Assembly (NCBI GenBank): GCA_963924565.1
Contig: OZ004610.1
Span: 31,620,001 to 31,684,000 of the forward strand
Length of the DNA stretch: 64,000 nucleotides
Direction: 5' to 3'
From: Ascidiella aspersa
Taxonomy: Eukaryota
Part shown: positions 1 to 64,000 of the stretch, piece after piece
Layout: each line of letters opens with the position of its first letter
How positions within the stretch are numbered: position 1 is the stretch's first letter
Translations under genes and position numbers: made by a program
The notes under the pieces: model-generated
Told to the model about the DNA's origin: nothing
What the model saw: the letters and a program-made list of their open reading frames with translations, nothing else
The model's database searches: none

Positions 1-779
1 TTGTATTACAAACAAGCCTCTGCATGCCAGTGCTACTAATCACCAGTCCTAAGCAGTTTGCAGTAGATGCCGCCTGTTTTGTTAGTGAAGGCGGTGTTGG
101 TTTACAAATTTCCTGCTTTTACTGTTGCTTGTATTGGCACATGATAGGAATAGCAACCCTAGTTCACAATGGAGTATGTGCCGCACGCTGTGTAGAATTT
201 TTCGCCCATTTAAACATTAATCGCTGTTCTATTTAAGGGATTGTCAGTTTCAAAACACGTTTGTGTGTGTGTGTTTGCGTGTGCGTTAGCAGTAAACCCA
301 GCTCTCACTCGTAAAAAAAAACGCAGCAGAGCTCTCTTTGACACGAACCCGTGTTTAAGGCAAAAAAAACACCCAAAAAACGCCGTTTCTCTTCACCTAT
401 TAAGGGTCTTTGGCAGCGAGTCATACGCCCGTTGACGACGACAGAGCCCACAATGCGTACGTATCCGTTTATTCAACGGACACTTTCTTTGTTGGGCCAC
501 TGTTTGTCTTTCCAGGTACGCTTTTGGACACTGGCTAGAACAAAGGGCACGGTATGCTGTTTATGACCTTGCTTTTGTGATCCCAGCGCCCGTTCGACCG
601 TTGCTCGCTTGACCATACTTCACTTCCACCCGCGGCCTGTTGTTTGTCGTTTGGCGTAGGAAGGCACCGAGTTGATTTAACGCCAGCCCGACGCCGAGCC
701 TCTGCGCCTGTGTTCGCCTCGCCTCGCCTAACGCCAAGCGAGGTGCAACTATTTATTGATCAACTTGAGCGCACACCAG

Positions 780-1375
780 CGTGTTGACCGTCCCTCCCAA
801 AAATAGCTTTTCCGCTTTGTTATGCGAGCCTTTGCCCTTTTTTACCTTTTGGGTGGCTATACCTGGCTGTTACGTAACGATTTTTTAAGATTTCGAATTT
901 CGTTACGAAAAAGTTTTATTGGGATTTTTGCAGTTTATAGTAGGTTTTATTTTTGTATATAACAAGCTATTGCATAACGAAGCTGTTGACCGTCCCCCAA
1001 ATAGCTTTTCCTCTTTTTTGTTTGCCTTTTTACTTTGTGGATGGCTATACATGCCTGTGTTACGTATCGGATTTTTAAGTTATATTGCAGATTTTTTTAG
1101 TTAATAGTAAGTTTGTCAACAAGCTATTGTAGAACGCGCAGGTCTACTATACTACAGTTTAATACACACCCACATTTAGTATTGTGTGCTTGGACAAGGT
1201 GAAATCCTACAAAATTAAACCTCATCCGGTTCTTTGGTTTTATATTTAGCCATTCTGTTACGTAACGATTTTTTAAAATTTCGAATTTCGATCCGAAAAA
1301 GTTTTATTAGGATTTTTGCAGTTTATAGTAGGTTTTATTTTTATATATAACAAGCTATTGCATAACGATAACGAA
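780..1375. repeat. Local duplications (867-985 vs 1256-1378; 783-870 vs 984-1065)
   Basis: Near-identical blocks ctgttacgtaacgattttttaa...ctattgcataacga. Confidence 0.8.
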
Positions 1376-2459
1376 GCTAGGTGAATAATTTGTTACTGTC
1401 TAGTTAAGTGATCGGTCGCTCTTACAAACGAGAGTCCGGTGACATTGAGTCACTGACTAACTATGTTGCGTGTTGTTTACTCGGCGTGCCCTTTTCTTAA
1501 ACACATGTCAAATCCATGACCCATCTAAACACGTTTTGACGCGATTAAATCAGGGTAAATGGTATCCAAGGTGGTCTACGCCCGAAAATTAAATAGTTGG
1601 AATAACTTAGTGTAATATTATGAGGTCTTTCGCTTATTGGTAACACCAAAATTAAAAACAGTTGTTTGCCATCCAATCCAGGCCTATATATTGAAGAGGT
1701 GGCACTTCAGATACCAACAACGTAACGTTATTTGGTATCCAATTTTATGTGGTCTCTTTACTGCGAAACAATGTCGAAAAAATCTGTCAAGGCAAGTACA
1801 GGCCCGCTTTAAAACACAACACAACCTTATCTTAGTAACCAAACCCCGCACCTTGCTCGCTTGTAACAAGCAGGGGTGTGTGTATCCATTGTTCTGCCAA
1901 AACAAGCGAAGGCCTGACCGGTCCAACTGTTAAAGCGAAACGTAATAGTCCAGATTACAAGATCCGTTGGCCAGGGCCCAGTCTTTCAAACCTGCTTGAA
2001 AGGAGCCGGGTCTTTCAAAGCGACCACGACAAGAATTGGTCAAGGCATAGGGAAACAATAGCGTGGTGTACAAAGGCAGCATGCCGCTTTTCGCGAAATT
2101 TCGGCCATGTTAACTGGCCTAATGGGCATTGCTGGCAGCGGCTCTGAAAGAGGCCTTCGAGCTGCTCTGTCGTCCGCGTTTCACCTCTCGAGAGCGAGGC
2201 CGGGCAGTGCTCCTTATCCAAAATGTAGGTCATGTTTTTGGTCCCTGCCGTCCGGTGCCGACCGCCGACGTCGCAACTGTGCTAAAACAATTGTGGGATT
2301 CGGTTCGAACTGCTCGCGTCCCGCCCCTGCTGCCACGCAATGTTAATTTTGCCTTGAAGTCATTTATTGAAATTCAAATACTTTTTTTAAGTTGTGATAT
2401 TTGTTTTTTTTGTCTGTTCGCTTCCCTGCCACGTTGTTACAATCAGACTTGGGACAACT

Positions 2460-2680
2460 AGATAATTGCTAAGGCAAAAAGGTTGAGTAAATAGGCATCA
2501 TTTTGATTAGGACGTTTCGATACGAACTTGTATCATCTTCACTCTTCAGTTAATGTGACAGAGAAGTCTCAAAAACTTAAGATGGTACAAGCTCGTATAG
2601 AAGATGTCGATTTACTCGAAATTTTCGGCTTTGCAAATCATTTTCAAGCTACATTACAGATCCGTGCATAGTGACCCAAG
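2460..2680. mobile_element. Family A palindromic hammerhead-bearing repeat (other copies ~20030-20155, 37740-37785, 40262-40580, 45255-45385, 51300-51400)
   Basis: Shared sequence gatacaagttcgtatcgaaacgtcttaatcaagatgatgtcgatctactcgacctttttggctttgcaattcattatcaagctacattacag, in both orientations. Confidence 0.8.
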
Positions 2681-5600
2681 ATATTTCTAGTTTTCTAATT
2701 CAATGAATTTGAGCAAAATGGCGTTAATCCTAGTTCTAATCTAACTCGAATTTTACCAAAAATGCTCCCCAACGGCATTTATTTATATCTTCTTCGTTTA
2801 TTGGCTTCAAGCTTTTAATTTTTTACTACAACGTCGAATCATTAATTAGCGGGCTTCTCTTGGCATTGTTGGTGTGTGACAAACAGCGCCGAAGCGGCAA
2901 TTTTTTTAATTTAGATTTTGAGCGTTACAGAGCCCATCCCATCACACTCACGTGAACGTGGCGGTTGGAATTCGGTTTGCTGAAGTTGTTTACCACGTTC
3001 GGGAAGCCAGGTGCTCCACTCTGCCTCGTTGACCGCTGCTTGATCTGCTTTCTGTTATTCTTAGCTTTGGTCCTGCACTTGTGCGTGGAGCGAACAATGG
3101 CTCCAGTCGGTTACACAAAAACAGCGAAACCCCGTAACCCTTGCGCCAAATACGCTGTGTCAAGGGTGCTCAGGGCTGCGACTTGAACGTCCCTCGCCCG
3201 AGTGCACTTGGCGATAGCGCCCTGCGAGTTTCAGAAGCGCTCACCACGTGTGTACCACTAGAAATACATTTTGTTTTCAATGCGGAAGACAAAATTTCAC
3301 AAGTTTTAAAATGACATGATTTAAAATGATGCAAACTTAAATTGCTTGGGAGTTTATCTTTTTGTGACGTTATACAAGCTTGAGTTTTTATCAAATAATC
3401 GCCTGGAGTGTAGCGTAAGTGTCTGATGTTCACTTGTTTAAAGATTGCTTTTATTTTTCTTAAAAAAGGCTTTGAGGATTTGAAACGACCGCCAAGTACT
3501 TGTATAAACTCTCGGTCACTGGGACCGTGCTATTTTCTGAGGGTAAACTTCGAAGCAAAAAGAGAGGCCCCTGCGCTATTCACCGGGGTTACAGGGCGCC
3601 GTTATTTTATGAGAGGAAACTTTAAATAAAAAGGCGCCTAAACTTGGTGTACACTGCGCGATAGCACTAGTCGTGTGTTTAACGCATTTCAAACAAATTT
3701 CGTCGATTTTTTGTTCTTTGTTACAAACGATCACCATAAACTTGTGACAAACATATAAACGAGTATGTCTTTCAGGAAATCCATAAGCACTGACAGCAGT
3801 TAGCGGGGTTATGGGTCTCTCTATTTTCTGAGGGGGAACTTCGAGGCAAAAAGAGGGGCCCCTGCGTGTTTTACCGGGGTTGTTGGACACCTCTATGTTT
3901 TCTAAAGGGGAACTTCGAAGCAAAAAGAGGGGCGCCGAAACTTGGCCCTGCCAGCGGACACGCGCCATTAGCGATTGAAGTCGCCAGTAGGGCCCGGTTG
4001 CGCTGGTCAGTATAGTTTCTCGTGTTTGCCACCTTAGTTTGCGGCGTGCGCGATTTCCCCTCAACGCTTGACCTGTGGCGCCTTACGCCTCGCTGTTTAT
4101 TTAGAGCGCTGGATTTTTTAATGCCCCATGTCGCTGCTGGGTGGTGGTGATGTGGAGGGGCGCGCTCTTTAACTAACTGTTTCCTGTCGTCGGCCTACTT
4201 TTTCGGCGCGGCGCGAAACGCTTTTAGAGAGGCCTTGAACGTTTTTTTTGTCCTCTGTGCCTTGTTTCAACAGCTCCTTTTTTCAGCTTTGTTTATTCGG
4301 AACAAAGTTTGGTCATGGATTTCGTTGCTTCGACGATTTATGCTTGCTGTTTTTCGTGGCGCTTAAGCCGAAGCAAGTCTTAGCTAATGACTTAACTGGG
4401 AACTTATTGCTTGAATTGTGATTTTGATGGCTTCTTCGCTGTTCAAAGCGATATTAATATAGCAATTTAAACGTGACAAAACTGGGAATTAGAAATTTAA
4501 ACGTTTTTACACTATATTACTACTATATATTACGGCAAGTTCAACTGTGGCCCAGCGTTACACTTAACAAAGCGGCTTCGAATTCATAAGCGCCCACAAC
4601 TTTGGCACCGATTCTTGGGGGTCATGAGGGTTTTTCGCTCGCAGCCGCCATTGTGATGGCGTGGCCTAATCGCGTTTGCCAGTTGCCAGTCAAGCCGCTG
4701 GAACATTGACTGACCGCGCTAATTCGATCGCCGCCGTCGCTTGCCCTCCCGCCGACGTTTACCGGCGCGGAATTTGCGACGTCGCGACTGGCGCTGCGCT
4801 GCGTCCAGAAGGTGCTCTCCCATGGCGCCGGCTTCTCCTATGTCTCCCCTTGCTTAATGTCGTGAAAGCCCGGCTTCCCAAGGGCTGTGCCGTTTACGAC
4901 TCATCAGCTTAGCGGTTTGGACGCTAATTATGCGTCCCTTGTCCTCTAATTATGCGTCCCTTGTCCCCCTCACACGCTGTTGCGGCTCTTCCGAATGCCT
5001 ACGCACGTGTTTTTCACTTTGTGCCGACGCGCGCCTTTTCGTATCTCGAGGGACCGCCCGTCAGTGCCTTTCCTGACAGGCCAACGCGTGCGACCTGCTT
5101 TTTTCCGCACTACATTGTGCCCTCAAAGAGTTCGAGGAACCTGGACGTACAACAATGTCCAGGCAAGTTAGGAAATCTATTCAAGCACTGATATTATTTT
5201 GCTGTTGAATGGCAATCTTCGCGGATACAGTAACACGACGCCATAATGCTTGGAAGCTGTTCATTTAAGATGCAGCATCGGTCTAAGGTTTGCTATTCAA
5301 CAACCATATGCAGGCAAGTTTGAAAGCCGATCCTAACACTTGTATTATTTTCCTGTTGAATAGCAACCTTTGCCGAAACAGTAACACGACGCCATAACGC
5401 TTGAAGCGGTCAATTTAAGACGCAGCACAGATGACCGATCGCTACCCCAGCGCGAAATCTTATCTTGCCTTCCCTGTTTGTTCGTGGAAATTTCCGCGCC
5501 GAGCGTGCCCCACATTGAGCTCAGTTTGGAAATTAGGTCAGGTCACTGCTTAGCCGTGGCGTAGCCGTGTATTTCGTGTAAAATGTCCCCAACCGCAAAA

Positions 5601-8600
5601 AGTAACTTAACTTTCGTCGCGCTAACGGTTTTTAAGGAGTGTACTTCATTTTCTGCCGCTCAAACTCGACAAATAACGTTGTTACATCCGCGCAAATTTT
5701 AGCAAAAAAATTATTCCAGCCGCGCAAGTTTCAGCAGAAAAATTATTTAAGCTGTTCAAATTTGAAAATTTTAAGCCCACTTGCGCATATTGAAGCTGCA
5801 CAAACGATTTCCCCATCGCAAAATATCCAAAGTATCCAATCTGGCATTGCGCGGTTGTAAAAGTGATGAACAACGGCCAATTTCATGACTCAGTCGCCAT
5901 GAGCTCTCTCTCCTATGCTGTTGTATGGGCTCATCGCTCTCTCATCCAGCTCTTGTGTGCCAGTTCCGGGCACTTCTAAGTCGACTTGACGCCGGCTTTG
6001 CTTCCATTAAGCGCCAGACCCGATGATGTTTTGCCAGCGATCGCGCGTCATGAACGCATATCGTACGCGGTTGTGAAGAAAGCCGCGGTCGAGTGCATTT
6101 TTTGCGCCATGGTTCGAGTATAATCCATTTAAGTGGGTAAACGCCGCGCGCTGGCTCTTCTAACAAAGCCAAGCGAATCGTACGTTTTGAACTTAAGCGT
6201 TATTTGGCGGTACTAATATTGTTACCGGATGACCGCACTTACTTTCTGCCAAGATGGCATATGAATCATACGTGAATAAAATTGTCGGAAAGTAGTTTTG
6301 TTCAACTTTTTGAAGGTTTCTGTCGTTGATTGTATGACACCTGGTTTTATCTCAGCCAAATGAAGCCATGCTTTTTACGGTCCCCCCCCCTAAGCACCCC
6401 TCGAAGCGACACACTTCCCACAGGTCATGAATTTGTCACTTGGCCTTAAATGGTGTTGCTTGGGCTGTTTGGACCCTCGCATAGCCTCGTTTCCGCCATC
6501 AATCACGCTTTTAGATGATGTGAAAAAATGCCTTGCCGGACTCCTTTTTAAATATATATTGGGTGACCTCTACAAAAAGAATGTTTCAAGGGAAGACATC
6601 TCTCTAAATTATCAGGTGGCACTATATATAAAGACGATTTTATTATAATCTCGACAGGCTCTTGTATGACAGCCTAGAAAAGTAACAGTCACACCAGGAA
6701 TCCACAAAAGTTGTACAAAAATTAGCCATTGTACAAGGCAGCTTTAAAAAAGCAAAAATTTTCACCTATGGAGCCTAAATGCAAATGTCACTTCCTTCCC
6801 CGCAAATTTCGATACCAAATGACCTTGTCACAGGAAAGCGCGAACGACCATAAACACCTTGCCTAAACGCAAACGACAGAGAAACAACACCAGGCCACCG
6901 TAGACCTTCAGAGCCTACCCGAACCCGCGCAAACGCCTCTTTGTGACCTTTGGCGCTGCACCAAGCACTAGCAAAGGCCAAGGCAGCAACTCCATGAAGA
7001 AAAGAGCGGAAACGATGCCAATCGCCACCCTTTTGAACTTCGCCCGCAGGTCGCGGCCACTGCCCGTCACCTCACCTTTCCTGTCTTGTTTTTGCCAAGC
7101 ACAGGCGCTTTGAGCCGGCGCGCTGAGAAACGGGTCAACTGCAGAGTGACGGCGCTTCGGGGAATTATTTCGGCGAGCGGCTTTTCTTCTTTCTTTTGTC
7201 GTGAGTTTTGCCTTCACGAAAAGCACCCACTTTTTTGTCGGCCTCGGCTTAACTCAGAAGGAAGCGTTGCTGATAGATTGGACGCGTAAAGTGAAGGCAA
7301 CTTTAACTGGATAACTTGCGACTTTGTCGTTAAGTACAGTCTTTTTACTCCACTAATTCTACAGTTTATAAGCTAGGTAACGTATTATCATTTTGATTTA
7401 TTCATTATTCCGATAAGGTCAGCTGGTATCTGCTACCGAAACGCCTGTAATTACTTTGTTTACAACAGAGGAGCGATTTTCTGTTGCCTGGTGGTGCAAA
7501 TTCTTTTTTAACCACTCACCAAATTTGTTGATTAGTTACTACTAAAGTGAACACAGTAGCAAAGGATCAATGAAGAACCACATCACGGTTATCGAGTCAG
7601 TTGACCCCGAATGTTTAATAAATTCGGATTATAACAGAAACAAACGTTTTCTTTTGGCTTTTCAATGAACCCCTGCATACTAAAACCGCGGCCTTTCCGA
7701 AGTGTTTAGATTTACAAGATTGCAGATTTGTTCAGCGCACAGTCGTACACGTTTCATTAACTGCAAGTTGCGGATCATTAAACGCGGCCCATTTTAGGGC
7801 GAATTTGACGGCGAAAACGAAAGAGGAAAACCGACTGTCCGTAGGTCGCTGGTCGCGAACTTTCGAGATGCTGTCACAAAATCTTGGCGCCGCCAGCGAA
7901 TCGAGAAAAAAATAGTTTGAAACAACTCGTCCTCGTGTGATCTGTGGAAGTCGTTTCCATCGAAATTGACGCTCAAATTTCTTCCCGGCGACCCCGTGTG
8001 AATTACGTAATGCGCTTTCGCAGAAGTAAACAAGTAAAAAAACGAAAGGGTTGCGTAAGTTTTGGGAATTTAAACTTAAACCGACTTCCCGGCGCGACAA
8101 AGGCAGGACGCGTTGTCGCCTTCTCGAGATGCGATGTTAACGCGTAACCGGAGCCCCGCGCCTGGCACTTTCGCCATTGAAAAGGCAAATTCAATGCGTG
8201 ACACTGGACACCGGCAAGCGGCGACGATCAATAGAGACCCTGGTCGGGTGTCGCTTGGTTATAAAAGCTGCCGGGCCCGACGGTTGTTGCACAATACACA
8301 GCCCGTCGGCTTGTCACCTATTTGTCCCCGGAAAGTTCTCAGGGCCGACAATGGGCCGCCCGCGAAAAATCTAAGTGCGTTTTCTGCCCGCGGACCGCTT
8401 TCCCTTTGTCAAAGTCGCCTGGTTTCCTTTTTTTACTTGTGTAATCCCGGCCTTGGGTGGACCGCGCCGCCGTCGCGAAAGCACGCGCATTGTGTGTCGG
8501 CGTTAATTTCGCTTTGATGGCTTTGATGGCGAAAGCGGCTAGTCTCGGCGTGCGTTATGTCCGCCACCGCAACCGCGACAGGTTTAATGTGGGAACGTAT

Positions 8601-10844
8601 GATGACCGCCTTTCGAGAAACCATCGCTTTGCCAAGCCTATCCGCCTCATTACTCGCCCCAATTGCGACCCAGCTCCCACTCAATGGCATTGGATCTCTC
8701 CCAAACGAAGATATACACGTGTCGGCTCGCCAGGGCGCTCATATCAGCCAACGCAGCCACTGGTAGCCTCTACCAACCGAACAAGCGCTTCTACACGGCG
8801 GCAGTGCAAACAACGCTAACGTTAAGGTCGCATCGGGCGTAGATCTGAAGGAGCATTGTGCGAACTCGCCCCGCGACCTGTTATTGGAGTGGCCACTCGG
8901 GCCAATGTCCGCCGTTCCGCGGCCGCAGCTGTCACGAGCGCGCGGCAAGCAAACATTCGGCATTTTAGGGGCACCGCCTCAAACAAAGACCTCTTTTCGC
9001 GGCACATTCCGCGCAAGTGCCCCGTCACATGATAAACCTGGTATTGAATGACCACGTTAAGCGACCGCCCCAGCAACAGGCAGTGGTAGGAGTATGTACG
9101 CGCGATTGTGTGTGCTGCTTTGGCGCCCACGTCTCTTTCCTTCAGCCAAAACCACTGACCACTCGAATGCGCGCACTCACCCACTCACTCGCGAGCACGT
9201 TCTTTACCGCGCTCGTGTTTTTTCAACGCTGTTTACCCGCTTTTTGCGGCGCAGGCTTCAAGTGTGACATCGCTCATACTAGAATCGAAGCGCCTGTCAC
9301 ATCTAATGCCGTTTTTCGCGGTTGCATGTTTGCACAAGCACGTTCGGTCGTTTTGTTTGGCCGTATACAGTAACCACAAAAGTGTTCAGATTATTATTTT
9401 CTCTCTGAACATCGCCATCCACATTCTTGCTTACGATTTCTGCTCTACAGATTCGTCGTGGTCGGCATTCGTGTGGCTGAAAGATTTGAACTGAACTCGC
9501 TTCACTGCTGTATAATTTTCAGCGCTTTCGCCAGCGCGCCTTTGATCCTTTTCGCCATTAGTCATGTGGAAGTACCCCAACTTGATAATGGGCCCTAATT
9601 CCTCGCGTTTCTCCGCCCGTTCCCTTTATGTTAGCAACAAGGGCGAGTGGGCACCGGGCAGGCGTCGGGCATATTGATCGCCAAGCTGAGTCATCCCTTC
9701 AACCCGAGCGCACATTCTCCGGCCTCTTGGCGCTTTTCGTAACGAGCCCCACCTCCCGTTTTGCCCATTACAGTTCGCCCACACCGGACAGCCTCGATCT
9801 GCGCACTTGTCTTTATCTTTCGCTTCTCTCTCTCTCTGGAAAACAGAACCAAGGTCAATACTCTACAGCGGGCGCCCGCTCCCTAACGCGCTCGCGTTGC
9901 GCAAACGAACCGCGCGACCCTTTGACCAATACGGCAGAAACAGCTCGAAAACAAGTTGCCTTCGTCGCGCCGTAGCGCCTCTGATGGTGGCTTGGCGGCC
10001 GTGGCTTTGCCTCGTGCCGTTTCGTCCATGTAAGGTGAGGAGGGTCGTCTTTGTTTATCGCGCGTCGGAGATGTGTTTTCGCCCCGTTGACGCGTTAAGA
10101 TTGGGTTCCTTTACCCCTTAATCTGCTCAGCGCTCGTCAGTTGCGCTTGGCGGCTCGCGGGTAGCGCAGGCTGTGGCCCAAATCGTTTAAATTTTCGCCT
10201 TTTCTGTCATAGTATCGATTAGCAGCAGTAGGTGAAAGCGAAAGTTAGCGTGGTTTGCAGGAGTCCAGACATTTCCATTGTTATCCGTTTGATTCGGAAA
10301 GGTGTTAGCCAGCTTGCGAAGAGCAGAAGCGGTAATTCAATAGATTGCTGGTCGTCAAAGCGAACAATGAACCAGCGTTTGAAATAACAAGCGTATGGTC
10401 ATGTGTTGTATTAACAGTGCGCAGCTGAATGCCTACATATTTTGAATACCGATCGGTATGCCGTAGCGAGCTGTTCAAGTTTCCGTCCATTTGATTTGCT
10501 TATGAAAGGTACGTTTGTTCAGCCAAGTGCGCACCAACGTAGTGAAACGATTTGCGCAATTTTCGAGTACTCCCGAGCTTTGTCAAAGAGCTAGAGACAA
10601 AAGGCGTTCAATATTCTTCTCTCTACTGTTGGAATGACTCACAAGGTCAATTTATAATAACTGTTGTTATTGCTCTTGCCACGCCCCCCTGGCGTAGGCC
10701 GCTAGTGCTCGTTTGTCTTTGTATGAGGAGAACGGTTTCCTAGAACAACACCAAGTTAAACTTCAGCGCGAAACGAAAATAGCTTTCGAAGTTCAGCTGT
10801 TGCGATGCCATGCTTTTCACACGCATAAGCTGTTTGACCATCCA

Positions 10845-11355
10845 CTCTGTGTATTTAAACACCAGGGCGCCCTTTGAATTTTGAGCGGTTTTAAAGTTGC
10901 ACTAGGCGCGGTTTTAGTTTAAGTGAACTTGCCTATTAAAACAAAAGTAACCCTAAAGCTTGCCAGTAGAACGTTGCCGCTTTAACGTTAACTTACATCC
11001 CACCTACTAGCGAACCATTAACTCTGTGTGTTTAAACATCATGACGCCATGACGCCTTTGGACTTTCGAGCGGTTTCAAAGTTGCACCAGTCGCGGTTTA
11101 GTTTAGGTGAGCTTATTGGAATAAAAATAACCCTAAAGCTTGCGTCAGTAGAACTTTGCCGCTTTGCGTTAACTTACCTCCCACCCACTAGCGAACCATT
11201 ATCTCTGTGTGTTCAAACATCAGAGCGCCATGACGCCTTTGGACTTTAGATTGGTTTTAAAGTTGTACCAGGCCCGGTTTTAGTTTAAGGTGAAGTTGCC
11301 TATTGGAACAAAATTAACCCTAAAGCTTGCGTCAGTAGAACCTTGCCGCTTTTAG
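10845..11355. repeat. Local triplication of a ~185-bp unit
   Basis: aaagttgcac...cggttttagtttaagtgaa...taaccctaaagcttgcgtcagtagaac...gccgcttt occurs three times. Confidence 0.8.
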
Positions 11356-14300
11356 TTAGCAAATCATTGTCAAGCGTTGTTCTAATGTCCAGCCGGCGTA
11401 CGCCGCATGTCGCACGCGCCCAGCGAAACACGCCCTTCCATATTGACGGTCGCCCCTTTGTAGCAATGGAAGGAAGGCGTCCAAGCCGGGAAATATGCTT
11501 GAACACATGCGCTTCGTCGTTCCAGTTGGCCATGGTTGGCATTGCTATATATGCTGCGGACATTTAAGCAGCGTGCTGTTCAGCTCCTGGCCGAGAATAC
11601 TGCTCGATTAACTAGAAAGAATTTGACGGTAAATCCGCCTTTGATAGTAAAGCTGTGTAAATGTCCAAACATCCCATATAGCGTTTCCTCGTTTTAACGA
11701 GTGCATTTCTCGTTTCAACAGCAAAAGTAGGTCATAGTTTATAAACATATGATGTTTTTTTAATTGTTTTTAGGTTTAAGTACTTAACTGTAAGAGATAT
11801 CGGACGGACTTGGCAAACTCGTACGAATGTGGTAACAGTTCTGATTGGTCAAGCATAGGCGCCAAACTTGGGTCTGCAAAGCGTTTTTTTACGCCCTGGT
11901 TTCTTGCACGGGGTTAAAATTCGCCAAAATTTGACCAAGTAACACCGGTATAGTCCAAAAAAATCCGCCCTCGCTCCATCTGCACGTATTCTGTGACGGA
12001 TAATAAGTTACCAAACACTGCTTAAAGTAAATTGATACTAACCTTCGTCTTTTTAATGCAGGGCCAATCACGCATTAGCTTCGAGTACAATTTATTCTGT
12101 CAAAATTACAAGACGACGCTTTGCTTTAAAAACGATAAACGAAATCGCAAAATCGGTTTGCAAGACCTGCTACGTTTTGTTGGTAATAAGCACTGAATCA
12201 AAAAAGCGCCATGGGATTTTGAAAGTTCGGCGACTATGTGGTCAAGTATAACATGCCAATCGAATCAGTTAAAACATGTTATTCGATTAAATTAGCGTTG
12301 TGTGTTTTTTTTAAAGGCTACTGCGGATGCGCGTCCGCTTTCAAACTCACGCTTCATGTTATGTGTCGTGTTATCGCATTACGTCGTTGCAACGTTTCAC
12401 GGGATGCGATGGACATTAGCGTCATGTTCGATCTGTGTTGTTCAGCGCACGCCAGCTGGTCAATGTTTTCGTCGTCGGGAAGTTGTCGAAAATGTCGGCA
12501 AACTTTCACGCCTTTATTCAAGTTGGCCGTATTTACACAACGCTAGCCTGTGTGGGCGGTTATCGGTGCCATCGTGAAAATCAGAAAAAGGCATCGAACA
12601 CTGGTTTGCATCTCGTGTAGGCTGTGCATCTGAGCAGGCTAAAATGTTTTGAATGCATTTTAAGCGTCTGAATTGCATTTTTGCCCACAGCTTCTCTGTA
12701 GAGCCATAATATAACAGTAAAGAGCTTAGTGGCTCATAATTTTTGCTTTTTATGAGGATGTTTCAAGTTTTAAGCATTGGTTTTAATATGGCGATGCGCC
12801 TTTAAGTTTGTTATCGCGTGTTATAAAGGTCGGTTTACATTCACTTTAAAGGCAACCGTAAAATTTTCTCCTACATTTTTTTGGAGCTTAATGGTTTGAG
12901 GTTGTAGTAAGACGTAGGAAGTATGTCAAAGCTCATACGGAAATAGGTAGCATTTTTAACGTTTGGAATATCTCCTTATTCATGTTTAGCATCATGATGT
13001 AGATTTTCTCCCACACTGTTTTCATGAAATTTGGGCGAAAAACAGATCATATTGTAAAGCGACAAAAACGTGAAAATTGCTCAAAATTTAATAAGGTATA
13101 GTTATGGCGATATTATAAAATTGCTTAAAAAAGAAATGTACCGCGCTTTCAAATCGGGTATGGACGAAAAGCGCCGGTTGAGATTTAAGAGACATGCTTT
13201 TCGCTGTTTCGGCAGCGGAACCTCGCGACCGTAAGTTCACAAATGCGACCTAGATTCGCCGAGCCAGGGGGAGGGGGGGAGTTAAAGAGGGGAAGGGGGA
13301 CCTCGGTGGCCCACTTCGAGGCCCGCCGGGTTCATTCGCGTTCGGTCGCGTTCCACGTTCGTGACTCACTAGGAAAGGCCGAGTAATCCAACGACCGTCG
13401 CTTTTCGCTTGTTGACGATCCGCGCGGAATTAGAGCGAGTCTGCCGGGCGCTTTGGATAGTTTCGAAGATCTTTTTCGTTTCTTCTGCCCGCGCTCAATG
13501 CTGACTGCTTTCGAACCTCAAGCGATTTTTGCTCTGGTTATTTGGACCACACAGTTTTGAATATTTTCCTTGCAAAATCACCGTTTTTATAACCCATTTA
13601 GTAAGAATATCAAAGCCCATACAGAAGTAGATATTATTTTAAACGTTTAGAACTCTTTATTCATTTTCAACATAGTCTATGTTGGAAAAGTTAAAAAATG
13701 CTACCTACTTCTGTATGGGCTTTGGTGTTCTTTTTACGTCTTACAACAACCTCCAACCATTATGCTCCAAAATACCCCCTTTAATTTAAACCTGTGTGAC
13801 CACGCAAGTTTGAAAAACGTCCATAGATATAAACAAATCTGTTTCTACCCGAGAACCTTACTGCATTCCATAATTTGTGGGAGCAAAAGATTCGCAACAA
13901 ACTTGGTGAAATCCTACTCCAAAATTGGACGATATATCCACCAAAACGGTCATTTTTCATTACAAATTTACCAGGCCCAGAATTTTTGCGTCAAACAGGC
14001 TTGGTTTTGGAAAGCTTTTCACGCCAAAGATCTTTGGCGCAAAGGTACCGGAAAACAATCGGGCCCAACAACCATCTATCCATTGACGGATTGACGAAAG
14101 CATTTTAACGTGAATTTAATACATTCACACTTTCGTCCATTCGTTTCGCAAAGATCACGCGAGAAAGTTGAAAACGCGGCCCGGCTCCCCTCTTGCCCCA
14201 CCACGCCGCCTGTCTTCGCCACGTGGAACTTAAGCCGCAAGTTGTCAGACAACCCGAGCGAGCGTCTCGCATTTGGAGCGGCCATTTTCGCTTGTATTCC

Positions 14301-16329
14301 AAAGACTTGCGCTCAGCGCTGCTCTTTGTCCCTGGTTTCGAATATCTCACCACTTACGCGTCGCTCAAAGCGCTATAGTGAAGTGCCGCCAGTGATTACA
14401 GCGCCCAGAAACCAGCCACCTGGCAGGTTTTCAGTGACCAGTAGAGATCAGCGCAAGGTCACCACCACCGGATGCTAAAAAAATTGACGTCACGGCGCGT
14501 CACCGCCGCCTTTTAAGTGTAACGATAACCAGTGGACAGTCACCGCTAGATCGACTATCGCTTTGAAGGAAAGCTGGCGAAACTTGACGACGCATGTGGA
14601 CTTTGTGACGCATTCGAGATAATTCGCGTTTGTATTTGTATGATATATGACCTTCATACCCGAGGCTTAGAAAGCCGAAATTTTCCAGATGCCCAACATA
14701 TAGGAAGCAAATGTACAAAACTTTAGATAAATATCCAATTTTAGAATGAAAAATGCCCAATGAAAAGCACTTCATTTTAACCAAAGTCATTGTCCAAAAA
14801 ACAAGTCCAGTCATGTGTCCAAAAGAATTAAGTCAAGTCATTTGTCCGAAAGAATTGAGTCAAGTCATCTGAAAACAGTGACTTAGCACTTAAGTCAATG
14901 TATTTATATATGACCGTCACTCGAGGCTTGGGACAGCCGAAATTTTCCAGCTACATCGCTTTTATAGCTTTTTTTCTCTCGGTTAAGGTAGGAGATCCAA
15001 GTCGTGCACAGCGCGTATGTCGTCGCGTGTTTCGTTTACGCAAATTCAATTAAGCCTCCCATCCGTATGGCGCGCACAGTCCGAACGTTATTTCCCTGAT
15101 TGGCTGATTGCGTTACCGAATTGCGAGAAAAGCGAATTATCCCCGTGCTACGCGCATGCGAGTGAGTGTATGCGGCAAGATTACATACTTATTCCGGAAA
15201 AGCGCCGGCCTACATTTAATCTGCCATTCGTTTTTTTATACTTCTTGGCAACTTTGTGTGAATTCTTTAAACGGTAAAGCGTTCGTTGTAACTAGGTGGG
15301 TCGTACGCTATTCTCTCTTTAATGTTTTATCCCAAACGTAAATACTTTAGAAACAATGACAAACTGAATGTGTAAAATATGAAAATATCTCCTTGCCCTT
15401 GAACGTAAATGACGACAATGACTTCAAAGCAAATATATTGATATCCTAGTCACTAGTAAGTTCTAGTCATCCAAAAAAAAAATATATATATTTCTCTTTT
15501 GAATAACTAGAACTTATTAATGGCTGACTTTGACCAGGACAGGAAAGTCTAAAGAATATTTACTAAAAAACCACCGTGTTTTTTTTTGTGTGAATAAACT
15601 GGACAAAAAAGGGTCCGCCTGCATTTGAACCGGTCATACGAGCGTACCAGTGGCACAACGGTCCAGTGCCCTTCCGTCGCTCTTTTGTCGTCGTTGGTAA
15701 GTCAGGCGAGTTCAAGCGATGTCGGCCAGCGGATGTATTCCCAACACAGCTCGTCCAGAGGCCGGCTTACACGGGCACTCAAATGGCACACAGCGGGCGG
15801 TTTTAACACAGAAAGGCGAAAATCAGGGTTAAATAAATATCGAGGTAGCAGGAGTATCTAAGCCCATACAGAAGTAGGTATTATTTTTGTTTCGAATAAA
15901 TCTTCATTCATTTTAAACATCTGCAAAATAAATTCTTAAATTTTAAAGAATTTTAGACTGTTTTGTAAAGTAAGGTATAAAGCTTACATCTGATGTTGAA
16001 AATGGACAAAGAGTTATTCGAAACATTTAAAATGCTACCTATACTATATGGGCTTAGATATTCCTACTACATCTTACTCCAAACTTCAACCATTATGCTC
16101 CAAAATATTGGTGTTTTTTAATTGTAAAAACTGCCGGGTTATTTATTATTAGGTTCAAATTCTCGGGTAAAAATAAATCCTGGCGCACTTCAGTAACGCT
16201 CGATGTGAACTGGCCTTCACAATAAAAAAATGTGTAGTTATAAGTTGTTTTAAAATGTAAAACCCGCCAGGTGATGGAAATTTAATGTTTGGCTAAAACT
16301 TTCGGTTCAAACAGTATCTGGCCTCTTGT

Positions 16330-16510
16330 TGTAGTGCTGATTTGTCCCAATTTTTTGCAGTGCTGATTAGTCCCAAATTTTTGTAGTGCTGATTAGTCCC
16401 AAATTTTTGTAGTGCTGATTTGTCCCAAATTTTTGCAGTGCTGATTTGTCCCAATTTTTTGCAGTGCTGATTAGTCCCAAATTTTTGTAGTGCTGATTAG
16501 TGTCAAATTT
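16330..16510. repeat. 26-bp minisatellite, ~7 copies
   Basis: (t/c)agtgctgatt(a/t)gtcccaa(a/t)tttttg in tandem. Confidence 0.9.
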
Positions 16511-19500
16511 TAAACCTGCCATGTTATGAAAACTTTAATATTAAACTCAAATTCTCGGTTTAAACGTTGAAACAATAGCCTGTCGCTGGTGTAGTGGTGC
16601 ATTGTGATTTGGGAACTGGCTTAGCCGACGACAAGTGTTACTGTTGGTGCTACGACTGGCACAGAGAGCACCTCCCTCTCATGCGGTCTCGTGTTTACGG
16701 TGGCCTTCCGTTCCCGGCGCCCGCGGGTTCACCGGGGTGCGTTCTTGGCCACTACGCACTAGTAAAGCGGCAGCGACGGCGGCATTTGGCCGTTCACTGA
16801 AAACAAACACACAAAGGGTCCCGGGCGCGACCGGCGCACTCGAAAAGTGTGTCATTCGCGTACTAGACCATCGGTTTCCCCAACTAGACAGAGCGGTCGT
16901 CGCCGCCAAAGATAAACCCCGCTAATGCGTGTACCCAAATCATGCGGCGGCGGCGGCGGCTTCGTTGTTTAAGCGACCTTACGTCATACATTAGTGACCT
17001 GGATTCGTATAGGTGTGCCGCGATTCCGATCATTACGCCGGCTTTTCTTAAACGCCGCCATAAAGGGATAAACGCTTGCGTGTCTGTAAAGCGTAACCTT
17101 GCACCGACCCGAGAACCGAACCACAGACCGCTGATAGCAAGTAAAAAAAAATATTTTCGAAATCTTGTGGATAGCTGAAGCACACTCAAGAACTGTGTGA
17201 AAATTTCAGCTGAATAATAATAATCAATGCCGATCTAGATTCGAGCAATGTGGAAATTATAGCATGAAATCTGGACAATTCCCCGAATTGGCTGCCGTGC
17301 CTTGCAGCCGCGTACCTTGAAGTTAAATGTAACCTAGCTTGTAAATAAGTAGCCGAGCGATTCTGCGCGCTCGTGGGTGGGTCAGTAAACTTTTGAACCT
17401 TGGACTTGCGCTGGTGATTCACAAGCTAGTGAAAACAACCGAAGGTCCAGTTTCTTTGAAGTAAATATATTTCTCCGCAAAAATAGACATCATCAGTGTC
17501 AAGAAAAAACTTTTTTTTGGCAAAATATATTTTTATTTTAAATGACTAGAACTTATTAATGACTGACTTTGATCAAGACCGGAAAGTCTAAAGAATATGT
17601 GCTATAAAACCACCATGTTTTTTTGTATTCTATGCACAGCCGAAGACTAAAAATAAACTGCCCAGCCAAATGTCCAGTTTTCTTATAAACAAACCTAGCC
17701 GCACCGCTACTGACAAAATTGGGCCGAACTAATGCTGTCCGCCAAATGCAGCCTTGAAATGGACACGCGTTTTTAATGGGAGTTCAACACGCCCGCGTTT
17801 TAATATTTCCCATCATCTGCCAACGGTCGTTTGCCGCTTGGGAAAGCGAGCCATCTGGAAATAATGGCGCCGAAGTGCCATGTTCGCCTTGTTCGGTCAA
17901 CGTTCGGTCAACAACAACATATTTCGCCGATTTATGATTCATAGCGCCGGAAATTTCGCAATGACGTATCTATTCCACTTGACGTGGTTTCGAGGCGGCG
18001 CTTTGAATGCCGGGCCGGGGGAAAACATGGCGTTTTACGAGAAAGCTCTTTGTGCTTAGCTGCTCTGTTGTCCAACTCCAAAGGGCGAAGGCAGTTGGTC
18101 AGTTTTGAGCGAATCGCGGACGAACGTGTAATTTTTCTCATGACCACATTCGTGCCGCGGCGTTTTTGTGTGTTGGAAAGGAAAGGGCTCAATTGATCGA
18201 GCGTTGTTTACCTTGAATTGCCGAATGCTGTAGTTATCAGTGTAAACAAGTCGTTTTAAAAAGACGAAAGTCACAGTAAAGTCATTTGTAAAAAAATTAG
18301 GTCCCAGTCAAGTCAAAACAATAAGTCAAATTGTAAGTCAAGCTCTTGTCATAAAAATTGAGCGTTAAACTATTAAAATTGTTAAACTAGTCCGATTATG
18401 AGCAGTGGGTTCTTAAATTTTATGATGAGAAATGCCTAATTAAAGCACTTCATTTTAACCCAAGTCTTTGTCCAAAAGATATAAGTCAACTCAATTCATT
18501 TTTGTCCCAAAGGCTTAAATCGAGTCAAGTCATTGAGTTCGGTACAACATTGGTAGTTATGCATGGATATAAGACTGATTAGACGCTTTAACGTAATTAT
18601 CAGCAACTCTTCAGGTGCATTGGACACAGCAAGACCAGATGCCTTCGCAAGCCTAACGGCACGAAGTGAAATGTCTCCTCTGTGCAAATAGCAAGTGGGA
18701 GGAACAGTAGCAAACTCGGCCGGCATCTGAATTATTAATTGTCGCAATTTCTTACTTTGTCCGAGCGTCTCAAAGTCCTGGGCCTAGGTCCGAGTTAACG
18801 TAGTTTAGTCTGGAGAACAAGAACGCCACCGTCTTATTTCGACTAGCGTTATATTCTCGCCGCAAACGCAACGGCCTTCGTTTTTTTGCCCGTCTTCCCA
18901 TTAGACCTGTCCAGCGTTGGGCGCGCTTTCGATTCGGTTAGCATCGATTATGTGACAAGACCGCGGCCGCCAGTTTGAATGTCATGTCCTTTTCTGCCTA
19001 TCCGGTCGCATCTGATGGCACGCCGCCCCTTTGGCACGCGCGCATTTTAATTCCTCTGACTATAGGCTTTTTGCGTTGAAAGCGAGTTTTATTTGAGAGG
19101 TCCGCTTCGAAATCGGCCGCGGTTCGCGACCTTTCGAAGGAGAATGAAATGTAAAGTGCATTGCTAGAATCGTTAATGTTTAACCGACCCTACGGTTTCG
19201 TGGCACCGAGATATCTAAACCTTGACCGAAACGCTCATTCGAAAACCGCGTTTGTTTAACACAGTTGCAAAGCATTTCGAGGGTTTCCATTTCACATCAC
19301 CAAGTTACGACTTAAAGCTTAAACCCGAACGGTAATTAGATTTTAGTTAAAACGAAAAAAAAATAAGTTCTTTAGATTAATTTGTTTGGAAAAGACTTTT
19401 CCTATTGCCTTTGCGGCAAATTTTTCTCGCAAGGAATTTATTTATTTGATTCACACCAGTTTTTATCAAAAATGTCAACACTACGGTTACACACGCCATT

Positions 19501-20030
19501 TTCTCAATACTTTGTTGCGTGCCTGTGGGTACTAGTCACACCTTTATACCTGTCAAATCGTCAGCTGTCATGTTTAGCCAAGTCCCCCTTTGCCATTGTT
19601 AATGGAAAATAGCGTGGGTAAACCCACCGACTCGGTACACACGGGCGATGTTTAATCATTAATATTGAACTACCTGCACTTTGATTTTGGGATTTTGTTG
19701 CTCTGTGCGAGATCGAAACCAAATGGCCACTTTATTGCGTTATCCTCCGCTTTATCGCCATCCAGCGATAGGGAATCTAGCGCGTGGATTCCGCTAGATG
19801 TCGCCATACACTCGTATAAGGCCAAATATACATCTTATGCTCTTCCGTGAGTTTGAACGTGTCACCCAAAATTTTCCCTTTTATTGACCGCTTTTTTTAG
19901 TAGTTCCTTTTTCATTTCTCACACTTAATACATTACCAATAAGAAAAAAGTGTTTATTCGATTAAATATCTTTTAAACATAGAAATATATATTTTACTTG
20001 AAACATTTCATGTTAGGTTAAAACTGTCAC

Positions 20031-20072
20031 ATTAACTGAAGATGATACAAGTTCGTATCGAAACGTCTTAAT
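20031..20072 (+). ncRNA. Minimal type I hammerhead ribozyme motif, family A (intact core)
   Basis: ATTAA-CTGAAGA-T-GATAC(aagttc)GTATC-GAAA-CG-TC|TTAAT: stem I, stem II, palindromic ACGT stem III, GUC cleavage triplet. Confidence 0.85.
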
Positions 20073-23000
20073 CAACATAATGTCGATCTACTCGACCTTT
20101 TTGGCTTTGCAATTCATTATCAAGCTACATTACAGTTCCGTGCATAGTGTACCCAATTCCATGTTAGCCTGACAAAATATGTTTTGTACTAATTGATCTG
20201 TTAAGTTCGCCTTGTATAGTGTCTACAGGCCACAGGTTTAATGCGTTTAAAAAAAAGCCGTTATCGCGGTTGGGACAGAACTTTGTAATTGACTTGTTGT
20301 TTTTGTTGCCTGGATTCTGCAAATCCAAATGGACGTGGCTTGTGTTACACGACCGCCGTTCTCTGTAACTGACCGACCAATTTCGCCTAATACGCGCGTC
20401 TTAACGTTTCCTGTACCTATAGTGCAGCGGCATGCCATTTTGTTGTTATAGCCCATATTGTTGTCTAGCTTTTGATTTGTGCAGGCGAATGGTGATGAAA
20501 CTTGACTCTAGCAAGTTAAATGTATCTGTCTAAAAAACAAATATATACTTTGGTACATAATGGTTGGAGGTTGTAGTAAGTTGTAATAAGAATATCAAAG
20601 CTCATACAGAAGTAGATATCATTTTGATCGTTTTGAATAACTCTTTATTCATTTTCAATATAGTTCATTTTAATCGAAAAATGATACCCACTTCTGTATG
20701 GGATTAATATTTTTAATAATTCAGCCGGATTTGAAAGTTGTGGACAGCAAATTAATTGTCAGGCATCCTTATGTAGTGCGGGCGACCCTCCAGTTTTTAC
20801 TTAAACTTAACTATTAGTTAAAAAAAAACTACGATCGAAACATTTACCACCGTAGTCTGTTTGTTGTCAGTTTTAAAGGCAGGAATTGTTTTTTCGTGGG
20901 CAATACTCAGCGAAGCCCATCTGTTTCCTTAAAGGCTAATGTTGGGTGCTGTGCCCATCTGCAAGTTTCCCGCTTATTGCGCTATTAACTATGACTCAAA
21001 ATGACCAGATGCTTTCGGCGAACGGCGATGCTTAATAGCTAGCCTGTTGCATCTAAGTATTGCTTTCGCCATTGTAACGTTTGCCACCTACATTAGCGAC
21101 ACTTTTGTTGCGTTTTTGCGTTTTTGCGAATAAAAATCTTCGAACTATCAATTATTTATTGCAAAACACAGTCATAGACCCTGTTGCACCGATAAAGTTA
21201 GAAGTTTTCCACATTTTAGCGTTTGTCAGCTGCTGCTTACTGATACAATTTTGTTGCGTTTTTGTGCTGTTTGGTTTTCGGAAACGCCTAATAGTATGAA
21301 AATCTTGGAAATATCATCTATTAATTATTCTTATTACAAAACACCGGTTTTTACACGCTTTTTTCTCCAAAAAAAATTAAGGTTACCTGGATCTATCGAA
21401 CTGGATTCCTTCGAATCCTGGGGTTTTATAAAATCGGTTCCATAAGCTTATTTCTTGTTGTTAGAAAACAACTTGTAAATATGGATGTAGATCGTCAGGC
21501 AACCCTAATAAGTTTAATTTCGTTTGCTCCACTGGTCTGGGTTTTTGCGTAATGCGTTTTGCAACTTAAACAAGCTCGTAGTGTTCCTATACTGAAAACA
21601 AGTTCTTCTGGTTATTTGTTTTTCCGACGTTTTGGTTAACTATCCAGGAAGCCATCATCAGGGAATGTAACAAAACTAACAACACCACGCAAAGTAAAAC
21701 GACACAAAAAAGGGTGATAAAAATGCGCTCATCTCTTGTGGTGTTCGGCGAGCGAAAACGTTTGGGACGTATAGGGTTACTAAATTGATGTGTCAACTGT
21801 TAAGCACTACGGATTGATGGTTTGTCTTAACAACCCTATTTTGTCACGTTCGCAAATCGCCCAACGCAATATCGCAATCGCAAAAAAAAGAAGAAAACTC
21901 ACGCTGGCCATCAATCGTAGCGCAGTCCACATTTGTCACCGCTCATCAATCAGCAGCTTGCCGCTCATGCAGCTTGTCAGGCCGCGATCGCCCAGTCATA
22001 CACGCCGCACGCGTCGTAATGCCGGCTCACGCGTTCAAATGACTCACGACCACCCCTACGATATTGCTGCGATACGCACCGAACCGCTATGCCGCTTTAC
22101 GTGTGTCGCGTTGACGCTTGCACGCACGATTTCGACGCCTGTTGTTTGCCAACGAATGCGGGTCAAACGGGTTTGGCCTCGGAACCATGCACGCGGTTTT
22201 CGTGGTCGACAACCCCCGTGTCCTGTAGCGAAACATCTCCTGCATGAAAGCCATGGTGTAATGTATCTCCTCCTTGTGCTGAATAAGTGGTTCCCAACCT
22301 GGGGATCGCGAGGTGTCAAGAGGGTCGCTATACTATTTATTGAACGAAAAAATAACAAGAAACAAAACAATTCAAACAAATTAGCAGTGTAATGAGTAAA
22401 TGAAAGCGCCAGTTTAACAATTATTTTAACGGCATTTGCTTTGGTGAACCAGTCGTGTTTTTGAGTCACCTTTAAACCTTTTTTCAATCGATGGAAGAAT
22501 TTTGAAAACTGGCAAGGGGTTCGCGACAACAAAATGGTTGGAAACCACTCTGCTAAATCTTCTTTTTACAGCATTCAGTAATCAATTAATGTCCCCTTCA
22601 TTTCTTTGCCTTAATATCGTCGACGGTCTGCAGAGTTTGTCGTTTTCCGAGCATTCCTTTTCTTTTCTGCTGCTTCTCGATAACTTTAGCGTTTGCGGCG
22701 TAACTGATCTCCCCCCTCCTCTAAAATCCCGCGTCCGCAGTTTGCGGATGACCGCCGAAAAAACGCGCGCGTTTTGAGTTCGACCGTTGACCGCCCGTTC
22801 ACTGCCTGCCATCAATCAACCATCGGTGCAAAACCGCCGATGGTCGGTGATATAACGGCAGCGGTTTAACGCAAATTTCGCCCAAACGCAACGCTGACGT
22901 TTTTTATGTTTGACTGCATTTTTTATTATTAAAGCTGTGTTACATTCGTGCATCGTGCATAGCGTTGTTAATGCTGAAAAAAAAATCAAACTTATAACAA

Positions 23001-23106
23001 AAATAACGTTCAAAGTAAAGGAAAATGTTTTTCGTGATTATTTTGTCATAACTTAAAAACTCGTCATTTTATAAATGTCAAATGCATTTCGTCTGCAAAG
23101 AATTAC

Positions 23107-23265
23107 CAATCTCTTAATTCTAGTGAATTTGTAACGATCAGCTGACATGATTTCATGGAGCGCGACGTCGAGAGTTCAACGCTTAATTTGCCGCCCCACA
23201 AGTCGTACTTGTCAAGGGCAGCGATCGCGCGATGAGCGTCTGATTCGTTCGACATGTGAACGAAG
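23107..23265 (-). pseudogene. Isolated RRM-encoding exon, RBM4/lark-like (end of RRM1, linker, start of RRM2)
   Basis: FVHMSNESDAHRAIAALDKYDLWGGKLSVELSTSRSMKSCQLIVTN resembles RBM4 [46 protein letters not shown]; ttcttaatAG acceptor and a possible TG|GTAATT donor; no partner exons recognised. Confidence 0.65.
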
Positions 23266-26200
23266 CTATTAAGAACAGTTACCGAAGCCATTAAAAACAT
23301 TAAGAACAGTTACCTTAATTTATCTAAGGTACACCCCTGCAAATTCTAACATAGGCCAAAAGGACTAGTGTCGCCCAGGGTTAAGAAAATTTCTGACTGG
23401 TGTTCGATTTAGACGCCCTATAACTTGGCTGATTTATTTCACCTTTTAGGGTCAATGTTTAGTCGGTCAGTTGTAAACGTTCATATCGCAGCGCAGCCCA
23501 CTTGCTCGCCCAGCACGACTTGTCCGCATATTGCGACCGGCAAGGAGCTCGGTCATGGTCACGCTGCTTAACCTACTTTTGGCCGTCGCTGGCTTTGTAC
23601 CGCAAAATCGAGCGTGTAAAAGTCAGTTTTTGCGCCGGTCATACGCCAGATGCAGCTTATTTCTGCGTAGGAATGTAGCAAGACGTCGAAAGTGGTAGCC
23701 AGAGCATTTGACACTTGATCGCTGTGTAGTTGTTTACAGTGTTGTACTAACTTAAGTCAATGACTTGATTTAAGTCGATATTTTTGAATGACTTGACTTT
23801 TAGTCGTTTGGACAAATGACTTGATTTGGACTTCAAATAAATTCGGTTGGAATTAAGTGTTATATTTTATTATAAAATTTATTTATTTATTTCATTTTTT
23901 GCACGGAACGATTGGATTTGCTACTATGGATTGCTAAATACCTTAAGCTGAGACTTAATCGTTAAAAGACTCATTTACAACACTGGTGGTTTAAGTTAGT
24001 CGACCGCGGCACTGTCAGCGCCCGATCCTTAACCATGCGTTTGTTCGATAATGTGGGTGTCAGTTTGCTGCGGGTCCATTGTTAGACAGGATGTCCGGTA
24101 TACTTTAAGCATCGTTTTAAAACAATTATCGCGCTTTGAGGATAGATTTGTCTTCGTGGATTGTCGACCCGGCGCATATTGTTCGTCGCCGTTATTCATA
24201 AACGTGCGCGTGGTAACCATTGGGCCAGGTCGTCTTCTGCGAAAAGCTCCGTCTTCAGCTAATCGACGAAAATTACAACGAAACAAACAGCAGGATACGC
24301 GAACGGTTGCTGGTAGACATTGTGCCGTCCTAAACGCGTCCTGTTTGTGTGTTAAGCGTATCTACATTCAAAATACAGTAGATGTCCATGGACGGCGACT
24401 TGAAGATCTTAGTGGGTCGTGCGATTTTTCGAGGCGCACCTTTAGGCCAAGAATTTCAGCTTTTAAGGCATATTTTGCGTAATCCTAGATGTGTTTGTCG
24501 GGTTTTTAACTTTTAAAGGGCAAAGTCTCTTTCGTCATGTAAAAGAGTGGAGAAGCGTATTTTAAATCCTTGGCAGCGACTTGATAAATTGCGCCGAAAT
24601 TGAGCTATTTCGAATATCCTTGGACCCGTGGAAACTCCGCTTTACATCAGACATTTCCACTCAGTCAGTCAGTCAGCCAATTCCAAGATATACTGAGTTT
24701 TTAGACGAAAAAAAAGGCTTAAATAAGGATGCCATAACTGTTGTTCGTTTGTCCTCCTTACCTATAGCAATAGTTTTTAACCGGGGTGCCGCGGCACTTT
24801 ACGGTACCGTTTTTAATGCTCAAGACAGATATATTTTAAATTCTTTTGAGATTCCGATTTTTGCTCTATCGGTAAGCTTCTTGATACTATTTTTTTGTAC
24901 GATAAATGTGCCAATAGTTAAAAAAAGGTTTTATCAACCTTGTTGCACAGCTAATGTGCTGTTTCAATCTCGTTTATTGTAAGTTACAGCAAACCACTAA
25001 GCAAAAATGCGACCAACGTTGCCTCGAACTTTTTATAATTTCTGAAAGGTTCCTCAAGCCAAAAAAGGTTGCGAAAACCTGACCAATATTTTCAGTTGTT
25101 TTTTCAAAAAAGCAAGGTCAAATTATACAGCGCGCTTAGGGGAGTTTTGAAGATACCTTTTCGTAACCGCCGTAAATGCACCAGCTTCCCGGCCCTGTGT
25201 GGTCTTAATAATGCGCAGCAGGTCCGCCGCAAGCTTACCAGCTATTGATCAGCCGGTTCGCTGAGAACATCGGGTGACTAAGACCCTTCCTATATCATCT
25301 CGTGCATTTTCGCGTACGACGAGCACCAGCGAAGCGCCCTTATTCCTTTTCCGGTCGCCTGGGCGATGCATCATCTTTCACGTTGGTGTGGTGAGGGTTC
25401 GGCCTGTTAGCTGATCGGTCGCGGCTGCTTCGGCAAGCGCAGAATAAACGACAAACGAGGCTAGATAGTTTTGCGTTCAAAAAAATGATAACCGATGCTA
25501 GATAGTTGTTCCTTGAAGAAAAAAAATGATTATAGATATTTGTGTCTTAAATCGAACAACGCAAACCGGCAAGAGGTTATTTTTTCTCAATAAACATCAA
25601 CGTTTTTTCTCGGAGCATTGTGTTATATTGGCACTTCTTAACCGGTGAAGGTGGGCCGCCGTCAATTGGGGAAAATCTTAGCTATTAAGTATACGTTTTT
25701 TTTTTTTATTTTTTACGTTTTTTTCGGCTTAGCTAATTTATCCCACAGTTAATTAAGGATAAAGCAAATGGGTTGCCTATAAAATACAAACTTGCAATTA
25801 TTTCATAGAAAATACCAGTTTGAAACAATAAATCAGGGCTCGATTTGCTCGCCAGGTGCGCAGCCAGGTTTAAGAGGTCTACAGGTGCGCCGCGAGGTAA
25901 AAAAATTAGGAAACACTGCTCTCTCTCTCTATATATATACTTGCCAATTTAGAATTGATTGCGTAAAAGAATTCCTCACGAGTCGTTTGTTTTTCCTGGA
26001 CGGAAATATGAGTTGACTTTTGTGAAGCAATGTTGTCAGCTCTGCGAATGGCCAACTATTATCTTTTTATGGTGAAGATTTTTTTTTTTTTTGAAACGGT
26101 GCTCAGCAGAGGTTTTTATTTTATTTTGTTTTATTTTATTTATTTATTTTTTTTTTCAATATTTTTCGTAATAAGGCTTATTGAATATCGTTGTCAGAAA

Positions 26201-26419
26201 AATAAAACCGATAGCGGAAATACCGATCGACGAGTAAAGGCAATACTTGGAACAAGCTGTAGTAAATGTTTATATTTTAGTTACACAAAAAATTTAGTAA
26301 TAAAAAAACGCACCGTTATTGTTAATGTTCTCTGCTTCCGATAAAATGTAGTTGGTCTCAACCTGTTTGGCCGACTACAACCTCGTGGATTTTCCCCCGC
26401 GCTGTAAACTGCATTGCCC

Positions 26420-26976
26420 AAATTTACATTGCCTAAATAAATTTAAAAACTTATATTGCCTAAATAAGTTTAAAAACTTATATTGCCTAAATAAGTTTAA
26501 AAACTTATATTGCCTAAATAAATTTAAAAACTTATATTGCCTAAATAAGTTTAAAAACTTATATTGCCTAAATAAGTTTAAAAACTTATATTGCCTAAAT
26601 TTAAAACTTAAATTGCCTAAATTTAAAAACTTATATTGCCTAAATAAGTTTAAAAACTTATATTGCCTAAATTTAAAAACTTATATTGCCTAAATAAGTT
26701 TAAAAACTTATATTGCCTAAATAAGTTTAAAAACTTATATTGCCTAAATTTAAAACTTAAATTGCCTAAATTTAAAAACTTATATTGCCTAAATAAGTTT
26801 AAAAACTTATATTGCCTAAATTTAGAAACTTATATTGCCTAAATTTAAAAACTTATATTGCCTAAATTTAAAAACTTATATTGCCTAAATAAGTTTAAAA
26901 ACTTATATTGCCTAAATTTAAAACTTAAATTGCCTAAATTTAAAACTTAAATTACCTAAATTTAAAACTTAAATTT
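26420..26976. repeat. AT-rich minisatellite of mixed 27-bp and 20/21-bp units
   Basis: aaaaacttatattgcctaaataagttt tandem with deletion variants. Confidence 0.95.
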
Positions 26977-29229
26977 ACGTGAAATCCATAAAAATCAGTT
27001 CAAAAAACATTTGCGCTTGCAGCTTATTTCATATTTTAGGTCGGCTTAACGTGGTTGCGAAAGAATGAAAAAACACAATAAGACCTAAAAAGCAATAATA
27101 CATAAAGCTGAAACATCTACAAAACCATAGTATTAAGACCAACGAATTAATAGAGCCAAAAATGCAGTAATATCCACGACAGAAAAAGAACCTCATCGTC
27201 TAAATAAGGCACAAATCCACCGGAATACGTCCTAAATTCATCGGAATAAAGGCTAAATGGCCAAAACAACGTCCAAACCTGTGGGTGTGGGTAGAGGGTA
27301 TGGGACGATCGGGGGCCGTCGGTCTGTCATTGATCGCTTGGGTGACTAGTTGACTACGTTTGTATGCCCTAGTTTGACCGGCGCCATTGTTCTTATGTCA
27401 GTCTTATGGCTGGGGAGTCCGAAAGCATATAACTTAGAACAGTCGCAATACAGACTTGCGGTAGTTTTGTGAAACTTCGCAAAAGATAGAAACGCATCCG
27501 CGTATTAAACAACCACAAATGACACGTGTACCACATGTGGGAAACCACCGCTCCATTAAAGTCCACTCAACTGTAAGATTTTTGAAATCTGAGAGCCCGT
27601 TAGACGGCGCCCGAGCGTCGCAACTTTCTGAGCTTGTCAAAACGGCTTTGTTTAAATGAGAATGATTTGCTAACCTGTACTGAATTGTGCTCGCTTTGTG
27701 GTTTATCGATGTAAATACGTCAAACTTCGCCTTTTTTAATGAAGTTCAAAGAACACGGCAAAAACAGTGAAGAAAACAGAATTGCGCTGAGAAATAAGAA
27801 TCGCGCAGCATTCGAGTTAAATGGTCCAGTTTGCAAACGTATATTTGTCGTTTCTTGTTATGTGCTATCTATCTTTTATCTCTCGTGCGTCTTTTTCTTC
27901 CGCCCTGTAACTATTCTCACGTAAAAAACTGCATTTTTTTACCAATTGAATAGTTTCGCCTTTTCTCGTAGATTTGCACCGACAGCCGGCAGGTTTTTTT
28001 ATTGCCCCATTAGTGCGATGGTGCGGCGAAAATAACAGCGTCCTTCTGAATTAAATTCTGCACACGGCGGTCGTTTAAAGTCAAGTCGTAAAGCGACGCA
28101 AAGGCTCCGGGTTCGAACCTCGCGCCATTGTTTTGCCGTCGTCCCCTTGTAGTAGTAATTGCTGGTTTCGCTCCTGGCCGCAAACCGCAACAGCAGAAGC
28201 GCTAATTCATCGAATAATCGCCGCTTTATTGTCAGCAACGACCTTTCACCTTCCATTGTTAAGGGATCGCGATTGACGTTTCATCTTCGATGCTACCCGC
28301 CGTCCGCCAATGAACCGGGCGGTTTCGATTCGGCGCCAGTAGAATGTACGGGCTGCCATTTTAATCTCGCTTGTGCCTATTAAGTCTATTGTCTCGCGGC
28401 CATGGTTAGCTTTATGCCTGTATTTTGGGCTTTTAATGAAATCTTTCTAAAGGTTCGCCAAAACGCAGAACTAAATTAACAACGTGTGGAGCATAATATT
28501 TGAGGTTGCAGTAAGACGTTGTAAGAATATCAAAGTAGGTAGCATTTTAAACGTTTTAGATTACTCTTCATTAACAACAATTTTTGAAAAACTCCCTCCT
28601 CCCCTATGATTCTAGACCGTCTCCTTGTGCTTCCAACGTTTTATTTAGCGAGTTGTTTTTCGTGTTTAAAACAACTATTTTTTTTTACAGCAAAAAACTT
28701 GGTTTTTACGTGGGAGTATAACCTAACCTAGAAGTTGAATTGAAAAGCAAAACATGCAGAAACTAATTAACAATAATAGATTAATCTTTAGTAGGCCGTC
28801 TGGGACTTTGCTTTTAACGCAACAGGAAAAGTTAGCATGAAAAAAAAAACTTTCTAAACCCCAAGATTAATCACCTACAAATTCGGGCAAATTTGCCTAA
28901 AATAGCATGTCAAGCCGCCTTGGCGCAAAAAGCTTTCACAGAGACCCCAGCTGACCCGTCCTCTTAAAAAACACACAACACAAAGGCTCTCGGGTGCTTT
29001 CAGCGTTGAAAGGGCGTCGTTCGTTCGTTCGCGGAGCCCGGCGTTCGGCCTATCACGTCTTCAGCCACCGCCATTTCCGCGAAGGGGCCGCGCAACCACA
29101 ACCCCACTCGCGAAGCGCTCAGTCGTCGCCCGCCGGAAACTGCCCGTCACGTTACTCGACACGCCACGTTCGCATTGCGCGACATCGGATCGATTACTAA
29201 GTGTTGTTTATTCGCGTCGAAATTAGAGG

Positions 29230-29458
29230 CGAAAAATTCGCGTTAAAATTGGCAAAAAAATTGCGTCAAACTGGCAAAAAATTTGGTTTAAAACTGGCAA
29301 AAAATTCGCGTCAAAACTTGCAAAAAATTCGCTTTAAAACTAGTAAAAACATCGCTTTAAAACTAGGAAAAAACTCGCGTCAAAACTGGCAAAAAATACG
29401 CTTTAAAACTGGCAAAGAAATCGCGTCAAAACAAACTAAAAAATAGCGTTTACACTGG
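29230..29458. repeat. Degenerate ~22-bp tandem repeat
   Basis: aaaactggcaaaaaattcgcgtc variants. Confidence 0.8.
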
Positions 29459-32400
29459 CTCATCTAAAGTCCGACAGCGAACCTGATTGGCCCAGGGCCC
29501 AGTGACCTTGGAATCATACGACCTTGGTCGCTCGTTTATCTTAGAACAGCATGTGTGTCAACGTCCTCCGAGATAAACCGCGGTTGTAAGATACAAGGAA
29601 ATGTCGAGTTATACCGAACCTTGTGGTTTAAAATGTCGTTCAAGTGCAGACAGAGGTTTGTAGCACGACAGGCAAGGCTTTATAAGGCAATGGTTATTAA
29701 ACTATGATCCTCCATGAACTAGTTTTAGGGGGTCCATGAAGACCTACTTGAGATATTAAGGTATATTTGAGAAACTAATCATTTTTTTAAAGAAAAGAGT
29801 GTAATTAAAAAACTGTCAATGAATGTGAATTTAGACACATTTTTTAGACCAGAAATGTCAGATATCTGAAGTCGATTTGTATTGTGACATCAATTCATGC
29901 CGTCATCTCTAAAATTCCCTGCCTACCCTGGCCCACGCAAAGCAAAAATATTGTTTAGGGGCCACCACGTTAAAAAAGTTTCAAGAACCCCTGCTTTAAG
30001 GGGATTCACGGTACGACCGCGCTACGCTTTCGCCTAACTTCGTGATATGACTGGCTGCTATATTGAACGCGCCTTGTCGTGGCAATGCGTTAGCACCAAC
30101 AGCATAAGCGTTAGTATAAGCATCGCCATTTGCGCTAGCGGTCGTGGGCGATTAGCCGGCCTATCAAAAAGAAAGAAGCGCATCGTTGGAAATGGGAAAT
30201 AACAGAGCGCTTCCGTTACTTTGCCAGCACTCGCGCGAACGTTGGGTGGCTGGATGGCCTTACGCGTTACGCTCAGCATTCGTCCGCGTGATTCTCGCTG
30301 GCGTTGGTTCCGCGCAAGGGTGACGACGCTGCCGCTATGCCCCGTGCCTCGTTCGTTATGTAATTTGTGGGCGTAATGGCCCCGGTTCTTGCCCGGTGCA
30401 TCATTTGATGTTTATCTTCAGCGATTATGAAAGGCAAGGACTACATTTCGTGCGTAAGGCAAGGGCTATATATCTAATTCAAGTCATTTAATATTCAACT
30501 AACGATAAAGTCAAGTCATTTGTAAAGTAAACAATGAGGCATAATGGTTGGAGGTTGTAGTAAGACGCAATAAGAATATCAAAGGCCATACAGAAGTAGG
30601 TAGCATTCTGAACGTTTCGAATAAACTCTTTAAAATGAATGAAGTAAACTTGTCCAATTCTTTGGCGCGCGTAAGGAAAGCGACAGTTTAATGCATGGCC
30701 CTATAAGCGTAAGTTTTATTTCGAGGGTTAATCGTCGCCAACGCGCTTCGCACTAAATCAGCTAAAAACTGACCATTAGGTTCAACTAACGAAGGTACGA
30801 ATCGACCGAGAACACAGGATCTTGCGCGCCTGTGCTTTGGGACAAATGGCGACTCTCGACTCGCCATTGAATAGCTGACAATGGCCGCTCGCCTGGCTGG
30901 CAGATTAGCGCAGGGCTGCATCGCGGATCGGGAGACAATAGCCGTGGCTGTTGGCCGGCTCCAGGGCCCCAGGCGGCGCGGGTATTTCGCTGGCAATCTG
31001 TTAATGTATTTGATGGTGAGCCCGGGACGGAAAAAAATGCACGTGAACGATTTGGTGCCGAGCCGATGTCATTATCAGGTCGTCACCGCAAACGTGCACT
31101 TGGTTTTGTTCGTTTGCGAGGTCGAGTGCTGCGCTCAAGGGCGCCTGAAGTTCTGTTAAGGGCGCTCTGGGTTGTTTGCGAATGGTAGCGACGAATTTAA
31201 GTGAATTAAAATCAACGTTATGTTATGTGGAGTCAACTAACTACGCACGGCTCGTTCCTGCTGCGGCAAAAACAAGGTGCTTCAGGACTTTGAAAGGGAG
31301 TTAAGAGCGTAGGGTTTGAGTTTTAGTTTCGGTCAAGTTAATATGCAAATGCAGCACCAGGCGTGCGATGTGGGTGGGCTTGTAAGCAGAATAATACTTG
31401 GCAATTCGTATTGATAACATTCTGTATTAGTAGTAGGACGTATTGGTAGTAGCAAAAGCGTTATATTTATTCGTTGGGCTGTTTAGTTTATTCAAGAGAG
31501 TCCGCCAAAATTAACCCATCGTTGCATAAGTTTAGAAAAACCCCAATCAGTCCCCGAAAGCGAAACAGTGTGAAAGAAATCAGCTGTAATTCGTTTTTAT
31601 AACATTCTGTATCAGTAGGACGCGCATCAGTGCAAAAGCGTTATATAATCTCCGGTGGGTTGTTTAGGTAAAACATCAGGGCATAAGTTAAAATGCGCAG
31701 TCAATGCCCGAAAGCGAAACAGGATAAAATAAATCAGTTATTAGCAGTAGGACGCATATTTGTGCTCCGGTGGGTTGTCCAGAAAACCCACCGGAAGTTA
31801 AAATGCCCAAAGTCATTGCCCGAAAGCGAAACAGGATTGAAAGAAAAATCACTCGCTATTCCCTTACAATGCATTGAGGTCGGGCGAGTCAGTGTCAGTT
31901 CGGCAGTCACGTTCCTGGTTAAGCAATATACAGGCACAGGAAGCGCAGGCGTGCCGGGGTCCTAACAGCAGCGCGAGGTACTTTAAAACCAAACGCAGAA
32001 AGAAGAAGAAAGGCCCGGGCGAGCAAACGATCACGAAGTACGTCGCAATCATGACGCCATGCAGTACGTTTGAGATGCGCCCGTTGGTCGTTAATGACAC
32101 ACACTGCTGGTGTTACTGGTGCTTGTGCTACAATACGCATATGATGACTGGCTTGCAGGGCGAGCGCCGGTCAGATTTATTTTTCTGTCGAGCTGCCCAC
32201 ACGCGAACGGCCTGCTGGTCGTGCCAAGAAAGCGTTTTCTGTCCCCGACTCACTAAGCTAACTGTCGTGGTCGTGACACCAAGTAGTTAGCGCCGAGGTC
32301 GCTTGGTTAGCGAGAAAGTGTTTGGTGTAGTTGGTTAGCAGGCGAGCAAGTGAGAGGGTCGGTAGAACTACTTCGTTTTTCTTTTAACCATTTGTCGAGT

Positions 32401-33724
32401 AATTTTAAGCAATAGAGTCGGTTTTGAGGCAGTCCTGTCACAAACTTATGGCGAGAAAGCTATAGTTATAGTTGGGTAACATGAGAGTGAGTAGCATTAG
32501 CGTCTGTAAAACGACCGCCTTTGCTTTGGCGATTAGTTAAGTATTTTTGGGCAATAGACTCGATCTGGAGGCAGTCCAGCCACAAACTGAAGACGAGAAA
32601 GTTATATTTGTAGTTGAAAAAGGGTAGCGCGTGAGTGGCATTAGGGTCTGTAAAACGACTCCGCCTTTCCTTTGGCGATTAGTCGAGTCTTTTTGAGCAA
32701 CAGAGAGTTGGTTTGAAGGCAGTTGGATACAAACTTAAAAAAGAAGGACTAGGACAGTGCATCTCAACCCACCCAAAGTTGGGTCGCCGTTTGGATTGGT
32801 CGAGTCTCCGACTGCTGTAGTTTTATTTGGTTAGATTTATTAGGATTGGTCCGGAGAAATTCCTAATGCTTGATCGCTTGCAAAAAGTTCATTAAAGATG
32901 ATTAGATCGCCAAAGCTTCGTTGTTGTACTCACGCTTTATTTTTTGGTTCGCTGCGAAAAAGGGACGAGAAATACTGGACTAGACGTCGAAAAGCGATGC
33001 GCAAATTGCAAAGCAGCAATTGTCAATTGCGACCTTTTCGGCTTGTCCCCATTTTTCTGCTTCTGGCCAGTGTTGCGGCTTGCATCATTCTTCCTGTGCA
33101 GCGCCTGGCCGAGAAGTCTCTTGGCCTAGATACGACTGTTTATTGTTGTTTTGAGGCGACGGTTTATGTTTGAGGTTAAAATGGCCCAGGCGGAAACGGC
33201 CTTATAGAGTTTAGAACGCGCGGTAAACAATAAACTCAAGTTAATTCCCCTTACGGTTGGTTCGAGTTTGCGCATTTAATGCAGTGTAAAAATAGTCCAG
33301 TGAAAAAAAAATCTGCGTTTTTCGGTCTAAAACATAATGAACATAGCTGATTTTGTTTTGCCGTTGGCGGAATAGTAATGTGAATTAATTTTTACCCACT
33401 TTACAAAAGCGCACTCTGTTAAAGATGTAGCACTAAATATGTGATATTCGAGATACCCTTGCAGGATAAATGTCGACTTTAATTTTTGATCAGTAACAGC
33501 AGAATACTCTAGTAAAGATTTGAAAAGGTTTATATTATATGTATATATATTTTGCCAGCAAAGGCATCGTCGGTATATCTTAATTCGAATGAATTAATGG
33601 TAAAGATATCTGTAGTTGTGAATTCTAGTATGCTTGCTTGTTTGTATTGATACGGCCTTGCACCAAGTATGTGTTTTCCATTCTCGCGTCAATGCGTAGA
33701 AGGATATTGAACGCGCTTTGCCTT

Positions 33725-33740
33725 ATGACTCATTTCAGAT
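33725..33740 (+). promoter_or_regulatory. Candidate splice acceptor (cis, or SL trans-splice) opening the first coding exon
   Basis: gactcatTTTCAG|ATC lies 198 nt upstream of the ATG; no ATG seen in between. Confidence 0.45.
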
Positions 33741-33936
33741 CGCTCGCGGCCGCTTTGAAAAACACCATCAAGAGGCCTAGGGAGAAATAACAATAGAGAT
33801 ATAAGAGAGATACTAAGAAAACGCTAACGCGTGTATTGTACTGACAACAAGAGAACCATCTTCTCCTACCGTGCGCGCTGGTGCATTATACAAACAAACA
33901 AGCAAGTCAAGACCGAAGCGGAAGGAACTACGAAGG

Positions 33937-34318
33937 ATGAGTTTAGACTTGAGTAGGCATAGGATGGAGGGAATCAGCGGTCTGTCGTTGGTCTCACCCC
34001 CACAACGCTCCTTCATCGACAATATGATGCTAAAAAACAGCAACAACAACCTGATGAACAGTAGCGACTCGCCAATGCCCGATATCGCCATGAGCATTCA
34101 CAATTTCAACGCCCGGGGCGCCGCCGCCGCCACCGCCGCTGCTGGGGGCCTGGGTGGTCTAGTACCCCCCTACATGCGTGGCTCCCTGGGGGTGCTTGGA
34201 AACCTGAACGGCTACGGCCAGCATTTTCCTTTCCCGCCCAACTCGAACGATGGGATTTCTCCGAAATCGCCGCCCGGCCAAATGTCGATGTATGATAAGT
34301 TTGAAGGCGAGAGAAAAG
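33937..34318 (+). CDS. NR6A1: GCNF coding exon 1 (A/B region, MSLDLSRHR...YDKFEGERK)
   Basis: ATG at 33937 with an in-frame upstream TAA at 33802. GC-rich ORF with Asn/Ala/Gly/Pro-rich low complexity. Donor AAG|GTGGGA is phase 1, matching the next acceptor. Confidence 0.8.
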
Positions 34319-37300
34319 GTGGGATTCGGATTATCCGTTCAATATAGGCCTTATGAAATCAACATACAGGCGTCTTTAACCTTCCCGGTAAAATCAACTT
34401 AGGTTTTTAGGTTTGTCGTTTGTGCAAAATTGATACAGGTGTCGCTGTGTGCAAATGTTATATTATTTGTCACTCTTGGTTTCGGTGCTGGATCAATCCC
34501 AAATGAACCCTTCAGAGTGAAACAATGATTCGCCAACCTAATGACAGGTGACTGTATACTTTGTACAATTAGAACCGACAAAAACCGGACAAAAAACAGG
34601 GTCCGCCAACGTTTAAAGCAAGCTTATGTAGCACTCAAAGTTGTTTTGCGTTGGTCACAGGCGCTCACACGAGCCAGTGAGCAAAACACAAACGAAAGCG
34701 TCAAACACCTTGCTGCGTCTGTGACCGCCTTTGCGTTAAGTGTGCCAGCAAAACATAAACACAGGAGCGTATCGCGGCCAAACAACATCAGTTACCGCTG
34801 CTGTTCGTGACGCTGCCTTTAAAGCGAGATGCTTGATCGATGGTCGGTCAGCGGCGTGCATCATCTCTCGCCAGAGTCGCGTTCGAACCCCCCGATACAC
34901 AGCAAAACGCTTGGTCACGTTGCGCCCGCCAAGTCTGTGACGTCGATCGGTGACGTCAGCAAAACCGTCGGGGCTCGAATTGACTCGGGTGCTCGGTTGT
35001 TGTTGAAAGGCCGTTGATACGCTGTATTATGGTTGCAATTATTACACTTATGTACGCGTCTTTTTTCTCTTTTAATGTAGGAATAAATGCGAAGCTCTTA
35101 AATACGCGGTGTATTAACTTTTGACACTCGCAATCGATTAATTACCACTTTTGAATATAGAGCTGAACTCGAACCTCTTAAAAACGCTTTTTATTCAATT
35201 TTGACACTAACAAACGAGGTATTATGCCTTTTGAAATTGGAGCGAAGCGAAGAGCTCTTCAATTTACGCTGTGTATAACTTCTTACACCTAAAAACGCGT
35301 TAGTGTGCCTTCGTTTAAAACCATAGCGACATTTCGGTATGTTGTCCTTTGTTTTGGCCGACATCGACGCTTTACAGCGATCAAACCACAAGAAGCGACC
35401 CTGGTCGACCCGAAATTGCGCACCCTTGACGTAACGGCACGACGCGATATAGTAGCGATGATAATTAATTAAACATCGCTCCTGTCATCGCGCTGGTGAC
35501 TATACACACGCACTTGCTCTTTAATAAAAATATTTTCAATTAAAAAAAATCGTAAAATTAAAAAATGACTGTTTTTTCCGTTTTTCAAACAAAAAACTAT
35601 TTGCGCGAAAATTTGTGTGTTTTAAGTAGGTACAGTAAATCGACTATAAATATGCCGTTGCTACCAGGCATAGTATAATGAAAATAAGTTCTTATGGTAT
35701 ATTTGTTAAACCAACGTTTCGGCTAACTATTTTTTGATGAAGGCTTTCCGAATAGTAAGCGGAAACGTTGGTTTAACAATATATGCCAAAATAACTTATT
35801 TTTGTTATTAAATAAACTAGCATTGTCAAAAAAACCGGACCCGTGTCACAAGACCTGCTCTTTGAAAAAAAGATTTTAAATTAAAAAAGATTAAAAATTA
35901 AAAAATGACTTTTGTGAAAATTACTTTCAAACTTTTTCGCCAAAATTTGCTAGTTCCAAGTTTAGTAAAACAACTATGTTTTGCAAGCAAGCAAGCACAC
36001 CGGTTGTGTTTTCTGGCTGATATAGCGTTGTTCACTATATTCAGCATTGTAATCACCGGACTGTTATCATAAGATTTCAACCACGTCGGCGTTTTTGTCG
36101 ATTCGCGACTTCCCATTTTACCGCTTCCCCTCCGCCCGTTGGACGCGGCCTTCGCTCCTTTGTCACGTTCGCGCGTGTGTGCGTGCGTGTGCTCGCGTGA
36201 TTCCACGACGCGCGCTTCCGATGTCACAACGCCTCGTGTGACGTCATATCCGGGCCTGTTTTCGCAACGCTTGTGCCGACCTTTCCTTCGCCGCCTACGC
36301 CGCATCGGTCATCAGAAAACCCGCAGCGCTCACAAACGCGGTAAAATGAATTTATACCGAAATATAATGCAAAGTCGTACCAAGAATATCAAAGCCCATA
36401 CAGAAGTAGGAAACATTTTGAACGTTTTATTCGAAACGTTTGCTTTGATATTCTTATTACGTCTTACTACAACCTCCAACCATTATGCTCACAAGATTTG
36501 CATTGGTCATCAGAAAACCGCAGCGCTCACAGCATAATGCAAAGTCGTAAGGAGAATATCAAAGCCCATACAGATGTTGAACGTTTCGAATAATTCTTTA
36601 TTGAAAATCGTCGTTTTTACATCGAAAACCCAACGCGGTAAAATAGACACCGAAATAAAAAAAAAAAAATGATGATATTGCAATCATTTTGAACGTTTCG
36701 AATAACTCTTTATTTATTTTCAACATTAGGAGAAAACACTGATACTGTATACCTGCCTCAGCAGTGTATACTATAAAGAATCAGTGCCTTCTCATGATGT
36801 TGAAAATGAATAAAGAGTTATTCGAAACGTTCAAAATGATATACTTCTGTATGGGCTTATTACGTCTTACTACCAACCATTATGCTCCCTAACACAAGGT
36901 ATAAATCAAGAAACAGCTTCTCGATTCGGCGTCATTTACCCTGACGAAGGCGACTTGAATAGGTTGTCAAAACGTTGGTTAAGAAGTACAATTTCCAGAG
37001 AAGGAGCTGTTGTTTGATTTATATTACTATGCCTGGTAGCAACAGTTTATATATAGCGCGTAGGTTGGCGGTTTGATGAGCGCAAAACTTCCCATACTTT
37101 CCTATTAATAAAATGCATACCGATTTATTATTATCATAAAGAGTTTTTTTACCACCCCATTTTTTGTGTGCAAAATTTCCCATCCCTCAGTCAAAAAAGT
37201 CTATTTTCGCTTCCAATGCAATCACGCTATGTCATATCAACAAAAACGACAACAGGCTAAGTCACTTTCCAGCCGGAATTGTCCAAAGTCGGTCATGGTG

Positions 37301-40300
37301 CAGTAATTGCGAGACTTTCCCTGCGAAAGCGATCAGGGCAGGTGTAACCCTTAAACGCCTGATTTGGCGCTAATGACCGCCTTGGCATTCGGCGTTCGCG
37401 CCCGCCTTTAGAACGGCACCTGTACAATGGCCGTGAGTCGACATTAATCGCACATTGACAATGCCCGCTGTAGCCGTTGTTCTGGCGTGAGAGTTGACCC
37501 AGTTTGCCCGTAGTAGACGGTTGAGCACCTCCAATTAACTAAAGCGTCGGCCAATCGTTTATGGCCTGTAAACACGACCAATGGAAAAGGATTATTTGAG
37601 GTACAACAGCATCATAGCCAGAGTTTCGGTCGATGTGGACGCCAAAATAAGGGCTTAATAGCACCAAAATCTTCATGGTAATTGAATTTGACATTGCAAG
37701 GCAATCAAATGATACTCCTGTTCTTACCGATTCTAATTATTGTTGATCTACTCTATCATTTTCGCTTTGCAATTCATTATCAATTAATGTGTTTAAGATA
37801 AGGGAATGTTAAAGTATATGGCGTTTGTATAAATAATTATATTTTTCTAGATAACAAAGTACTTAAAAAAAGCTAAATTTAGAAAGTAGGGCGAAACAGC
37901 AACCCTGGATGTTGCCTTTTGCAAACATGACTTCACCCTTTAACGCGATAAAACGATATAAAAAAAAAACGGGCTTACGGTCGAAACGCAGAGTTGATTC
38001 CGAATTTCCACCGTTGCGTTGTTTACAGCAAGAGCATTTGACCCGGGGGCACCGCAATCTGCCCCTAGAAGAACAAAAAAATCGCTATACACAAACGAGG
38101 GCCCTTGGGGTCGCGATTCGCGCCTTGCATTGAGGATGAACTGTATCCTTCCGGGTCTAGGGGAGCATAGGAACCAGGGCGGCACCGGCGTCGTTTGTTC
38201 CTCAGGCGAGATAATAGACCGCGCGCGTGGGTCGCCCTAACCTGAGCTCCGATGATTGACTGACACGCTTTCCCCGAGTGGGTTCGCGGGGCTAAAGGCA
38301 AATTTGCATCCGCTCACTTTGGTGTGCCAACTGCCATCTGCCTCTGTTAAGCTTTTGTCTGCGGAGTTCACCTAAAAAGCGCACTTTTGATCGTCGTCAG
38401 CAGTTGTGAACAAGTCATGAGTCCAAGTCAAGTCATTTGTAAATAAATTAAGTCCAAGTCAAGTCGTTTTAAATAATTAACAAGTCAAGTCCCAGTCCAA
38501 GTCATAATTATAGCGAGTCTGGCAAAAGTTAATCAGTATGTCCGCATGGCCTAAACATATATCATTATTAAAACACTCAAAAGGCGTGATAAAATAAAAA
38601 GAAAAGCAAACAACTTGAGCAAAAGACATTTTTGCACCATGAAGACTTAATCCAATCGGACTTGGTATAGCTCGGGAGCTCGATTTCAAGTCCTTTCCCT
38701 TTTCGTTGGTTTTATGCAAACGAGGCGTCTAGAATGCAGACGTCTGATCTTACTGCGCGCCGTCTAGGTCGCGGCCATCGCTCGATGCAAAACAGCACCT
38801 GGCCTCTCCCTTGCAATTACTCGGAACTGCAATGTGCACGGCGCAAAGTCTAGAGGTGGGCGGGGCCAATATGCCAGCCACGCCCCCTAACAGCTTTGAC
38901 CGTAATGGTAACTTTGTCCGTCAAGTTCCCCTCATCGCGTTTGGATATTCCGCGATTAATCAAGGCCTTTCGGTCGGCGCCTGCCCAGCAGACCGGGAAG
39001 TTCCTGCCGGGGTCAATGGGCAACTGGCACCGTTTTTTAAGGAAATTTGAATCGCAAGCCATCACTCAAGTTTCCACCTCGATGTCGAATTTCTATCATT
39101 TCCACAACGTTACTTCTGTGTTGGTCTTTTTCTTGGCCTTAATGAACTTTATTTTTTGTCGCTGAAATCACCGGACGGACGGATGACACTTGTCCCAATA
39201 CCTTTGTGGTTTTGCTTGTCCCAATATGTAACTTTTCGTCTATGATGGCCACTATTGTTTTTCATATTACTGATTGTACTTCTTATTATGATAGACGTTA
39301 ATAGGTTCAGAACTGTTTTTTTACTTCTGTACTTTTTATTCCAGTTATCATTTAAACCAGTTAACATTATCATCCAACCTAACACAGCGCTTAACCCACT
39401 AGTTTTTGTTTTACGAAGAGAGATAAACGGTGCTTCACGGCTTGCCCCAGTGCCACGCAAAAACAAACAAAAAAAAAAACAGGACAACATGTTGGGCAAC
39501 TAACTCTAACTGTTTGCAACGCCGATCCCGGCTTCTTAGGCCGTCGTGTTTTAAACCCGCTTATTTTGTTTTCCAACAGAAGACGGCAAGGAGGTGAAAA
39601 GCTGCCTGATCTGCGGGGACAAGGCGACCGGCCTTCACTACGGCATTATCTCGTGCGAGGGATGCAAGGGATTCTTCAAGCGCAGCATATGCAACAAGCG
39701 CGTCTATCGCTGCACTCGTAGCAAGAACTGCGTCATGTCGCGCAAGCAGCGTAACCGATGTCAGTTCTGCCGACTGCTCAAGTGCCTACAGATGGGAATG
39801 AATCGAAAAGGTGTGGCTTTTTACTGAATATTTATACACTTAAATTTTAACTTTTGTTGCTGATTAAAATTTGACTTTTTTGTGGCTTATATACGCGCCA
39901 CTAAAGCGAATTAAAGTCACAGAAAGCATCTGTTCGTAGGTTGGAGCTTTTCTGATCATCGCCCTTATCTTTTTGCCCCTACGCCCCCCTCCAGGCCATT
40001 TTCGATCGCTTTCTTGATTCAGAGCCAATGCAGCGGCCCGTGGTGTCTCGTTACCACCGTCTGTTTTTTTACTGTCGCTTTTAAATTCACGGAAAATAGA
40101 AAAAAAGCCCCTCTAGATTGGCGGGTATCTTTTTGCAAGCCCTAAGGAGCGCTGCAGATCTATGCAGTGCAAAAACGAAATCATTTTTTTTTTTATGAAT
40201 GTAATACATAATCTTGATTAAGATGTCTGGATGCAAACTATCATCTTTAGTTAGTTATGACAACATGATGTTGATCTACTCGACGTTTTGGCTTCGTAAT

Positions 40301-43300
40301 TTATTTTTAAGCTACATTACACTTCCATGCATAGTGTTTCCATGTAATAGAAAAGTTTGAAATTATTTAAAAAGTGCTTCGGCACAATAGGCACGGATCT
40401 GTAATGTAGCTTGATTATGAATTGCAAAGTCAAATAGTTCAACTGAATCGACATCATCTCAATTAAGACGTTTCCATACGAGATTGTTAACTGTAGATGA
40501 TACAAGTTCGTATCGAAACGTCTTCATCAAGATGATGTCGATCTACTCGACCTTTTTGACTTTGCAATTCATTATCAAGCTATTTAAAATGTAAGTTTGG
40601 TATAAAAGTGAAGATATAAAACATCTAATGCTAAAAAAAAGTCGATGTCGCTAGCCGCAGAATGTACTCTGGTCCTGAATTTAACACCAATCAGAAAAAT
40701 ATTGTTTTTGAAGGGCACGATTTTTTTTTAGACGTGACGTCATAAGTTACGTCAAAACGTGACGTCATAAAGTTTCGTCCTGGGTTGTAACCAAGAACTC
40801 CACACACTTCGTTATCATTTTTAAGTTTAGGATAAAGAGATGTTTATTTCAAAACCAATGCAACATTACAAACATGTTATCGATTAGCGCAAAGCGAAAA
40901 AACGCCTTTATATCGTTTAAGTTGCACGAAAAGATATTTCGAGGGCATTTTCTTGGTATTGACAAAGCCTTTTATTTTATACCTAAATGCTAGCTAAAAA
41001 AACAATTACAAGTAAGTGTGGGTATGCAGTAAGTTAACCATGCTTCTGTTTATTTCAGCTATCAGAGAAGACGGGATGCCGGGCGGAAGAAATAAAAGCA
41101 TCGGACCTGTGCAGGTACGCAACAACTTCTTATGCTTGGCAAGAGAAAATGCCACAATTTGTGGAGGTTTCGCGAACCGGACTGCTCCCATAGTTAGAAA
41201 CCGCTGCCCTAAAGTCAACTCGGCACTGATCTGGAATCCTACCACAACGTTAAACATTATTTGGTTTAGAAACTTTAGAGTTTGGGTTGGGTTGGGTATT
41301 ATCATATTTATTCTCCCAATTTCCATTTTTAGACTGGTTTCGTAGGTAATTGTATTTCGGTACTGTAAAAAAAAGGTGGTAGGATTCTATCCAAGCGTCT
41401 GCAAATCCCTAATACGACTTTAAAAAAGCGACAAATGCAACTTACCCCGGAAAATTTTGCGCCCTAGTGCCAATGGAAAAGCGTTTCTCTCCATAGCGGA
41501 TATATAGCGACCGGTGAAAGACACACACACGCATATGTGTTTAATAGAGACCGGTGGTGCTATATTCTCCGGCGTCCGTCAGCGAACATTTCGCACGTAA
41601 GCGCAACGACCACATGCCTTCCCATATCCGATCAAACCGGGGCCGCTCCGTCGCTGTGAGTTTGCCCGCTCGCAATATGCGATGGCCGCGAAGGCGTAGC
41701 TCACATTGAAGCGACCTTACAGTGCGCGAGATGATTGTTTGTAGAAGGAAGCCGCCCTCTCTCCCACCAGCTCGACGCAAAGCGCGTTTTTAAGACTGCT
41801 CCGTAAACGCATGGTTGTATTGCGTTGTGTAAAAGCAGTTTTTTTTTCAACTTTGTGGGTGGCTGTGTACGACTATAAGTAGTGTTATAAGCAAGTCGTT
41901 TTGAAATGACTTAAGTCCCAGTCAAGTCATTTGTGGAATAACTTAAATCCAAGTCAAGTCTTTTGAAAAACTAACAAGCCAACTCCCAGTTTAAGTCATC
42001 AATTGCCCAAGTTAAGTTATTGTTGGAGCAAGTCGTCTCCAAGTTAAACCACTAAAATAATAATAAAACGATAAACCATTGAAATTGGTAAACTCGTCCG
42101 ATTATGAGCAATAATTCGACCAAAACAACAATACGCGACAATCTGATCGTTTAACCTACAAAACTTGAGATAAATAGCTTAATTTGATAATAAAATCTTA
42201 AATGAAAACACTTAAATTTCAACAAATGTCATTTTTCCAAAAGGTTTAAGTCAAGTCATTTTGCCGAAAGTCAATTCAAGTCATTTGAAAACAGTGACTT
42301 AAGTGCACTTAAGATAAGTTAATGACTTAAGTCATTACAACAATGCATCTCAATCTTCTGAGTATAGTTTTCTATTACCTTGAATCGTTTCAAATCACTT
42401 TTTACTAACTGACATAATGGCAAACGCACGACAGATGCTTTATCGACAAAATTGACAATTATAACCGCGAGAAAACTTGAACGCGACCCACCGCCGCCAT
42501 TTTGTTTCCGTGACGTCACACCCACACGCTAAAGGCCGACCGCCATTTTTTTCGTAGATCTCAGACGAGGAAATCGAGCGCATTCTCTCGGGCAAGGATT
42601 TCGAGGACGAAGAACGGCAACAACAACAACAACAACACCAACAACAGCACCAACAACAGCAGCAACAACAACAACAACAGCAAATGATCACAGGCGATCC
42701 ATCCAACAGTCCATACCCGTCGCTCACCCACCCTGGATACTTGCCTTATCTCCCACCTAACTCGGCCGGGCACAACGCAGCCATTTCGATTGCGAACAGC
42801 GCGGCGCCTTCGCCCATCATCAACGGTTTTCGCGGCGCCGGTAACGCCACCGGCGCCGTCCGGACCAGCAGCGCCACCGGCGTCCCGGCCTCCCTGGCCT
42901 CCCGCAACTTCCAGGCCGGCGCCACCAACGCCCCCTCGCAATTCGCTCAGCAACCGCCGGCCGGCATACAGCAAAGGTGAGCCAGTTAGGGAAAATATTT
43001 TGAGAGGCGATTAATGTTTACCGCAAAGCTATAATTTAAAATTAGGTCAAAATATATTTTGGGTTTAAACTTGACAAAATTTTTACTTTTTGGAATATCT
43101 AATTGTTTTCACCTTATACTCAAACTCGAAGCTTATCGTACTCGTATTGAAATAATTCTTTACTCAAATAATTCTTTACTCAAATAATTTTTACTCATTG
43201 CTTTTTACCCGTTTAACAGCCTTACGTCGACTTCAACAATGTGGCACTAGAGTTTTGCGTAAACACGAGAAATTGCGCGAATTCAACAAAAATTGATGCT

Positions 43301-46300
43301 TAATTTTATCAACGTCAATAAAAATGATAATTTTTAAGTGTACTTAAATGGTATTAAAATCGAATTAAACGTGCGCTGTGTTTAGAATCTCATTTTAAGT
43401 TAAGGAATCACGCGAGTTAGACAAAAGACACACGCATTTTGTCCATTAAAATGGTAATTCACATAATTCAATAAAACGAAAATCGATGCAACATAAAATA
43501 TTTCCTGTCCTGCTGTAGGCACTTTTCCCTTCCCAACACGCTAAAGTGCACGTTATAACCGCAAATGTTGATGCATTAACCCTTTTAAGAATCCTAGCCG
43601 TTTTCTTGTAGCATTAGCAGTTGTATCCGCTTTTTGTGTTGTAAGGATGCCTCTCTGGCGTGAACAAATTGCCCAATTCACAAGTGCGGTGCGATTTGCA
43701 TTTAAGTTGTACGACGTCGCGTCGCTTTGAAATAAATCGCTCTTGTTTCCTTAAATCCGGTTCGCAATGGGCAGCAAAAGAATGTAATGTCGATTAATTG
43801 GAATAAGCCATTAGTTAGGATATGTCGTTCTGTGGAGCGCATACACGGCCTATACAAAAGAATTCCGCCGTGGCGTTTGGATATGCGCTAAACTGCGGAC
43901 GGTTGAAATTTCTCGTGATAAACGAACGACATCGTATCAACTTGCGAAATGATTGCGCAAAAAATTTTAAAATTGCTGCTGCTGCTGCTGCACTTTTTTT
44001 GACCCAAGTCGAAAACAAAATGCGAACCATGTTGGCGTCGGGTTCGCCCGCCAGTCACGACACTCTGTTTTTATTGGGTGGACTGTTGACCCATGTGATT
44101 GTGAGGTTTACAGTTGGTGTTGGCGGTTCGGAGCCCAGCAAGTCATCGTTCCTTTTGTTATTTTTTTTTAAAACGAATGCGTTGGTTGTAGGACTGTATA
44201 TTATTCGCCCCTGTTTGACAGTATTTGTTTGGCTGGAAATTTTTTTCTGCTTACAGTTGGTTTACAGTTGGTGTTTGCGGTTCGAAACCCCCAAGTCATC
44301 GTTGTTTTTTTGAAAGAATAAGAATGCGTTGCTATATTTGTTTTGCCCTGTTTGACAGTATTTGTTTGGCCGGCTATTTTTTGCTGCTATCTGAGATTAG
44401 CTTGGGTTTATTAAGTCGCCTTGTTCACGGCGTTTTGTTTTTTACGCAGGGACAACTCGTACTATCCGGGATACGGACAAACCTACCAACTACCTCCACA
44501 CCTCGCTCAATATGCAATGTACAAAGGTCAAATGCAGAGGTAAGTTAAAAAAAGACTTGCTATTAGTTCTCGCTCTTTTAATTTCGCTCCATAGTTTTTG
44601 CCTGGAGTTATTTTCAACGAGATACAGTTTTATTGCTTAAGCTTGCCGAGATATACTTTGAACTCTTTAGGATTCTATTGCTTGCTGCATATTATTAAGG
44701 TGCTTGATTAAAGTGTACGATTAAAAAAAACATAAATCAAGAAATATTTAATAAAAAAAAACGTTTGCGAAATAATGAGAATGCCCATAAACAAGTATAT
44801 CTCCATTTTTTTGTACTTTCAAGTTTTTAGGCTTATTAGGTATTACGAAATAATTTCAGTTATCTGCTATAACTATAACATAAGTAGGCGCTGTTGCGGC
44901 TAAATTTTTCCGCAAATTGTCCTCCCCCCCTATAACGGTCGCGTTTCCCCTATAAGTCCCGCTATGGAAGGCGTGCAATGCGTTGCATCCGCCCCTGCCG
45001 AAGCCGCGCATCTAGGATACTTTACCTTTTCCGCCGCCTAAACGCGCTTTTAATCAACTGCTGCCAAATTCAAATAGAGATAGATGGCCCCTGGCTGTTA
45101 ATTTTTAAATTTGTTCGTTTTGTACGTACCGATAATTTTTAGTGTACTAATTTGGTTCACTGGCACGGGTGCGTGGGTTCATTGCAGTGTTTTATATATT
45201 ATTAAGTTAGCGTTCCAATACTTTATAGAAAATTGAAAAAAAAGATTCATTCATCAAATTAAACTGAAGATAATACAAGCTCGTATCAAAACGTCTTAAT
45301 CAAGATGATGTCGATCTATTCGACCTTTTTGGCTTTGCAATTCATTTTATCAAGTTAAATTACAGAACTGTGCATAGTGTACCCATATATAATCTTGATT
45401 TAATAAAATAGGTAAAGCTACAAAAAATACTTCTTCATTTTTAACAAAACGTTACAGCCTTTCCAAAATTATGCATTTTGTACCCAGGAGATATAGAGCT
45501 TATTTAAAGATCATTGTCTTTGCCTAAAAATGCTAAAAACATTTCGCTCTTGAAAGAACAAGCTTGTAACCCATGTTTACTAAGGTTTCAATTAAATTTA
45601 CATAAGAAAGAACATAGACTTCTAACTGACCCTATAGTCCAGCATAACCCACTTAACCGTCCAACTTTTATCAAATAGAGATCGCTCGATCGGCCCTTAC
45701 TCCGAACTGACCAGCGCCAGTTTAGTAGCCCAGCTCGTTCAGGCCGAAGACACAGCGAATCTCGCCTCAATCAATTCACAGCTCGCATCCAAGGAAGGAC
45801 CCGTTTATAAGGTGAGATCATCGGCCTTGGGTTGAATTGTTTTAATTATTATAGAGAACCAGGTGTGAATGCGAGTGTGAATTGGGTCTGAATATCTAAA
45901 TTCATCCCCTGCTTGAAACGTAGTTTTTTTTTGTCTGTTGTGACAATTAGAAATTTTTGGATTTTTTTCTGTTTTTTAAGGTATAAAAATCGTTAAAGTG
46001 TTAAATTGTCATTCCGGCATAATTCTGTTATATAAAGTACCAACGTTTTCGCAATATATTGCCTACAAAAGATTGCCCGAATAGACGGTCGAAACGTTGG
46101 TATATAATTTAATAAAATTTTGCCGGAAGAATAATTTTACAATTGCAACAATGCCTGGCAGCAACAGTATATTCATTCTATAAATCGCTGTTGCGAATGA
46201 TTTACAACCAAGCTTTTCCCCATACAGGGCGAACTGTTCGGTTTTCTATGCAAAGTCGCCGATGAGATGCTTTTCCGTCAAATCGTCTGGATCAAGAAGT

Positions 46301-49300
46301 TGCCATTCTTCGACAGCATTTCAATCAAAGGTAAGCCCCCCCCCCCCTCCAAACAAACACACACTTACACAATCTCATCTACAATTCTACACACTCACAC
46401 TTACACTTACATACACACACTCAAACACACGCACCCTAACTCTCACACACACTTACACAATCACATATACAATTCTACACACACACACTTACACAATCAC
46501 ATCTACAATTCTACACACACACACTTACACAATCACATCTACAATTCTACACACACACACTTACACAATCACATCTACAATTCTACACACACACACTAAC
46601 ACTTGCACAAATACTTAAACTTAAACTCACACTTACATCTACACACTCATACTCGCACTCACACATAATCACACTCACGCTCAAAATTACACTCAAAATC
46701 ACCATCACACTCATACTAACACTCATACACACTTATACAAGTACTCACACTTACATCTACACTTACACACACACTCACCACTCAAACTCACACTCACACT
46801 CACAATCAAAACACACACTTACCACTAACACTCAAAACACACACTTACCACTCACACTCAAAACACACACTTACCACTCACACTCAAAACACACACAATA
46901 GCTCTTTAATTTATTCATTTGTTCGCTTGTATACGTTTGCGTTTACTTCAAGTTGTAGCAGTAGCGGCGTTAATTGCACGATTCGGGAAAATGTCGAATT
47001 CCAATTGCTTCCTGATCGACGAAGAACTTGAACCTGTACTTGGGCGAAAGTGAAAGCTATTTTTCCCCTTGTTGACGCTGCTATAGGAGCCAATTGGCTT
47101 TACAGCGATGCTTTGCTGGGAAGTTGTACTGTTAACAACCCGAATAGTGTCGACGATTGACGCTTTTCAGTCGACCGATTTGGGAAACAAAATATCAAGC
47201 TGTTTGTGGAATTGACCGAAATATTGGAACGGCGCATTTTAAAAATCTTTGTAAACACAAGCTTTTAAACCTACAAAACAGTATAGACTTTCTTGTCTCA
47301 GTCAAAATCAGTCACTATAGGTTCTAGTTTAGAAAAGAGAAATATATTTCGTCAATCACGGCATCATCAGTCTCTTATTGAAATAGAACTTTCAAACCTA
47401 TAGCTAAAATGTCGAAACAACGAAATGCAATCTTTGTCGAAATTTAAAGATTCTCAATAGATTTAAAGCGGCTGCACACTATAAAAACGGGCTTGCTGTT
47501 GTTATGTTAAAGTCTTGAACTTTTTTTCCCGCGACCCTCTAACAAATTAAGTTTCTCCCTAAGGGGTACATGGACCACAGTTTAAGAACCCCTTTGGCAA
47601 ACAGTTAAAAAAACAATGGCAATCTTGTGTAATCTATACAAGTATACGTTTTTCAGATCACACCACTCTGCTGAGCACAACGTGGGCCGAGATAATCCTC
47701 CTGGCCGCTCTTTGCGTCCATGAGGAACAACTCTTCGGAGATCTTGCCGACATCACGGCCAAGTACATTCCGGACAGCGAGGAACTATCGAGGTGAGCAC
47801 AAATTCTTTTTCGCCGCTGTTTAAAGCCAAACTTTTTACGATTACCAAAGGTGGCATTCGCGTGGTAAAATTGTAAAATTGTTCTTCCAGCAAAATTTTA
47901 TTATAAAATTGTTATGTCGGCAAAATTTCTTTAAAGTACCAACGTTTCGACCACCTATTCGCAATTATATTGCCCTGAAGAAGATTGCCAGAATAGGTGA
48001 TAAAAAAAATATAATTGAAATAAAAAAAATAAAAAAAATAAAATTGAAATAAAAAAAATAAAAAAAATTATAATTGAAACAATGCCTGCAACAGTATTCA
48101 TTGCGTGATAAAGTTCTATGGTATTTTGCGGAGTGTCGATCGTCCCGTTGTTTTTTAAGAGAAATAGGTTCTTCGCCATTTAATTAGGGTTGGTGATAGA
48201 CTTGTGTGGCGCAGAGAACGGTTTCTATCTATGAAACATTTAAGCTATTACATTTAAGGAGCATAATGGTTGTAGTAAGACGTAATAAGAATATCAAAGC
48301 CCATACAAACATAGGTATCACTTATATATATACAGTAATAATCAGTGCCTTCTCACTATGTTAAAACGAATGCAGATTTATTCGAAACGTTCAAATTGCT
48401 ACTTACTTCTGTATGGGCTTTGATATTCTTATATAAATTAAATTTCGTTGAAAAGTGCGCGAGGTTGTAGTACGTTGCTATTTTGTCACGGCACGCTTTG
48501 TAGAAAAAAGATATATCCAAAATATCGTGCAAGGCCATCTCTGCCTGTAGTTTATTTTACCGTAATCTCCAAATGCCATATCATATTAGCAATACACCTG
48601 ATTAAAAATAACCGCTTTGACGTGATTGGAGGTCCCGTGACCGGAAACCGTTTCTGTGACGTATCACACCGGTCGTGACGTAACTGTTTGTGACACGGGC
48701 GCTTTGAGACGGCCTTAGCGTTAGCACGCGCACCAAGATCACATAAGGCAGTGACCTCTGTAGGTTGAAGGTCGGCAAAGGCTCAAACCCGAGTCACCCG
48801 CGCTTGAAATCAAGTGTCAGGCGTTTGCCCTTCTGATTTGGCGAATGTGTACAATTGCCTGTTTAATCGTCACTGACCAGACGCGTATACCACAACACAC
48901 TGCTGCTGGCAGTTGACGCTATAAAGTTCAACCGTCGGTCAGCTGCCATTAAGTTATATATTTGTCGCCAATACTCGATGATTGTCGTTTTGGTTGCGTG
49001 TTAAACCCTCTTTGAGCACATTTTATTGCAAATTGAAGCTACGCAGGTGATCTGAAAAATAACCGAATATCTTGAATTGATTTTGAATGTAAGTTTAAGC
49101 TCAAATCTAACGTAGGTGGAATTGCACTTTGACGTAAAAATATCAAAGCACCCTTTGATACTGGAAAGCATATGGAAATTTTTGTGATAGATTCTAAGTA
49201 TTTCTAATAATTCTTTATTTGTTTTGCAACATATTGTCGAAAGCGTTTAACGAAATTAGAAACGGACGTATTATTTTTTTAGCAATCAATTTATCTCGCT

Positions 49301-52300
49301 TCAAAGTTACCAAATACACAACGGTTAACCAGGGTTGCGAAATCCACTATACAAACGTGACGAGCGCAGGGAAAACTAAATTGATGTATAAAACAGTTAT
49401 ACAACCACCTCTTAGTCCTACTTTTGCAAAGATGGGTCGCTTCCAATGCGCTAAGGCAGTGTTTTTCAACCCTTTTCCCCGGCGAACTGAATGCTAAGCG
49501 GCCTAATCAATTTAAACGGCGGGCCAATTAAAAAACTACACTGCGCTAAGGTGACCCTGACTCTAAAAAATGGCGAAAGCGGCGTGCAAAGAGTGGATTG
49601 CGCAACTTACAAAGACTCGGCGCTTTAAGGAAGTAGCGAAGCGTGGAGGTGGCGCACAAAGCTCATCCCATCTCGTGAGCTTCCTGGCCGCGCTGTTATT
49701 GATCCACCGTTGTCGTCGCTGTCTCTAAAGCCGAGTATACGGGCTCCTGGAAAAAGCACAATGACGCATCCCGCGCATGATGCTCTACACTCTTCTCCGC
49801 CTCTTTTAGCCGGTCTCTTGCTGTGTGTTGACAGGAAAGTCAAAAATTCCCGCTTTCGCAATACCGTGGTGCCTGTTGTTGTTGATAAAGCCCCGGGGTT
49901 AACTGAACTGACGGGAACCCGTGGCCTTTCTCCTCGGGGAAAACCGCCCTTTCGTCATAAACAGAGTAATCTTCGAGTTTATGAACAGTCGAAACTGACG
50001 TTTTAATTAGGATTGTGCGTCTCGTAAAACTTTCAAGAAAACCAAAAGAGTTAAAGATCCTAAACTTTTGTAAGCGTGCGTTGCCTTTATCGCAACGTTA
50101 TAATGATTTTTGCAACTAGCTTTGAAATTCAAGCAGCGACAGTTAACAAAAAGTCAAATGCGTTTTCATCCACATTTAAACGCCCGTTTTTTAATAAATA
50201 TGAACAAAATCTACTGCATTTCGCAACGAAACGCTTTACACTTCACGCGGCAGTTAAAAAAACGCTTTTAGGCTAATGTGCACTTGCCAGACTCTCCTAA
50301 CCTTCTAATGTCATTGCTGCGGTCGCCCGAAACCGATTTATCATTTGCAAGGCCCTTAAAACTGGCGCTCGGGTATTCTATATTCTATTCGCGCGTGAGT
50401 AATACATAGATCAAGTCAAAAGCGGCGAACGGTCCTTCCGCGTTCAAGGCGGAAGTCCCTATTAAAAGGCGACGATAGAATGGCTGGCGAGCGCCGCAGT
50501 AAACGGAGAAGCGCTGGCGCATTACCATCAAGGCTTCCCCCGTCCCCTTACACGTTATCCATCTTGCTGGCCAACCAACGCCGGCCTTCGTTAACGCTTG
50601 TACGGCGTCGGTGACACGGTCGCGGTAACACGCCAAGGCATAATGCATCACGCCGGCCCGTTTTCTTTTTGCAACTTGCGATGCATTGACACCTTCCGAT
50701 CCGCGGCCCTTAATGGATTTTCGCCCATACACCACTCAATATACTAAAACTGGCTCCGGGAATGGATATAGAGAGCAGAAGCGGCTCTTAGGCTTTTCCT
50801 TCGGCGTTGCCCGTCCTTCCTTATCGCAACTTCCCACTTCTATTTAAGCACCCACTTCGTGCACATCCATCAGCCACGCGCTGATTTAATTTTAACCACC
50901 GCGCGTTTTTTAGCCACCAGTTCATCCATCTTCCCCGGCAAGACACGGCGCTGGTAACCGAACGTGCGGTGGTCGGTCATATGCGTTGGTGAAAACCTAA
51001 AGGCCTCTGCCCATAATTGTAATCGAAAGGCTGCTACCAAAGTAATTATCACGTCGAAAGCGGTGCGACAAATAAACGAAAAGTGGTTGAAAAATGGAGT
51101 GGCGTGGGTTGCACAAAAAATTGCACAGGAGAAGTACAGAGCTAGGGTAGTAACCTCAACAAAATTCTGTATGGGCTTTTTCTACACTTACACCTTGAGT
51201 CCAGCATTTGTGTTTAATAAACTCATTTTGTTCTGCTTTACTCTGACGGTTGAGTTTTCAGAACTCATTTAAAAATGTTCGGTACTGATCAAAAATTTTT
51301 TGGCTTGATTATGATTTGCAAAGCCAAAAAGGTCGAGTAGATCGACAGCTGCTGTAAAAATTGATTATCAAGTTACATTACACATCCGTTCATAATGTAC
51401 CTAAATCATTTTTTTAACTTTTCCATTTTTTAAATCGTTCTGCCTCTCCTTCATTCAGGTTCACCGACTACGAAATGGAGATTCTGGAGCGAATGACCTT
51501 CCTCTACCAAAAGTTCTCGCATCTTCGAATCGACAAGGAAGAATACGTGATCATGAAGGTCATCAACTTCCTCAATCAAGGTCAGTGAGCTCAGAAGTTT
51601 TTTTTTTTAATTTTAGAAAGATATAACATTTGTTAGTACTTATATTTGTAAATGGCCGTATTCGTCTAATTCTAAGTAGGGTAACCATTAGAAACTGACC
51701 TGATGAAGCACGGTTGTGCAAAAGCTTGTCAAGATTTTGATACCATCTGTCTTTATGTAGTGTACCATTTTACCCTATCTTTATATATCTTAAAAGGCCG
51801 CACTTGTCTATCCTAAGTTGGTTAATAAGATGGCACGATATAAAGGCAATTGTATTAAATTCCCGACAAACTTTCGCAGAACCGTGCTTCATCAGGTCAA
51901 GGATTCTTGCTTGTTTACCAATTTTTCTAAATTGCCGTATTTTGTCTAATTCTAAACAGGGTAATGGGGTGGCACTGTATAAAGACAAATTGTATTGAAA
52001 TCTTATTAGTACTTTTACCCGATGTCTTAGATCAATGTAAACTTTACCAACAGCAGTTCAAGTACTATATGTGAACGCGGCAGTACTAATTGTACTTATG
52101 AAGATTAATCTTTCTAAGACGCATATGGGTTTAGTATATGCGGGTCTGAGGCACCTGTTTTGCTCGTCACCTGATATTTGCACTTTTGATAAACATCAGC
52201 CATGGCTGCCTGACTCATTTCGCACACCGCTAACCAGTCACACCGGGCACGTCAACGGAAGGTAGCTAAGGAAAATAACAAAACTTCCAGATGACTTATT

Positions 52301-55300
52301 TCCTATACCGTTCCGGTCGTCCAATACACACACACAAACTTACGCACTTGCGCACGCGATACACACACCGCTTTGTTGTTTTTGCACCTTGGTTTTCTGT
52401 TTTCGGGCGAAAACTTCCGCGAGATTGGAAAAAGCAGTTTTCCGTTAAAACCAACGAAGCAACAAACTGCTGTAAAACGACTAACATTCGTAGATTCGGA
52501 AAGTTGCAGGTTCCTAGCGTTAAAAACTTGCATGACCATATAGTTAGTCGATTGTATGATCCCACCTTAAAACATGAATCACGTTTATCGCGCATACCCT
52601 AACCAGTGTTTCTTAACCTTTTATGGCCTACGGCACCCCTTAAAAGTTGTAAATAGTTTTTCAATACCCCGACTGGAATTTTCGTAGAGTATTTTACTGA
52701 AATGCCACTATAAATGGAACTAGAACGACACAATTAACTTAAAACATGCAGGAACATGTCATTTGATATAATGGCCTCTAATCGTACACAAATAGTTGTA
52801 TCAAGAAGCTTACCAATTCAGCAAATATCAGATTCCTAATTTTTTTTTTAAATCCCCATCGGCATCCTTGAGCATTAGAAACGGCACCGCGGTTGAGAAC
52901 CACTGCTCTAAACGGTTTACTAACCTTTTGTACAGTTTTAAAGCTCGTTTTTGGCCACGGCCAGTACCCATACCCCTTCCTATTTTTAAGGCCATTTTTC
53001 AATCTATACCCGCGTTTTGCGTCAACCGTCACCGAAAGCGCCATACGATGGTCGCGGAATTTTTCGCCACTCTAATGTACAACTGGTCGCCAATTCCCAG
53101 AAAATAAGGCCCTTCATCGGAGTATGTGTTTACGAAATGACGCAATGCTTCGAAGCATAATGGTTGGAATTGTAGTAAGAATATCAAAGCCCATATAGAA
53201 GTTGGTAGCATTTTGAACGTTTCTAATAATTCTATTAATTTTCAACTTCAGATGTACTACTTCTGTATGGGCTTTGATGTTCTTACTACGTCCTACTCTG
53301 TATTTTAGAAGTGATTGGACGTGTGTGCGAAATTACCAGTTTTAAAAAATGTTTTGTGATTTTAAATTTTACCCGACTTATTAATCCACCACTTACACGG
53401 CCGACAGGTATTTTTCTACTCGAAATAGTCGCCCGATAAACGTGCACAAAAGCCAATCAATCGCTGGTCTTCTGCCATTTCGCGCAAATACGAGCGAAAT
53501 GAAATACGCCAGGACCTTGTCTCGGCGGGCACATAACGAGGCACGCTCTGCAATTCCTAATCAGGGCACGACCACGACTTTCAAGCTCCATTTAAGAAAC
53601 GGCGACGGCTCGAAATCGTTGGCACTGTGTTAGGTTTGACGAGCTAGACGTCTAGCCGCATGCAAGTGCTCAAATACCGACGGCCATTAAGGCGTTGCGA
53701 TCAAGTTGGCTTAACCCCTGTTGTACGGCAATTTCTGACCTGACGTGCGATACGAACGCCAACTTTTGAAAAGTCGTACTGCGCTCGTGTTCTGAGTCGC
53801 CTGGGCACTTTTGCGTTGTCATGTCGGACTGATTTCGTGATGATCATAGTCACGTCCACACAATATAACAATTTTATCGCGTCTCGCTGGGAAATGCTTG
53901 TCTGCGACCTATTAAAGGTCTGGGTCAATCAATTAAAGATACACACGCATATATGTGTTAAACAACTGTGATGTAGCCCTTCTGAAGTTGCTTTTTGACC
54001 AATGATTAAGGCTTTCGTATCAATAGTACACTGAAAGCCATCGCAGAATCACTGAATCTGTCGATCTTGCTTGCATCATTGATTGACAGATTCGGTGAGT
54101 CTGCGATGACTTTCGGTGTACTAATAATGATACGTAAGCCGTAAAAAAACAGCTTCAGAAGGGCTCGATCACAGTTGTTAAAAACATATGCGTGTGTATC
54201 TTTAATTGATTGACCCAGACAAATAACGGGTCGCAGACATGGCGCGATGGACGGCTATTTACTAGATTGTGTGGACGTGACTGTGATCTGCACGAAATTA
54301 GTCCGGTGTACTCGTCTGGGTCAACTATATTTCTCCCCAACCGACCCAATTAGAATCAGCACATTTAAAGCTGCTTTTGCCTTTAGGGATCGAATCTCAA
54401 TCAGTCGCCAAATCTAAAAACCAAGCTCCGACGTTTTAAATTCCGTGCTCAGCTATCGTGGCGAATTGTAATTGCGGAAAGGTCGAAAGGACATCAATAT
54501 AGTATTATGTTTATAAACCCTTGGCAAACGGCAAGACGGGTGGCAAACGGCGGTTCCAAGAGCAAACTGCAGTTTATTGCGAATCGTTCGTGCCGATCAT
54601 AACTGGCCTTTCGTGTCAACAAGCACGCTACCAACAAAAAACAGAACAATAGGAGTGACGTCACATCATTTCTGCGAAGTTCTACCAAACGTGTCTCGGC
54701 GTCCGAGTCGGCCAAAATGTCAGCAAAATAAGCCGTAGTAGGTTGCAAGTTCACTTGAAAAATTCGGCCAAATTGTCATAGCCTATACTCCATGACGCAC
54801 GGGTCTTGTCCAACCTTTAATTACGTCTATCGCTTACGGTTTAATTTTGCTTGGAATTATCAACGCCATATGCCTTTTGTTTGCCGACCAACGTTACTAT
54901 TACGTCACGCCTTTGCGCCACTTGAATTAACCGCAAGGAGGCGCTATTACGTGAAGCGGTAAAGCAAATAATCATGCCCAAGTCCGTATTGCCTTTGTCA
55001 ATAATGCAAAACCCAATATAATTTGGAGCAAAATGGTTGGAGTTTGTAGTAAGACGTATAGTAAGAATATCAAAGCCCATACAGAAACAGGTAGCATTTT
55101 GAACGTTTCGAATAACTCTTTATTTATTTTCAACACCCAATATACTTATTATACCCAACATACTTTATAGTTATGTTTAAGTTGTTGCAACCCCGGAAAA
55201 ACACCAAGACTGGACCGCGCGGGGTTTTCAATCTTTCCCACAGAAAATAAACACCATTTGTTCGCATCCAACTTTAGCTTGCGCGCCCCAAGCGCGTTAT

Positions 55301-58300
55301 AAGTGAAGCTACCCGCAAGTGACCGTTATAGAACGCACTACACACTAGGACGCCAGTCACGTTTTTTCACTTTAAAGATAGCGGGCCAGCGTTGGCAGGA
55401 GTTACCCGGAAATCTGCCTCTGCGCTTTATAGCAGCGGTAATTGCAAAGGCCGACCATGATGGCATCGTTGCCCTGTATAACTGTTCTGTGCCGCACTTT
55501 TTCGAGAAACGCAAACCAGAATAGACGGTCGGGAAATAGAGCCGGGAAACAACGTTGACCACACCATGCCATCCAACTTTTTGAACTCTGGCGAGGTTAA
55601 ACGCTAGCTAAACGTGGCCGTTAGTTTTCTAGGCCAGTTGCGGACACATTAAGGCCCATGCCAATATTAAATAAGACGATATATCAAAAGCTTTTTTCGT
55701 CATTTTATTTATCAATAAAAAAAACATATATCAAAATGCACGTTAAATAAGGACGATATATCAGAATTGTCGTTTTTTCCTGCGAGCGAGATTTAGGCGT
55801 AAAATATACAAATCAAATAGACAATGAAAATCCAGCAACAGTGTTTATCGTCGGCAGGAGTTTTTAAATCCCCATATTCTCAAAGCCGCCAAATTCATTA
55901 CCGACTGGCCAAAGTACTCTGCTATCTCGCGTCATCCAAAAGCCTACCATTGCGCAATTATTCAGTAATTAGAATTTCGGAATTCCCAGTGACGCTAAAG
56001 ACATTTCCAGTGACCGTCATAAAAACGCCTGTATTTCATACGAGGAAGTTTAGAAACGAAACCCGCCCGAACCCATCAAACAAATGATCTCAAATGGTCT
56101 TTTGCCGACAGACCCCGTTTGGCCTTGGGCACTTCAATGCGTCAGCGTGACATAGCGATAAATTTGGCCGCGCGAATAGGCTTAGAGCCAGCACCTTCGC
56201 GGCCCCAAAGCTCTATAGATGACAATTTTTTTGTGTTTTTTTTTGAAGAATGTCTAAAAAGTGTGCCAAGCAAATAATGACGTCATTTATTCGTGACTTT
56301 AAAAAAAATATACAACAACTCTAATAGCTAACACGCAGTATGCATCATTGTTAAATATAAAAGTACATAATGGTGTAATAAATCCTAATTTAGTAACCCT
56401 GATGCGGTCAGCTGGTATCTGCTGCCGAAACGTCGGTTTATACTTCGTTTACACCAGAATAGCAATTTCTATCTATTGGTATAAAGTCCATTTTACATTA
56501 TAACAAAATGCATAGAAACCTTTTTTTATTTTTAACAATAAGATTTCAGAACACTATATACGGATCTGTTCATAAGTTCAATGGTGAAAATAACGCCCCA
56601 AATAGACGTTAAAAGCGACATGCTTTATTTTCAAACGTTTCGGCAATTTCGGATATCACTGATGATGGCATTAGAAATTGCCGAAACGTTTGAAAATAAA
56701 GCATGTCGCTTTTAACCTCTATTTGGGGCGTTATTTTTAACAATAAGATTTCAGCCAGTGAATTTGTAGTTTCGCAGCGTTTTATTTAGCAACGAAGCCA
56801 TACTGGTGTAAAAATCTTTTTTTGTAAATGCCGTATTTGTCTAATTCTAAATAGAGGAATCAGGTGGCACTGTATAAAGACAAATTACAGTGCCACCTGA
56901 TCCTCTATGGTGTAAAAAGGGCAAACATAGCGTTTCCCCGGGTCGAACCCGCTTAACACCCGCGCATTAGTCACAAAACGCGTCGTTCCGTTAATGGAAT
57001 CTAAGCAAGTTCATAGTAAGGCTAACGCGCCATCTAAACTCTTCAACCCGTACTTCGTGGCTCTGACGTCATAGCCACTCAAAAGTGGCTCTGCCCTGAT
57101 TTTAACTCGAAATGCCCCTTCGAAAATTTTCTGTTTGTTTTCGACGTTGCATGGCCCTTTATTCTATCGCGAAGTGCACCCGTTTGTTTTGGCCGGTCAA
57201 TGCTATCACCCCTACTATACTACATACTGCCAGCATCTTTCCGCGAAAACGACTTTATTTAAAGAGTGCCAAATGGGTTGCGCAAAACTCGAATTTCGTT
57301 TTCCTGTCGTATTGTGTTCCATTTACCACGGCCTGTTATTGTGTTCTATTTACCACTGCCTGTTGATCGGGTCAACTTGCCCTGTGTAAAGTGAATTCCG
57401 GGTAAAATTTAACAGCTTCCTCCTATCTTATCAATGGCCAAGTTAATCTATAGAAAGAGCCGCTTGAATCTCTTTGTTTCATTTTGCGAATTGACGATAT
57501 TCTTCACAGAAACGATTTGCTAAAAATGTTACGCATCTATTTTTTCTTTTCCCTTTTCTTTTCCCGAGGCGATTAGTTTGAGAAACACGGCCGATAAGTT
57601 TTACTTTGCGAATTTGCATCACATTTTTGGCCGGGCATGAAGTTTGTAGACTCACTTTAGTAACAAACTCCGTAATCAATGTAAGAGTGCTAGTAGCAGT
57701 GTTTTTTTAAGGTGTTTTCTCCAGCGGTTTCCCAAATTTTGGACTTGCAACTTTTTGGTATTTAAATGAAACACTTGCGGTCTCTTAAAACTACTTAGCG
57801 GTCACCCAAACCAAACCTTAAAGAAACCCTGGCTAGAAGTTTAAATATTAATCATACAACCCTTACCTAATGGTACGTTGATGTAAAACCACAGCAAAGG
57901 TACCAACTGTAACTGTGCCTAAAGGTTTTAACTTAAAGAGTTCAAGATCTAACAAGTTGATGTCTTAGCCTTTTGGTAAATTACGGATACTTTCAAAGTA
58001 TCCGGCATCGCCTTCTATGGTTACATCTAAATATCCTTATTTGGGCAATAAGGGGTTCGCGGAACGCACTTTTGGTAAAGGCTCAATACTTTCAAAGTAT
58101 TAGGCATCACACTATGGGTACATTACCTCACTACTCATACTCATATTTTGGGCAATAAGGGAGGTTGGCCAATTGCAGTTTTTGTAAACCCTTTTTGTAA
58201 AGGTCTTAATACTTTCAAAGTATTAGGATCACATTCTACAGTTACATTACCTCAATACCCTTATTTGTGCAATGAGGGGTTCGCAAACGCAGTTTTGTGA

Positions 58301-59515
58301 AAAAACGGCGCACTTCTACATCCTTTACTCTTAATTTGCGTAGACATCAAGGGCCTGGAAGAGGTCAATCGCGTCGAGGAAATCAACAAGCGCTACTGGT
58401 ACGCCTGCCAACGCTTCACCGAGATGCGAGCTCTGGAACGTTCCATGGGTCGACGTGGATCGAACGGATCGTCACCTGCAAATGGAGCCTCTCGTTTTCG
58501 GGACCTGATGCTCTGTTTGCCCGAGATCCGCTTCGTCGCTGGCAAGATGCTAAATACTGACGTCTCCAAGCTGCCTCTGCTCTTTAAGGTTGGTTTTCTT
58601 TCTCTTGTTTTTGGCGTTTTTGTTTTTTTCTGAAGGCGTTTTTGTGTGCTTTAGTGGGGGGGGGGGGGGGTGGTTTTTCATTTATTTACAACAAGATAAA
58701 AAAAGTAATGAAATTCAGCATGTAGCTAACATTTACAAAATCCTTTCACAGGATCAAAGAGTTCTCTAGCAAATATATAAGAAGCATCATTTTCTTTTAA
58801 CTAAAATATTCTTTGAGACAAATTGGAAAACTGCCTTGTCAGTTTCTGCTTGTCGTCCTTACGTATCCGTTTGGAAATTCTGATAAATCCACTGTCAAAA
58901 TATCACCATAGCCCAACTACAGCAGAATACTCTATCAAAGCTAGAAATTCCGTTGAGATCTTTTGTCTTGTCTGACCTTTGCTAGAGTATTCTGCTGTTA
59001 CTTGTCAGGAATTAAGGTCGACATTTATCTCACAAGGGCCAAGGTGATTTCCATTATCACACATATTCAGTGTAACATTTATATCCCAACTTAACCGAAC
59101 CTCGTTTCCCAACCAGGCCATCCTACACACATGCAAGCTGCAGAAGGTCCAGTCCGGACAACAACAACAACAACAGCAACAACAATCGACCGGCCCAGGA
59201 CAGGACCACGGCCCCTCAGTCATCAACAACAACAACAGCAACGTCATCATCGGTTCAGCACCCCCATCACCCACGTCATCACCGCCTCAACAGCGCATGC
59301 GTGAAGACGACAAAATGGAGGCTGCAGTGACGATGCTCGACCTCACCCAACGTCAGCAGGACACACCCACTCGTCACCATGGCAGCAGCGGTTCCATTGG
59401 TCCGCCGTCGACCTCGTCTAGCGCCTCCAGCGGAGGGCACACGGTCATGTCCCACGGGTCGCCCCGGTCCAGCCACGGGCGCAGCAGTCGGGACAGTACG
59501 GCCGAGTCCTCCTAA
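33937..59515 (+). CDS. NR6A1: Germ cell nuclear factor (GCNF, nuclear receptor 6A1); spliced CDS join(33937..34318,39580..39810,41059..41114,42558..42976,44450..44539,45679..45811,46228..46330,47657..47792,51459..51580,58344..58588,59117..59515), 771 aa
   Basis: C4 zinc-finger DBD ([12 protein letters not shown]) followed by AIREDGMPGGRNKSIGPVQISDEEIERI, nearly identical to vertebrate NR6A1 as recalled. LBD motifs LFRQIVWIKKLPFF, MKVINFLNQDIKGL, NKRYWY, DLMLCLPEIR and LPLLFK. All ten introns are GT..AG with compatible phases (1,1,0,2,2,0,1,2,1,0); total length is a multiple of 3. Confidence 0.95.
35650..35805. mobile_element. Family C palindromic repeat (relatives ~36900-37050, 46005-46180, 47900-48100)
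   Basis: accaacgtttcg...cgaaacgttggt inverted arms, central (C/T)TGANGAA core, shared tail atgcctggtagcaacagt. Confidence 0.7.
36548..36890. mobile_element. Family B palindromic repeat (copies ~12885-13000, 13598-13770, 15858-16102, 20555-20705, 28488-28572, 30537-30632, 36378-36490, 48258-48432, 53153-53297, 55025-55135)
   Basis: Consensus arm gagcataatggttggaggttgtagtaagacgtaataagaatatcaaagcccatacagaagtaggtagcattttgaacgtttcgaataactctttattcattttcaacat, usually with an inverted partner. Confidence 0.85.
36792..36839 (+). ncRNA. Hammerhead-like motif with U3:A8 covariant core, family B
   Basis: TCATGATG-TTGAAAA-T-GAATAA(agag)TTATTC-GAAA-CG-TT|CAAAATGA. Confidence 0.6.
36938..36979 (+). ncRNA. 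Hammerhead motif, family C (G12->A, probably inactive)
   Basis: ACC-CTGACGA-A-GGCGACTT(gaat)AGGTTGTC-aAAA-CG-TT|GGT. Confidence 0.65.
39580..39810 (+). CDS. NR6A1: GCNF exon 2: DNA-binding domain (two C4 zinc fingers)
   Basis: [37 protein letters not shown]...CQFCRLLKCLQMGMNRK; acceptor ttccaacAG, donor AAG|GTGTGG. Confidence 0.97.
40392..40582. mobile_element. Family A palindrome with central hammerhead (A6->T) in GCNF intron 2
   Basis: Inverted arms around CTGTAGA-T-GATAC..GTATC-GAAACGTC (40491-40522). Confidence 0.75.
41059..41114 (+). CDS. NR6A1: GCNF exon 3: C-terminal extension of the DBD
   Basis: tatttcAG|(A)IREDGMPGGRNKSIGPVQ|GTACGC. Confidence 0.96.
41885..42335. mobile_element. 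Dispersed element with AAGTCAAGTCA subrepeats (also ~14755-14900, 18265-18540, 23750-23870, 30475-30525, 38415-38505, 63815-63965)
   Basis: Recurring aagtcaagtcattt, gtccgattatgagca and gaaaacagtgactta blocks. Confidence 0.7.
42558..42976 (+). CDS. NR6A1: GCNF exon 4: hinge with poly-Gln
   Basis: ttcgtAG|ISDEEIERILSGKDFEDEER, then a CAA/CAG tract and Ala/Pro-rich sequence; donor AG|GTGAGC. Confidence 0.93.
42618..42683 (+). repeat. Coding (CAA/CAG)n poly-Gln tract; a second tract at 59159-59185
   Basis: Direct reading: Q6-H-Q3-H-Q11 in exon 4; Q9 in exon 11. Confidence 0.9.
44450..44539 (+). CDS. NR6A1: GCNF exon 5: hinge (DNSYYPGYGQTYQLPPHLAQYAMYKGQMQR)
   Basis: tttttacgcAG acceptor, AG|GTAAGT donor, 90 nt, phase 2-2, open frame. 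Confidence 0.85.
45679..45811 (+). CDS. NR6A1: GCNF exon 6: LBD helix 1 (SLVAQLVQAED)
   Basis: Resembles vertebrate SLIHQLLSAED; aaatAG acceptor, AAG|GTGAGA donor. Confidence 0.88.
46228..46330 (+). CDS. NR6A1: GCNF exon 7: LBD helix 3
   Basis: GELFGFLCKVADEMLFRQIVWIKKLPFFDSISIK; catacAG / AG|GTAAGC. Confidence 0.96.
46356..46897. repeat. CA-rich minisatellite (36-bp and 26-bp units) in GCNF intron 7
   Basis: acacacacacacttacacaatcacatctacaattct x4; cactcaaaacacacacttaccactca x3. Confidence 0.9.
47657..47792 (+). CDS. NR6A1: GCNF exon 8: LBD helices 4-6
   Basis: DHTTLLSTTWAEIILLAALCVHEEQLFGDLADITAKYIPDSEELSR; ttttcAG / AG|GTGAGC. Confidence 0.95.
51459..51580 (+). CDS. NR6A1: GCNF exon 9: LBD helices 7-8
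   Basis: FTDYEMEILERMTFLYQKFSHLRIDKEEYVIMKVINFLNQ; cattcAG / AG|GTCAGT. Confidence 0.95.
51685..51925. mobile_element. Family D element: two convergent hammerhead motifs (51696-51731 +, 51863-51900 -) flanked by a ~40 bp direct duplication
   Basis: TGAC-CTGATGA-A-GCAC(ggtt)GTGC-aAAA-GC-TT|GTCA, and on the reverse strand TTGAC-CTGATGA-A-GCA(cggttc)TGC-GAAA-GT-TT|GTCGG; flanks 51645-51684 and 51924-51964 are near-identical. Confidence 0.7.
52604..52905. mobile_element. hAT (Charlie-like) MITE; similar termini at ~22285-22551, 29688-29993, 57722-57832
   Basis: TIRs CAGTGTTTCTTAACC / GGTTGAGAACCACTG; right flank CTCTAAAC resembles an NTCTA(G/A)AN hAT target site. Confidence 0.6.
53901..54238. 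mobile_element. Foldback/MITE-like ~330 bp imperfect palindrome
   Basis: gtctgggtcaatcaattaaagatacacacgcatat... versus ...atatgcgtgtgtatctttaattgattgacccagac; arms pair almost to the centre. Confidence 0.75.
56395..56438 (+). ncRNA. Hammerhead motif, family F (A9->C); degenerate paralogue at ~7405-7450
   Basis: AACC-CTGATGc-GGTCAGC(tggtatct)GCTGCC-GAAA-CG-TC|GGTT. Confidence 0.65.
56550..56737. mobile_element. Young family E foldback element
   Basis: 64-bp inverted arms (56587-56650 / 56674-56737) with 1 mismatch; 24-bp direct repeat TTATTTTTAACAATAAGATTTCAG at 56526-56549 and 56731-56754. Confidence 0.85.
56656..56693 (+). ncRNA. Minimal type I hammerhead ribozyme motif, family E (intact core)
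   Basis: TCA-CTGATGA-T-GGCA(ttagaaat)TGCC-GAAA-CG-TT|TGA. Confidence 0.8.
57970..58300. repeat. Degenerate tandem of a ~100-bp unit, 3 copies
   Basis: tactttcaaagtat...ttgggcaataaggg repeated. Confidence 0.7.
58344..58588 (+). CDS. NR6A1: GCNF exon 10: LBD helices 9-11
   Basis: DIKGLEEVNRVEEINKRYWYACQRFTE...RFRDLMLCLPEIRFVAGKMLNTDVSKLPLLFK; gcgtAG / AAG|GTTGGT. Confidence 0.95.
59117..59515 (+). CDS. NR6A1: GCNF exon 11: end of LBD (AILHTCK) plus long F-domain tail, stop TAA
   Basis: aaccAG|AILHTCK matches vertebrate VVLHSCK; open for 133 codons to TAA at 59513-59515. Confidence 0.9.
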   Translation, partial: AILHTCKLQKVQSGQQQQQQQQQSTGPGQDHGPSVINNNNSNVIIGSAPPSPTSSPPQQRMREDDKMEAAVTMLDLTQRQQDTPTRHHGSSGSIGPPSTSSSASSGGHTVMSHGSPRSSHGRSSRDSTAESS

Positions 59516-62430
59516 AAGCGCCCCGGATGGAAATTTTCGACTTTTTGTTGTTTCGCGTCCCGGTCTCACACCATACATTGATATCTATATTCTTTCTGTA
59601 TTCTATACGAATTTTGTTTCGACATCCTCGACCGACACATCACAATCAGTATACTACCATGTTCTTCTTAACCATGTGTAAAGCATATTGCGCCAATATC
59701 GACCAACAAGCACATTCCAGCTTACAGCAGTTGTTCAACAAACCAGAAAACTCGAGCCTCAATTTCAGCAGCACAGCTGTGCTTGCAAGATGGAGCCCCT
59801 TTAAACTGTTTGAGAGCAAGCGGTCTCCCCCTTCCGAAAGAGTCAGTCTCACCCCCACGTAACTGTGACGCAACAAAAGCCTCCCTGTCTACCTCGCATC
59901 CGACGTGCCTCTCCTCTCCTCCGACTTTCTTCGTTCGCTCTGTAAATAGAAACAAATAACCTCGAGTGACCTCCCACCACCATCCACCACTTGCTGTGCA
60001 CGAGAGCGCGAAAAATCGAAAGATTTTTTTTTTTTTAAATTTTTTTTCTCGAAAAAGCCTTAGCGTTCTTGTCCGTGTGTTTTCCTTTAACTTCAACGCG
60101 AGCGGTTTATCTTGTTTTCAAGTTCTCTGATTTTTTTGGTTTTGTGTGGCGATACCAGTTCCCCAAAGATCAGCGGCGAAACTTTTTTTCACACTTTCCC
60201 AAAACGAAGCTCCGCAAATTTGCCCCCCATCCTTCGACAATCGCAAATAGCCCCTTCCGACGCCCCCAATTAGGTCCTTTTGTTTTCGAACCCCCCTTCT
60301 TTTTTGTAGCTCGTCCCCAATCGACAGCATTCTCAAAATCGCGCCAGACAACATATTTTTGCTCAACAAAAAGCCACTGACCCTTCAGCGCTCCACCATC
60401 GACGTTGTTTTTTGTTTGTTTTTTCCTCCGCCTTTTCCAACGTCGCCTACAAACGAATCTCGCGTTTTCCGTTTCCCAAGCGGCTTACTTTCTCAGGGCT
60501 CCAAATGTGTGCAAGACTTTTGTTTTTCATTGCGTGACGCGTTTTCTAGTGTGTGTGCGTGCGTTTGTGTGTGCCTTTTGGCATTTCCTTAGGGCCAGCC
60601 CTGGCCTAATTCTCATTATACTTTCATAGCTTGAGGTACATGCCTATAGGCTGACTACTAACCAAAGCGTAGGGTAGAGTTCTCAGGCTGCTCGCAATTA
60701 ATTCTATAAGCTATGCGTTCATATGCGCCCCATTACCCAGGTCTATTACTTCCGTGTGCCTATTTTCGCCCCTAGTGCGCGCGTGTGTGCGTGTTTTGCT
60801 GTGTTCTTTTTCGCCCGCTCTCCACCCCAGGAAAGTGTTGTTCGCTTTTTTTTTGTTTCGTCGCCGAGAGTTGTTCAACGACGTACTCCCCACTATTATA
60901 CCAAAAAAACAACGCGTCCGAAAATTGTGTTTTTTTTTTCTTTTTCCTCAGTGCGCCCGACGCGGCCCGATTGTGAACATTTTTCGTGTTTTTTTTTAAT
61001 TTTTTTTAATTTTTTTTTTCGTGATGCGAGCGCCCCTTGTTTATTTTGCCCTCTTCAGTTTAAGGTCGACTTAACGTTCTTCAAAGGTGGCCACAGCGCG
61101 GTCGCATTTCGACCGTTTCGCTTTCTTCAATCGACGTCAGACAAAACTTCACGCGGAGCCGAATTTTTTTCCCGATTTTCTTCACCCGGTTTCAGGGACA
61201 CACGAACATAAAACCGACCTCTTCATTTACTAACCTCGCCGATTTTTTTCGCCTAAAAGTCAAAACCGCGCGAATCCTGTGATTTTCAATTTTTCGCCGC
61301 ACACTCTTCACCAACAAGGCACCGAAGTCTCAAAAATACCGAAATCTTAAAAAAAATAGCGTTCTTCATTATTTTGCGGCCTCCATAAACCCGCTGTTAA
61401 ACCTCAAATCGCGCCATTTTCTAGCGTTTTTTACAGGCCGACAGAGCCTCTACAGTTGATCTACGATACTTACTTCCATTTCGCAACGCTCAAAAAACCG
61501 CCGAGCCCTCACAGCTTTTGCTTTCGACCAAATCGTTTTTTTAAGAGACCAAACCTCACCTGATTGCACGACGCCACCATTTTTTCGGCCCACAAACGTT
61601 ACTACGGAATTTCTGTCTTCTTTAGTAGGAATCCTTTGTTTGCGGGAAGTGTCTTACTTTTGTCCCACTTACTCAGGACTTGTGGCACGCGCTTGGGAAA
61701 AAAAAACCTTACTGTTACCGTTCGCCTGTGTTTTTGATCGCGTTTCGTTTTCCGCCTTTAACCAATCAGCCGTCTCCGCTTTTTTCGCGTTTGCATATTT
61801 TTTTGTTTCGTTCGTTTTCGCGCTGTTTTTTTTTTCTAATCGCACTCGTGACTAATTTATCGTCCAAAATGATACCTCAATCACTTTATGCCAGCAGCAG
61901 CAGGAGCGCCAACTACCGGCCGCTTTTTTCATGTGGAAACAACCACGTCTGGCGCTAAGGCATCGCTTGTTTTTTGCCACGCTACCTCAACCGACGGGCG
62001 GCGTGATTTCCGTGGTTTTTGTCCCTTTTTTCGCCCGTTTTTCCGTTTCGTAGAAAAACCCCCGATTTTGCGAAGTTGTCCCTTTTTGTTGGTAAATTTT
62101 TCGGCTTTTTTGTCACTTTTTTTCGTATAATCCACGCTCGAGTTCGGCCGGAGTTATTTTGTTTTGTGCATACCCAGAAAAAAAACCTATAGTTGTGTAA
62201 TGTGCGACTTGTGTGTGTTTGAGTTGTTGTTTCGACTGACTGATGAGAAATACCAGCAACATACGGACAAATATGCTACGCTGTGCCCCCCCAATTTTTT
62301 TTGTTTGAGCGTGCGAACGTCAGTCCCCCTCCCCGTCTTTCCCGACAAATCCATTATTTCAGATTGATTCCTATTTTGTTGTCGCCCTTTGTCGCCGAGT
62401 GTGGCAAATAAAGCACGCGCACATTGACTT
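59516..62430 (+). other. Putative long 3'UTR of GCNF
   Basis: U-rich, free of the dispersed repeats seen everywhere else; first AATAAA seen is at 62407-62412; repeats resume downstream. Confidence 0.6.
62407..62412 (+). terminator. Candidate polyadenylation signal AATAAA
   Basis: First canonical hexamer seen after the stop codon, followed by U/GU-rich sequence. Confidence 0.5.
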
Positions 62431-63059
62431 TTCGTGAGTTCTTGAAAAAAAAGCGACCGAAAAATTAAGCTGCCAATTTGTGAAGGTTTTAGAACTAGCT
62501 GTTCTAGGTGTTTCCATATTTCATAAGCTTGAAAGGTCAATTCTTAATTATTGTTTGGTTCACGTTTGGTTAAAAAAATTGTTTCGAGTTTTAGGTCATA
62601 ACAAAGTTAGCACAAAGCAGTCTTTTTCCTATCTACGCCTGTTGTTGGTTTTCAACTTTGGTGTTTGGTTAGGTATTCACTTAACCAAAACCAGACCTAA
62701 CGCGAGTATACTTGGAAAAATAAAGATTCAATTGAAATTTTTTCAAATTAAAGTACCACATTCTAATGGGCAATGACTTTTTCGACAATGTTGTTTGGTT
62801 CAAATTTGAGTAATTTTCAAGGTTTTGTTGAATCAGTTTGTGGTTGGTTTACACAGTTTAGGTAACTGTAAAACCTTTAGCTTTCGTAAGGTGGACGACA
62901 GAAATAAAATTTGAGCAGTTTAGCTTTTAAGGAGGGACAGTTAAGTTAAGAAACAAAAAAGTTCTTACTCAATTAAATCCATTCCCAATAAAATTCGTGC
63001 TACGTGCTTTCTATACAGTTTACCTTATGCCGGACTCCAGCCATAAGACCGAAATTAGA

Positions 63060-63585
63060 CAATATCAGCGTCGGAAAAAAAATAGAACACAGTTTGGAAT
63101 AAGACCTAAATAGGACTAATACCTATTCGTCGTTATAACGTCTAAATCGGAATAAGACCTAAACACGTCGGAATAATACCAAAATGGCCCAAATAAGGCC
63201 TCTAACCCTAAACCCCACCCTAACTTCATCAGTAATGATTTCAATCCTAACCCGATTTCTAATTCTACCCATTGCCCACCATTAACCCCAAACAGGTCGA
63301 AACAATCATGTGTCAAAATTGCGGCATCCAAACGTTGACACCAAAACGGCCGATCAAAGACCGGTGTGACTTAATCGCCCCATAACCTTTACCTACAGTT
63401 TGAGGCGTTATTTTTCCATTTAGGACTTATTCCGATAGGGTTAGATCTTATTCAGACGATTTTAGATTTAGTCTGTCGTGGATCTTATTGCAGTTTTCAT
63501 CTTTATTATGTCGTTGATCTTTGATACTATGGTATTGTAGATTGTTCTGATTTACATATTATTGCTTTGTAGGTATTTTCGCGTG
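63060..63585. repeat. Dispersed repeat with ggaataagacctaaa subunits in inverted arrangement; relative at ~27075-27270
   Basis: Repeated ggaataagacctaaa / tttaggacttattccga; shared aaccatagtatt... Confidence 0.55.
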
Positions 63586-64000
63586 TCCCCTTTTTGTCAC
63601 TCTGCGGAGGTATGAATAGCTTATCACATTACAGTTATTCGTACAAGGCAAACAAAAACTGATAAATGCTTACAATAAGGACAATCGTTTTGTGTTGCAA
63701 ATCTCAGCCTTTGTTTTGCCTTGTGTAGGCCTCTGTTCTAATGTGAAGCGGCAATGTGGCAATAAGATTCAGTTTCGAAATATCATTCATCAAAAACAGT
63801 AGGCCTAACAAGCAGTTTTGTAAACAAGTCATTTTGAAATGACTCAAGTCTGAGTCTAGTCATTTTTAGAATAACTTAAGTCCAAGTCAAGTCTTTTCGA
63901 ATAAATAACAAGACAAGTTCTAGCACTGTCATAAACATTTCACCTTCCCGTACGATTATGAGCATTACCCCAACTAAAAATAACAAAAACGCAACATACA

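What the first reader, a model, noticed from the sequence alone, without database searches (positions are those of the whole stretch)
2460..56754. Multi-family swarm of short palindromic elements built around minimal hammerhead ribozymes
Seen: at least five sequence-unrelated short repeat families share one architecture: stem I - CTGANGA - one extra nt - stem II hairpin - GAAA - CG or GC - TH - stem I complement (20031, 36938, 40491, 45264, 47975, 51696, 51863, 56395, 56656). Stem I and II sequences differ between families but keep pairing, which amounts to covariation. Established: Penelope-like retroelements carry minimal type I hammerheads with a palindromic, near-absent stem III that are thought to act as dimers, and their copies often appear as inverted truncated pLTRs. 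Inference: these are non-autonomous ribozyme retroelements (PLE-derived or retrozyme-like) that standard annotation would call MITEs, and they are unusually dense around one developmental gene.
Basis: partly seen in the sequence, partly recalled or inferred. Interest (0 to 1): 0.85.

Follow-up and report, generated by a model that had tools for sequence, protein, structure and literature searches.

The report
Penelope-element minimal hammerhead ribozyme fragments
The short, often palindromic repeats in this window are the broken-off 3' ends of Penelope-like retrotransposons, each carrying the minimal hammerhead ribozyme motif already described for these elements in 2014, so the finding is real but ordinary.

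Summary
The motif is real.

Only 2 of the 9 cited sites are fully intact (20036, 56659). Another (51895, minus strand) is nearly intact, five have one or more core-disabling substitutions, and 47975 is a half motif. Genome copies and RNA reads show that the family consensus is intact.

A genome-wide count gives 3,154 CG-type and 644 GC-type motifs, against 3 each for the reversed control pattern.

Families A, B and C, a B-like type (H1) and an E-type copy lie 80-260 nt downstream of ORF ends carrying GIY-YIG (family B also RT YVDD). The copies show 5' truncation, head-to-head inverted partners and, in A, a ~32-nt tail. These are the hallmarks of Penelope-like elements. All of it matches Cervera & de la Pena 2014.

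They are not MITEs and not tandem retrozymes. High density around the nuclear-receptor gene is not special: the elements occur genome-wide, and other windows of this scan noted them too. RNA-seq shows transcription but no cleavage ends.

This is a known kind with new members. Interest is low.

The parts
20026..20156 (+). Family A copy, 131 nt, with a fully intact min-HHR at 20031-20072. The core is 20036-20067 and the predicted cleavage is after C20067. The 3' end is the family's sharp end ...GTGTACCCAA.
2464..2679 (.). Family A head-to-head pair: minus arm 2464-2559, plus arm 2566-2679. Both hammerheads are decayed: an insertion in the core at 2511-2549 (-), and CTTAAGA plus a deletion in the plus arm.
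40378..40582 (.). Family A head-to-head pair. The minus arm 40378-40487 reaches the tailed 3' end but lacks the 5' half of the HHR. The plus arm 40487-40582 ends without the tail and has core CUGUAGA (A6>U) at 40491-40522.
45254..45385 (+). Family A copy. The HHR at 45264-45295 is inactivated (G10.1>A, G12>A).
51303..51404 (.). Two family A 3'-end fragments without an HHR: 51303-51349 (-) and 51359-51404 (+). RNA reads from other copies run on from 51347 through an uncut HHR.
36925..37054 (+). Family B copy, 5'-truncated just before the HHR. The HHR is at 36941-36976 with G12>A. The 3' end is the family's sharp end ...AACAGTTTATATA.
47935..48001 (.). B-type foldback remnant. The 3' half of the HHR is on the minus strand (47939-47960). 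The 5' half is on the plus strand (47975-48001) and runs into an A-rich tract.
51696..51762 (+). Family C copy. The HHR is at 51700-51727 with G12>A; reads from other copies show G at this position.
51796..51900 (-). Family C copy. The HHR core at 51895-51868 is intact. Helix III is AGUU (family AGCU) and stem II has lost one pair.
56390..56482 (+). Family D copy. The HHR is at 56399-56434 with A9>C. The family form is CUGAUGAGG..., with no extra nt and a bulged U in stem II.
56587..56746 (.). Family E foldback. The inverted truncated arm is 56587-56650 (-). The direct copy is 56653-56746 (+), with an intact HHR at 56659-56690 and predicted cleavage after U56690.
47299..47383 (-). The HHR is at 47370-47341 with an intact core, a 6-bp stem I (AAGAGA/UCUCUU), helix III AUAUAU and one stem II mismatch.
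21626..21661 (-).
17464..17496 (-). G-like core (CUGAUGA U ... GAAA UAUA UU) with poor stems: a decayed relic.
36685..36888 (.). Family F foldback: 36685-36725 (-) and 36798-36888 (+). It carries the U3-A8 form UUGAAAA U GAAUAA-AGAG-UUAUUC GAAA CG UU at 36800-36831 (+) and 36723-36692 (-).
55024..55155 (-). Family F copy with the U3-A8 motif at 55133-55102. It has the highest RNA read depth of the laid stretch.
56818..56886 (-). Family C 3'-part fragment without an HHR, 96% identical to the family.

Best explanation
These repeats are 3'-terminal pieces (the pseudo-LTR region) of several lineages of endonuclease-positive Penelope-like retrotransposons (PLEs).

Layout of each lineage: ORF end (RT, then GIY-YIG), then 80-260 nt of UTR, then a minimal type I hammerhead, then 45-95 nt, then a fixed 3' end.

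How the copies arise:
- New copies are made by target-primed reverse transcription that starts at a fixed internal site near the 3' end. This gives the sharp 3' ends, and a second start site about 32 nt away gives the 'tail'.
- Synthesis usually aborts early, which gives the variable 5' ends.
- Priming on both DNA strands yields a second, inverted, truncated copy head-to-head with the first. This is what makes the elements look like palindromic MITEs.

The hammerhead has almost no helix III. Its palindromic ACGU, AGCU or AUAUAU can pair only with a second sense copy, so any self-cleavage needs a dimer (tandem pLTRs or pairing in trans), and perhaps the element's own protein.

Shown here: the motif and its family-level conservation, the stem covariation, the link to RT/GIY-YIG ORFs, the insertion anatomy, and transcription.

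Inferred from the literature: the TPRT mechanism, dimeric or protein-assisted cleavage, and its role in processing PLE transcripts.

Most window copies are dead relics with core mutations.
For: 1. Motif conservation.
- The consensus of A, B and C from 30 genome copies each keeps CUGANGA, the extra nt, G10.1-C11.1, GAAA, a palindromic dinucleotide and U-H.

2. Genome census.
- CG type 3,154 against 3 for the control; GC type 644 against 3.
- Four non-palindromic dinucleotides together give 298 against 50, mostly one-step derivatives of the CG/GC families.

3. Stem II covariation among B-type families.
- Examples: GGCGGCUU/AGGUUGCC, GGCUUGCC/AGUAAGCC, GACGUUCU/AGCACGUC, GAUUACCU/AGGUUAUC, GAUUGCCC/AGGUGGUC.
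- There are many G-U pairs, which would be C-A mismatches on the other strand.

4. ORF linkage.
- B: the L070 ORF has YVDD plus CxxC-(V)YIGET...H...H. Homologues score E 1e-60 to 1e-25, and P0020 passes both the RVT_1 and GIY-YIG cut-offs.
- C: L058:986-1243 scores GIY-YIG 25.6 bits (cut-off 22.6), about 260 nt upstream of the HHR.
- A: an endonuclease C-terminal peptide is open in both L022 and L025 and matches the B endonuclease at E=7e-6.
- H1 type and E type are linked by coordinates.
- At least 921 endonuclease candidates fall into about 7 identity tiers.

5. Insertion anatomy.
- Sharp 3' ends with 5' ends spread over 120-600 nt.
- Inverted partner with a variable inner junction.
- In A the direct arm ends at q132 and the inverted arm at q96-113.
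- Close pairs are almost always (-,+).

6. Literature. The same features are described for PLE min-HHRs and PLE insertions (PMC4209133; PMC8557442; PMC11167929).

7. Transcription. RNA reads cover the elements and run on into other flanks.
Against: - No Rfam hammerhead hit, even at E<=10. This is expected for a motif without helix III, but it means no curated model backs the call.
- No pile-up of RNA read ends at any predicted cleavage site, so cleavage in vivo is not shown. Depth was only 10-90 reads, and the library was not designed to catch such ends.
- Families D and G were not linked to any ORF.
- The E link rests on one coordinate pair, and the A link on a short 34%-identity peptide match.
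- Stem I is only 3 bp in B and E.
- A and C copies pile up with their 5' ends just upstream of the HHR. Simple random truncation does not explain that.
Confidence: 0.85

Rival explanations
1. The very short forms are a dedicated non-autonomous, SINE-like class rather than random truncation products. These are the roughly 90-130 nt forms D, E and G, and the short A and C copies. Each would be a self-contained module running from a transcription start just 5' of the hammerhead to the reverse-transcription entry site. It would be transcribed on its own and mobilised in trans by PLE proteins.
For: - 15/30 A copies and about 20/29 C copies start within a few nt of the HHR's stem I, while their upstream flanks are unrelated.
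- D and E hits all start at the same point, with 94-96% identity and at least 720 and at least 815 candidates respectively.
- No ORF was found next to D or G.
- Penelope is reported to have its TSS in the pLTR with an internal promoter (PMC8557442).
- Non-autonomous PLE derivatives are described in the literature (PMC8557442; bioRxiv 10.64898/2026.07.22.740005).
Against: - The uniform 5' start of D and E may only reflect the truncation of the window copy used as the query.
- A, B, C and an E-type copy all continue into PLE ORF ends in some copies, so they are not separate families.
- No TSS data are available.
Confidence: 0.3
2. The hammerhead-like motif is kept for a reason other than self-cleavage. 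It could be a binding or folding platform for the PLE protein near the reverse-transcription entry site, or a hitch-hiker. The elements are still PLE fragments.
For: - No read ends at the predicted cleavage sites.
- In the published PLE system, catalytic HHR mutants do not affect insertion in vitro, cleavage needs the protein, and no RNA-seq ends were seen at the site (PMC11167929).
- min-HHRs cleave poorly in vitro (PMC4209133).
- Naiad PLEs thrive without HHRs (PMC8557442).
Against: - All catalytic-core positions, G10.1-C11.1 and the palindromic helix III are conserved across lineages whose stems have diverged completely. A mere hairpin platform would not need that.
- The C3-G8 to U3-A8 pair change in F keeps a known catalytic-core pair.
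Confidence: 0.3
3. They are metazoan retrozymes. These are tandem direct repeats bounded by type I hammerheads, which are cut out, circularised and copied back.
For: - Type I topology and a palindromic mini helix III are shared with retrozyme HHRs (PMC4209133).
- A 2026 preprint derives vertebrate retrozymes from PLE pLTRs.
Against: - No tandem direct arrays of these units occur in the window.
- Close pairs genome-wide are divergent (-,+), not direct.
- Copies have a fixed 3' end and truncated 5' ends rather than boundaries at cleavage sites. No excess of 5' ends falls at the cleavage site in A.
Confidence: 0.05
4. They are MITEs of a DNA transposon, and their hairpins resemble a hammerhead by chance.
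For: - Foldback appearance, with arms up to 96% complementary.
- Sub-threshold miRNA-hairpin matches in Rfam.
Against: - The inverted arm is optional. Most E and half of the A copies are single-armed, and the inner junction varies.
- Ends are asymmetric, with a tail on one arm only.
- The copies continue into RT/GIY-YIG ORFs.
- The motif is enriched about 1000-fold over the control.
- G-U pairs make the structure strand-specific.
Confidence: 0.02

Closest known systems
Minimal hammerhead ribozymes (min-HHR) of metazoan Penelope-like elements (Cervera & de la Pena 2014, PMC4209133)
   Same: - Core boxes, an unpaired nt between A9 and G10.1, a conserved G10.1-C11.1 pair, and palindromic 15.2-16.2 with no real helix III.
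- Helix I of 3-6 bp and a long helix II (up to 8 bp).
- Several consensus families per genome with compensatory changes, and thousands of copies.
- Mostly single motifs from truncated PLEs, opposite-strand pairs close together, and a U3-A8 core variant.
   Different: Nothing of substance. Family D lacks the extra nt and has a bulged U in helix II, similar to the bulge reported for the D. virilis variant. The families here are specific to this genome.
Canonical endonuclease-positive Penelope-like elements (Penelope/Poseidon, Neptune, Nematis; PMC8557442, PMC11167929)
   Same: - A single ORF with RT followed by a C-terminal GIY-YIG with the CCHH pattern.
- Strong 5' truncation, an inverted 5'-truncated copy abutting the 5' end, and a 30-40 nt tail on one end.
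- The HHR lies upstream of a fixed internal reverse-transcription start. The insertion ends 45-95 nt after the HHR here, against roughly 85-92 nt in the Anolis element.
   Different: - No complete pLTR-ORF-pLTR unit was inspected here.
- The clade of each lineage was not determined.
- In the Anolis element the ORF starts inside the HHR; here that is untested.
Metazoan non-LTR retrozymes (Cervera & de la Pena 2020, PMC7229834; bioRxiv 10.64898/2026.07.22.740005)
   Same: Type I hammerhead with a tiny palindromic helix III. Probable descent from PLE pLTRs.
   Different: Retrozymes are tandem direct repeats that yield circular RNAs and carry canonical helices with loop-loop contacts. These elements are dispersed, 5'-truncated and head-to-head.
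Rfam Hammerhead_1 (RF00163) and related hammerhead models
   Same: Same catalytic core and type I topology.
   Different: No match at E<=10. The models expect a real helix III.

Membership tests
PLE-type minimal hammerhead (min-HHR) | Core boxes CUGANGA ... GAAA ... U16.1-H17 in type I order | tested here: met
   Present in the consensus of A, B, C, E and G and in 3,798 exact genome matches, against 6 for the controls. Only 2-3 of the window copies are intact.
PLE-type minimal hammerhead (min-HHR) | Helices I and II paired, with compensatory changes between families | tested here: met
   Per-family pair tables are, and B-type stem II variants are. Stem I is short (3 bp) in B and E. No formal covariation statistic was computed, because MAFFT misaligned the families.
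PLE-type minimal hammerhead (min-HHR) | One unpaired nt between A9 and G10.1, and a conserved G10.1-C11.1 pair | tested here: met
   The extra nt is U or A in A, B, C, E, G, H and F. G-C is the first stem II pair in all 9 representatives. D has no extra nt but a bulged U.
PLE-type minimal hammerhead (min-HHR) | Helix III reduced to A15.1-U16.1 around a palindromic insert | tested here: met
   CG 3,154 and GC 644. GG, GT, TG and TT together give 298, mostly single-step mutants. G has UAUA.
PLE-type minimal hammerhead (min-HHR) | Located in the pLTR / 3' UTR of a Penelope-like element | tested here: met
   Met for B, C and A from loci, and for H1 and E-type by coordinates. Not shown for D or G.
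PLE-type minimal hammerhead (min-HHR) | Site-specific self-cleavage, as a dimer | tested here: inconclusive
   No excess of read ends at the predicted sites in one RNA-seq run at 10-90x depth.
Penelope-like element (endonuclease-positive) | RT and C-terminal GIY-YIG endonuclease in one ORF | tested here: met
   - L070:1706-2641 (-) has YVDD and the GIY-YIG motif in one frame.
- Its Pfam scores are just under the cut-offs.
- L058 GIY-YIG scores 25.6, above the 22.6 cut-off.
- Homologue P0020 passes both cut-offs.
- All copies inspected are truncated or internally deleted.
Penelope-like element (endonuclease-positive) | Heavy 5' truncation with a fixed 3' end | tested here: met
   B copies extend 120-600 nt upstream of one sharp 3' end. 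A extends from 131 to more than 420 nt.
Penelope-like element (endonuclease-positive) | Inverted 5'-truncated copy adjacent to the 5' end | tested here: met
   Seen in A, B, C and E loci and in window pairs. Close genome pairs are almost always (-,+).
Penelope-like element (endonuclease-positive) | 30-40 nt tail present at one end only | tested here: met
   In family A the direct arms end at q126-135 and the inverted arms at q96-113. The window pair 40378-40582 shows the same. It is not seen in E.
Penelope-like element (endonuclease-positive) | Partial tandem pLTR-ORF-pLTR organisation | not tested
   No full-length copy was among the 90 loci, and no further genome letters could be fetched.
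Rfam hammerhead families | Match to a curated covariance model | tested here: not met
   No hammerhead hit at the gathering score or at E<=10.
Metazoan retrozyme | Tandem direct repeats bounded by hammerheads; circular RNA | tested here: not met
   No tandem arrays of these units, and pairs are divergent. Circular RNA was not tested.
MITE | Fixed terminal inverted repeats on every copy, with target-site duplication | tested here: not met
   The inverted arm is optional and its junction varies. Target-site duplications were not examined.

The most novel reading that the evidence does not exclude
The pile-up of 5' ends a few nt upstream of the hammerhead, together with the fixed 3' end 45-95 nt downstream, may mark a self-contained module of about 90-130 nt. 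That module would hold the start site, the hammerhead and the reverse-transcription entry site. It would be transcribed on its own and copied in trans, making it a SINE-like parasite of Penelope elements in which the hammerhead acts as the protein's handle. Its head-to-head insertions would also create thousands of perfect hairpins inside introns that could feed small-RNA pathways.
Probability: 0.2. Interest if true: 0.5.

Novelty: new member of a known kind. Interest (0 to 1): 0.25.

Why it matters
It matters mainly for annotation. Rfam and standard repeat callers miss these motifs, and the foldbacks mimic MITEs or miRNA hairpins. A genome with more than 5,000 such motifs and about 7 Penelope lineages will therefore be mis-annotated unless a min-HHR descriptor is used.

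Biologically it adds one more animal genome to a pattern known since 2014. It offers natural material for the still open question of what the hammerhead does for Penelope elements: many diverged lineages, a U3-A8 family, and transcribed copies. It says nothing special about the nuclear-receptor gene in whose introns the copies sit.

Tried and rejected
- **Rfam.** Scans at the gathering score and at E<=10 gave no hammerhead, only weak miRNA-like hairpin hits on foldbacks.
- **Covariance model.** A MAFFT alignment of family representatives, meant as the basis for a covariance model, misaligned the core boxes because stem II lengths differ. I built no model and used my own descriptor and IUPAC pattern counts instead.
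- **Genome letters.** Families D and E could be studied only through coordinates, matched strings and RNA reads, and I did not try another tool to get more letters. The uniform 5' start of D and E hits is therefore not counted as evidence, since the query itself is truncated there.
- **Thermodynamic folding.** Folds of monomers and dimers reproduce stem II everywhere and stem I in C, G and D. They say nothing about helix III.
- **RNA-seq.** No cleavage ends were seen.
- **Pfam.** RVT_1 and GIY-YIG on the family B ORFs fall just under the cut-offs. The link was secured through homologues and through L058.
- **Spurious matches.** The first 30 residues of the family A peptide query are the antisense translation of the A hammerhead. 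Matches limited to q1-30 were ignored.
- **Organism.** It was not identified. The best named relatives of the family B protein are anthozoan, plus one 78% match to an ascidian protein.
- **Rejected readings.** MITE and retrozyme readings were rejected; see the rival explanations.

Full report
**1. What is at the cited places**

I read all nine sites plus 2515 and parsed them against the hammerhead numbering. The stated layout is present: stem I, CUGANGA, one extra nt, a stem II hairpin closed by G10.1-C11.1, GAAA, a 2-nt palindrome, U16.1-H17, stem I'. Most window copies, however, carry a disabling change.

| Site | Family | State |
|---|---|---|
| 20036-20067 (+) | A | Fully intact |
| 56659-56690 (+) | E | Fully intact; stem I only 3 bp |
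| 51895-51868 (-) | C | Core intact; helix III palindrome and one stem II pair lost |
| 36941 | B | G12>A |
| 40491 | A | A6>U |
| 45264 | A | G10.1>A and G12>A |
| 51700 | C | G12>A |
| 56399 | D | A9>C |
| 47975 | B-type | 5' half only; the 3' half sits antisense in the inverted arm |

A strict descriptor gives 2 hits in the window and none in 200 dinucleotide shuffles. Rfam sees no hammerhead, even at E<=10.
- family G at 47370-47341 (-);
- a decayed B-like motif (H) at 21661-21626 (-);
- the abundant family F with a U3-A8 core.

**2. The motif belongs to the families, not to chance**

Whole-genome searches (308.6 Mb; the window is C4:31.62-31.68 Mb) give first-look candidate counts that are lower bounds:

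| Family | Candidates |
|---|---|
| A | at least 3,440 |
| B | at least 912 |
| C | at least 863 |
| D | at least 720 |
| E | at least 815 |

Alignments of 30 copies each for A, B and C show an intact motif in the consensus and in about 81 of 89 copies.

Exact pattern counts over the genome, each against the reversed pattern as a control:

| Pattern | Matches | Control |
|---|---|---|
| CUGANGA-N-G...C-GAAA-CG-U-H | 3,154 | 3 |
| Same with GC | 644 | 3 |
| Four non-palindromic dinucleotides together | 298 | 50 |
| U3-A8 form (one family, F) | 1,609 | 21 |

Almost all of the non-palindromic matches are one-step mutants of the CG/GC families.

The strings listed show many stem II sequences that keep pairing through changes on both sides. 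Examples are GGCGGCUU/AGGUUGCC, GGCUUGCC/AGUAAGCC, GACGUUCU/AGCACGUC and GAUUACCU/AGGUUAUC. They contain frequent G-U pairs, which make the helix specific to this strand.

tabulates stems I and II for nine representatives. G10.1-C11.1 is invariant. Stem I is 3-6 bp and its sequence differs between families.

RNA-seq reads from other copies restore A9 at 56405 (32/32) and G12 at 51720 (101/131).

**3. Link to Penelope-like elements (PLEs)**

- **Family B.** Copies share one sharp 3' end and reach 120-600 nt upstream. That upstream part is the end of an ORF with RT motif YVDD, then CxxC-(V)YIGET...H...H, stopping about 100 nt before the hammerhead.
  - Pfam gives GIY-YIG 21.4 bits (cut-off 22.6) and a weak RVT_1.
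  - Database homologues score E 1e-60 to 1e-25 and carry RVT_1 with or without GIY-YIG. One of them, P0020, passes both cut-offs.
- **Family C.** Locus L058 has a GIY-YIG domain above the cut-off, about 260 nt upstream of the hammerhead on the same strand.
- **Family A.** Long copies extend more than 420 nt upstream into a peptide that is open in two independent copies. It aligns to the C-terminal part of the B endonuclease (E=7e-6). Its relatives at 63% identity end open frames of up to 880 aa.
- **By coordinates.**
  - An H1-type motif (C1:8284434-8284469, -) lies 117 nt downstream of an endonuclease match (C1:8284586-8284873, -).
  - An E-type motif (C1:351238, +) lies 260 nt downstream of an ORF end (C1:350978, +).
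- **Lineage count.** The genome has at least 921 endonuclease candidates in about seven identity tiers, which fits one hammerhead family per PLE lineage.
- **Unlinked.** D and G were not linked to an ORF.

**4. Insertion anatomy**

- Many copies have an inverted, 5'-truncated partner abutting their 5' end, with a variable inner junction. This is what makes the window elements palindromic: 2464-2679, 40378-40582, 47935-48001, 56587-56746 and the F foldbacks.
- The partner is optional, so it is not a terminal inverted repeat.
- Close genome pairs are almost always (-,+), which is head-to-head.
- In family A the direct arm ends at query position 126-135 and the inverted arm at 96-113. That is a one-sided tail of about 32 nt.
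- These are the published hallmarks of PLE insertions: strong 5' truncation, an adjacent inverted truncated copy, a 30-40 nt tail and the HHR in the pLTR (PMC8557442).
- The Anolis PLE starts reverse transcription at two internal sites downstream of its hammerhead and extends both DNA strands (PMC11167929). That offers a mechanism for the sharp ends, the tail and the head-to-head pairs.

**5. How it most likely works**

Shown here: these are 3' ends of several PLE lineages, they were inserted with the PLE signature, and they are transcribed.

Inferred:
- Target-primed reverse transcription runs from a fixed internal site, with early abortion and twin priming.
- The hammerhead can form helix III only with a second sense copy (ACGU, AGCU and AUAUAU are self-complementary), so cleavage needs a dimer and possibly the element's protein.

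An inverted pair cannot supply that second sense copy. In a read-through transcript it would instead form a long hairpin.

In one RNA-seq run, reads lie only on the repeats. 98% of them run on into other flanks, and they come in both orientations. No excess of ends falls at the predicted cleavage sites. The Anolis study reports the same negative result. What the motif does for the element therefore stays open.

**6. Comparison with what is known**

- the extra nt between positions 9 and 10.1;
- G10.1-C11.1;
- palindromic 15.2-16.2;
- short helix I and long helix II;
- several covarying families per genome;
- thousands of copies, from cnidarians to vertebrates;
- mostly solitary motifs from truncated PLEs;
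- opposite-strand pairs 100-700 bp apart;
- a U3-A8 variant;
- weak dimer-dependent activity in vitro.

They are not retrozymes, because there are no tandem direct arrays. They are not MITEs either. This is a new set of members of a known kind.

**7. Density claim**

- The window holds 43 family fragments per 64 kb. That compares with 13 per 64 kb in 198 kb of flanks of other copies.
- But it holds only 2 intact CG-type motifs, where the genome mean predicts 0.65. A 61-kb stretch of C1 (351-412 kb) holds 6.
- Earlier notes of this scan report the same elements in introns of unrelated genes on other pieces of this genome.
- I confirmed a nuclear-receptor zf-C4 exon at 39588-39815 (+). I see no reason to tie the elements to that gene.

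**8. Limits**

- The pile-up of 5' ends just upstream of the hammerhead in A and C is unexplained.

Noticed in passing
window 12882-13769, 15846-16102, 20556-20658, 28487-28572, 30539-30632, 36382-36888, 48270-48435, 53173-53297, 55024-55155: Family F is the commonest repeat in the window, with 18 fragments. It has the same layout as the other families but with UUGAAAA in place of CUGANGA (a U3-A8 pair), a perfect 6-bp stem II and GAAACGUU. The genome has 1,609 exact matches against 21 for the control. Stem I is only 2 bp in the window copies. A U3-A8 variant was published for Schistosoma PLEs.
   Followed up: partly
loci of families A and C: Half of the A copies and about two thirds of the C copies begin within a few nt upstream of hammerhead stem I. 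That is a pile-up of 5' ends which random truncation does not explain. There is no matching pile-up at the predicted cleavage site.
   Followed up: partly
window 56626-56698, 15438-15533, 13599-13736, 35680-35803: Sub-threshold Rfam matches to miRNA precursor families (mir-722, MIR7696, MIR5649, MIR2871, MIR2606). All fall on foldbacks of repeat elements, so they are hairpin look-alikes rather than evidence of miRNA genes.
   Followed up: no
window 39588-39815 (+): An exon encoding a nuclear-receptor C4 zinc-finger DNA-binding domain (Pfam zf-C4, 103.5 bits). I verified only the domain.
   Followed up: partly
window 26411-26984, 46302-46896, 29222-29474, 16300-16537: Four tandem-repeat blocks, with periods of about 9/27, 12-36 and 13, 23, and 26 nt. 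They are unrelated to the hammerhead families.
   Followed up: no
window 18232-18319, 38409-38495, 41872-41990, 63810-63923: A further dispersed repeat built of AAGTC-rich units (…AAGTCCAAGTCAAGTC…). It has no hammerhead core.
   Followed up: no
L070:2682-3110 (+) versus L070:1706-2641 (-); L082:439-1251 (-): Two PLE ORF fragments lie head-to-head on opposite strands in one locus, and the minus-strand ORF contains a masked run of N. L080 carries an unrelated LTR-retrotransposon-type ORF.
   Followed up: no
window 51250-57000: In the RNA-seq run no read lies on the unique intron sequence of this stretch. All depth sits on repeats and comes from other loci. Expression of the nuclear-receptor gene itself is therefore not visible in the sampled 6% of that run.
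   Followed up: no

What the first reader, a model, noticed from the sequence alone, without database searches (positions are those of the whole stretch)
36792..36839. Most abundant repeat carries a U3:A8 compensatory hammerhead core (UUGAAAA)
Seen: family B (>=11 copies) has TTGAAAA-T-GAATAA(agag)TTATTC-GAAACGTT in exactly the layout of the canonical families. TTGAAAA is retained in copies at 15996 and 36800 and, on the - strand, near 13665, 20655, 36720 and 55130. Established: C3 and G8 form a Watson-Crick pair in the active hammerhead core, and U3:A8 swaps retain activity. Inference: a fixed double change at both pairing partners points to selection for catalysis in the master element, and CUGANGA-based searches would miss this variant. 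Stem I is weak (TG/CA, a 2x2 loop, then TCAT/ATGA).
Basis: partly seen in the sequence, partly recalled or inferred. Interest (0 to 1): 0.8.

Follow-up and report, generated by a model that had tools for sequence, protein, structure and literature searches.

The report
Penelope retrotransposon hammerhead with U3:A8 core
The repeat is the end piece of an abundant Penelope-like retrotransposon; it carries that group's usual minimal hammerhead ribozyme motif with a paired U3:A8 swap in the core, a variant already described in 2014, so it is real but not new.

Summary
The motif at 36800-36831 is exactly as described, and it is not a chance match. The window holds 12 insertion loci of the family. 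The genome holds about 1,600 motifs with this core.

It is not a DNA MITE. Copies have a fixed 3' end, clustered or truncated 5' ends, target-site duplications of variable length (8-17 bp), and often an inverted partial copy joined head-to-head. Longer copies continue upstream into a reverse-transcriptase plus GIY-YIG ORF. The 116-nt unit encodes the first 38 codons of intact 843-aa ORFs that lie in 2.67-kb tandem arrays. So this is the pLTR/ORF-start module of a Penelope-like element (PLE).

The motif has every hallmark of PLE minimal hammerheads except that C3:G8 is replaced by U3:A8. No copy with this helix II has C3:G8. No amplified family in the genome has an unpaired 3-8. This favours constraint on the pair.

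Catalysis is untested. RNA-seq shows no ends at the predicted cut. Both changes are silent for the ORF.

Cervera & De la Pena (2014) already reported U3-A8 PLE hammerheads. The copy at 36800 is a dead copy locked in a -96 kcal/mol foldback. The scan's own notes list what looks like the same family (from the title alone) on another piece of this genome (s1-787249).

The parts
36772..36890 (+). Right (direct) arm: a 5'-truncated copy of the PLE 3'-terminal module. It holds the end of the 3'UTR, the hammerhead/ORF start, the first ~38 codons and the AC-rich 3' end ...CCATTATGCTCC. The tail carries internal deletions, so the copy is dead.
   Evidence: query 211-337 of the long natural copy, 81% identity; the frame from 36806 reads MNKELFETFKMIYFCMGLLRLTTNHYAP*
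36792..36799 (+). Helix I, 5' strand (UCAUGAUG). It contains two in-frame upstream ATGs, at 36794-36796 and 36797-36799.
36800..36806 (+). Core box UUGAAAA = U3 U4 G5 A6 A7 A8 A9. U3 is at 36800 and A8 at 36805; these replace C3 and G8.
36806..36808 (+). A9, the unpaired U and G10.1 together form an in-frame AUG. It stands 26 nt from its A to U17.
   Evidence: the same layout is reported for PAc (PMC11167929)
36808..36823 (+). Helix II: GAAUAA / UUAUUC, 6 bp with G10.1-C11.1, capped by the loop AGAG.
36824..36831 (+). G12 A13 A14 A15.1 C15.2 G16.2 U16.1 U17. ACGU is a palindrome with no loop 3, so helix III can form only between two copies. The predicted cut is between 36831 and 36832.
   Evidence: the feature is as defined in PMC4209133
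36832..36840 (+). Helix I, 3' strand (CAAAAUGAU).
36683..36751 (-). Left arm: an inverted partial copy joined head-to-head. The same motif lies on the minus strand at 36692-36723. A transcript across both arms would lock the motif in a long hairpin.
   Evidence: arms 69 nt, 90% complementary, 20 nt apart; -96.5 kcal/mol, z -16.5
36372..36490 (.). Neighbouring truncated foldback of the same family: 36372-36427 on the minus strand and 36442-36490 on the plus strand.
36542..36602 (-). Neighbouring partial copy of the same family.
55022..55135 (-). Simple 114-nt insertion of the family, flanked by the 10-bp target-site duplication TATATTGGGT.
20548..20718 (-). Full unit (20548-20663, minus strand) with a short inverted partial copy (20678-20718).
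12880..12992 (-). Older, diverged full unit with a decayed core (CTAAACA) and a 9-bp TSD.
13599..13771 (.). Foldback copy.
15852..16104 (.). Foldback copy with a ~70-nt spacer.
48257..48432 (.). Foldback copy, long form.
53147..53297 (.). Foldback copy.
30539..30622 (-). 5'-truncated copy, 95% identical to the long natural copy, with an 8-bp TSD.

Best explanation
Family B is the terminal module (pseudo-LTR plus ORF start) of a young, very abundant Penelope-like retrotransposon (PLE). The full unit is about 2.67 kb. It has one ORF of about 843 aa (reverse transcriptase plus C-terminal GIY-YIG endonuclease) followed by about 144 nt of UTR, and it lies in head-to-tail tandems. The hammerhead-like motif sits where the UTR meets the next ORF start. 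A9, the unpaired U and G10.1 form an in-frame AUG, and the following 38 codons run to the fixed 3' end GCTCC, which lies in an AC-rich stretch.

New copies are made by target-primed reverse transcription that starts at that 3' site. This is shown by the fixed 3' end, the variable TSDs and the 5' truncation. Most insertions are either about 111-115-nt 'solo' units that begin at the ATG, or units with an inverted partial copy joined head-to-head. I infer that the solo units come from an RNA 5' end near the ATG, or from initiation at the 5'-proximal site, and that the inverted copies come from a template jump at the RNA 5' end.

The motif is a PLE-type minimal hammerhead. It has no helix III loop, so it could cleave only as a dimer. 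In it the C3:G8 core pair has been replaced by U3:A8, which keeps the Watson-Crick pairing. Whether it still cleaves is inferred as plausible, probably weakly or with protein help as in other PLE hammerheads, but it is not shown. The copy at 36800 itself is a dead, internally deleted copy locked in a foldback.
For: Retroelement rather than MITE:
- Exact TSDs of 8-17 bp, mostly 10-13 bp, flank insertions in more than 20 loci.
- The 3' end is fixed and the 5' ends vary.

PLE parent:
- L017 and L026 continue upstream into a decayed ORF with the RT motif FYVDDIF and with GVIYKVQCLCGATYIGQT. The latter hits Pfam GIY-YIG at E 3.7e-4, 21.2 bits against a cutoff of 22.6.
- The genome holds 150 or more matches to that ORF, with open frames of 816-843 aa. 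Three lie in tandem at a 2,671-bp period on C9.
- Distant database relatives carry RVT_1 and GIY-YIG.

The unit is the ORF start:
- The unit's 38-aa translation lies in 843-aa open frames at C3:10336881 and C4:6272133.
- Each lies 1,575 nt upstream of an RT-thumb match that has the same 843-aa frame.

Hammerhead layout:
- U4 G5 A6 A9 are present, as are the unpaired nucleotide after A9, G10.1-C11.1, a 6-bp helix II, G12 A13 A14 A15.1, the palindromic C15.2-G16.2, U16.1 and H17 (U, or C in a subfamily).
- The 32-nt spacing is the same as in the canonical families of this genome: CTGAAGA-T-GATAC..GTATC-GAAACGTC and CTGATGA-T-GGCA..TGCC-GAAACGTT.

Census with one pattern:
- C3/G8: 3,132 matches in 8 or more families whose helix II covaries.
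- U3/A8: 1,592 matches, almost all family B.
- C3/A8: 273 matches; U3/G8: 122 matches. These are only scattered decayed copies of the other families.
- With family B's helix II there are 0 C3/G8 copies and 8 C3/A8 copies.

Expression: depth over the unit is about 220 and 365 in the two directions of an RNA run, and zero in the flanks.

Literature:
- PMC4209133 gives the min-HHR features, the U3-A8 covariant in a S. mansoni PLE with about 1,300 hits, and dual motifs on opposite strands.
- PMC8557442 describes 5' truncation, partial tandems and an inverted 5'-truncated copy.
- PMC11167929 shows the ORF starting in the HHR and internal RT initiation in an AC-rich stem-loop.
Against: - No cleavage evidence. 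The RNA run shows no place where molecules begin or end at the predicted cut, L013 1537/1538. The power is low: 6% of a standard RNA-seq run was read, and the same blank is reported for an active PLE hammerhead.
- The proximal helix I is only 2 bp, followed by a 2x2 loop.
- The 116-nt unit has no significant fold of its own (z +0.58).
- Both core changes are translationally silent: CUG to UUG (Leu) and AAG to AAA (Lys), or they lie in the 5'UTR if A9-U-G is the start. Coding constraint therefore allows exactly these two sites to drift.
- The Pfam GIY-YIG hit is just under the curated cutoff, and RVT_1 was only a weak partial hit.
The ORF-start claim therefore rests on coordinates and open-frame sizes.
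- Rfam hammerhead models do not score the motif, but they miss the canonical minimal ones too.
Confidence: 0.82

Rival explanations
1. Relic motif. The element descends from a PLE with a canonical hammerhead, but the ribozyme is no longer used. The sequence is kept by other constraints: the start codon and first codons of the ORF, and the RNA segment that the reverse transcriptase recognises. C3U and G8A are simply two silent transitions that happened to fix.
For: - Both changes are synonymous in the verified reading frame, or lie just 5' of the A9-U-G start.
- In PAc, hammerhead-dead mutants insert normally in vitro, and Naiad PLEs thrive without hammerheads.
- No RNA ends are seen at the cut site.
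- Helix I is weak.
Against: - Other silent core sites (G5, A14, G16.2, C1.1) have not drifted in the master.
- The six helix II pairs are perfectly complementary although coding does not require it.
- Across 9 or more amplified families in this genome, none has an unpaired 3-8.
- Under coding-only drift, the chance that the two changed sites out of roughly six silent core sites are the pairing partners is about 1 in 15. That figure is my estimate.
Confidence: 0.3
2. Cut-and-paste DNA MITE or foldback transposon whose inverted arms only resemble a hammerhead by chance.
For: Many copies are near-perfect inverted repeats of 60-130 nt per arm. The hairpin draws sub-threshold matches to MITE-derived plant miRNA precursor models.
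Against: - TSD length varies from 8 to 17 bp.
- One arm is always complete to a fixed 3' end, while the other is cut at variable points. Many insertions have no inverted arm at all.
- The sequence is collinear with the 3' end and ORF start of an RT/GIY-YIG element.
- The backwards-read control pattern gives 0-16 matches against 1,592.
Confidence: 0.02
3. Independent non-autonomous 'retrozyme'-type element that circularises through hammerhead cleavage and ligation and borrows PLE machinery, rather than being truncated or solo pieces of the PLE itself.
For: - The 111-115-nt units have clustered 5' ends, so they behave as a discrete class.
- One tandem of two short units was seen (L029).
- A 2026 preprint links animal retrozymes to PLE pLTRs.
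Against: - The unit termini are not at the predicted cleavage site; they lie 36 nt upstream and 79 nt downstream of it.
- The units are 97-100% identical in translation to the ORF start of intact PLE copies.
- Tandem arrays of short units are rare in the sample.
- The RNA run showed no back-join at the cleavage site.
Confidence: 0.08

Closest known systems
Minimal hammerheads (min-HHR) of Penelope-like elements, including the U3-A8 covariant of the S. mansoni Cercyon PLE (Cervera & De la Pena 2014, PMC4209133)
   Same: - No loop 3, and a palindromic 15.2-16.2.
[quoted passage not shown]
- A G10.1-C11.1 pair, a long helix II (6 bp) and a short helix I.
- Location in the PLE pLTR, thousands of dispersed copies, and pairs on opposite strands.
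- The same U3-A8 replacement of C3-G8.
   Different: - A different host genome and a different PLE family: the nearest database proteins are only 35-48% identical.
- Here the U3:A8 family is the single largest hammerhead family of the genome.
- It is nearly uniform, with 811 identical 28-mers, whereas the schistosome set was described as highly heterogeneous.
PAc (Poseidon of Anolis carolinensis) pLTR-ORF junction hammerhead (Frangieh et al. 2024, PMC11167929)
   Same: - The hammerhead overlaps the ORF start, with the start codon at the beginning of helix II and the cut site 26 nt on.
- Tandem organisation.
- The 3' end of insertions lies in an AC-rich stretch within the first codons of the ORF.
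- No RNA-seq ends at the cut site.
   Different: - PAc has C3:G8, with both positions upstream of the start codon.
- Family B has two further in-frame upstream AUGs.
- Protein-dependent cleavage and internal RT initiation were shown in vitro for PAc; here they are only inferred.
Canonical min-HHR families of the same genome (for example window 20036 CTGAAGA-T-GATAC..GTATC-GAAACGTC and 56659 CTGATGA-T-GGCA..TGCC-GAAACGTT)
   Same: - The identical 32-nt layout and the same AUG made by A9-U-G10.1.
- The same foldback and solo insertion styles.
   Different: - Their core has C3:G8.
- Helix II and the tails are unrelated in sequence.
- In the copies read, the frame after A9-U-G closes quickly.
Animal non-LTR retrozymes and the Sm-alpha type I hammerhead repeats
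   Same: Short, non-coding-sized hammerhead-bearing retro-repeats linked to PLEs.
   Different: - Those have a helix III loop, form tandem arrays with unit ends at the cleavage site, and give circular RNAs.
- Family B units end elsewhere and are pieces of the coding element itself.

Membership tests
Hammerhead ribozyme (core definition) | Conserved core C3 U4 G5 A6 N7 G8 A9 ... G12 A13 A14, the A15.1-U16.1 pair, and H17 | tested here: not met
   Eleven of the 13 core letters are met. C3 and G8 are U and A in essentially all copies. The 3-8 Watson-Crick pair that those letters form is kept.
Hammerhead ribozyme (core definition) | Self-cleavage 3' of H17 | not testable with these tools
   The only indirect check was RNA reads, which show no pile-up of ends at the site. 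This has low power.
Hammerhead ribozyme (Rfam models) | A score against the Rfam hammerhead covariance models | tested here: not met
   There was no hammerhead hit at the gathering score in the whole window, nor at E<=10 on 36650-36900. The canonical minimal motif at 20036 also fails, so the models do not cover this class.
PLE minimal hammerhead (Cervera & De la Pena 2014) | No loop 3, with palindromic 15.2-16.2, so that helix III forms only in a dimer | tested here: met
   GAA-ACGU-U with no intervening loop; AACGUU is self-complementary.
PLE minimal hammerhead (Cervera & De la Pena 2014) | An unpaired nucleotide between A9 and G10.1, and a G10.1-C11.1 pair | tested here: met
   The U at 36807, and G 36808 paired with C 36823.
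PLE minimal hammerhead (Cervera & De la Pena 2014) | A long helix II (6-8 bp) and a short helix I | tested here: met
   Helix II is 6 bp. Helix I is 2 bp, a 2x2 loop, then 4 bp.
PLE minimal hammerhead (Cervera & De la Pena 2014) | Location in the pLTR of an element encoding RT plus GIY-YIG | tested here: met
   Caveat: the GIY-YIG Pfam score is just below the cutoff, and the intact copy was not read letter by letter.
PLE minimal hammerhead, U3-A8 covariant | U3 and A8 together, as the state of the family rather than of single decayed copies | tested here: met
   1,592 U3/A8 motifs were found. With this helix II there are 0 C3/G8 and 8 C3/A8 copies.
Penelope-like element insertion signature | 5' truncation, partial tandems, an adjacent inverted 5'-truncated copy, and variable TSDs | tested here: met
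   (2,671-bp tandems).
DNA MITE / foldback transposon | Fixed-length TSD and symmetrical terminal inverted repeats matching a transposase element | tested here: not met
   TSDs are 8-17 bp, the arms are asymmetrical, and many copies have no inverted arm.
Retrozyme (circular RNA, hammerhead-delimited unit) | Unit boundaries at the cleavage site, with tandem repeats | tested here: not met
   The boundaries lie at the ATG (36 nt upstream of the cut) and at GCTCC (79 nt downstream).

The most novel reading that the evidence does not exclude
The U3:A8 hammerhead is still catalytically competent (as a dimer or with the element's protein). The 116-nt unit (hammerhead, start codon, 38 codons and the AC-rich initiation site) is by itself a sufficient template for PLE reverse transcription. 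Thousands of 'solo' units would then arise by initiation at the 5'-proximal site of the element's own mRNA. That would make this family a natural definition of the minimal PLE template, and a natural experiment on the 3-8 core pair in a currently active element.
Probability: 0.3. Interest if true: 0.5.

Novelty: new member of a known kind. Interest (0 to 1): 0.3.

Why it matters
It explains the commonest short repeat of this window, and one of the commonest of the genome, as pieces of one active Penelope-like retrotransposon.

It shows that hammerhead searches keyed on CUGANGA miss about a third of the minimal hammerheads here: 1,592 of 4,724 paired-core motifs.

It adds a second, very uniform natural case of the U3:A8 core pair. 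Because this case lies over the start codon of intact ORFs, it is a convenient substrate for testing whether PLE hammerheads need the 3-8 pair and what they do.

It does not open a new class. The variant, its dimer logic and the insertion architecture are all published.

Tried and rejected
- Rfam at gathering score on the whole window, and at E<=10 on two sub-regions. There were no hammerhead hits even for the canonical minimal motifs. The only hits were sub-threshold plant miRNA-precursor models drawn by the long hairpin, which I treat as artefacts.
- Random sampling of 200 kb of the genome. It gave only 3 elements, too few for statistics. Full-length copies, the upstream pLTR and the clade-diagnostic N-terminal motifs (DKG/DKT) could therefore not be read.
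- RNA reads. No ends appeared at the predicted cut, no informative strand bias, and 96% of reads ran into unrelated flanks, which indicates read-through of many loci. This neither supports nor refutes cleavage.
- Folding. The 116-nt unit has no significant structure. The dimer predictions are dominated by helix II swapping, not by a clean helix III, and are not decisive.
- Inner ends of the inverted arms. I looked for enrichment at the cleavage site, which would have indicated cleaved RNA used as template. Only 1-2 of about 15 arms end there, so no signal.
- Protein search for close relatives in other species, to read their hammerhead state. The nearest hits were only 35-48% identical, so no sister-species comparison was possible.
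- The DNA-MITE reading was rejected (see rival explanations).
- A literature search for U3/A8 kinetics found no open-access measurements. The open literature found confirms only that C3-G8 is a Watson-Crick pair and that C3G/G8C partly rescues activity.
Full report
**Observation.**

The sequence at window 36800-36831 is TTGAAAA-T-GAATAA-AGAG-TTATTC-GAAAC-GTT, as stated. The 32-mer, allowing up to 3 mismatches, occurs at 15996+, 20627-, 36692-, 36800+ and 55102-; shuffles give none. A long natural copy finds 12 insertion loci of the family in the 64 kb, seven of them as inverted pairs.

An RNA spanning both arms would fold into a hairpin of -96.5 kcal/mol (z -16.5), which buries the motif.

**What the repeat is.**

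The window belongs to a 308.6-Mb eukaryotic assembly. Thirty genomic copies with flanks show a unit of about 116 nt. It begins at (TG)ATG-TTGAAAA and always ends at ...CCAACCATTATGCTCC followed by a few A's.

- Exact direct repeats of 8-17 bp, mostly 10-13 bp, flank the insertions in more than 20 loci. One is the window copy 55022-55135, flanked by TATATTGGGT.
- Simple insertions cluster at 109-115 nt. Other copies extend further 5' for variable distances.
- Many copies carry, on the 5' side, an inverted partial copy that starts at the same 5' end and stops at a variable point.

A fixed 3' end, variable 5' ends and variable TSDs are the signature of target-primed reverse transcription, not of a cut-and-paste MITE.

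**The parent element.**

In two loci (L017, L026) the long form runs upstream, after about 144 nt, into a decayed ORF. That ORF carries the RT motif FYVDDIF and the sequence GVIYKVQCLCGATYIGQT, which hits Pfam GIY-YIG at E 3.7e-4, just under the cutoff. A search of the genome with that ORF piece finds 150 matches with open frames of up to 816-843 aa. Three of them are spaced 2,671 bp apart on contig 9.

The 38-aa translation of the 116-nt unit lies inside 843-aa open frames at C3:10336881 and C4:6272133. Each lies 1,575 nt upstream of an RT match that has the same 843-aa frame. The arithmetic is consistent: 843 codons plus a stop plus 144 nt gives about 2,676 nt, against the 2,671-bp period.

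The unit is therefore the beginning of the ORF of a Penelope-like element (PLE). In tandem copies it follows the previous copy's 3'UTR. The published PLE architecture matches this: 5' truncation, partial tandems that form pLTRs, and an inverted 5'-truncated copy at the 5' end (PMC8557442). The window itself contains no PLE ORF.

**The motif.**

The motif has every feature that Cervera & De la Pena (2014) list for PLE minimal hammerheads:

- no loop 3;
- palindromic 15.2-16.2 (ACGU);
- an unpaired nucleotide between A9 and G10.1;
- a G10.1-C11.1 pair;
- a long helix II (6 bp);
- a short helix I.

A9-U-G10.1 is an in-frame AUG, and U17 lies 26 nt from its A. This is the arrangement reported for the Anolis Poseidon element PAc, whose ORF begins at helix II (PMC11167929). 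Canonical minimal hammerheads of this genome use the same 32-nt layout, for example CTGAAGA-T-GATAC..GTATC-GAAACGTC at window 20036 and CTGATGA-T-GGCA..TGCC-GAAACGTT at 56659. Family B differs from them in the core only at positions 3 and 8.

Rfam's hammerhead models detect neither family B nor the canonical minimal motifs. Their silence is therefore uninformative.

**Is the double change meaningful?**

I ran a census of the whole genome with one pattern: core, N, G, 8-22 nt, then CGAAACGTH.

| Positions 3 / 8 | Matches | Control | Composition |
|---|---|---|---|
| C3 / G8 | 3,132 | 3 | at least eight families whose helix II covaries |
| U3 / A8 | 1,592 | 16 | almost all family B |
| C3 / A8 | 273 | 9 | scattered decayed members of the above families |
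| U3 / G8 | 122 | 9 | scattered decayed members of the above families |

Among about 1,660 copies with family B's own helix II, none is C3/G8 and only eight are C3/A8. So the double change is fixed in the family, predates its amplification, and no amplified family has an unpaired 3-8. Silent core sites other than 3 and 8 are unchanged, and helix II is perfectly complementary although coding does not demand it. This favours constraint on the RNA fold.

Several points cut the other way:

- Both changes are silent for the ORF (CUG to UUG, AAG to AAA), or they lie just 5' of the A9-U-G start.
- Only one U3:A8 family exists in this genome, so there is no replicate.
- Catalysis is untested.

**Expression.**

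In an RNA-seq run of the same organism the unit is covered at about 220 and 365 reads in the two directions, while its unique flanks have none. 96% of the reads run on into other flanks, so the signal is read-through of many loci. No position shows an excess of molecule starts or ends, including the predicted cut.

The same negative result is published for PAc, whose hammerhead cleaves only with its protein and is dispensable for insertion in vitro. The blank therefore has little weight. Contigs of two other organisms also hold the family.

**Mechanism proposed.**

Shown:
- the element spreads by reverse transcription from a fixed 3' site inside its own first codons;
- the hammerhead-like motif overlaps the start codon.

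Inferred:
- the 111-115-nt units reflect a discrete RNA 5' end at the ATG, or initiation at the 5'-proximal site of the mRNA, in line with the internal initiation shown for PAc;
- the head-to-head copies arise by a template jump at that 5' end;
- the motif acts, if at all, as a dimeric hammerhead with U3:A8 in place of C3:G8.

**Comparison and novelty.**

The U3-A8 covariant of PLE minimal hammerheads was described in 2014 for a Schistosoma mansoni PLE, with about 1,300 genomic hits, together with the remark that the standard descriptor missed it. This is therefore a new member of a known kind. What is specific here:

- it is the largest and most uniform hammerhead family of the genome;
- intact ORFs are present;
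- it overlaps the start codon.

From its title, the scan's own note s1-787249 appears to list the same family on another piece of this genome.

**Verdict.**

Interest is low to moderate.

Noticed in passing
G000 contig 9, 23488240-23494196 (outside the window; coordinates): Three head-to-tail copies of the parent Penelope-like element at a 2,671-bp period, each with an 816-aa open frame. A similar tandem lies at C4:6271042/6273708. This suggests recent activity.
   Followed up: partly
window 20036-20067 (+) and 2515-2549 (-): Canonical minimal hammerheads of another family (CTGAAGA-T-GATAC..GTATC-GAAACGTC). The copy at 2549 has an internal duplication of the core box (CTGAAGAGTGAAGATG).
   Followed up: partly
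window 56600-56740: A foldback of a third family (CTGATGA-T-GGCA..TGCC-GAAACGTT). Its inverted left arm starts inside helix II, which is the same head-to-head insertion style as family B.
   Followed up: partly
window 36302-36330 and 36504-36531: A direct repeat of about 28 nt (GGTCATCAGAAAACC(C)GCAGCGCTCACA) brackets the first truncated foldback. Nearby AACGCGGTAAAAT... segments also repeat at 36336 and 36640. The 36300-36900 cluster looks like a local duplication of an insertion together with its flanks, not three independent insertions.
   Followed up: no
window 36682-36841 (-): The foldback hairpin gives sub-threshold matches to MITE-derived plant miRNA precursor models (MIR6217 at 56 bits against a gathering score of 110). 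I take this as an artefact of any long perfect hairpin. Such hairpins could still feed small-RNA pathways.
   Followed up: no
L013:2290-2600 and 417-830 (genome C7, near 29.707-29.709 Mb): Other repeat families in the flanks of a family B copy are also highly covered in the DNA and RNA runs. L013 2600 (-) holds a canonical CTGATGA-G-GTCAGC.. hammerhead.
   Followed up: no
genome-wide: A sizeable minority of family B copies have GUC instead of GUU at the cleavage triplet, and both arms of a foldback share the state. Both triplets are permitted for hammerheads, but the change turns Phe into Ser in the ORF.
   Followed up: no
genome-wide: Many C3/A8 single mutants are CTGACAA, derived from CTGACGA families. 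This is consistent with CpG decay at G8, a mutational route that could also have started the family B change.
   Followed up: no

Follow-up and report, generated by a model that had tools for sequence, protein, structure and literature searches.

The GCNF locus and its transcript

The window, by which we mean the whole 64-kb stretch of DNA that was analyzed, carries a single-copy ascidian GCNF/NR6A1 gene on its + strand (Table 1). The coding region consists of 11 predicted coding exons encoding 771 aa, of which the start codon and first exon are known from prediction only. Translations and protein homology revealed which gene this is. Pfam, run over 26 single open frames, gave no real family; the DNA-binding exon is absent from those frames. 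In searches of the PDB, the DNA-binding domain matches NR6A1 with an E value of 6e-41, versus 3e-27 for NR2C2 in the next family. The ligand-binding domain is 80-92% identical to six ascidian proteins over 203 core columns, and three of the six carry the source name GCNF or NR6A1-like; its last exon alone reaches 88% identity with Phallusia GCNF and 73-80% with named proteins from Ciona, Clavelina and Styela. The PDB match and the ascidian GCNF homologs thus support the name GCNF given to the gene in the preliminary description, which had also proposed that let-7 and miR-125 repress it through a group of seed matches in its 3'UTR.

Does the transcript actually extend to these seed matches? In one raw-read RNA run (X4, about 4-fold depth, stage unspecified, chosen by species label), reads cover 59105-62362 on a single strand only and depth is zero from 62409. 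One X3 contig splices the last two exons together, and another stops at 62418. Stranded RNA therefore reaches past every site, all five lie inside the RNA-covered 3'UTR, and the concern that the transcript might end prematurely no longer applies. The window UTR has no proximal AATAAA or ATTAAA between the stop codon and 62407, and no step in RNA depth is seen along it in this one run; eggs or other stages could differ.

Table 1. Positions of the GCNF gene features and of candidate microRNA sites in the window
Feature	Position	Strand	Basis or remark
GCNF/NR6A1 coding region	33937..59515	+	exon model; AG/GT at 10/10 introns, one open frame
C4 zinc-finger DNA-binding-domain exon	39580..39810	+	best PDB match NR6A1
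Last ligand-binding-domain exon	58344..58588	+	homology; X3 spliced contig
Last coding exon	59117..59515	+	exon model and RNA; stop codon 59513-59515
3'UTR, ~2.9 kb	59516..62425	+	stranded RNA; end approximate, 62418-62430
let-7 site 1, 7mer-m8	59889..59895	+	374 nt past stop
miR-125 site 1, 7mer-m8	60492..60498	+	
miR-1497 array, 7 seed matches in 317 nt	61052..61368	+	
miR-1497 6mers	61052, 61220, 61305	+	
miR-1497 8mers	61077-61084, 61123-61130	+	
miR-1497 7mer-m8	61178-61184, 61362-61368	+	
miR-125 site 2, 7mer-A1	61192..61198	+	inside miR-1497 array
let-7 site 2, 7mer-A1	61873..61879	+	inside best-conserved UTR block, 61853-61895
let-7 site 3, 8mer	61982..61989	+	109 nt past site 2
Polyadenylation signal AATAAA	62407..62412	+	RNA coverage ends just past

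The microRNA genes

The genome encodes both let-7 and miR-125, so the possibility that this species lacks the microRNAs can be set aside. Six let-7 hairpins with the canonical seed are present, one of which scores above the Rfam cut-off. A mir-1473/let-7/miR-125 cluster lies at C1:14.11 Mb, and five let-7 hairpins form a separate tandem array. The Rfam lin-4 model (RF00052) found no match in the genome; the mir-10 model (RF00104) matched the mir-1473 hairpin, and miR-125 was located by direct reading of the mir-1473/let-7 cluster sequence. The mir-1497 hairpin at C9:15447309 falls below the Rfam cut-off, with a mature arm that equals the Ciona entry; as read from the genome, mature miR-125 and miR-1497 are both identical to the Ciona savignyi entries. 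The bilaterian mir-100/let-7/mir-125 cluster takes the form mir-1473/let-7/mir-125 in tunicates (PMC3384580), and the members and their order are the same in this genome. A search for mir-181, which is hosted in an intron of vertebrate Nr6a1, found no match in the window or genome, which is no proof of absence.

let-7 and miR-125 sites in the window

All five let-7 and miR-125 motifs were verified on the + strand at the positions claimed for them, but the word "cluster" overstates their arrangement because they are scattered over 2.1 kb. The three let-7 sites are Watson-Crick matches to nt 2-7 plus m8 and/or A1 of the seed taken from this genome, and no let-7 8mer other than site 3 occurs in the 64-kb window, whichever strand is read. 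Three let-7 sites are far more than the 0.17 expected from dinucleotide shuffles (P ~0.0007) or the 0.32 expected from trinucleotide shuffles (P ~0.003-0.005); the excess is least marked under the mononucleotide (0.59 expected, P 0.017) and tetranucleotide (0.61 expected, P 0.013) nulls. Against the genome background the expectation is 0.13 (P 0.0003), and among 240 genomic windows, each 2910 nt long, not one contains three sites. The two miR-125 sites compare with an expected 0.05-0.11 (P 0.001-0.007), and 4 of the 240 genomic windows also reach two. Within the window alone, seeds of let-7 and miR-125 rank only 19-30 of 16,384, and the case therefore rests on the ortholog described below.

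The context of the five sites is unremarkable. In the window these sites are of ordinary predicted accessibility (percentiles 0.34, 0.31, 0.44, 0.73 and 0.10), with an equally ordinary AU context of 0.43-0.60, and no conserved 3' pairing was found at the let-7 or miR-125 sites. Four runs yielded 24 substitutions and 8 indels, all of them outside the five sites and the seven 6-mer cores of miR-1497, but about 0.6 would be expected in these 78 site bases, so that within-species variation has no power here and is not counted as support. An AGCAGC word was considered as a miR-15/16 site and ruled out, being on the wrong strand.

Conservation in a distant ascidian ortholog

The orthologous comparison involves one independent ascidian locus, L014, retrieved with the last ligand-binding-domain exon as query. 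The metagenome scan gave two loci; the other one, L013, stops short of the UTR and shares 99.65% identity with L014. The last coding exon and stop position of L014 match those of the window GCNF. Neutral divergence is near saturation, with 24 of 39 fourfold sites different, and blastn finds no alignment between the two UTRs. Considering that let-7 and miR-125 were chosen from the window alone before the ortholog, L014 provides an independent test.

The L014 UTR, whose 3' end is presumed, contains three let-7 sites (expected 0.21-0.23, P ~0.001), of the same types and in the same order as in the window, and two miR-125 sites (expected 0.16-0.19, P 0.011-0.021). When all 16,384 seeds are ranked by enrichment in both UTRs, let-7 takes ranks 2 and 1 and miR-125 ranks 3 and 3. 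Moreover, only one composition-matched seed has three sites in both UTRs, among 1963 under the dinucleotide null and 1133 under the trinucleotide null, and that seed is let-7. The expectation that the seeds would be conserved in orthologous UTRs is thus borne out for let-7 at 3/3 by type and order in this one ortholog; for miR-125 the picture is mixed, since each UTR has two sites but only one of them has a likely positional counterpart.

Local alignments around the sites vary in strength, and clear flank homology is limited to let-7 sites 2 and 3. The block around site 2 is the top local alignment of the two UTRs (36/45 nt, with a 13-nt exact word), and site 3, which lies within 16/17 identical nt, has a flank score among the best 0.4% for the 1938 7-mer pairs that both UTRs share; the two sites are 118 nt apart in L014. 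The counterpart of let-7 site 1, at L014 11275, is 435 nt past the stop and of the same type, with 22/29 nt local identity, and its seed-anchored flank score is equalled by 39% of shared 7-mer pairs. The likely counterpart of miR-125 site 1, at L014 11339, has a 10-nt exact word in common with it; the flank scores of this site and of let-7 site 2 are each equalled by 10% of shared pairs. The second L014 miR-125 site (11761) is a 7mer-m8 that lies among miR-1497 matches and has no evident flank homology. An AATAAA at L014 11477 could yield a short isoform without most of the sites.

The comparison indicates that the let-7 sites are very probably under selection, and selection on the miR-125 sites is fairly likely. 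We consider it improbable that the shared words arose by chance or owe their retention to something else, for instance motifs of RNA-binding proteins or local structure, with the microRNAs inactive on them. The UTR is C/T-rich, and such pyrimidine-rich sequence, along with the P values of 0.013-0.017 that the weakest nulls leave for let-7 in the window, lends this alternative some weight, as do the GT simple repeats, which likewise score among the highest words when the dinucleotide null is used. In addition, conservation around let-7 site 2 continues for about 20 nt upstream, where 3' pairing to let-7 is not good, so that a further factor may bind at this place too. However, under the trinucleotide null with shifted words merged, the top three words match three microRNA families that this genome encodes, and the let-7 site types and order were retained across near-saturated divergence. 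No Rfam family was found over the UTR in either species (L014 gave only a sub-threshold match to a bacterial sRNA), no tandem repeat was found under the miR-1497 array or the other sites, and there are no antisense reads over the window UTR.

An array of miR-1497 matches

The densest signal in the window UTR, absent from the preliminary description and new here, is the array of miR-1497 seed matches. Sense matches number seven in the window and six in L014, with zero and one, respectively, in antisense. Seven matches were reached in 0 of 3000 shuffles of the window, and the L014 count has a P of 0.009-0.015; miR-1497 was picked after scanning both UTRs, so these P values are post hoc. The genomic background has a maximum of three matches per 320 nt (80 strands of 10 kb). 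At the 7mer level miR-1497 ranks only 8-10. One L014 match sits in a 12-nt word common to both UTRs, and the flank score of the window site at 61077 is equalled by 23% of shared 7-mer pairs. Judged from these counts, the miR-1497 sites are quite likely under selection.

Argonaute-bound microRNAs pair with their targets via seeds and act additively. Taken together, the let-7, miR-125 and miR-1497 matches in the 2.9-kb GCNF UTR are likely to be selected target sites, at which the microRNAs would destabilize the mRNA or reduce its translation. By the standard rules, seed pairing without consistent 3' pairing, and additive action, would be expected at GCNF as well. The miR-1497 matches are 26-85 nt apart and may cooperate.

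When would the microRNAs act?

Ascidian GCNF, viewed here as an embryonic and germline repressor, has high expression in embryos according to published data. In Ciona, let-7 expression peaks in adults, miR-1497 is the most-read conserved microRNA in embryos and larvae, and its reads at those stages far exceed those of let-7. These reports, from other ascidians and with read counts from Ciona, suggest a two-stage scheme. In the first stage, embryonic GCNF would be limited or cleared by miR-1497, which is very abundant in the gastrula and the larva; in the second, let-7 and miR-125 would hold GCNF low in juvenile and adult tissue.

The preliminary description had instead suggested that let-7 and miR-125 may time metamorphosis or germline events. 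In a strong version of this idea, their rise at settlement would switch GCNF off and let the juvenile program begin. Such timing is unlikely, though in Ciona and Phallusia GCNF has been tied to the embryo-to-larva period and in Botryllus to the enrichment of germline stem cells at the morula stage, and clearance of mouse Nr6a1 times the trunk-to-tail switch. In Ciona, read numbers on let-7 hairpins are low in the gastrula (164-5956) as well as in the larva (106-2273); four of five rows show no increase in the larva, and let-7 peaks in adults. Passages of a study on metamorphosis in C. savignyi mention let-7 and miR-125 solely in a list on evolution and in a reference, and report no upregulation of miR-1497 at 42 hpf. 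Even in the mouse, a 2024 review calls the role of let-7 in Nr6a1 clearance merely potential. An embryonic miR-1497 brake followed by a let-7/miR-125 lock-off would fit the published expression better than the timing of metamorphosis.

Relation to known systems and ancestry of the sites

Mammalian let-7 represses Nr6a1, as shown in mouse cells (Gurtan 2013, as cited in PMC10909835 and PMC9755267). The ascidian case resembles this one in involving the orthologous gene, several let-7 sites in a long 3'UTR, and an embryonic receptor paired with a late-rising microRNA, but the ascidian sites are predicted and cannot be aligned with the vertebrate ones. In human NR6A1, two of three miR-125a-5p sites were validated by luciferase assay in hepatocarcinoma cells (PMC11763984). 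The seed family is the same and each ascidian UTR also has two sites, though only one of the ascidian pair has a likely positional counterpart. GCNF is thus likely to be damped by the timing microRNAs that damp its mammalian ortholog, plus a likely added tunicate brake.

Is this control inherited from the common ancestor of tunicates and vertebrates? We lean slightly toward inheritance, considering that the same two microRNA families that top the ascidian ranking are validated on mammalian NR6A1, and that, for two sister groups, a single origin in their common ancestor would be simpler. Perhaps, instead, the sites were selected in ascidians independently of the vertebrate ones, a somewhat doubtful alternative that differs on ancestry only. 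A seed match is short, and let-7 sites are readily gained where an embryonic transcription factor is dosage-sensitive and has a long UTR. The reported miR-196 and miR-10 sites of the mouse Nr6a1 UTR (the vertebrate UTR has such sites) lack 7mer equivalents in the window UTR, where no miR-1473 7mer occurs either; the L014 UTR has one miR-196 7mer. MicroRNA inputs turn over, because the ascidian UTR gained an array for a tunicate-only microRNA. For insect Hr4 with let-7 or miR-125, no paper on such a link was among the matches listed.

Two of the three cluster members have sites in the ascidian UTRs; mir-1473 has none in either UTR for either arm (cut from the hairpin). Heterochronic let-7 and lin-4 (miR-125) of nematodes and flies also co-target single developmental transcription factors, such as chinmo and broad-Z3, but these are different genes, and ascidian GCNF is not known to have a timing phenotype. 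A broader proposal is offered tentatively: the let-7/miR-125 link to GCNF might be an ancestral chordate timing link that predates the vertebrate trunk-to-tail switch and was kept site by site in ascidians, with tunicates adding a dense cooperative array for miR-1497, their own and most abundant embryonic microRNA. Few microRNA-target pairs are, to our knowledge, known across large evolutionary distances, and this one would predate vertebrates if outgroups agree. Nr6a1 sets vertebrate trunk length, and let-7's control over it in vivo is described as unsettled (PMC10909835). The three kept let-7 sites make the link testable in a simple chordate by electroporation, and the mechanism itself, seed-based repression, is ordinary.

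Zebrafish miR-430 and fly miR-309 are lineage-specific microRNAs of embryonic clearance. miR-1497 resembles them in being restricted to one lineage, very abundant in the embryo and matched at several seed sites by the mRNA of an early developmental gene, but its seed is unrelated and one hairpin was found, not a large cluster. A literature search found neither a function, clearance included, nor a validated target in print for miR-1497. If the reading given here is true, GCNF would be a conserved miR-1497 target, and miR-1497 would look like an embryonic clearance microRNA. With the array, the conserved microRNA that is read most in Ciona embryos and larvae gains a concrete candidate for a target.

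The GCNF gene and the extent of its 3'UTR

The assignment of the gene to GCNF holds: its DNA-binding exon, single-copy in the genome, has NR6A1 as best match, and over the last ligand-binding exon it shares 88% identity with the GCNF of Phallusia and 73-80% with named proteins from Ciona, Clavelina and Styela. The gene model comprises 11 exons in a single open frame of 771 aa, with AG/GT at 10 of 10 introns, and the five let-7 and miR-125 motifs of the preliminary description, confirmed at their coordinates, all lie downstream of the stop codon. Past the ligand-binding domain the protein continues for about 125 aa as a C-terminal tail, blocks of which are shared with Phallusia, Ciona, Clavelina and L014 (the GCNF orthologue locus of a distant ascidian) but are mostly missing from Styela; one block contains an MLDLT-like word, presumably akin to a CtBP-binding motif. 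Two polyglutamine tracts both exceed their L014 lengths. High-copy dispersed repeats at the gene show very high contig depth and both-strand reads.

The transcript reaches all of the sites. Raw reads from RNA run X4 (a sample of about 6%, 74 reads aligned, depth about 4-fold, stage of the sample unspecified) span 59105-62362, with first mates on one strand only and zero reads from 62409; the call of plus-strand RNA follows the usual orientation rule for most stranded libraries. Contigs of run X3 are spliced across the last intron and end at 62418, and those of X1 and X2 cover this intron and DNA past the UTR. The end of RNA coverage, the X3 contig end and the first AATAAA after the stop together place the UTR at about 2.9 kb. 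L014 also has an AATAAA 637 nt past its stop, 3' of its first let-7 and first miR-125 sites; by its position, this signal could yield a short-UTR isoform lacking the miR-1497 matches and the let-7 sites further on. The window UTR has no such proximal AATAAA.

Coordinates of features in the window, in L014 and elsewhere in the genome
Feature	Window	L014	Remark
Hinge polyglutamine	42617-42683		
Dispersed repeat	58977-59061		last intron
C-terminal tail	59117-59512	10481-10837	
Tail polyglutamine	59158-59185		
Stop codon	59513-59515		
3'UTR		10841-14980	
let-7 site 1	59889-59895		7mer-m8
TGTAAATA word	59941-59948		
miR-125 site 1	60492-60498		7mer-m8
CTCAGG	60492, 60682, 61672	11339, 11761, 13907, 14745	
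miR-124 site	60571-60577	12434-12441	7mer-m8; 8mer
miR-1497 matches	61052-61368		
miR-125 site 2	61192-61198		7mer-A1
Conserved stretch	61853-61872	about 14022-14039	5' of let-7 site 2
let-7 site 2	61873-61879		7mer-A1
let-7 site 3	61982-61989		8mer
AATAAA, first after stop	62407	11477	
Dispersed repeat	63055-63500		just 3' of gene
Five tandem let-7 hairpins			L008, G000:C1:35598581-35601479

let-7 and miR-125 sites in the window

What had been called a seed cluster consists of five genuine sites, but these spread over 2.1 kb and form no tight cluster. The three let-7 sites compare with 0.59, 0.17, 0.33 and 0.61 expected in shuffles keeping 1-, 2-, 3- and 4-mers (P 0.017, 0.0004, 0.005 and 0.013) and with 0.13 expected from genomic background (a 400 kb sample, 40 stretches, both strands), where 0 of 240 windows hold three. 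For miR-125, 0.05-0.11 sites are expected and two are seen, a count of at least two being reached in 4 of 240 genomic windows. Both seeds rank 19-30 of 16,384 in the window UTR alone, ranks that are suggestive and no more, and the accessibility, AU context and 3' pairing of the sites are unremarkable.

The miR-125 offset 6-mer, CTCAGG, ranks first among 6-mers in each UTR, with 3 copies in the window and 4 in L014; its extra copies may be additional weak miR-125 sites. Each UTR also has one miR-124 site, not enriched. The TGTAAATA word, which we take to be a Pumilio-type element, lies 46 nt past let-7 site 1 and is absent from L014.

Recurrence in a distant ascidian

When the last ligand-binding exon served as query in a metagenome scan, 499 pattern matches led to two related loci; L013, 99.65% identical to L014, stops short of the UTR, so that they amount to one orthologue only. 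The exons of L014 match those of the window, and an eight-sequence ligand-binding tree joins it to the window and Phallusia with moderate support (90/89). Ligand-binding distance between L014 and the window is 0.39 changes per column, versus about 0.17 between two Ciona species; 24 of 39 fourfold sites differ, and blastn finds no alignment of the two UTRs.

The three let-7 and two miR-125 sites nevertheless recur in this one orthologous UTR, whose limits we chose to end at the second AATAAA. L014 has exactly three let-7 sites, in the window's order of 7mer-m8, 7mer-A1 and 8mer, with 435 nt from the stop to the first (374 nt in the window) and 118 nt between the last two (109 nt); both of its miR-125 sites are 7mer-m8. 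In L014 the let-7 count has P about 0.001 and the miR-125 count P 0.011-0.021, and across both UTRs the seeds rank 2 and 1 (let-7) and 3 and 3 (miR-125) of 16,384. Among composition-matched seeds, three sites in both UTRs are found for let-7 itself alone (1 of 1963 and 1 of 1133), and two sites for miR-125 itself alone (1 of 948 and 1 of 1239). In all that can be tested, the ascidian UTR has the features expected of a conserved let-7 target.

The top local alignment of the UTRs centres on let-7 site 2 (36 of 45 nt), and local identity is 16 of 17 bases at site 3 and 22 of 29 at site 1. By a seed-anchored flank score over 1938 pairs only let-7 site 3, in the top 0.4%, stands out; let-7 site 2 reaches the 10% level, or joint top if the anchor is moved three bases upstream, and let-7 site 1 and miR-125 site 1 stand at the 39% and 10% levels. 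The roughly 20 nt conserved 5' of let-7 site 2 do not pair well with the let-7 3' region and are perhaps a protein-binding element beside the site. A GTGCCT word about 20 nt past let-7 site 1 is kept in both species.

A miR-1497 array

The densest microRNA signal, overlooked by the preliminary description, is that of miR-1497. A further word at the top of the ranking in each UTR is TCTTCA, which we take to fit this tunicate microRNA. Seven matches occur in the window UTR and six in L014 (five inside 650 nt), each set including two 8mers and two 7mer-m8; antisense matches number 0 and 1, and one 8mer lies inside a 12-nt word common to both UTRs. Seven matches are reached by 0 of 3000 window shuffles (L014 P 0.009-0.015), the genomic background offers at best three per 320 nt, and the array is no tandem repeat. 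The choice of miR-1497 was post hoc; the window P against genome background, 2.8e-5, is still about 0.001 when multiplied by 50 families, but counted by 7mers the seed is only at rank 8-10. A T-to-A difference at 61369 (61369-61371), present in runs X2 and X3, would make the last 7mer an 8mer, the alignment being uncertain because a 27-nt insertion adjoins.

MicroRNA genes

The species encodes both let-7 and miR-125, as had been presupposed. Six hairpins match Rfam let-7, five in tandem and one at a second locus; one exceeds the family cut-off, and all six have the canonical seed start and a hairpin fold. One tandem hairpin diverges in its central part. The genome also encodes mir-1473 and mir-1497, two microRNAs of tunicates, in line with the animal being an ascidian, the mir-1497 hairpin falling under the family cut-off (E 0.003 genome-wide) with a 3' arm identical to the C. 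savignyi entry. At the second locus mir-1473, let-7 and miR-125 follow in that order inside about 600 nt, the arrangement known from Ciona, for which four tandem let-7 copies are reported versus five here (PMC3384580).

Known systems and proposed mechanism

Multiple sites for let-7 and miR-196 are present in the Nr6a1 UTRs of mouse and other vertebrates, and repression of Nr6a1 by let-7 occurs in cells (PMC9755267, PMC10909835). Luciferase assays validated two of the three miR-125a sites of human NR6A1 (PMC11763984), and a 2026 preprint places Nr6a1 among predicted let-7 targets, many common to vertebrates (10.64898/2026.10.02.755877). The ascidian UTR probably operates as this vertebrate link does; it differs in having miR-1497 matches and, within the window UTR, no miR-196 or miR-10 7mers. 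For a silkworm GCNF-related receptor a species-specific microRNA, not let-7, was predicted (PMC2824724), and a Halocynthia target prediction was limited to 400 nt past the stop. In listings of the open literature, the larger result sets being covered in part, neither microRNA sites in an ascidian GCNF nor a validated miR-1497 target came to light; GCNF/NR6A1 is absent from the searched supplements of ascidian microRNA papers (including PMC5831862 and PMC2243180), where lists by gene-model number could hide it.

The let-7/miR-125 sites are confirmed, and an independent orthologue adds weight to them; the mechanism belongs to a known kind, which here reaches beyond vertebrates with a modifying input specific to tunicates. 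What the sites do, their part in timing and their ancestry we infer; common ancestry and convergence with the vertebrate link would each be compatible with the ascidian sites.

Seed pairing leads to Argonaute-mediated destabilisation and translational repression. Since the sites pair by seed without consistent 3' pairing, ordinary repression is the probable mode, in which microRNA-bound Argonaute would destabilise GCNF mRNA and repress its translation. Published timing has GCNF high at the Botryllus morula stage (PMC7949349) and linked, in Ciona and Phallusia, to the embryo-to-larva period (PMC7827873), and let-7 peaking in the Ciona adult (PMC2884542). In counts of Ciona small-RNA reads on Halocynthia hairpins (PMC5399378, supplement file 1), among 60 of 323 rows, miR-1497 is highest (236,134 gastrula, 510,127 larva) and let-7 rows reach at most 5,956 and 2,273. 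A let-7 trigger of metamorphosis is possible yet lacks support, because in four of five Ciona let-7 rows larval reads are no higher than gastrula reads. The published timing therefore favours a relay, in which embryonic GCNF would be limited by miR-1497, and let-7 together with miR-125 would keep GCNF low after metamorphosis.
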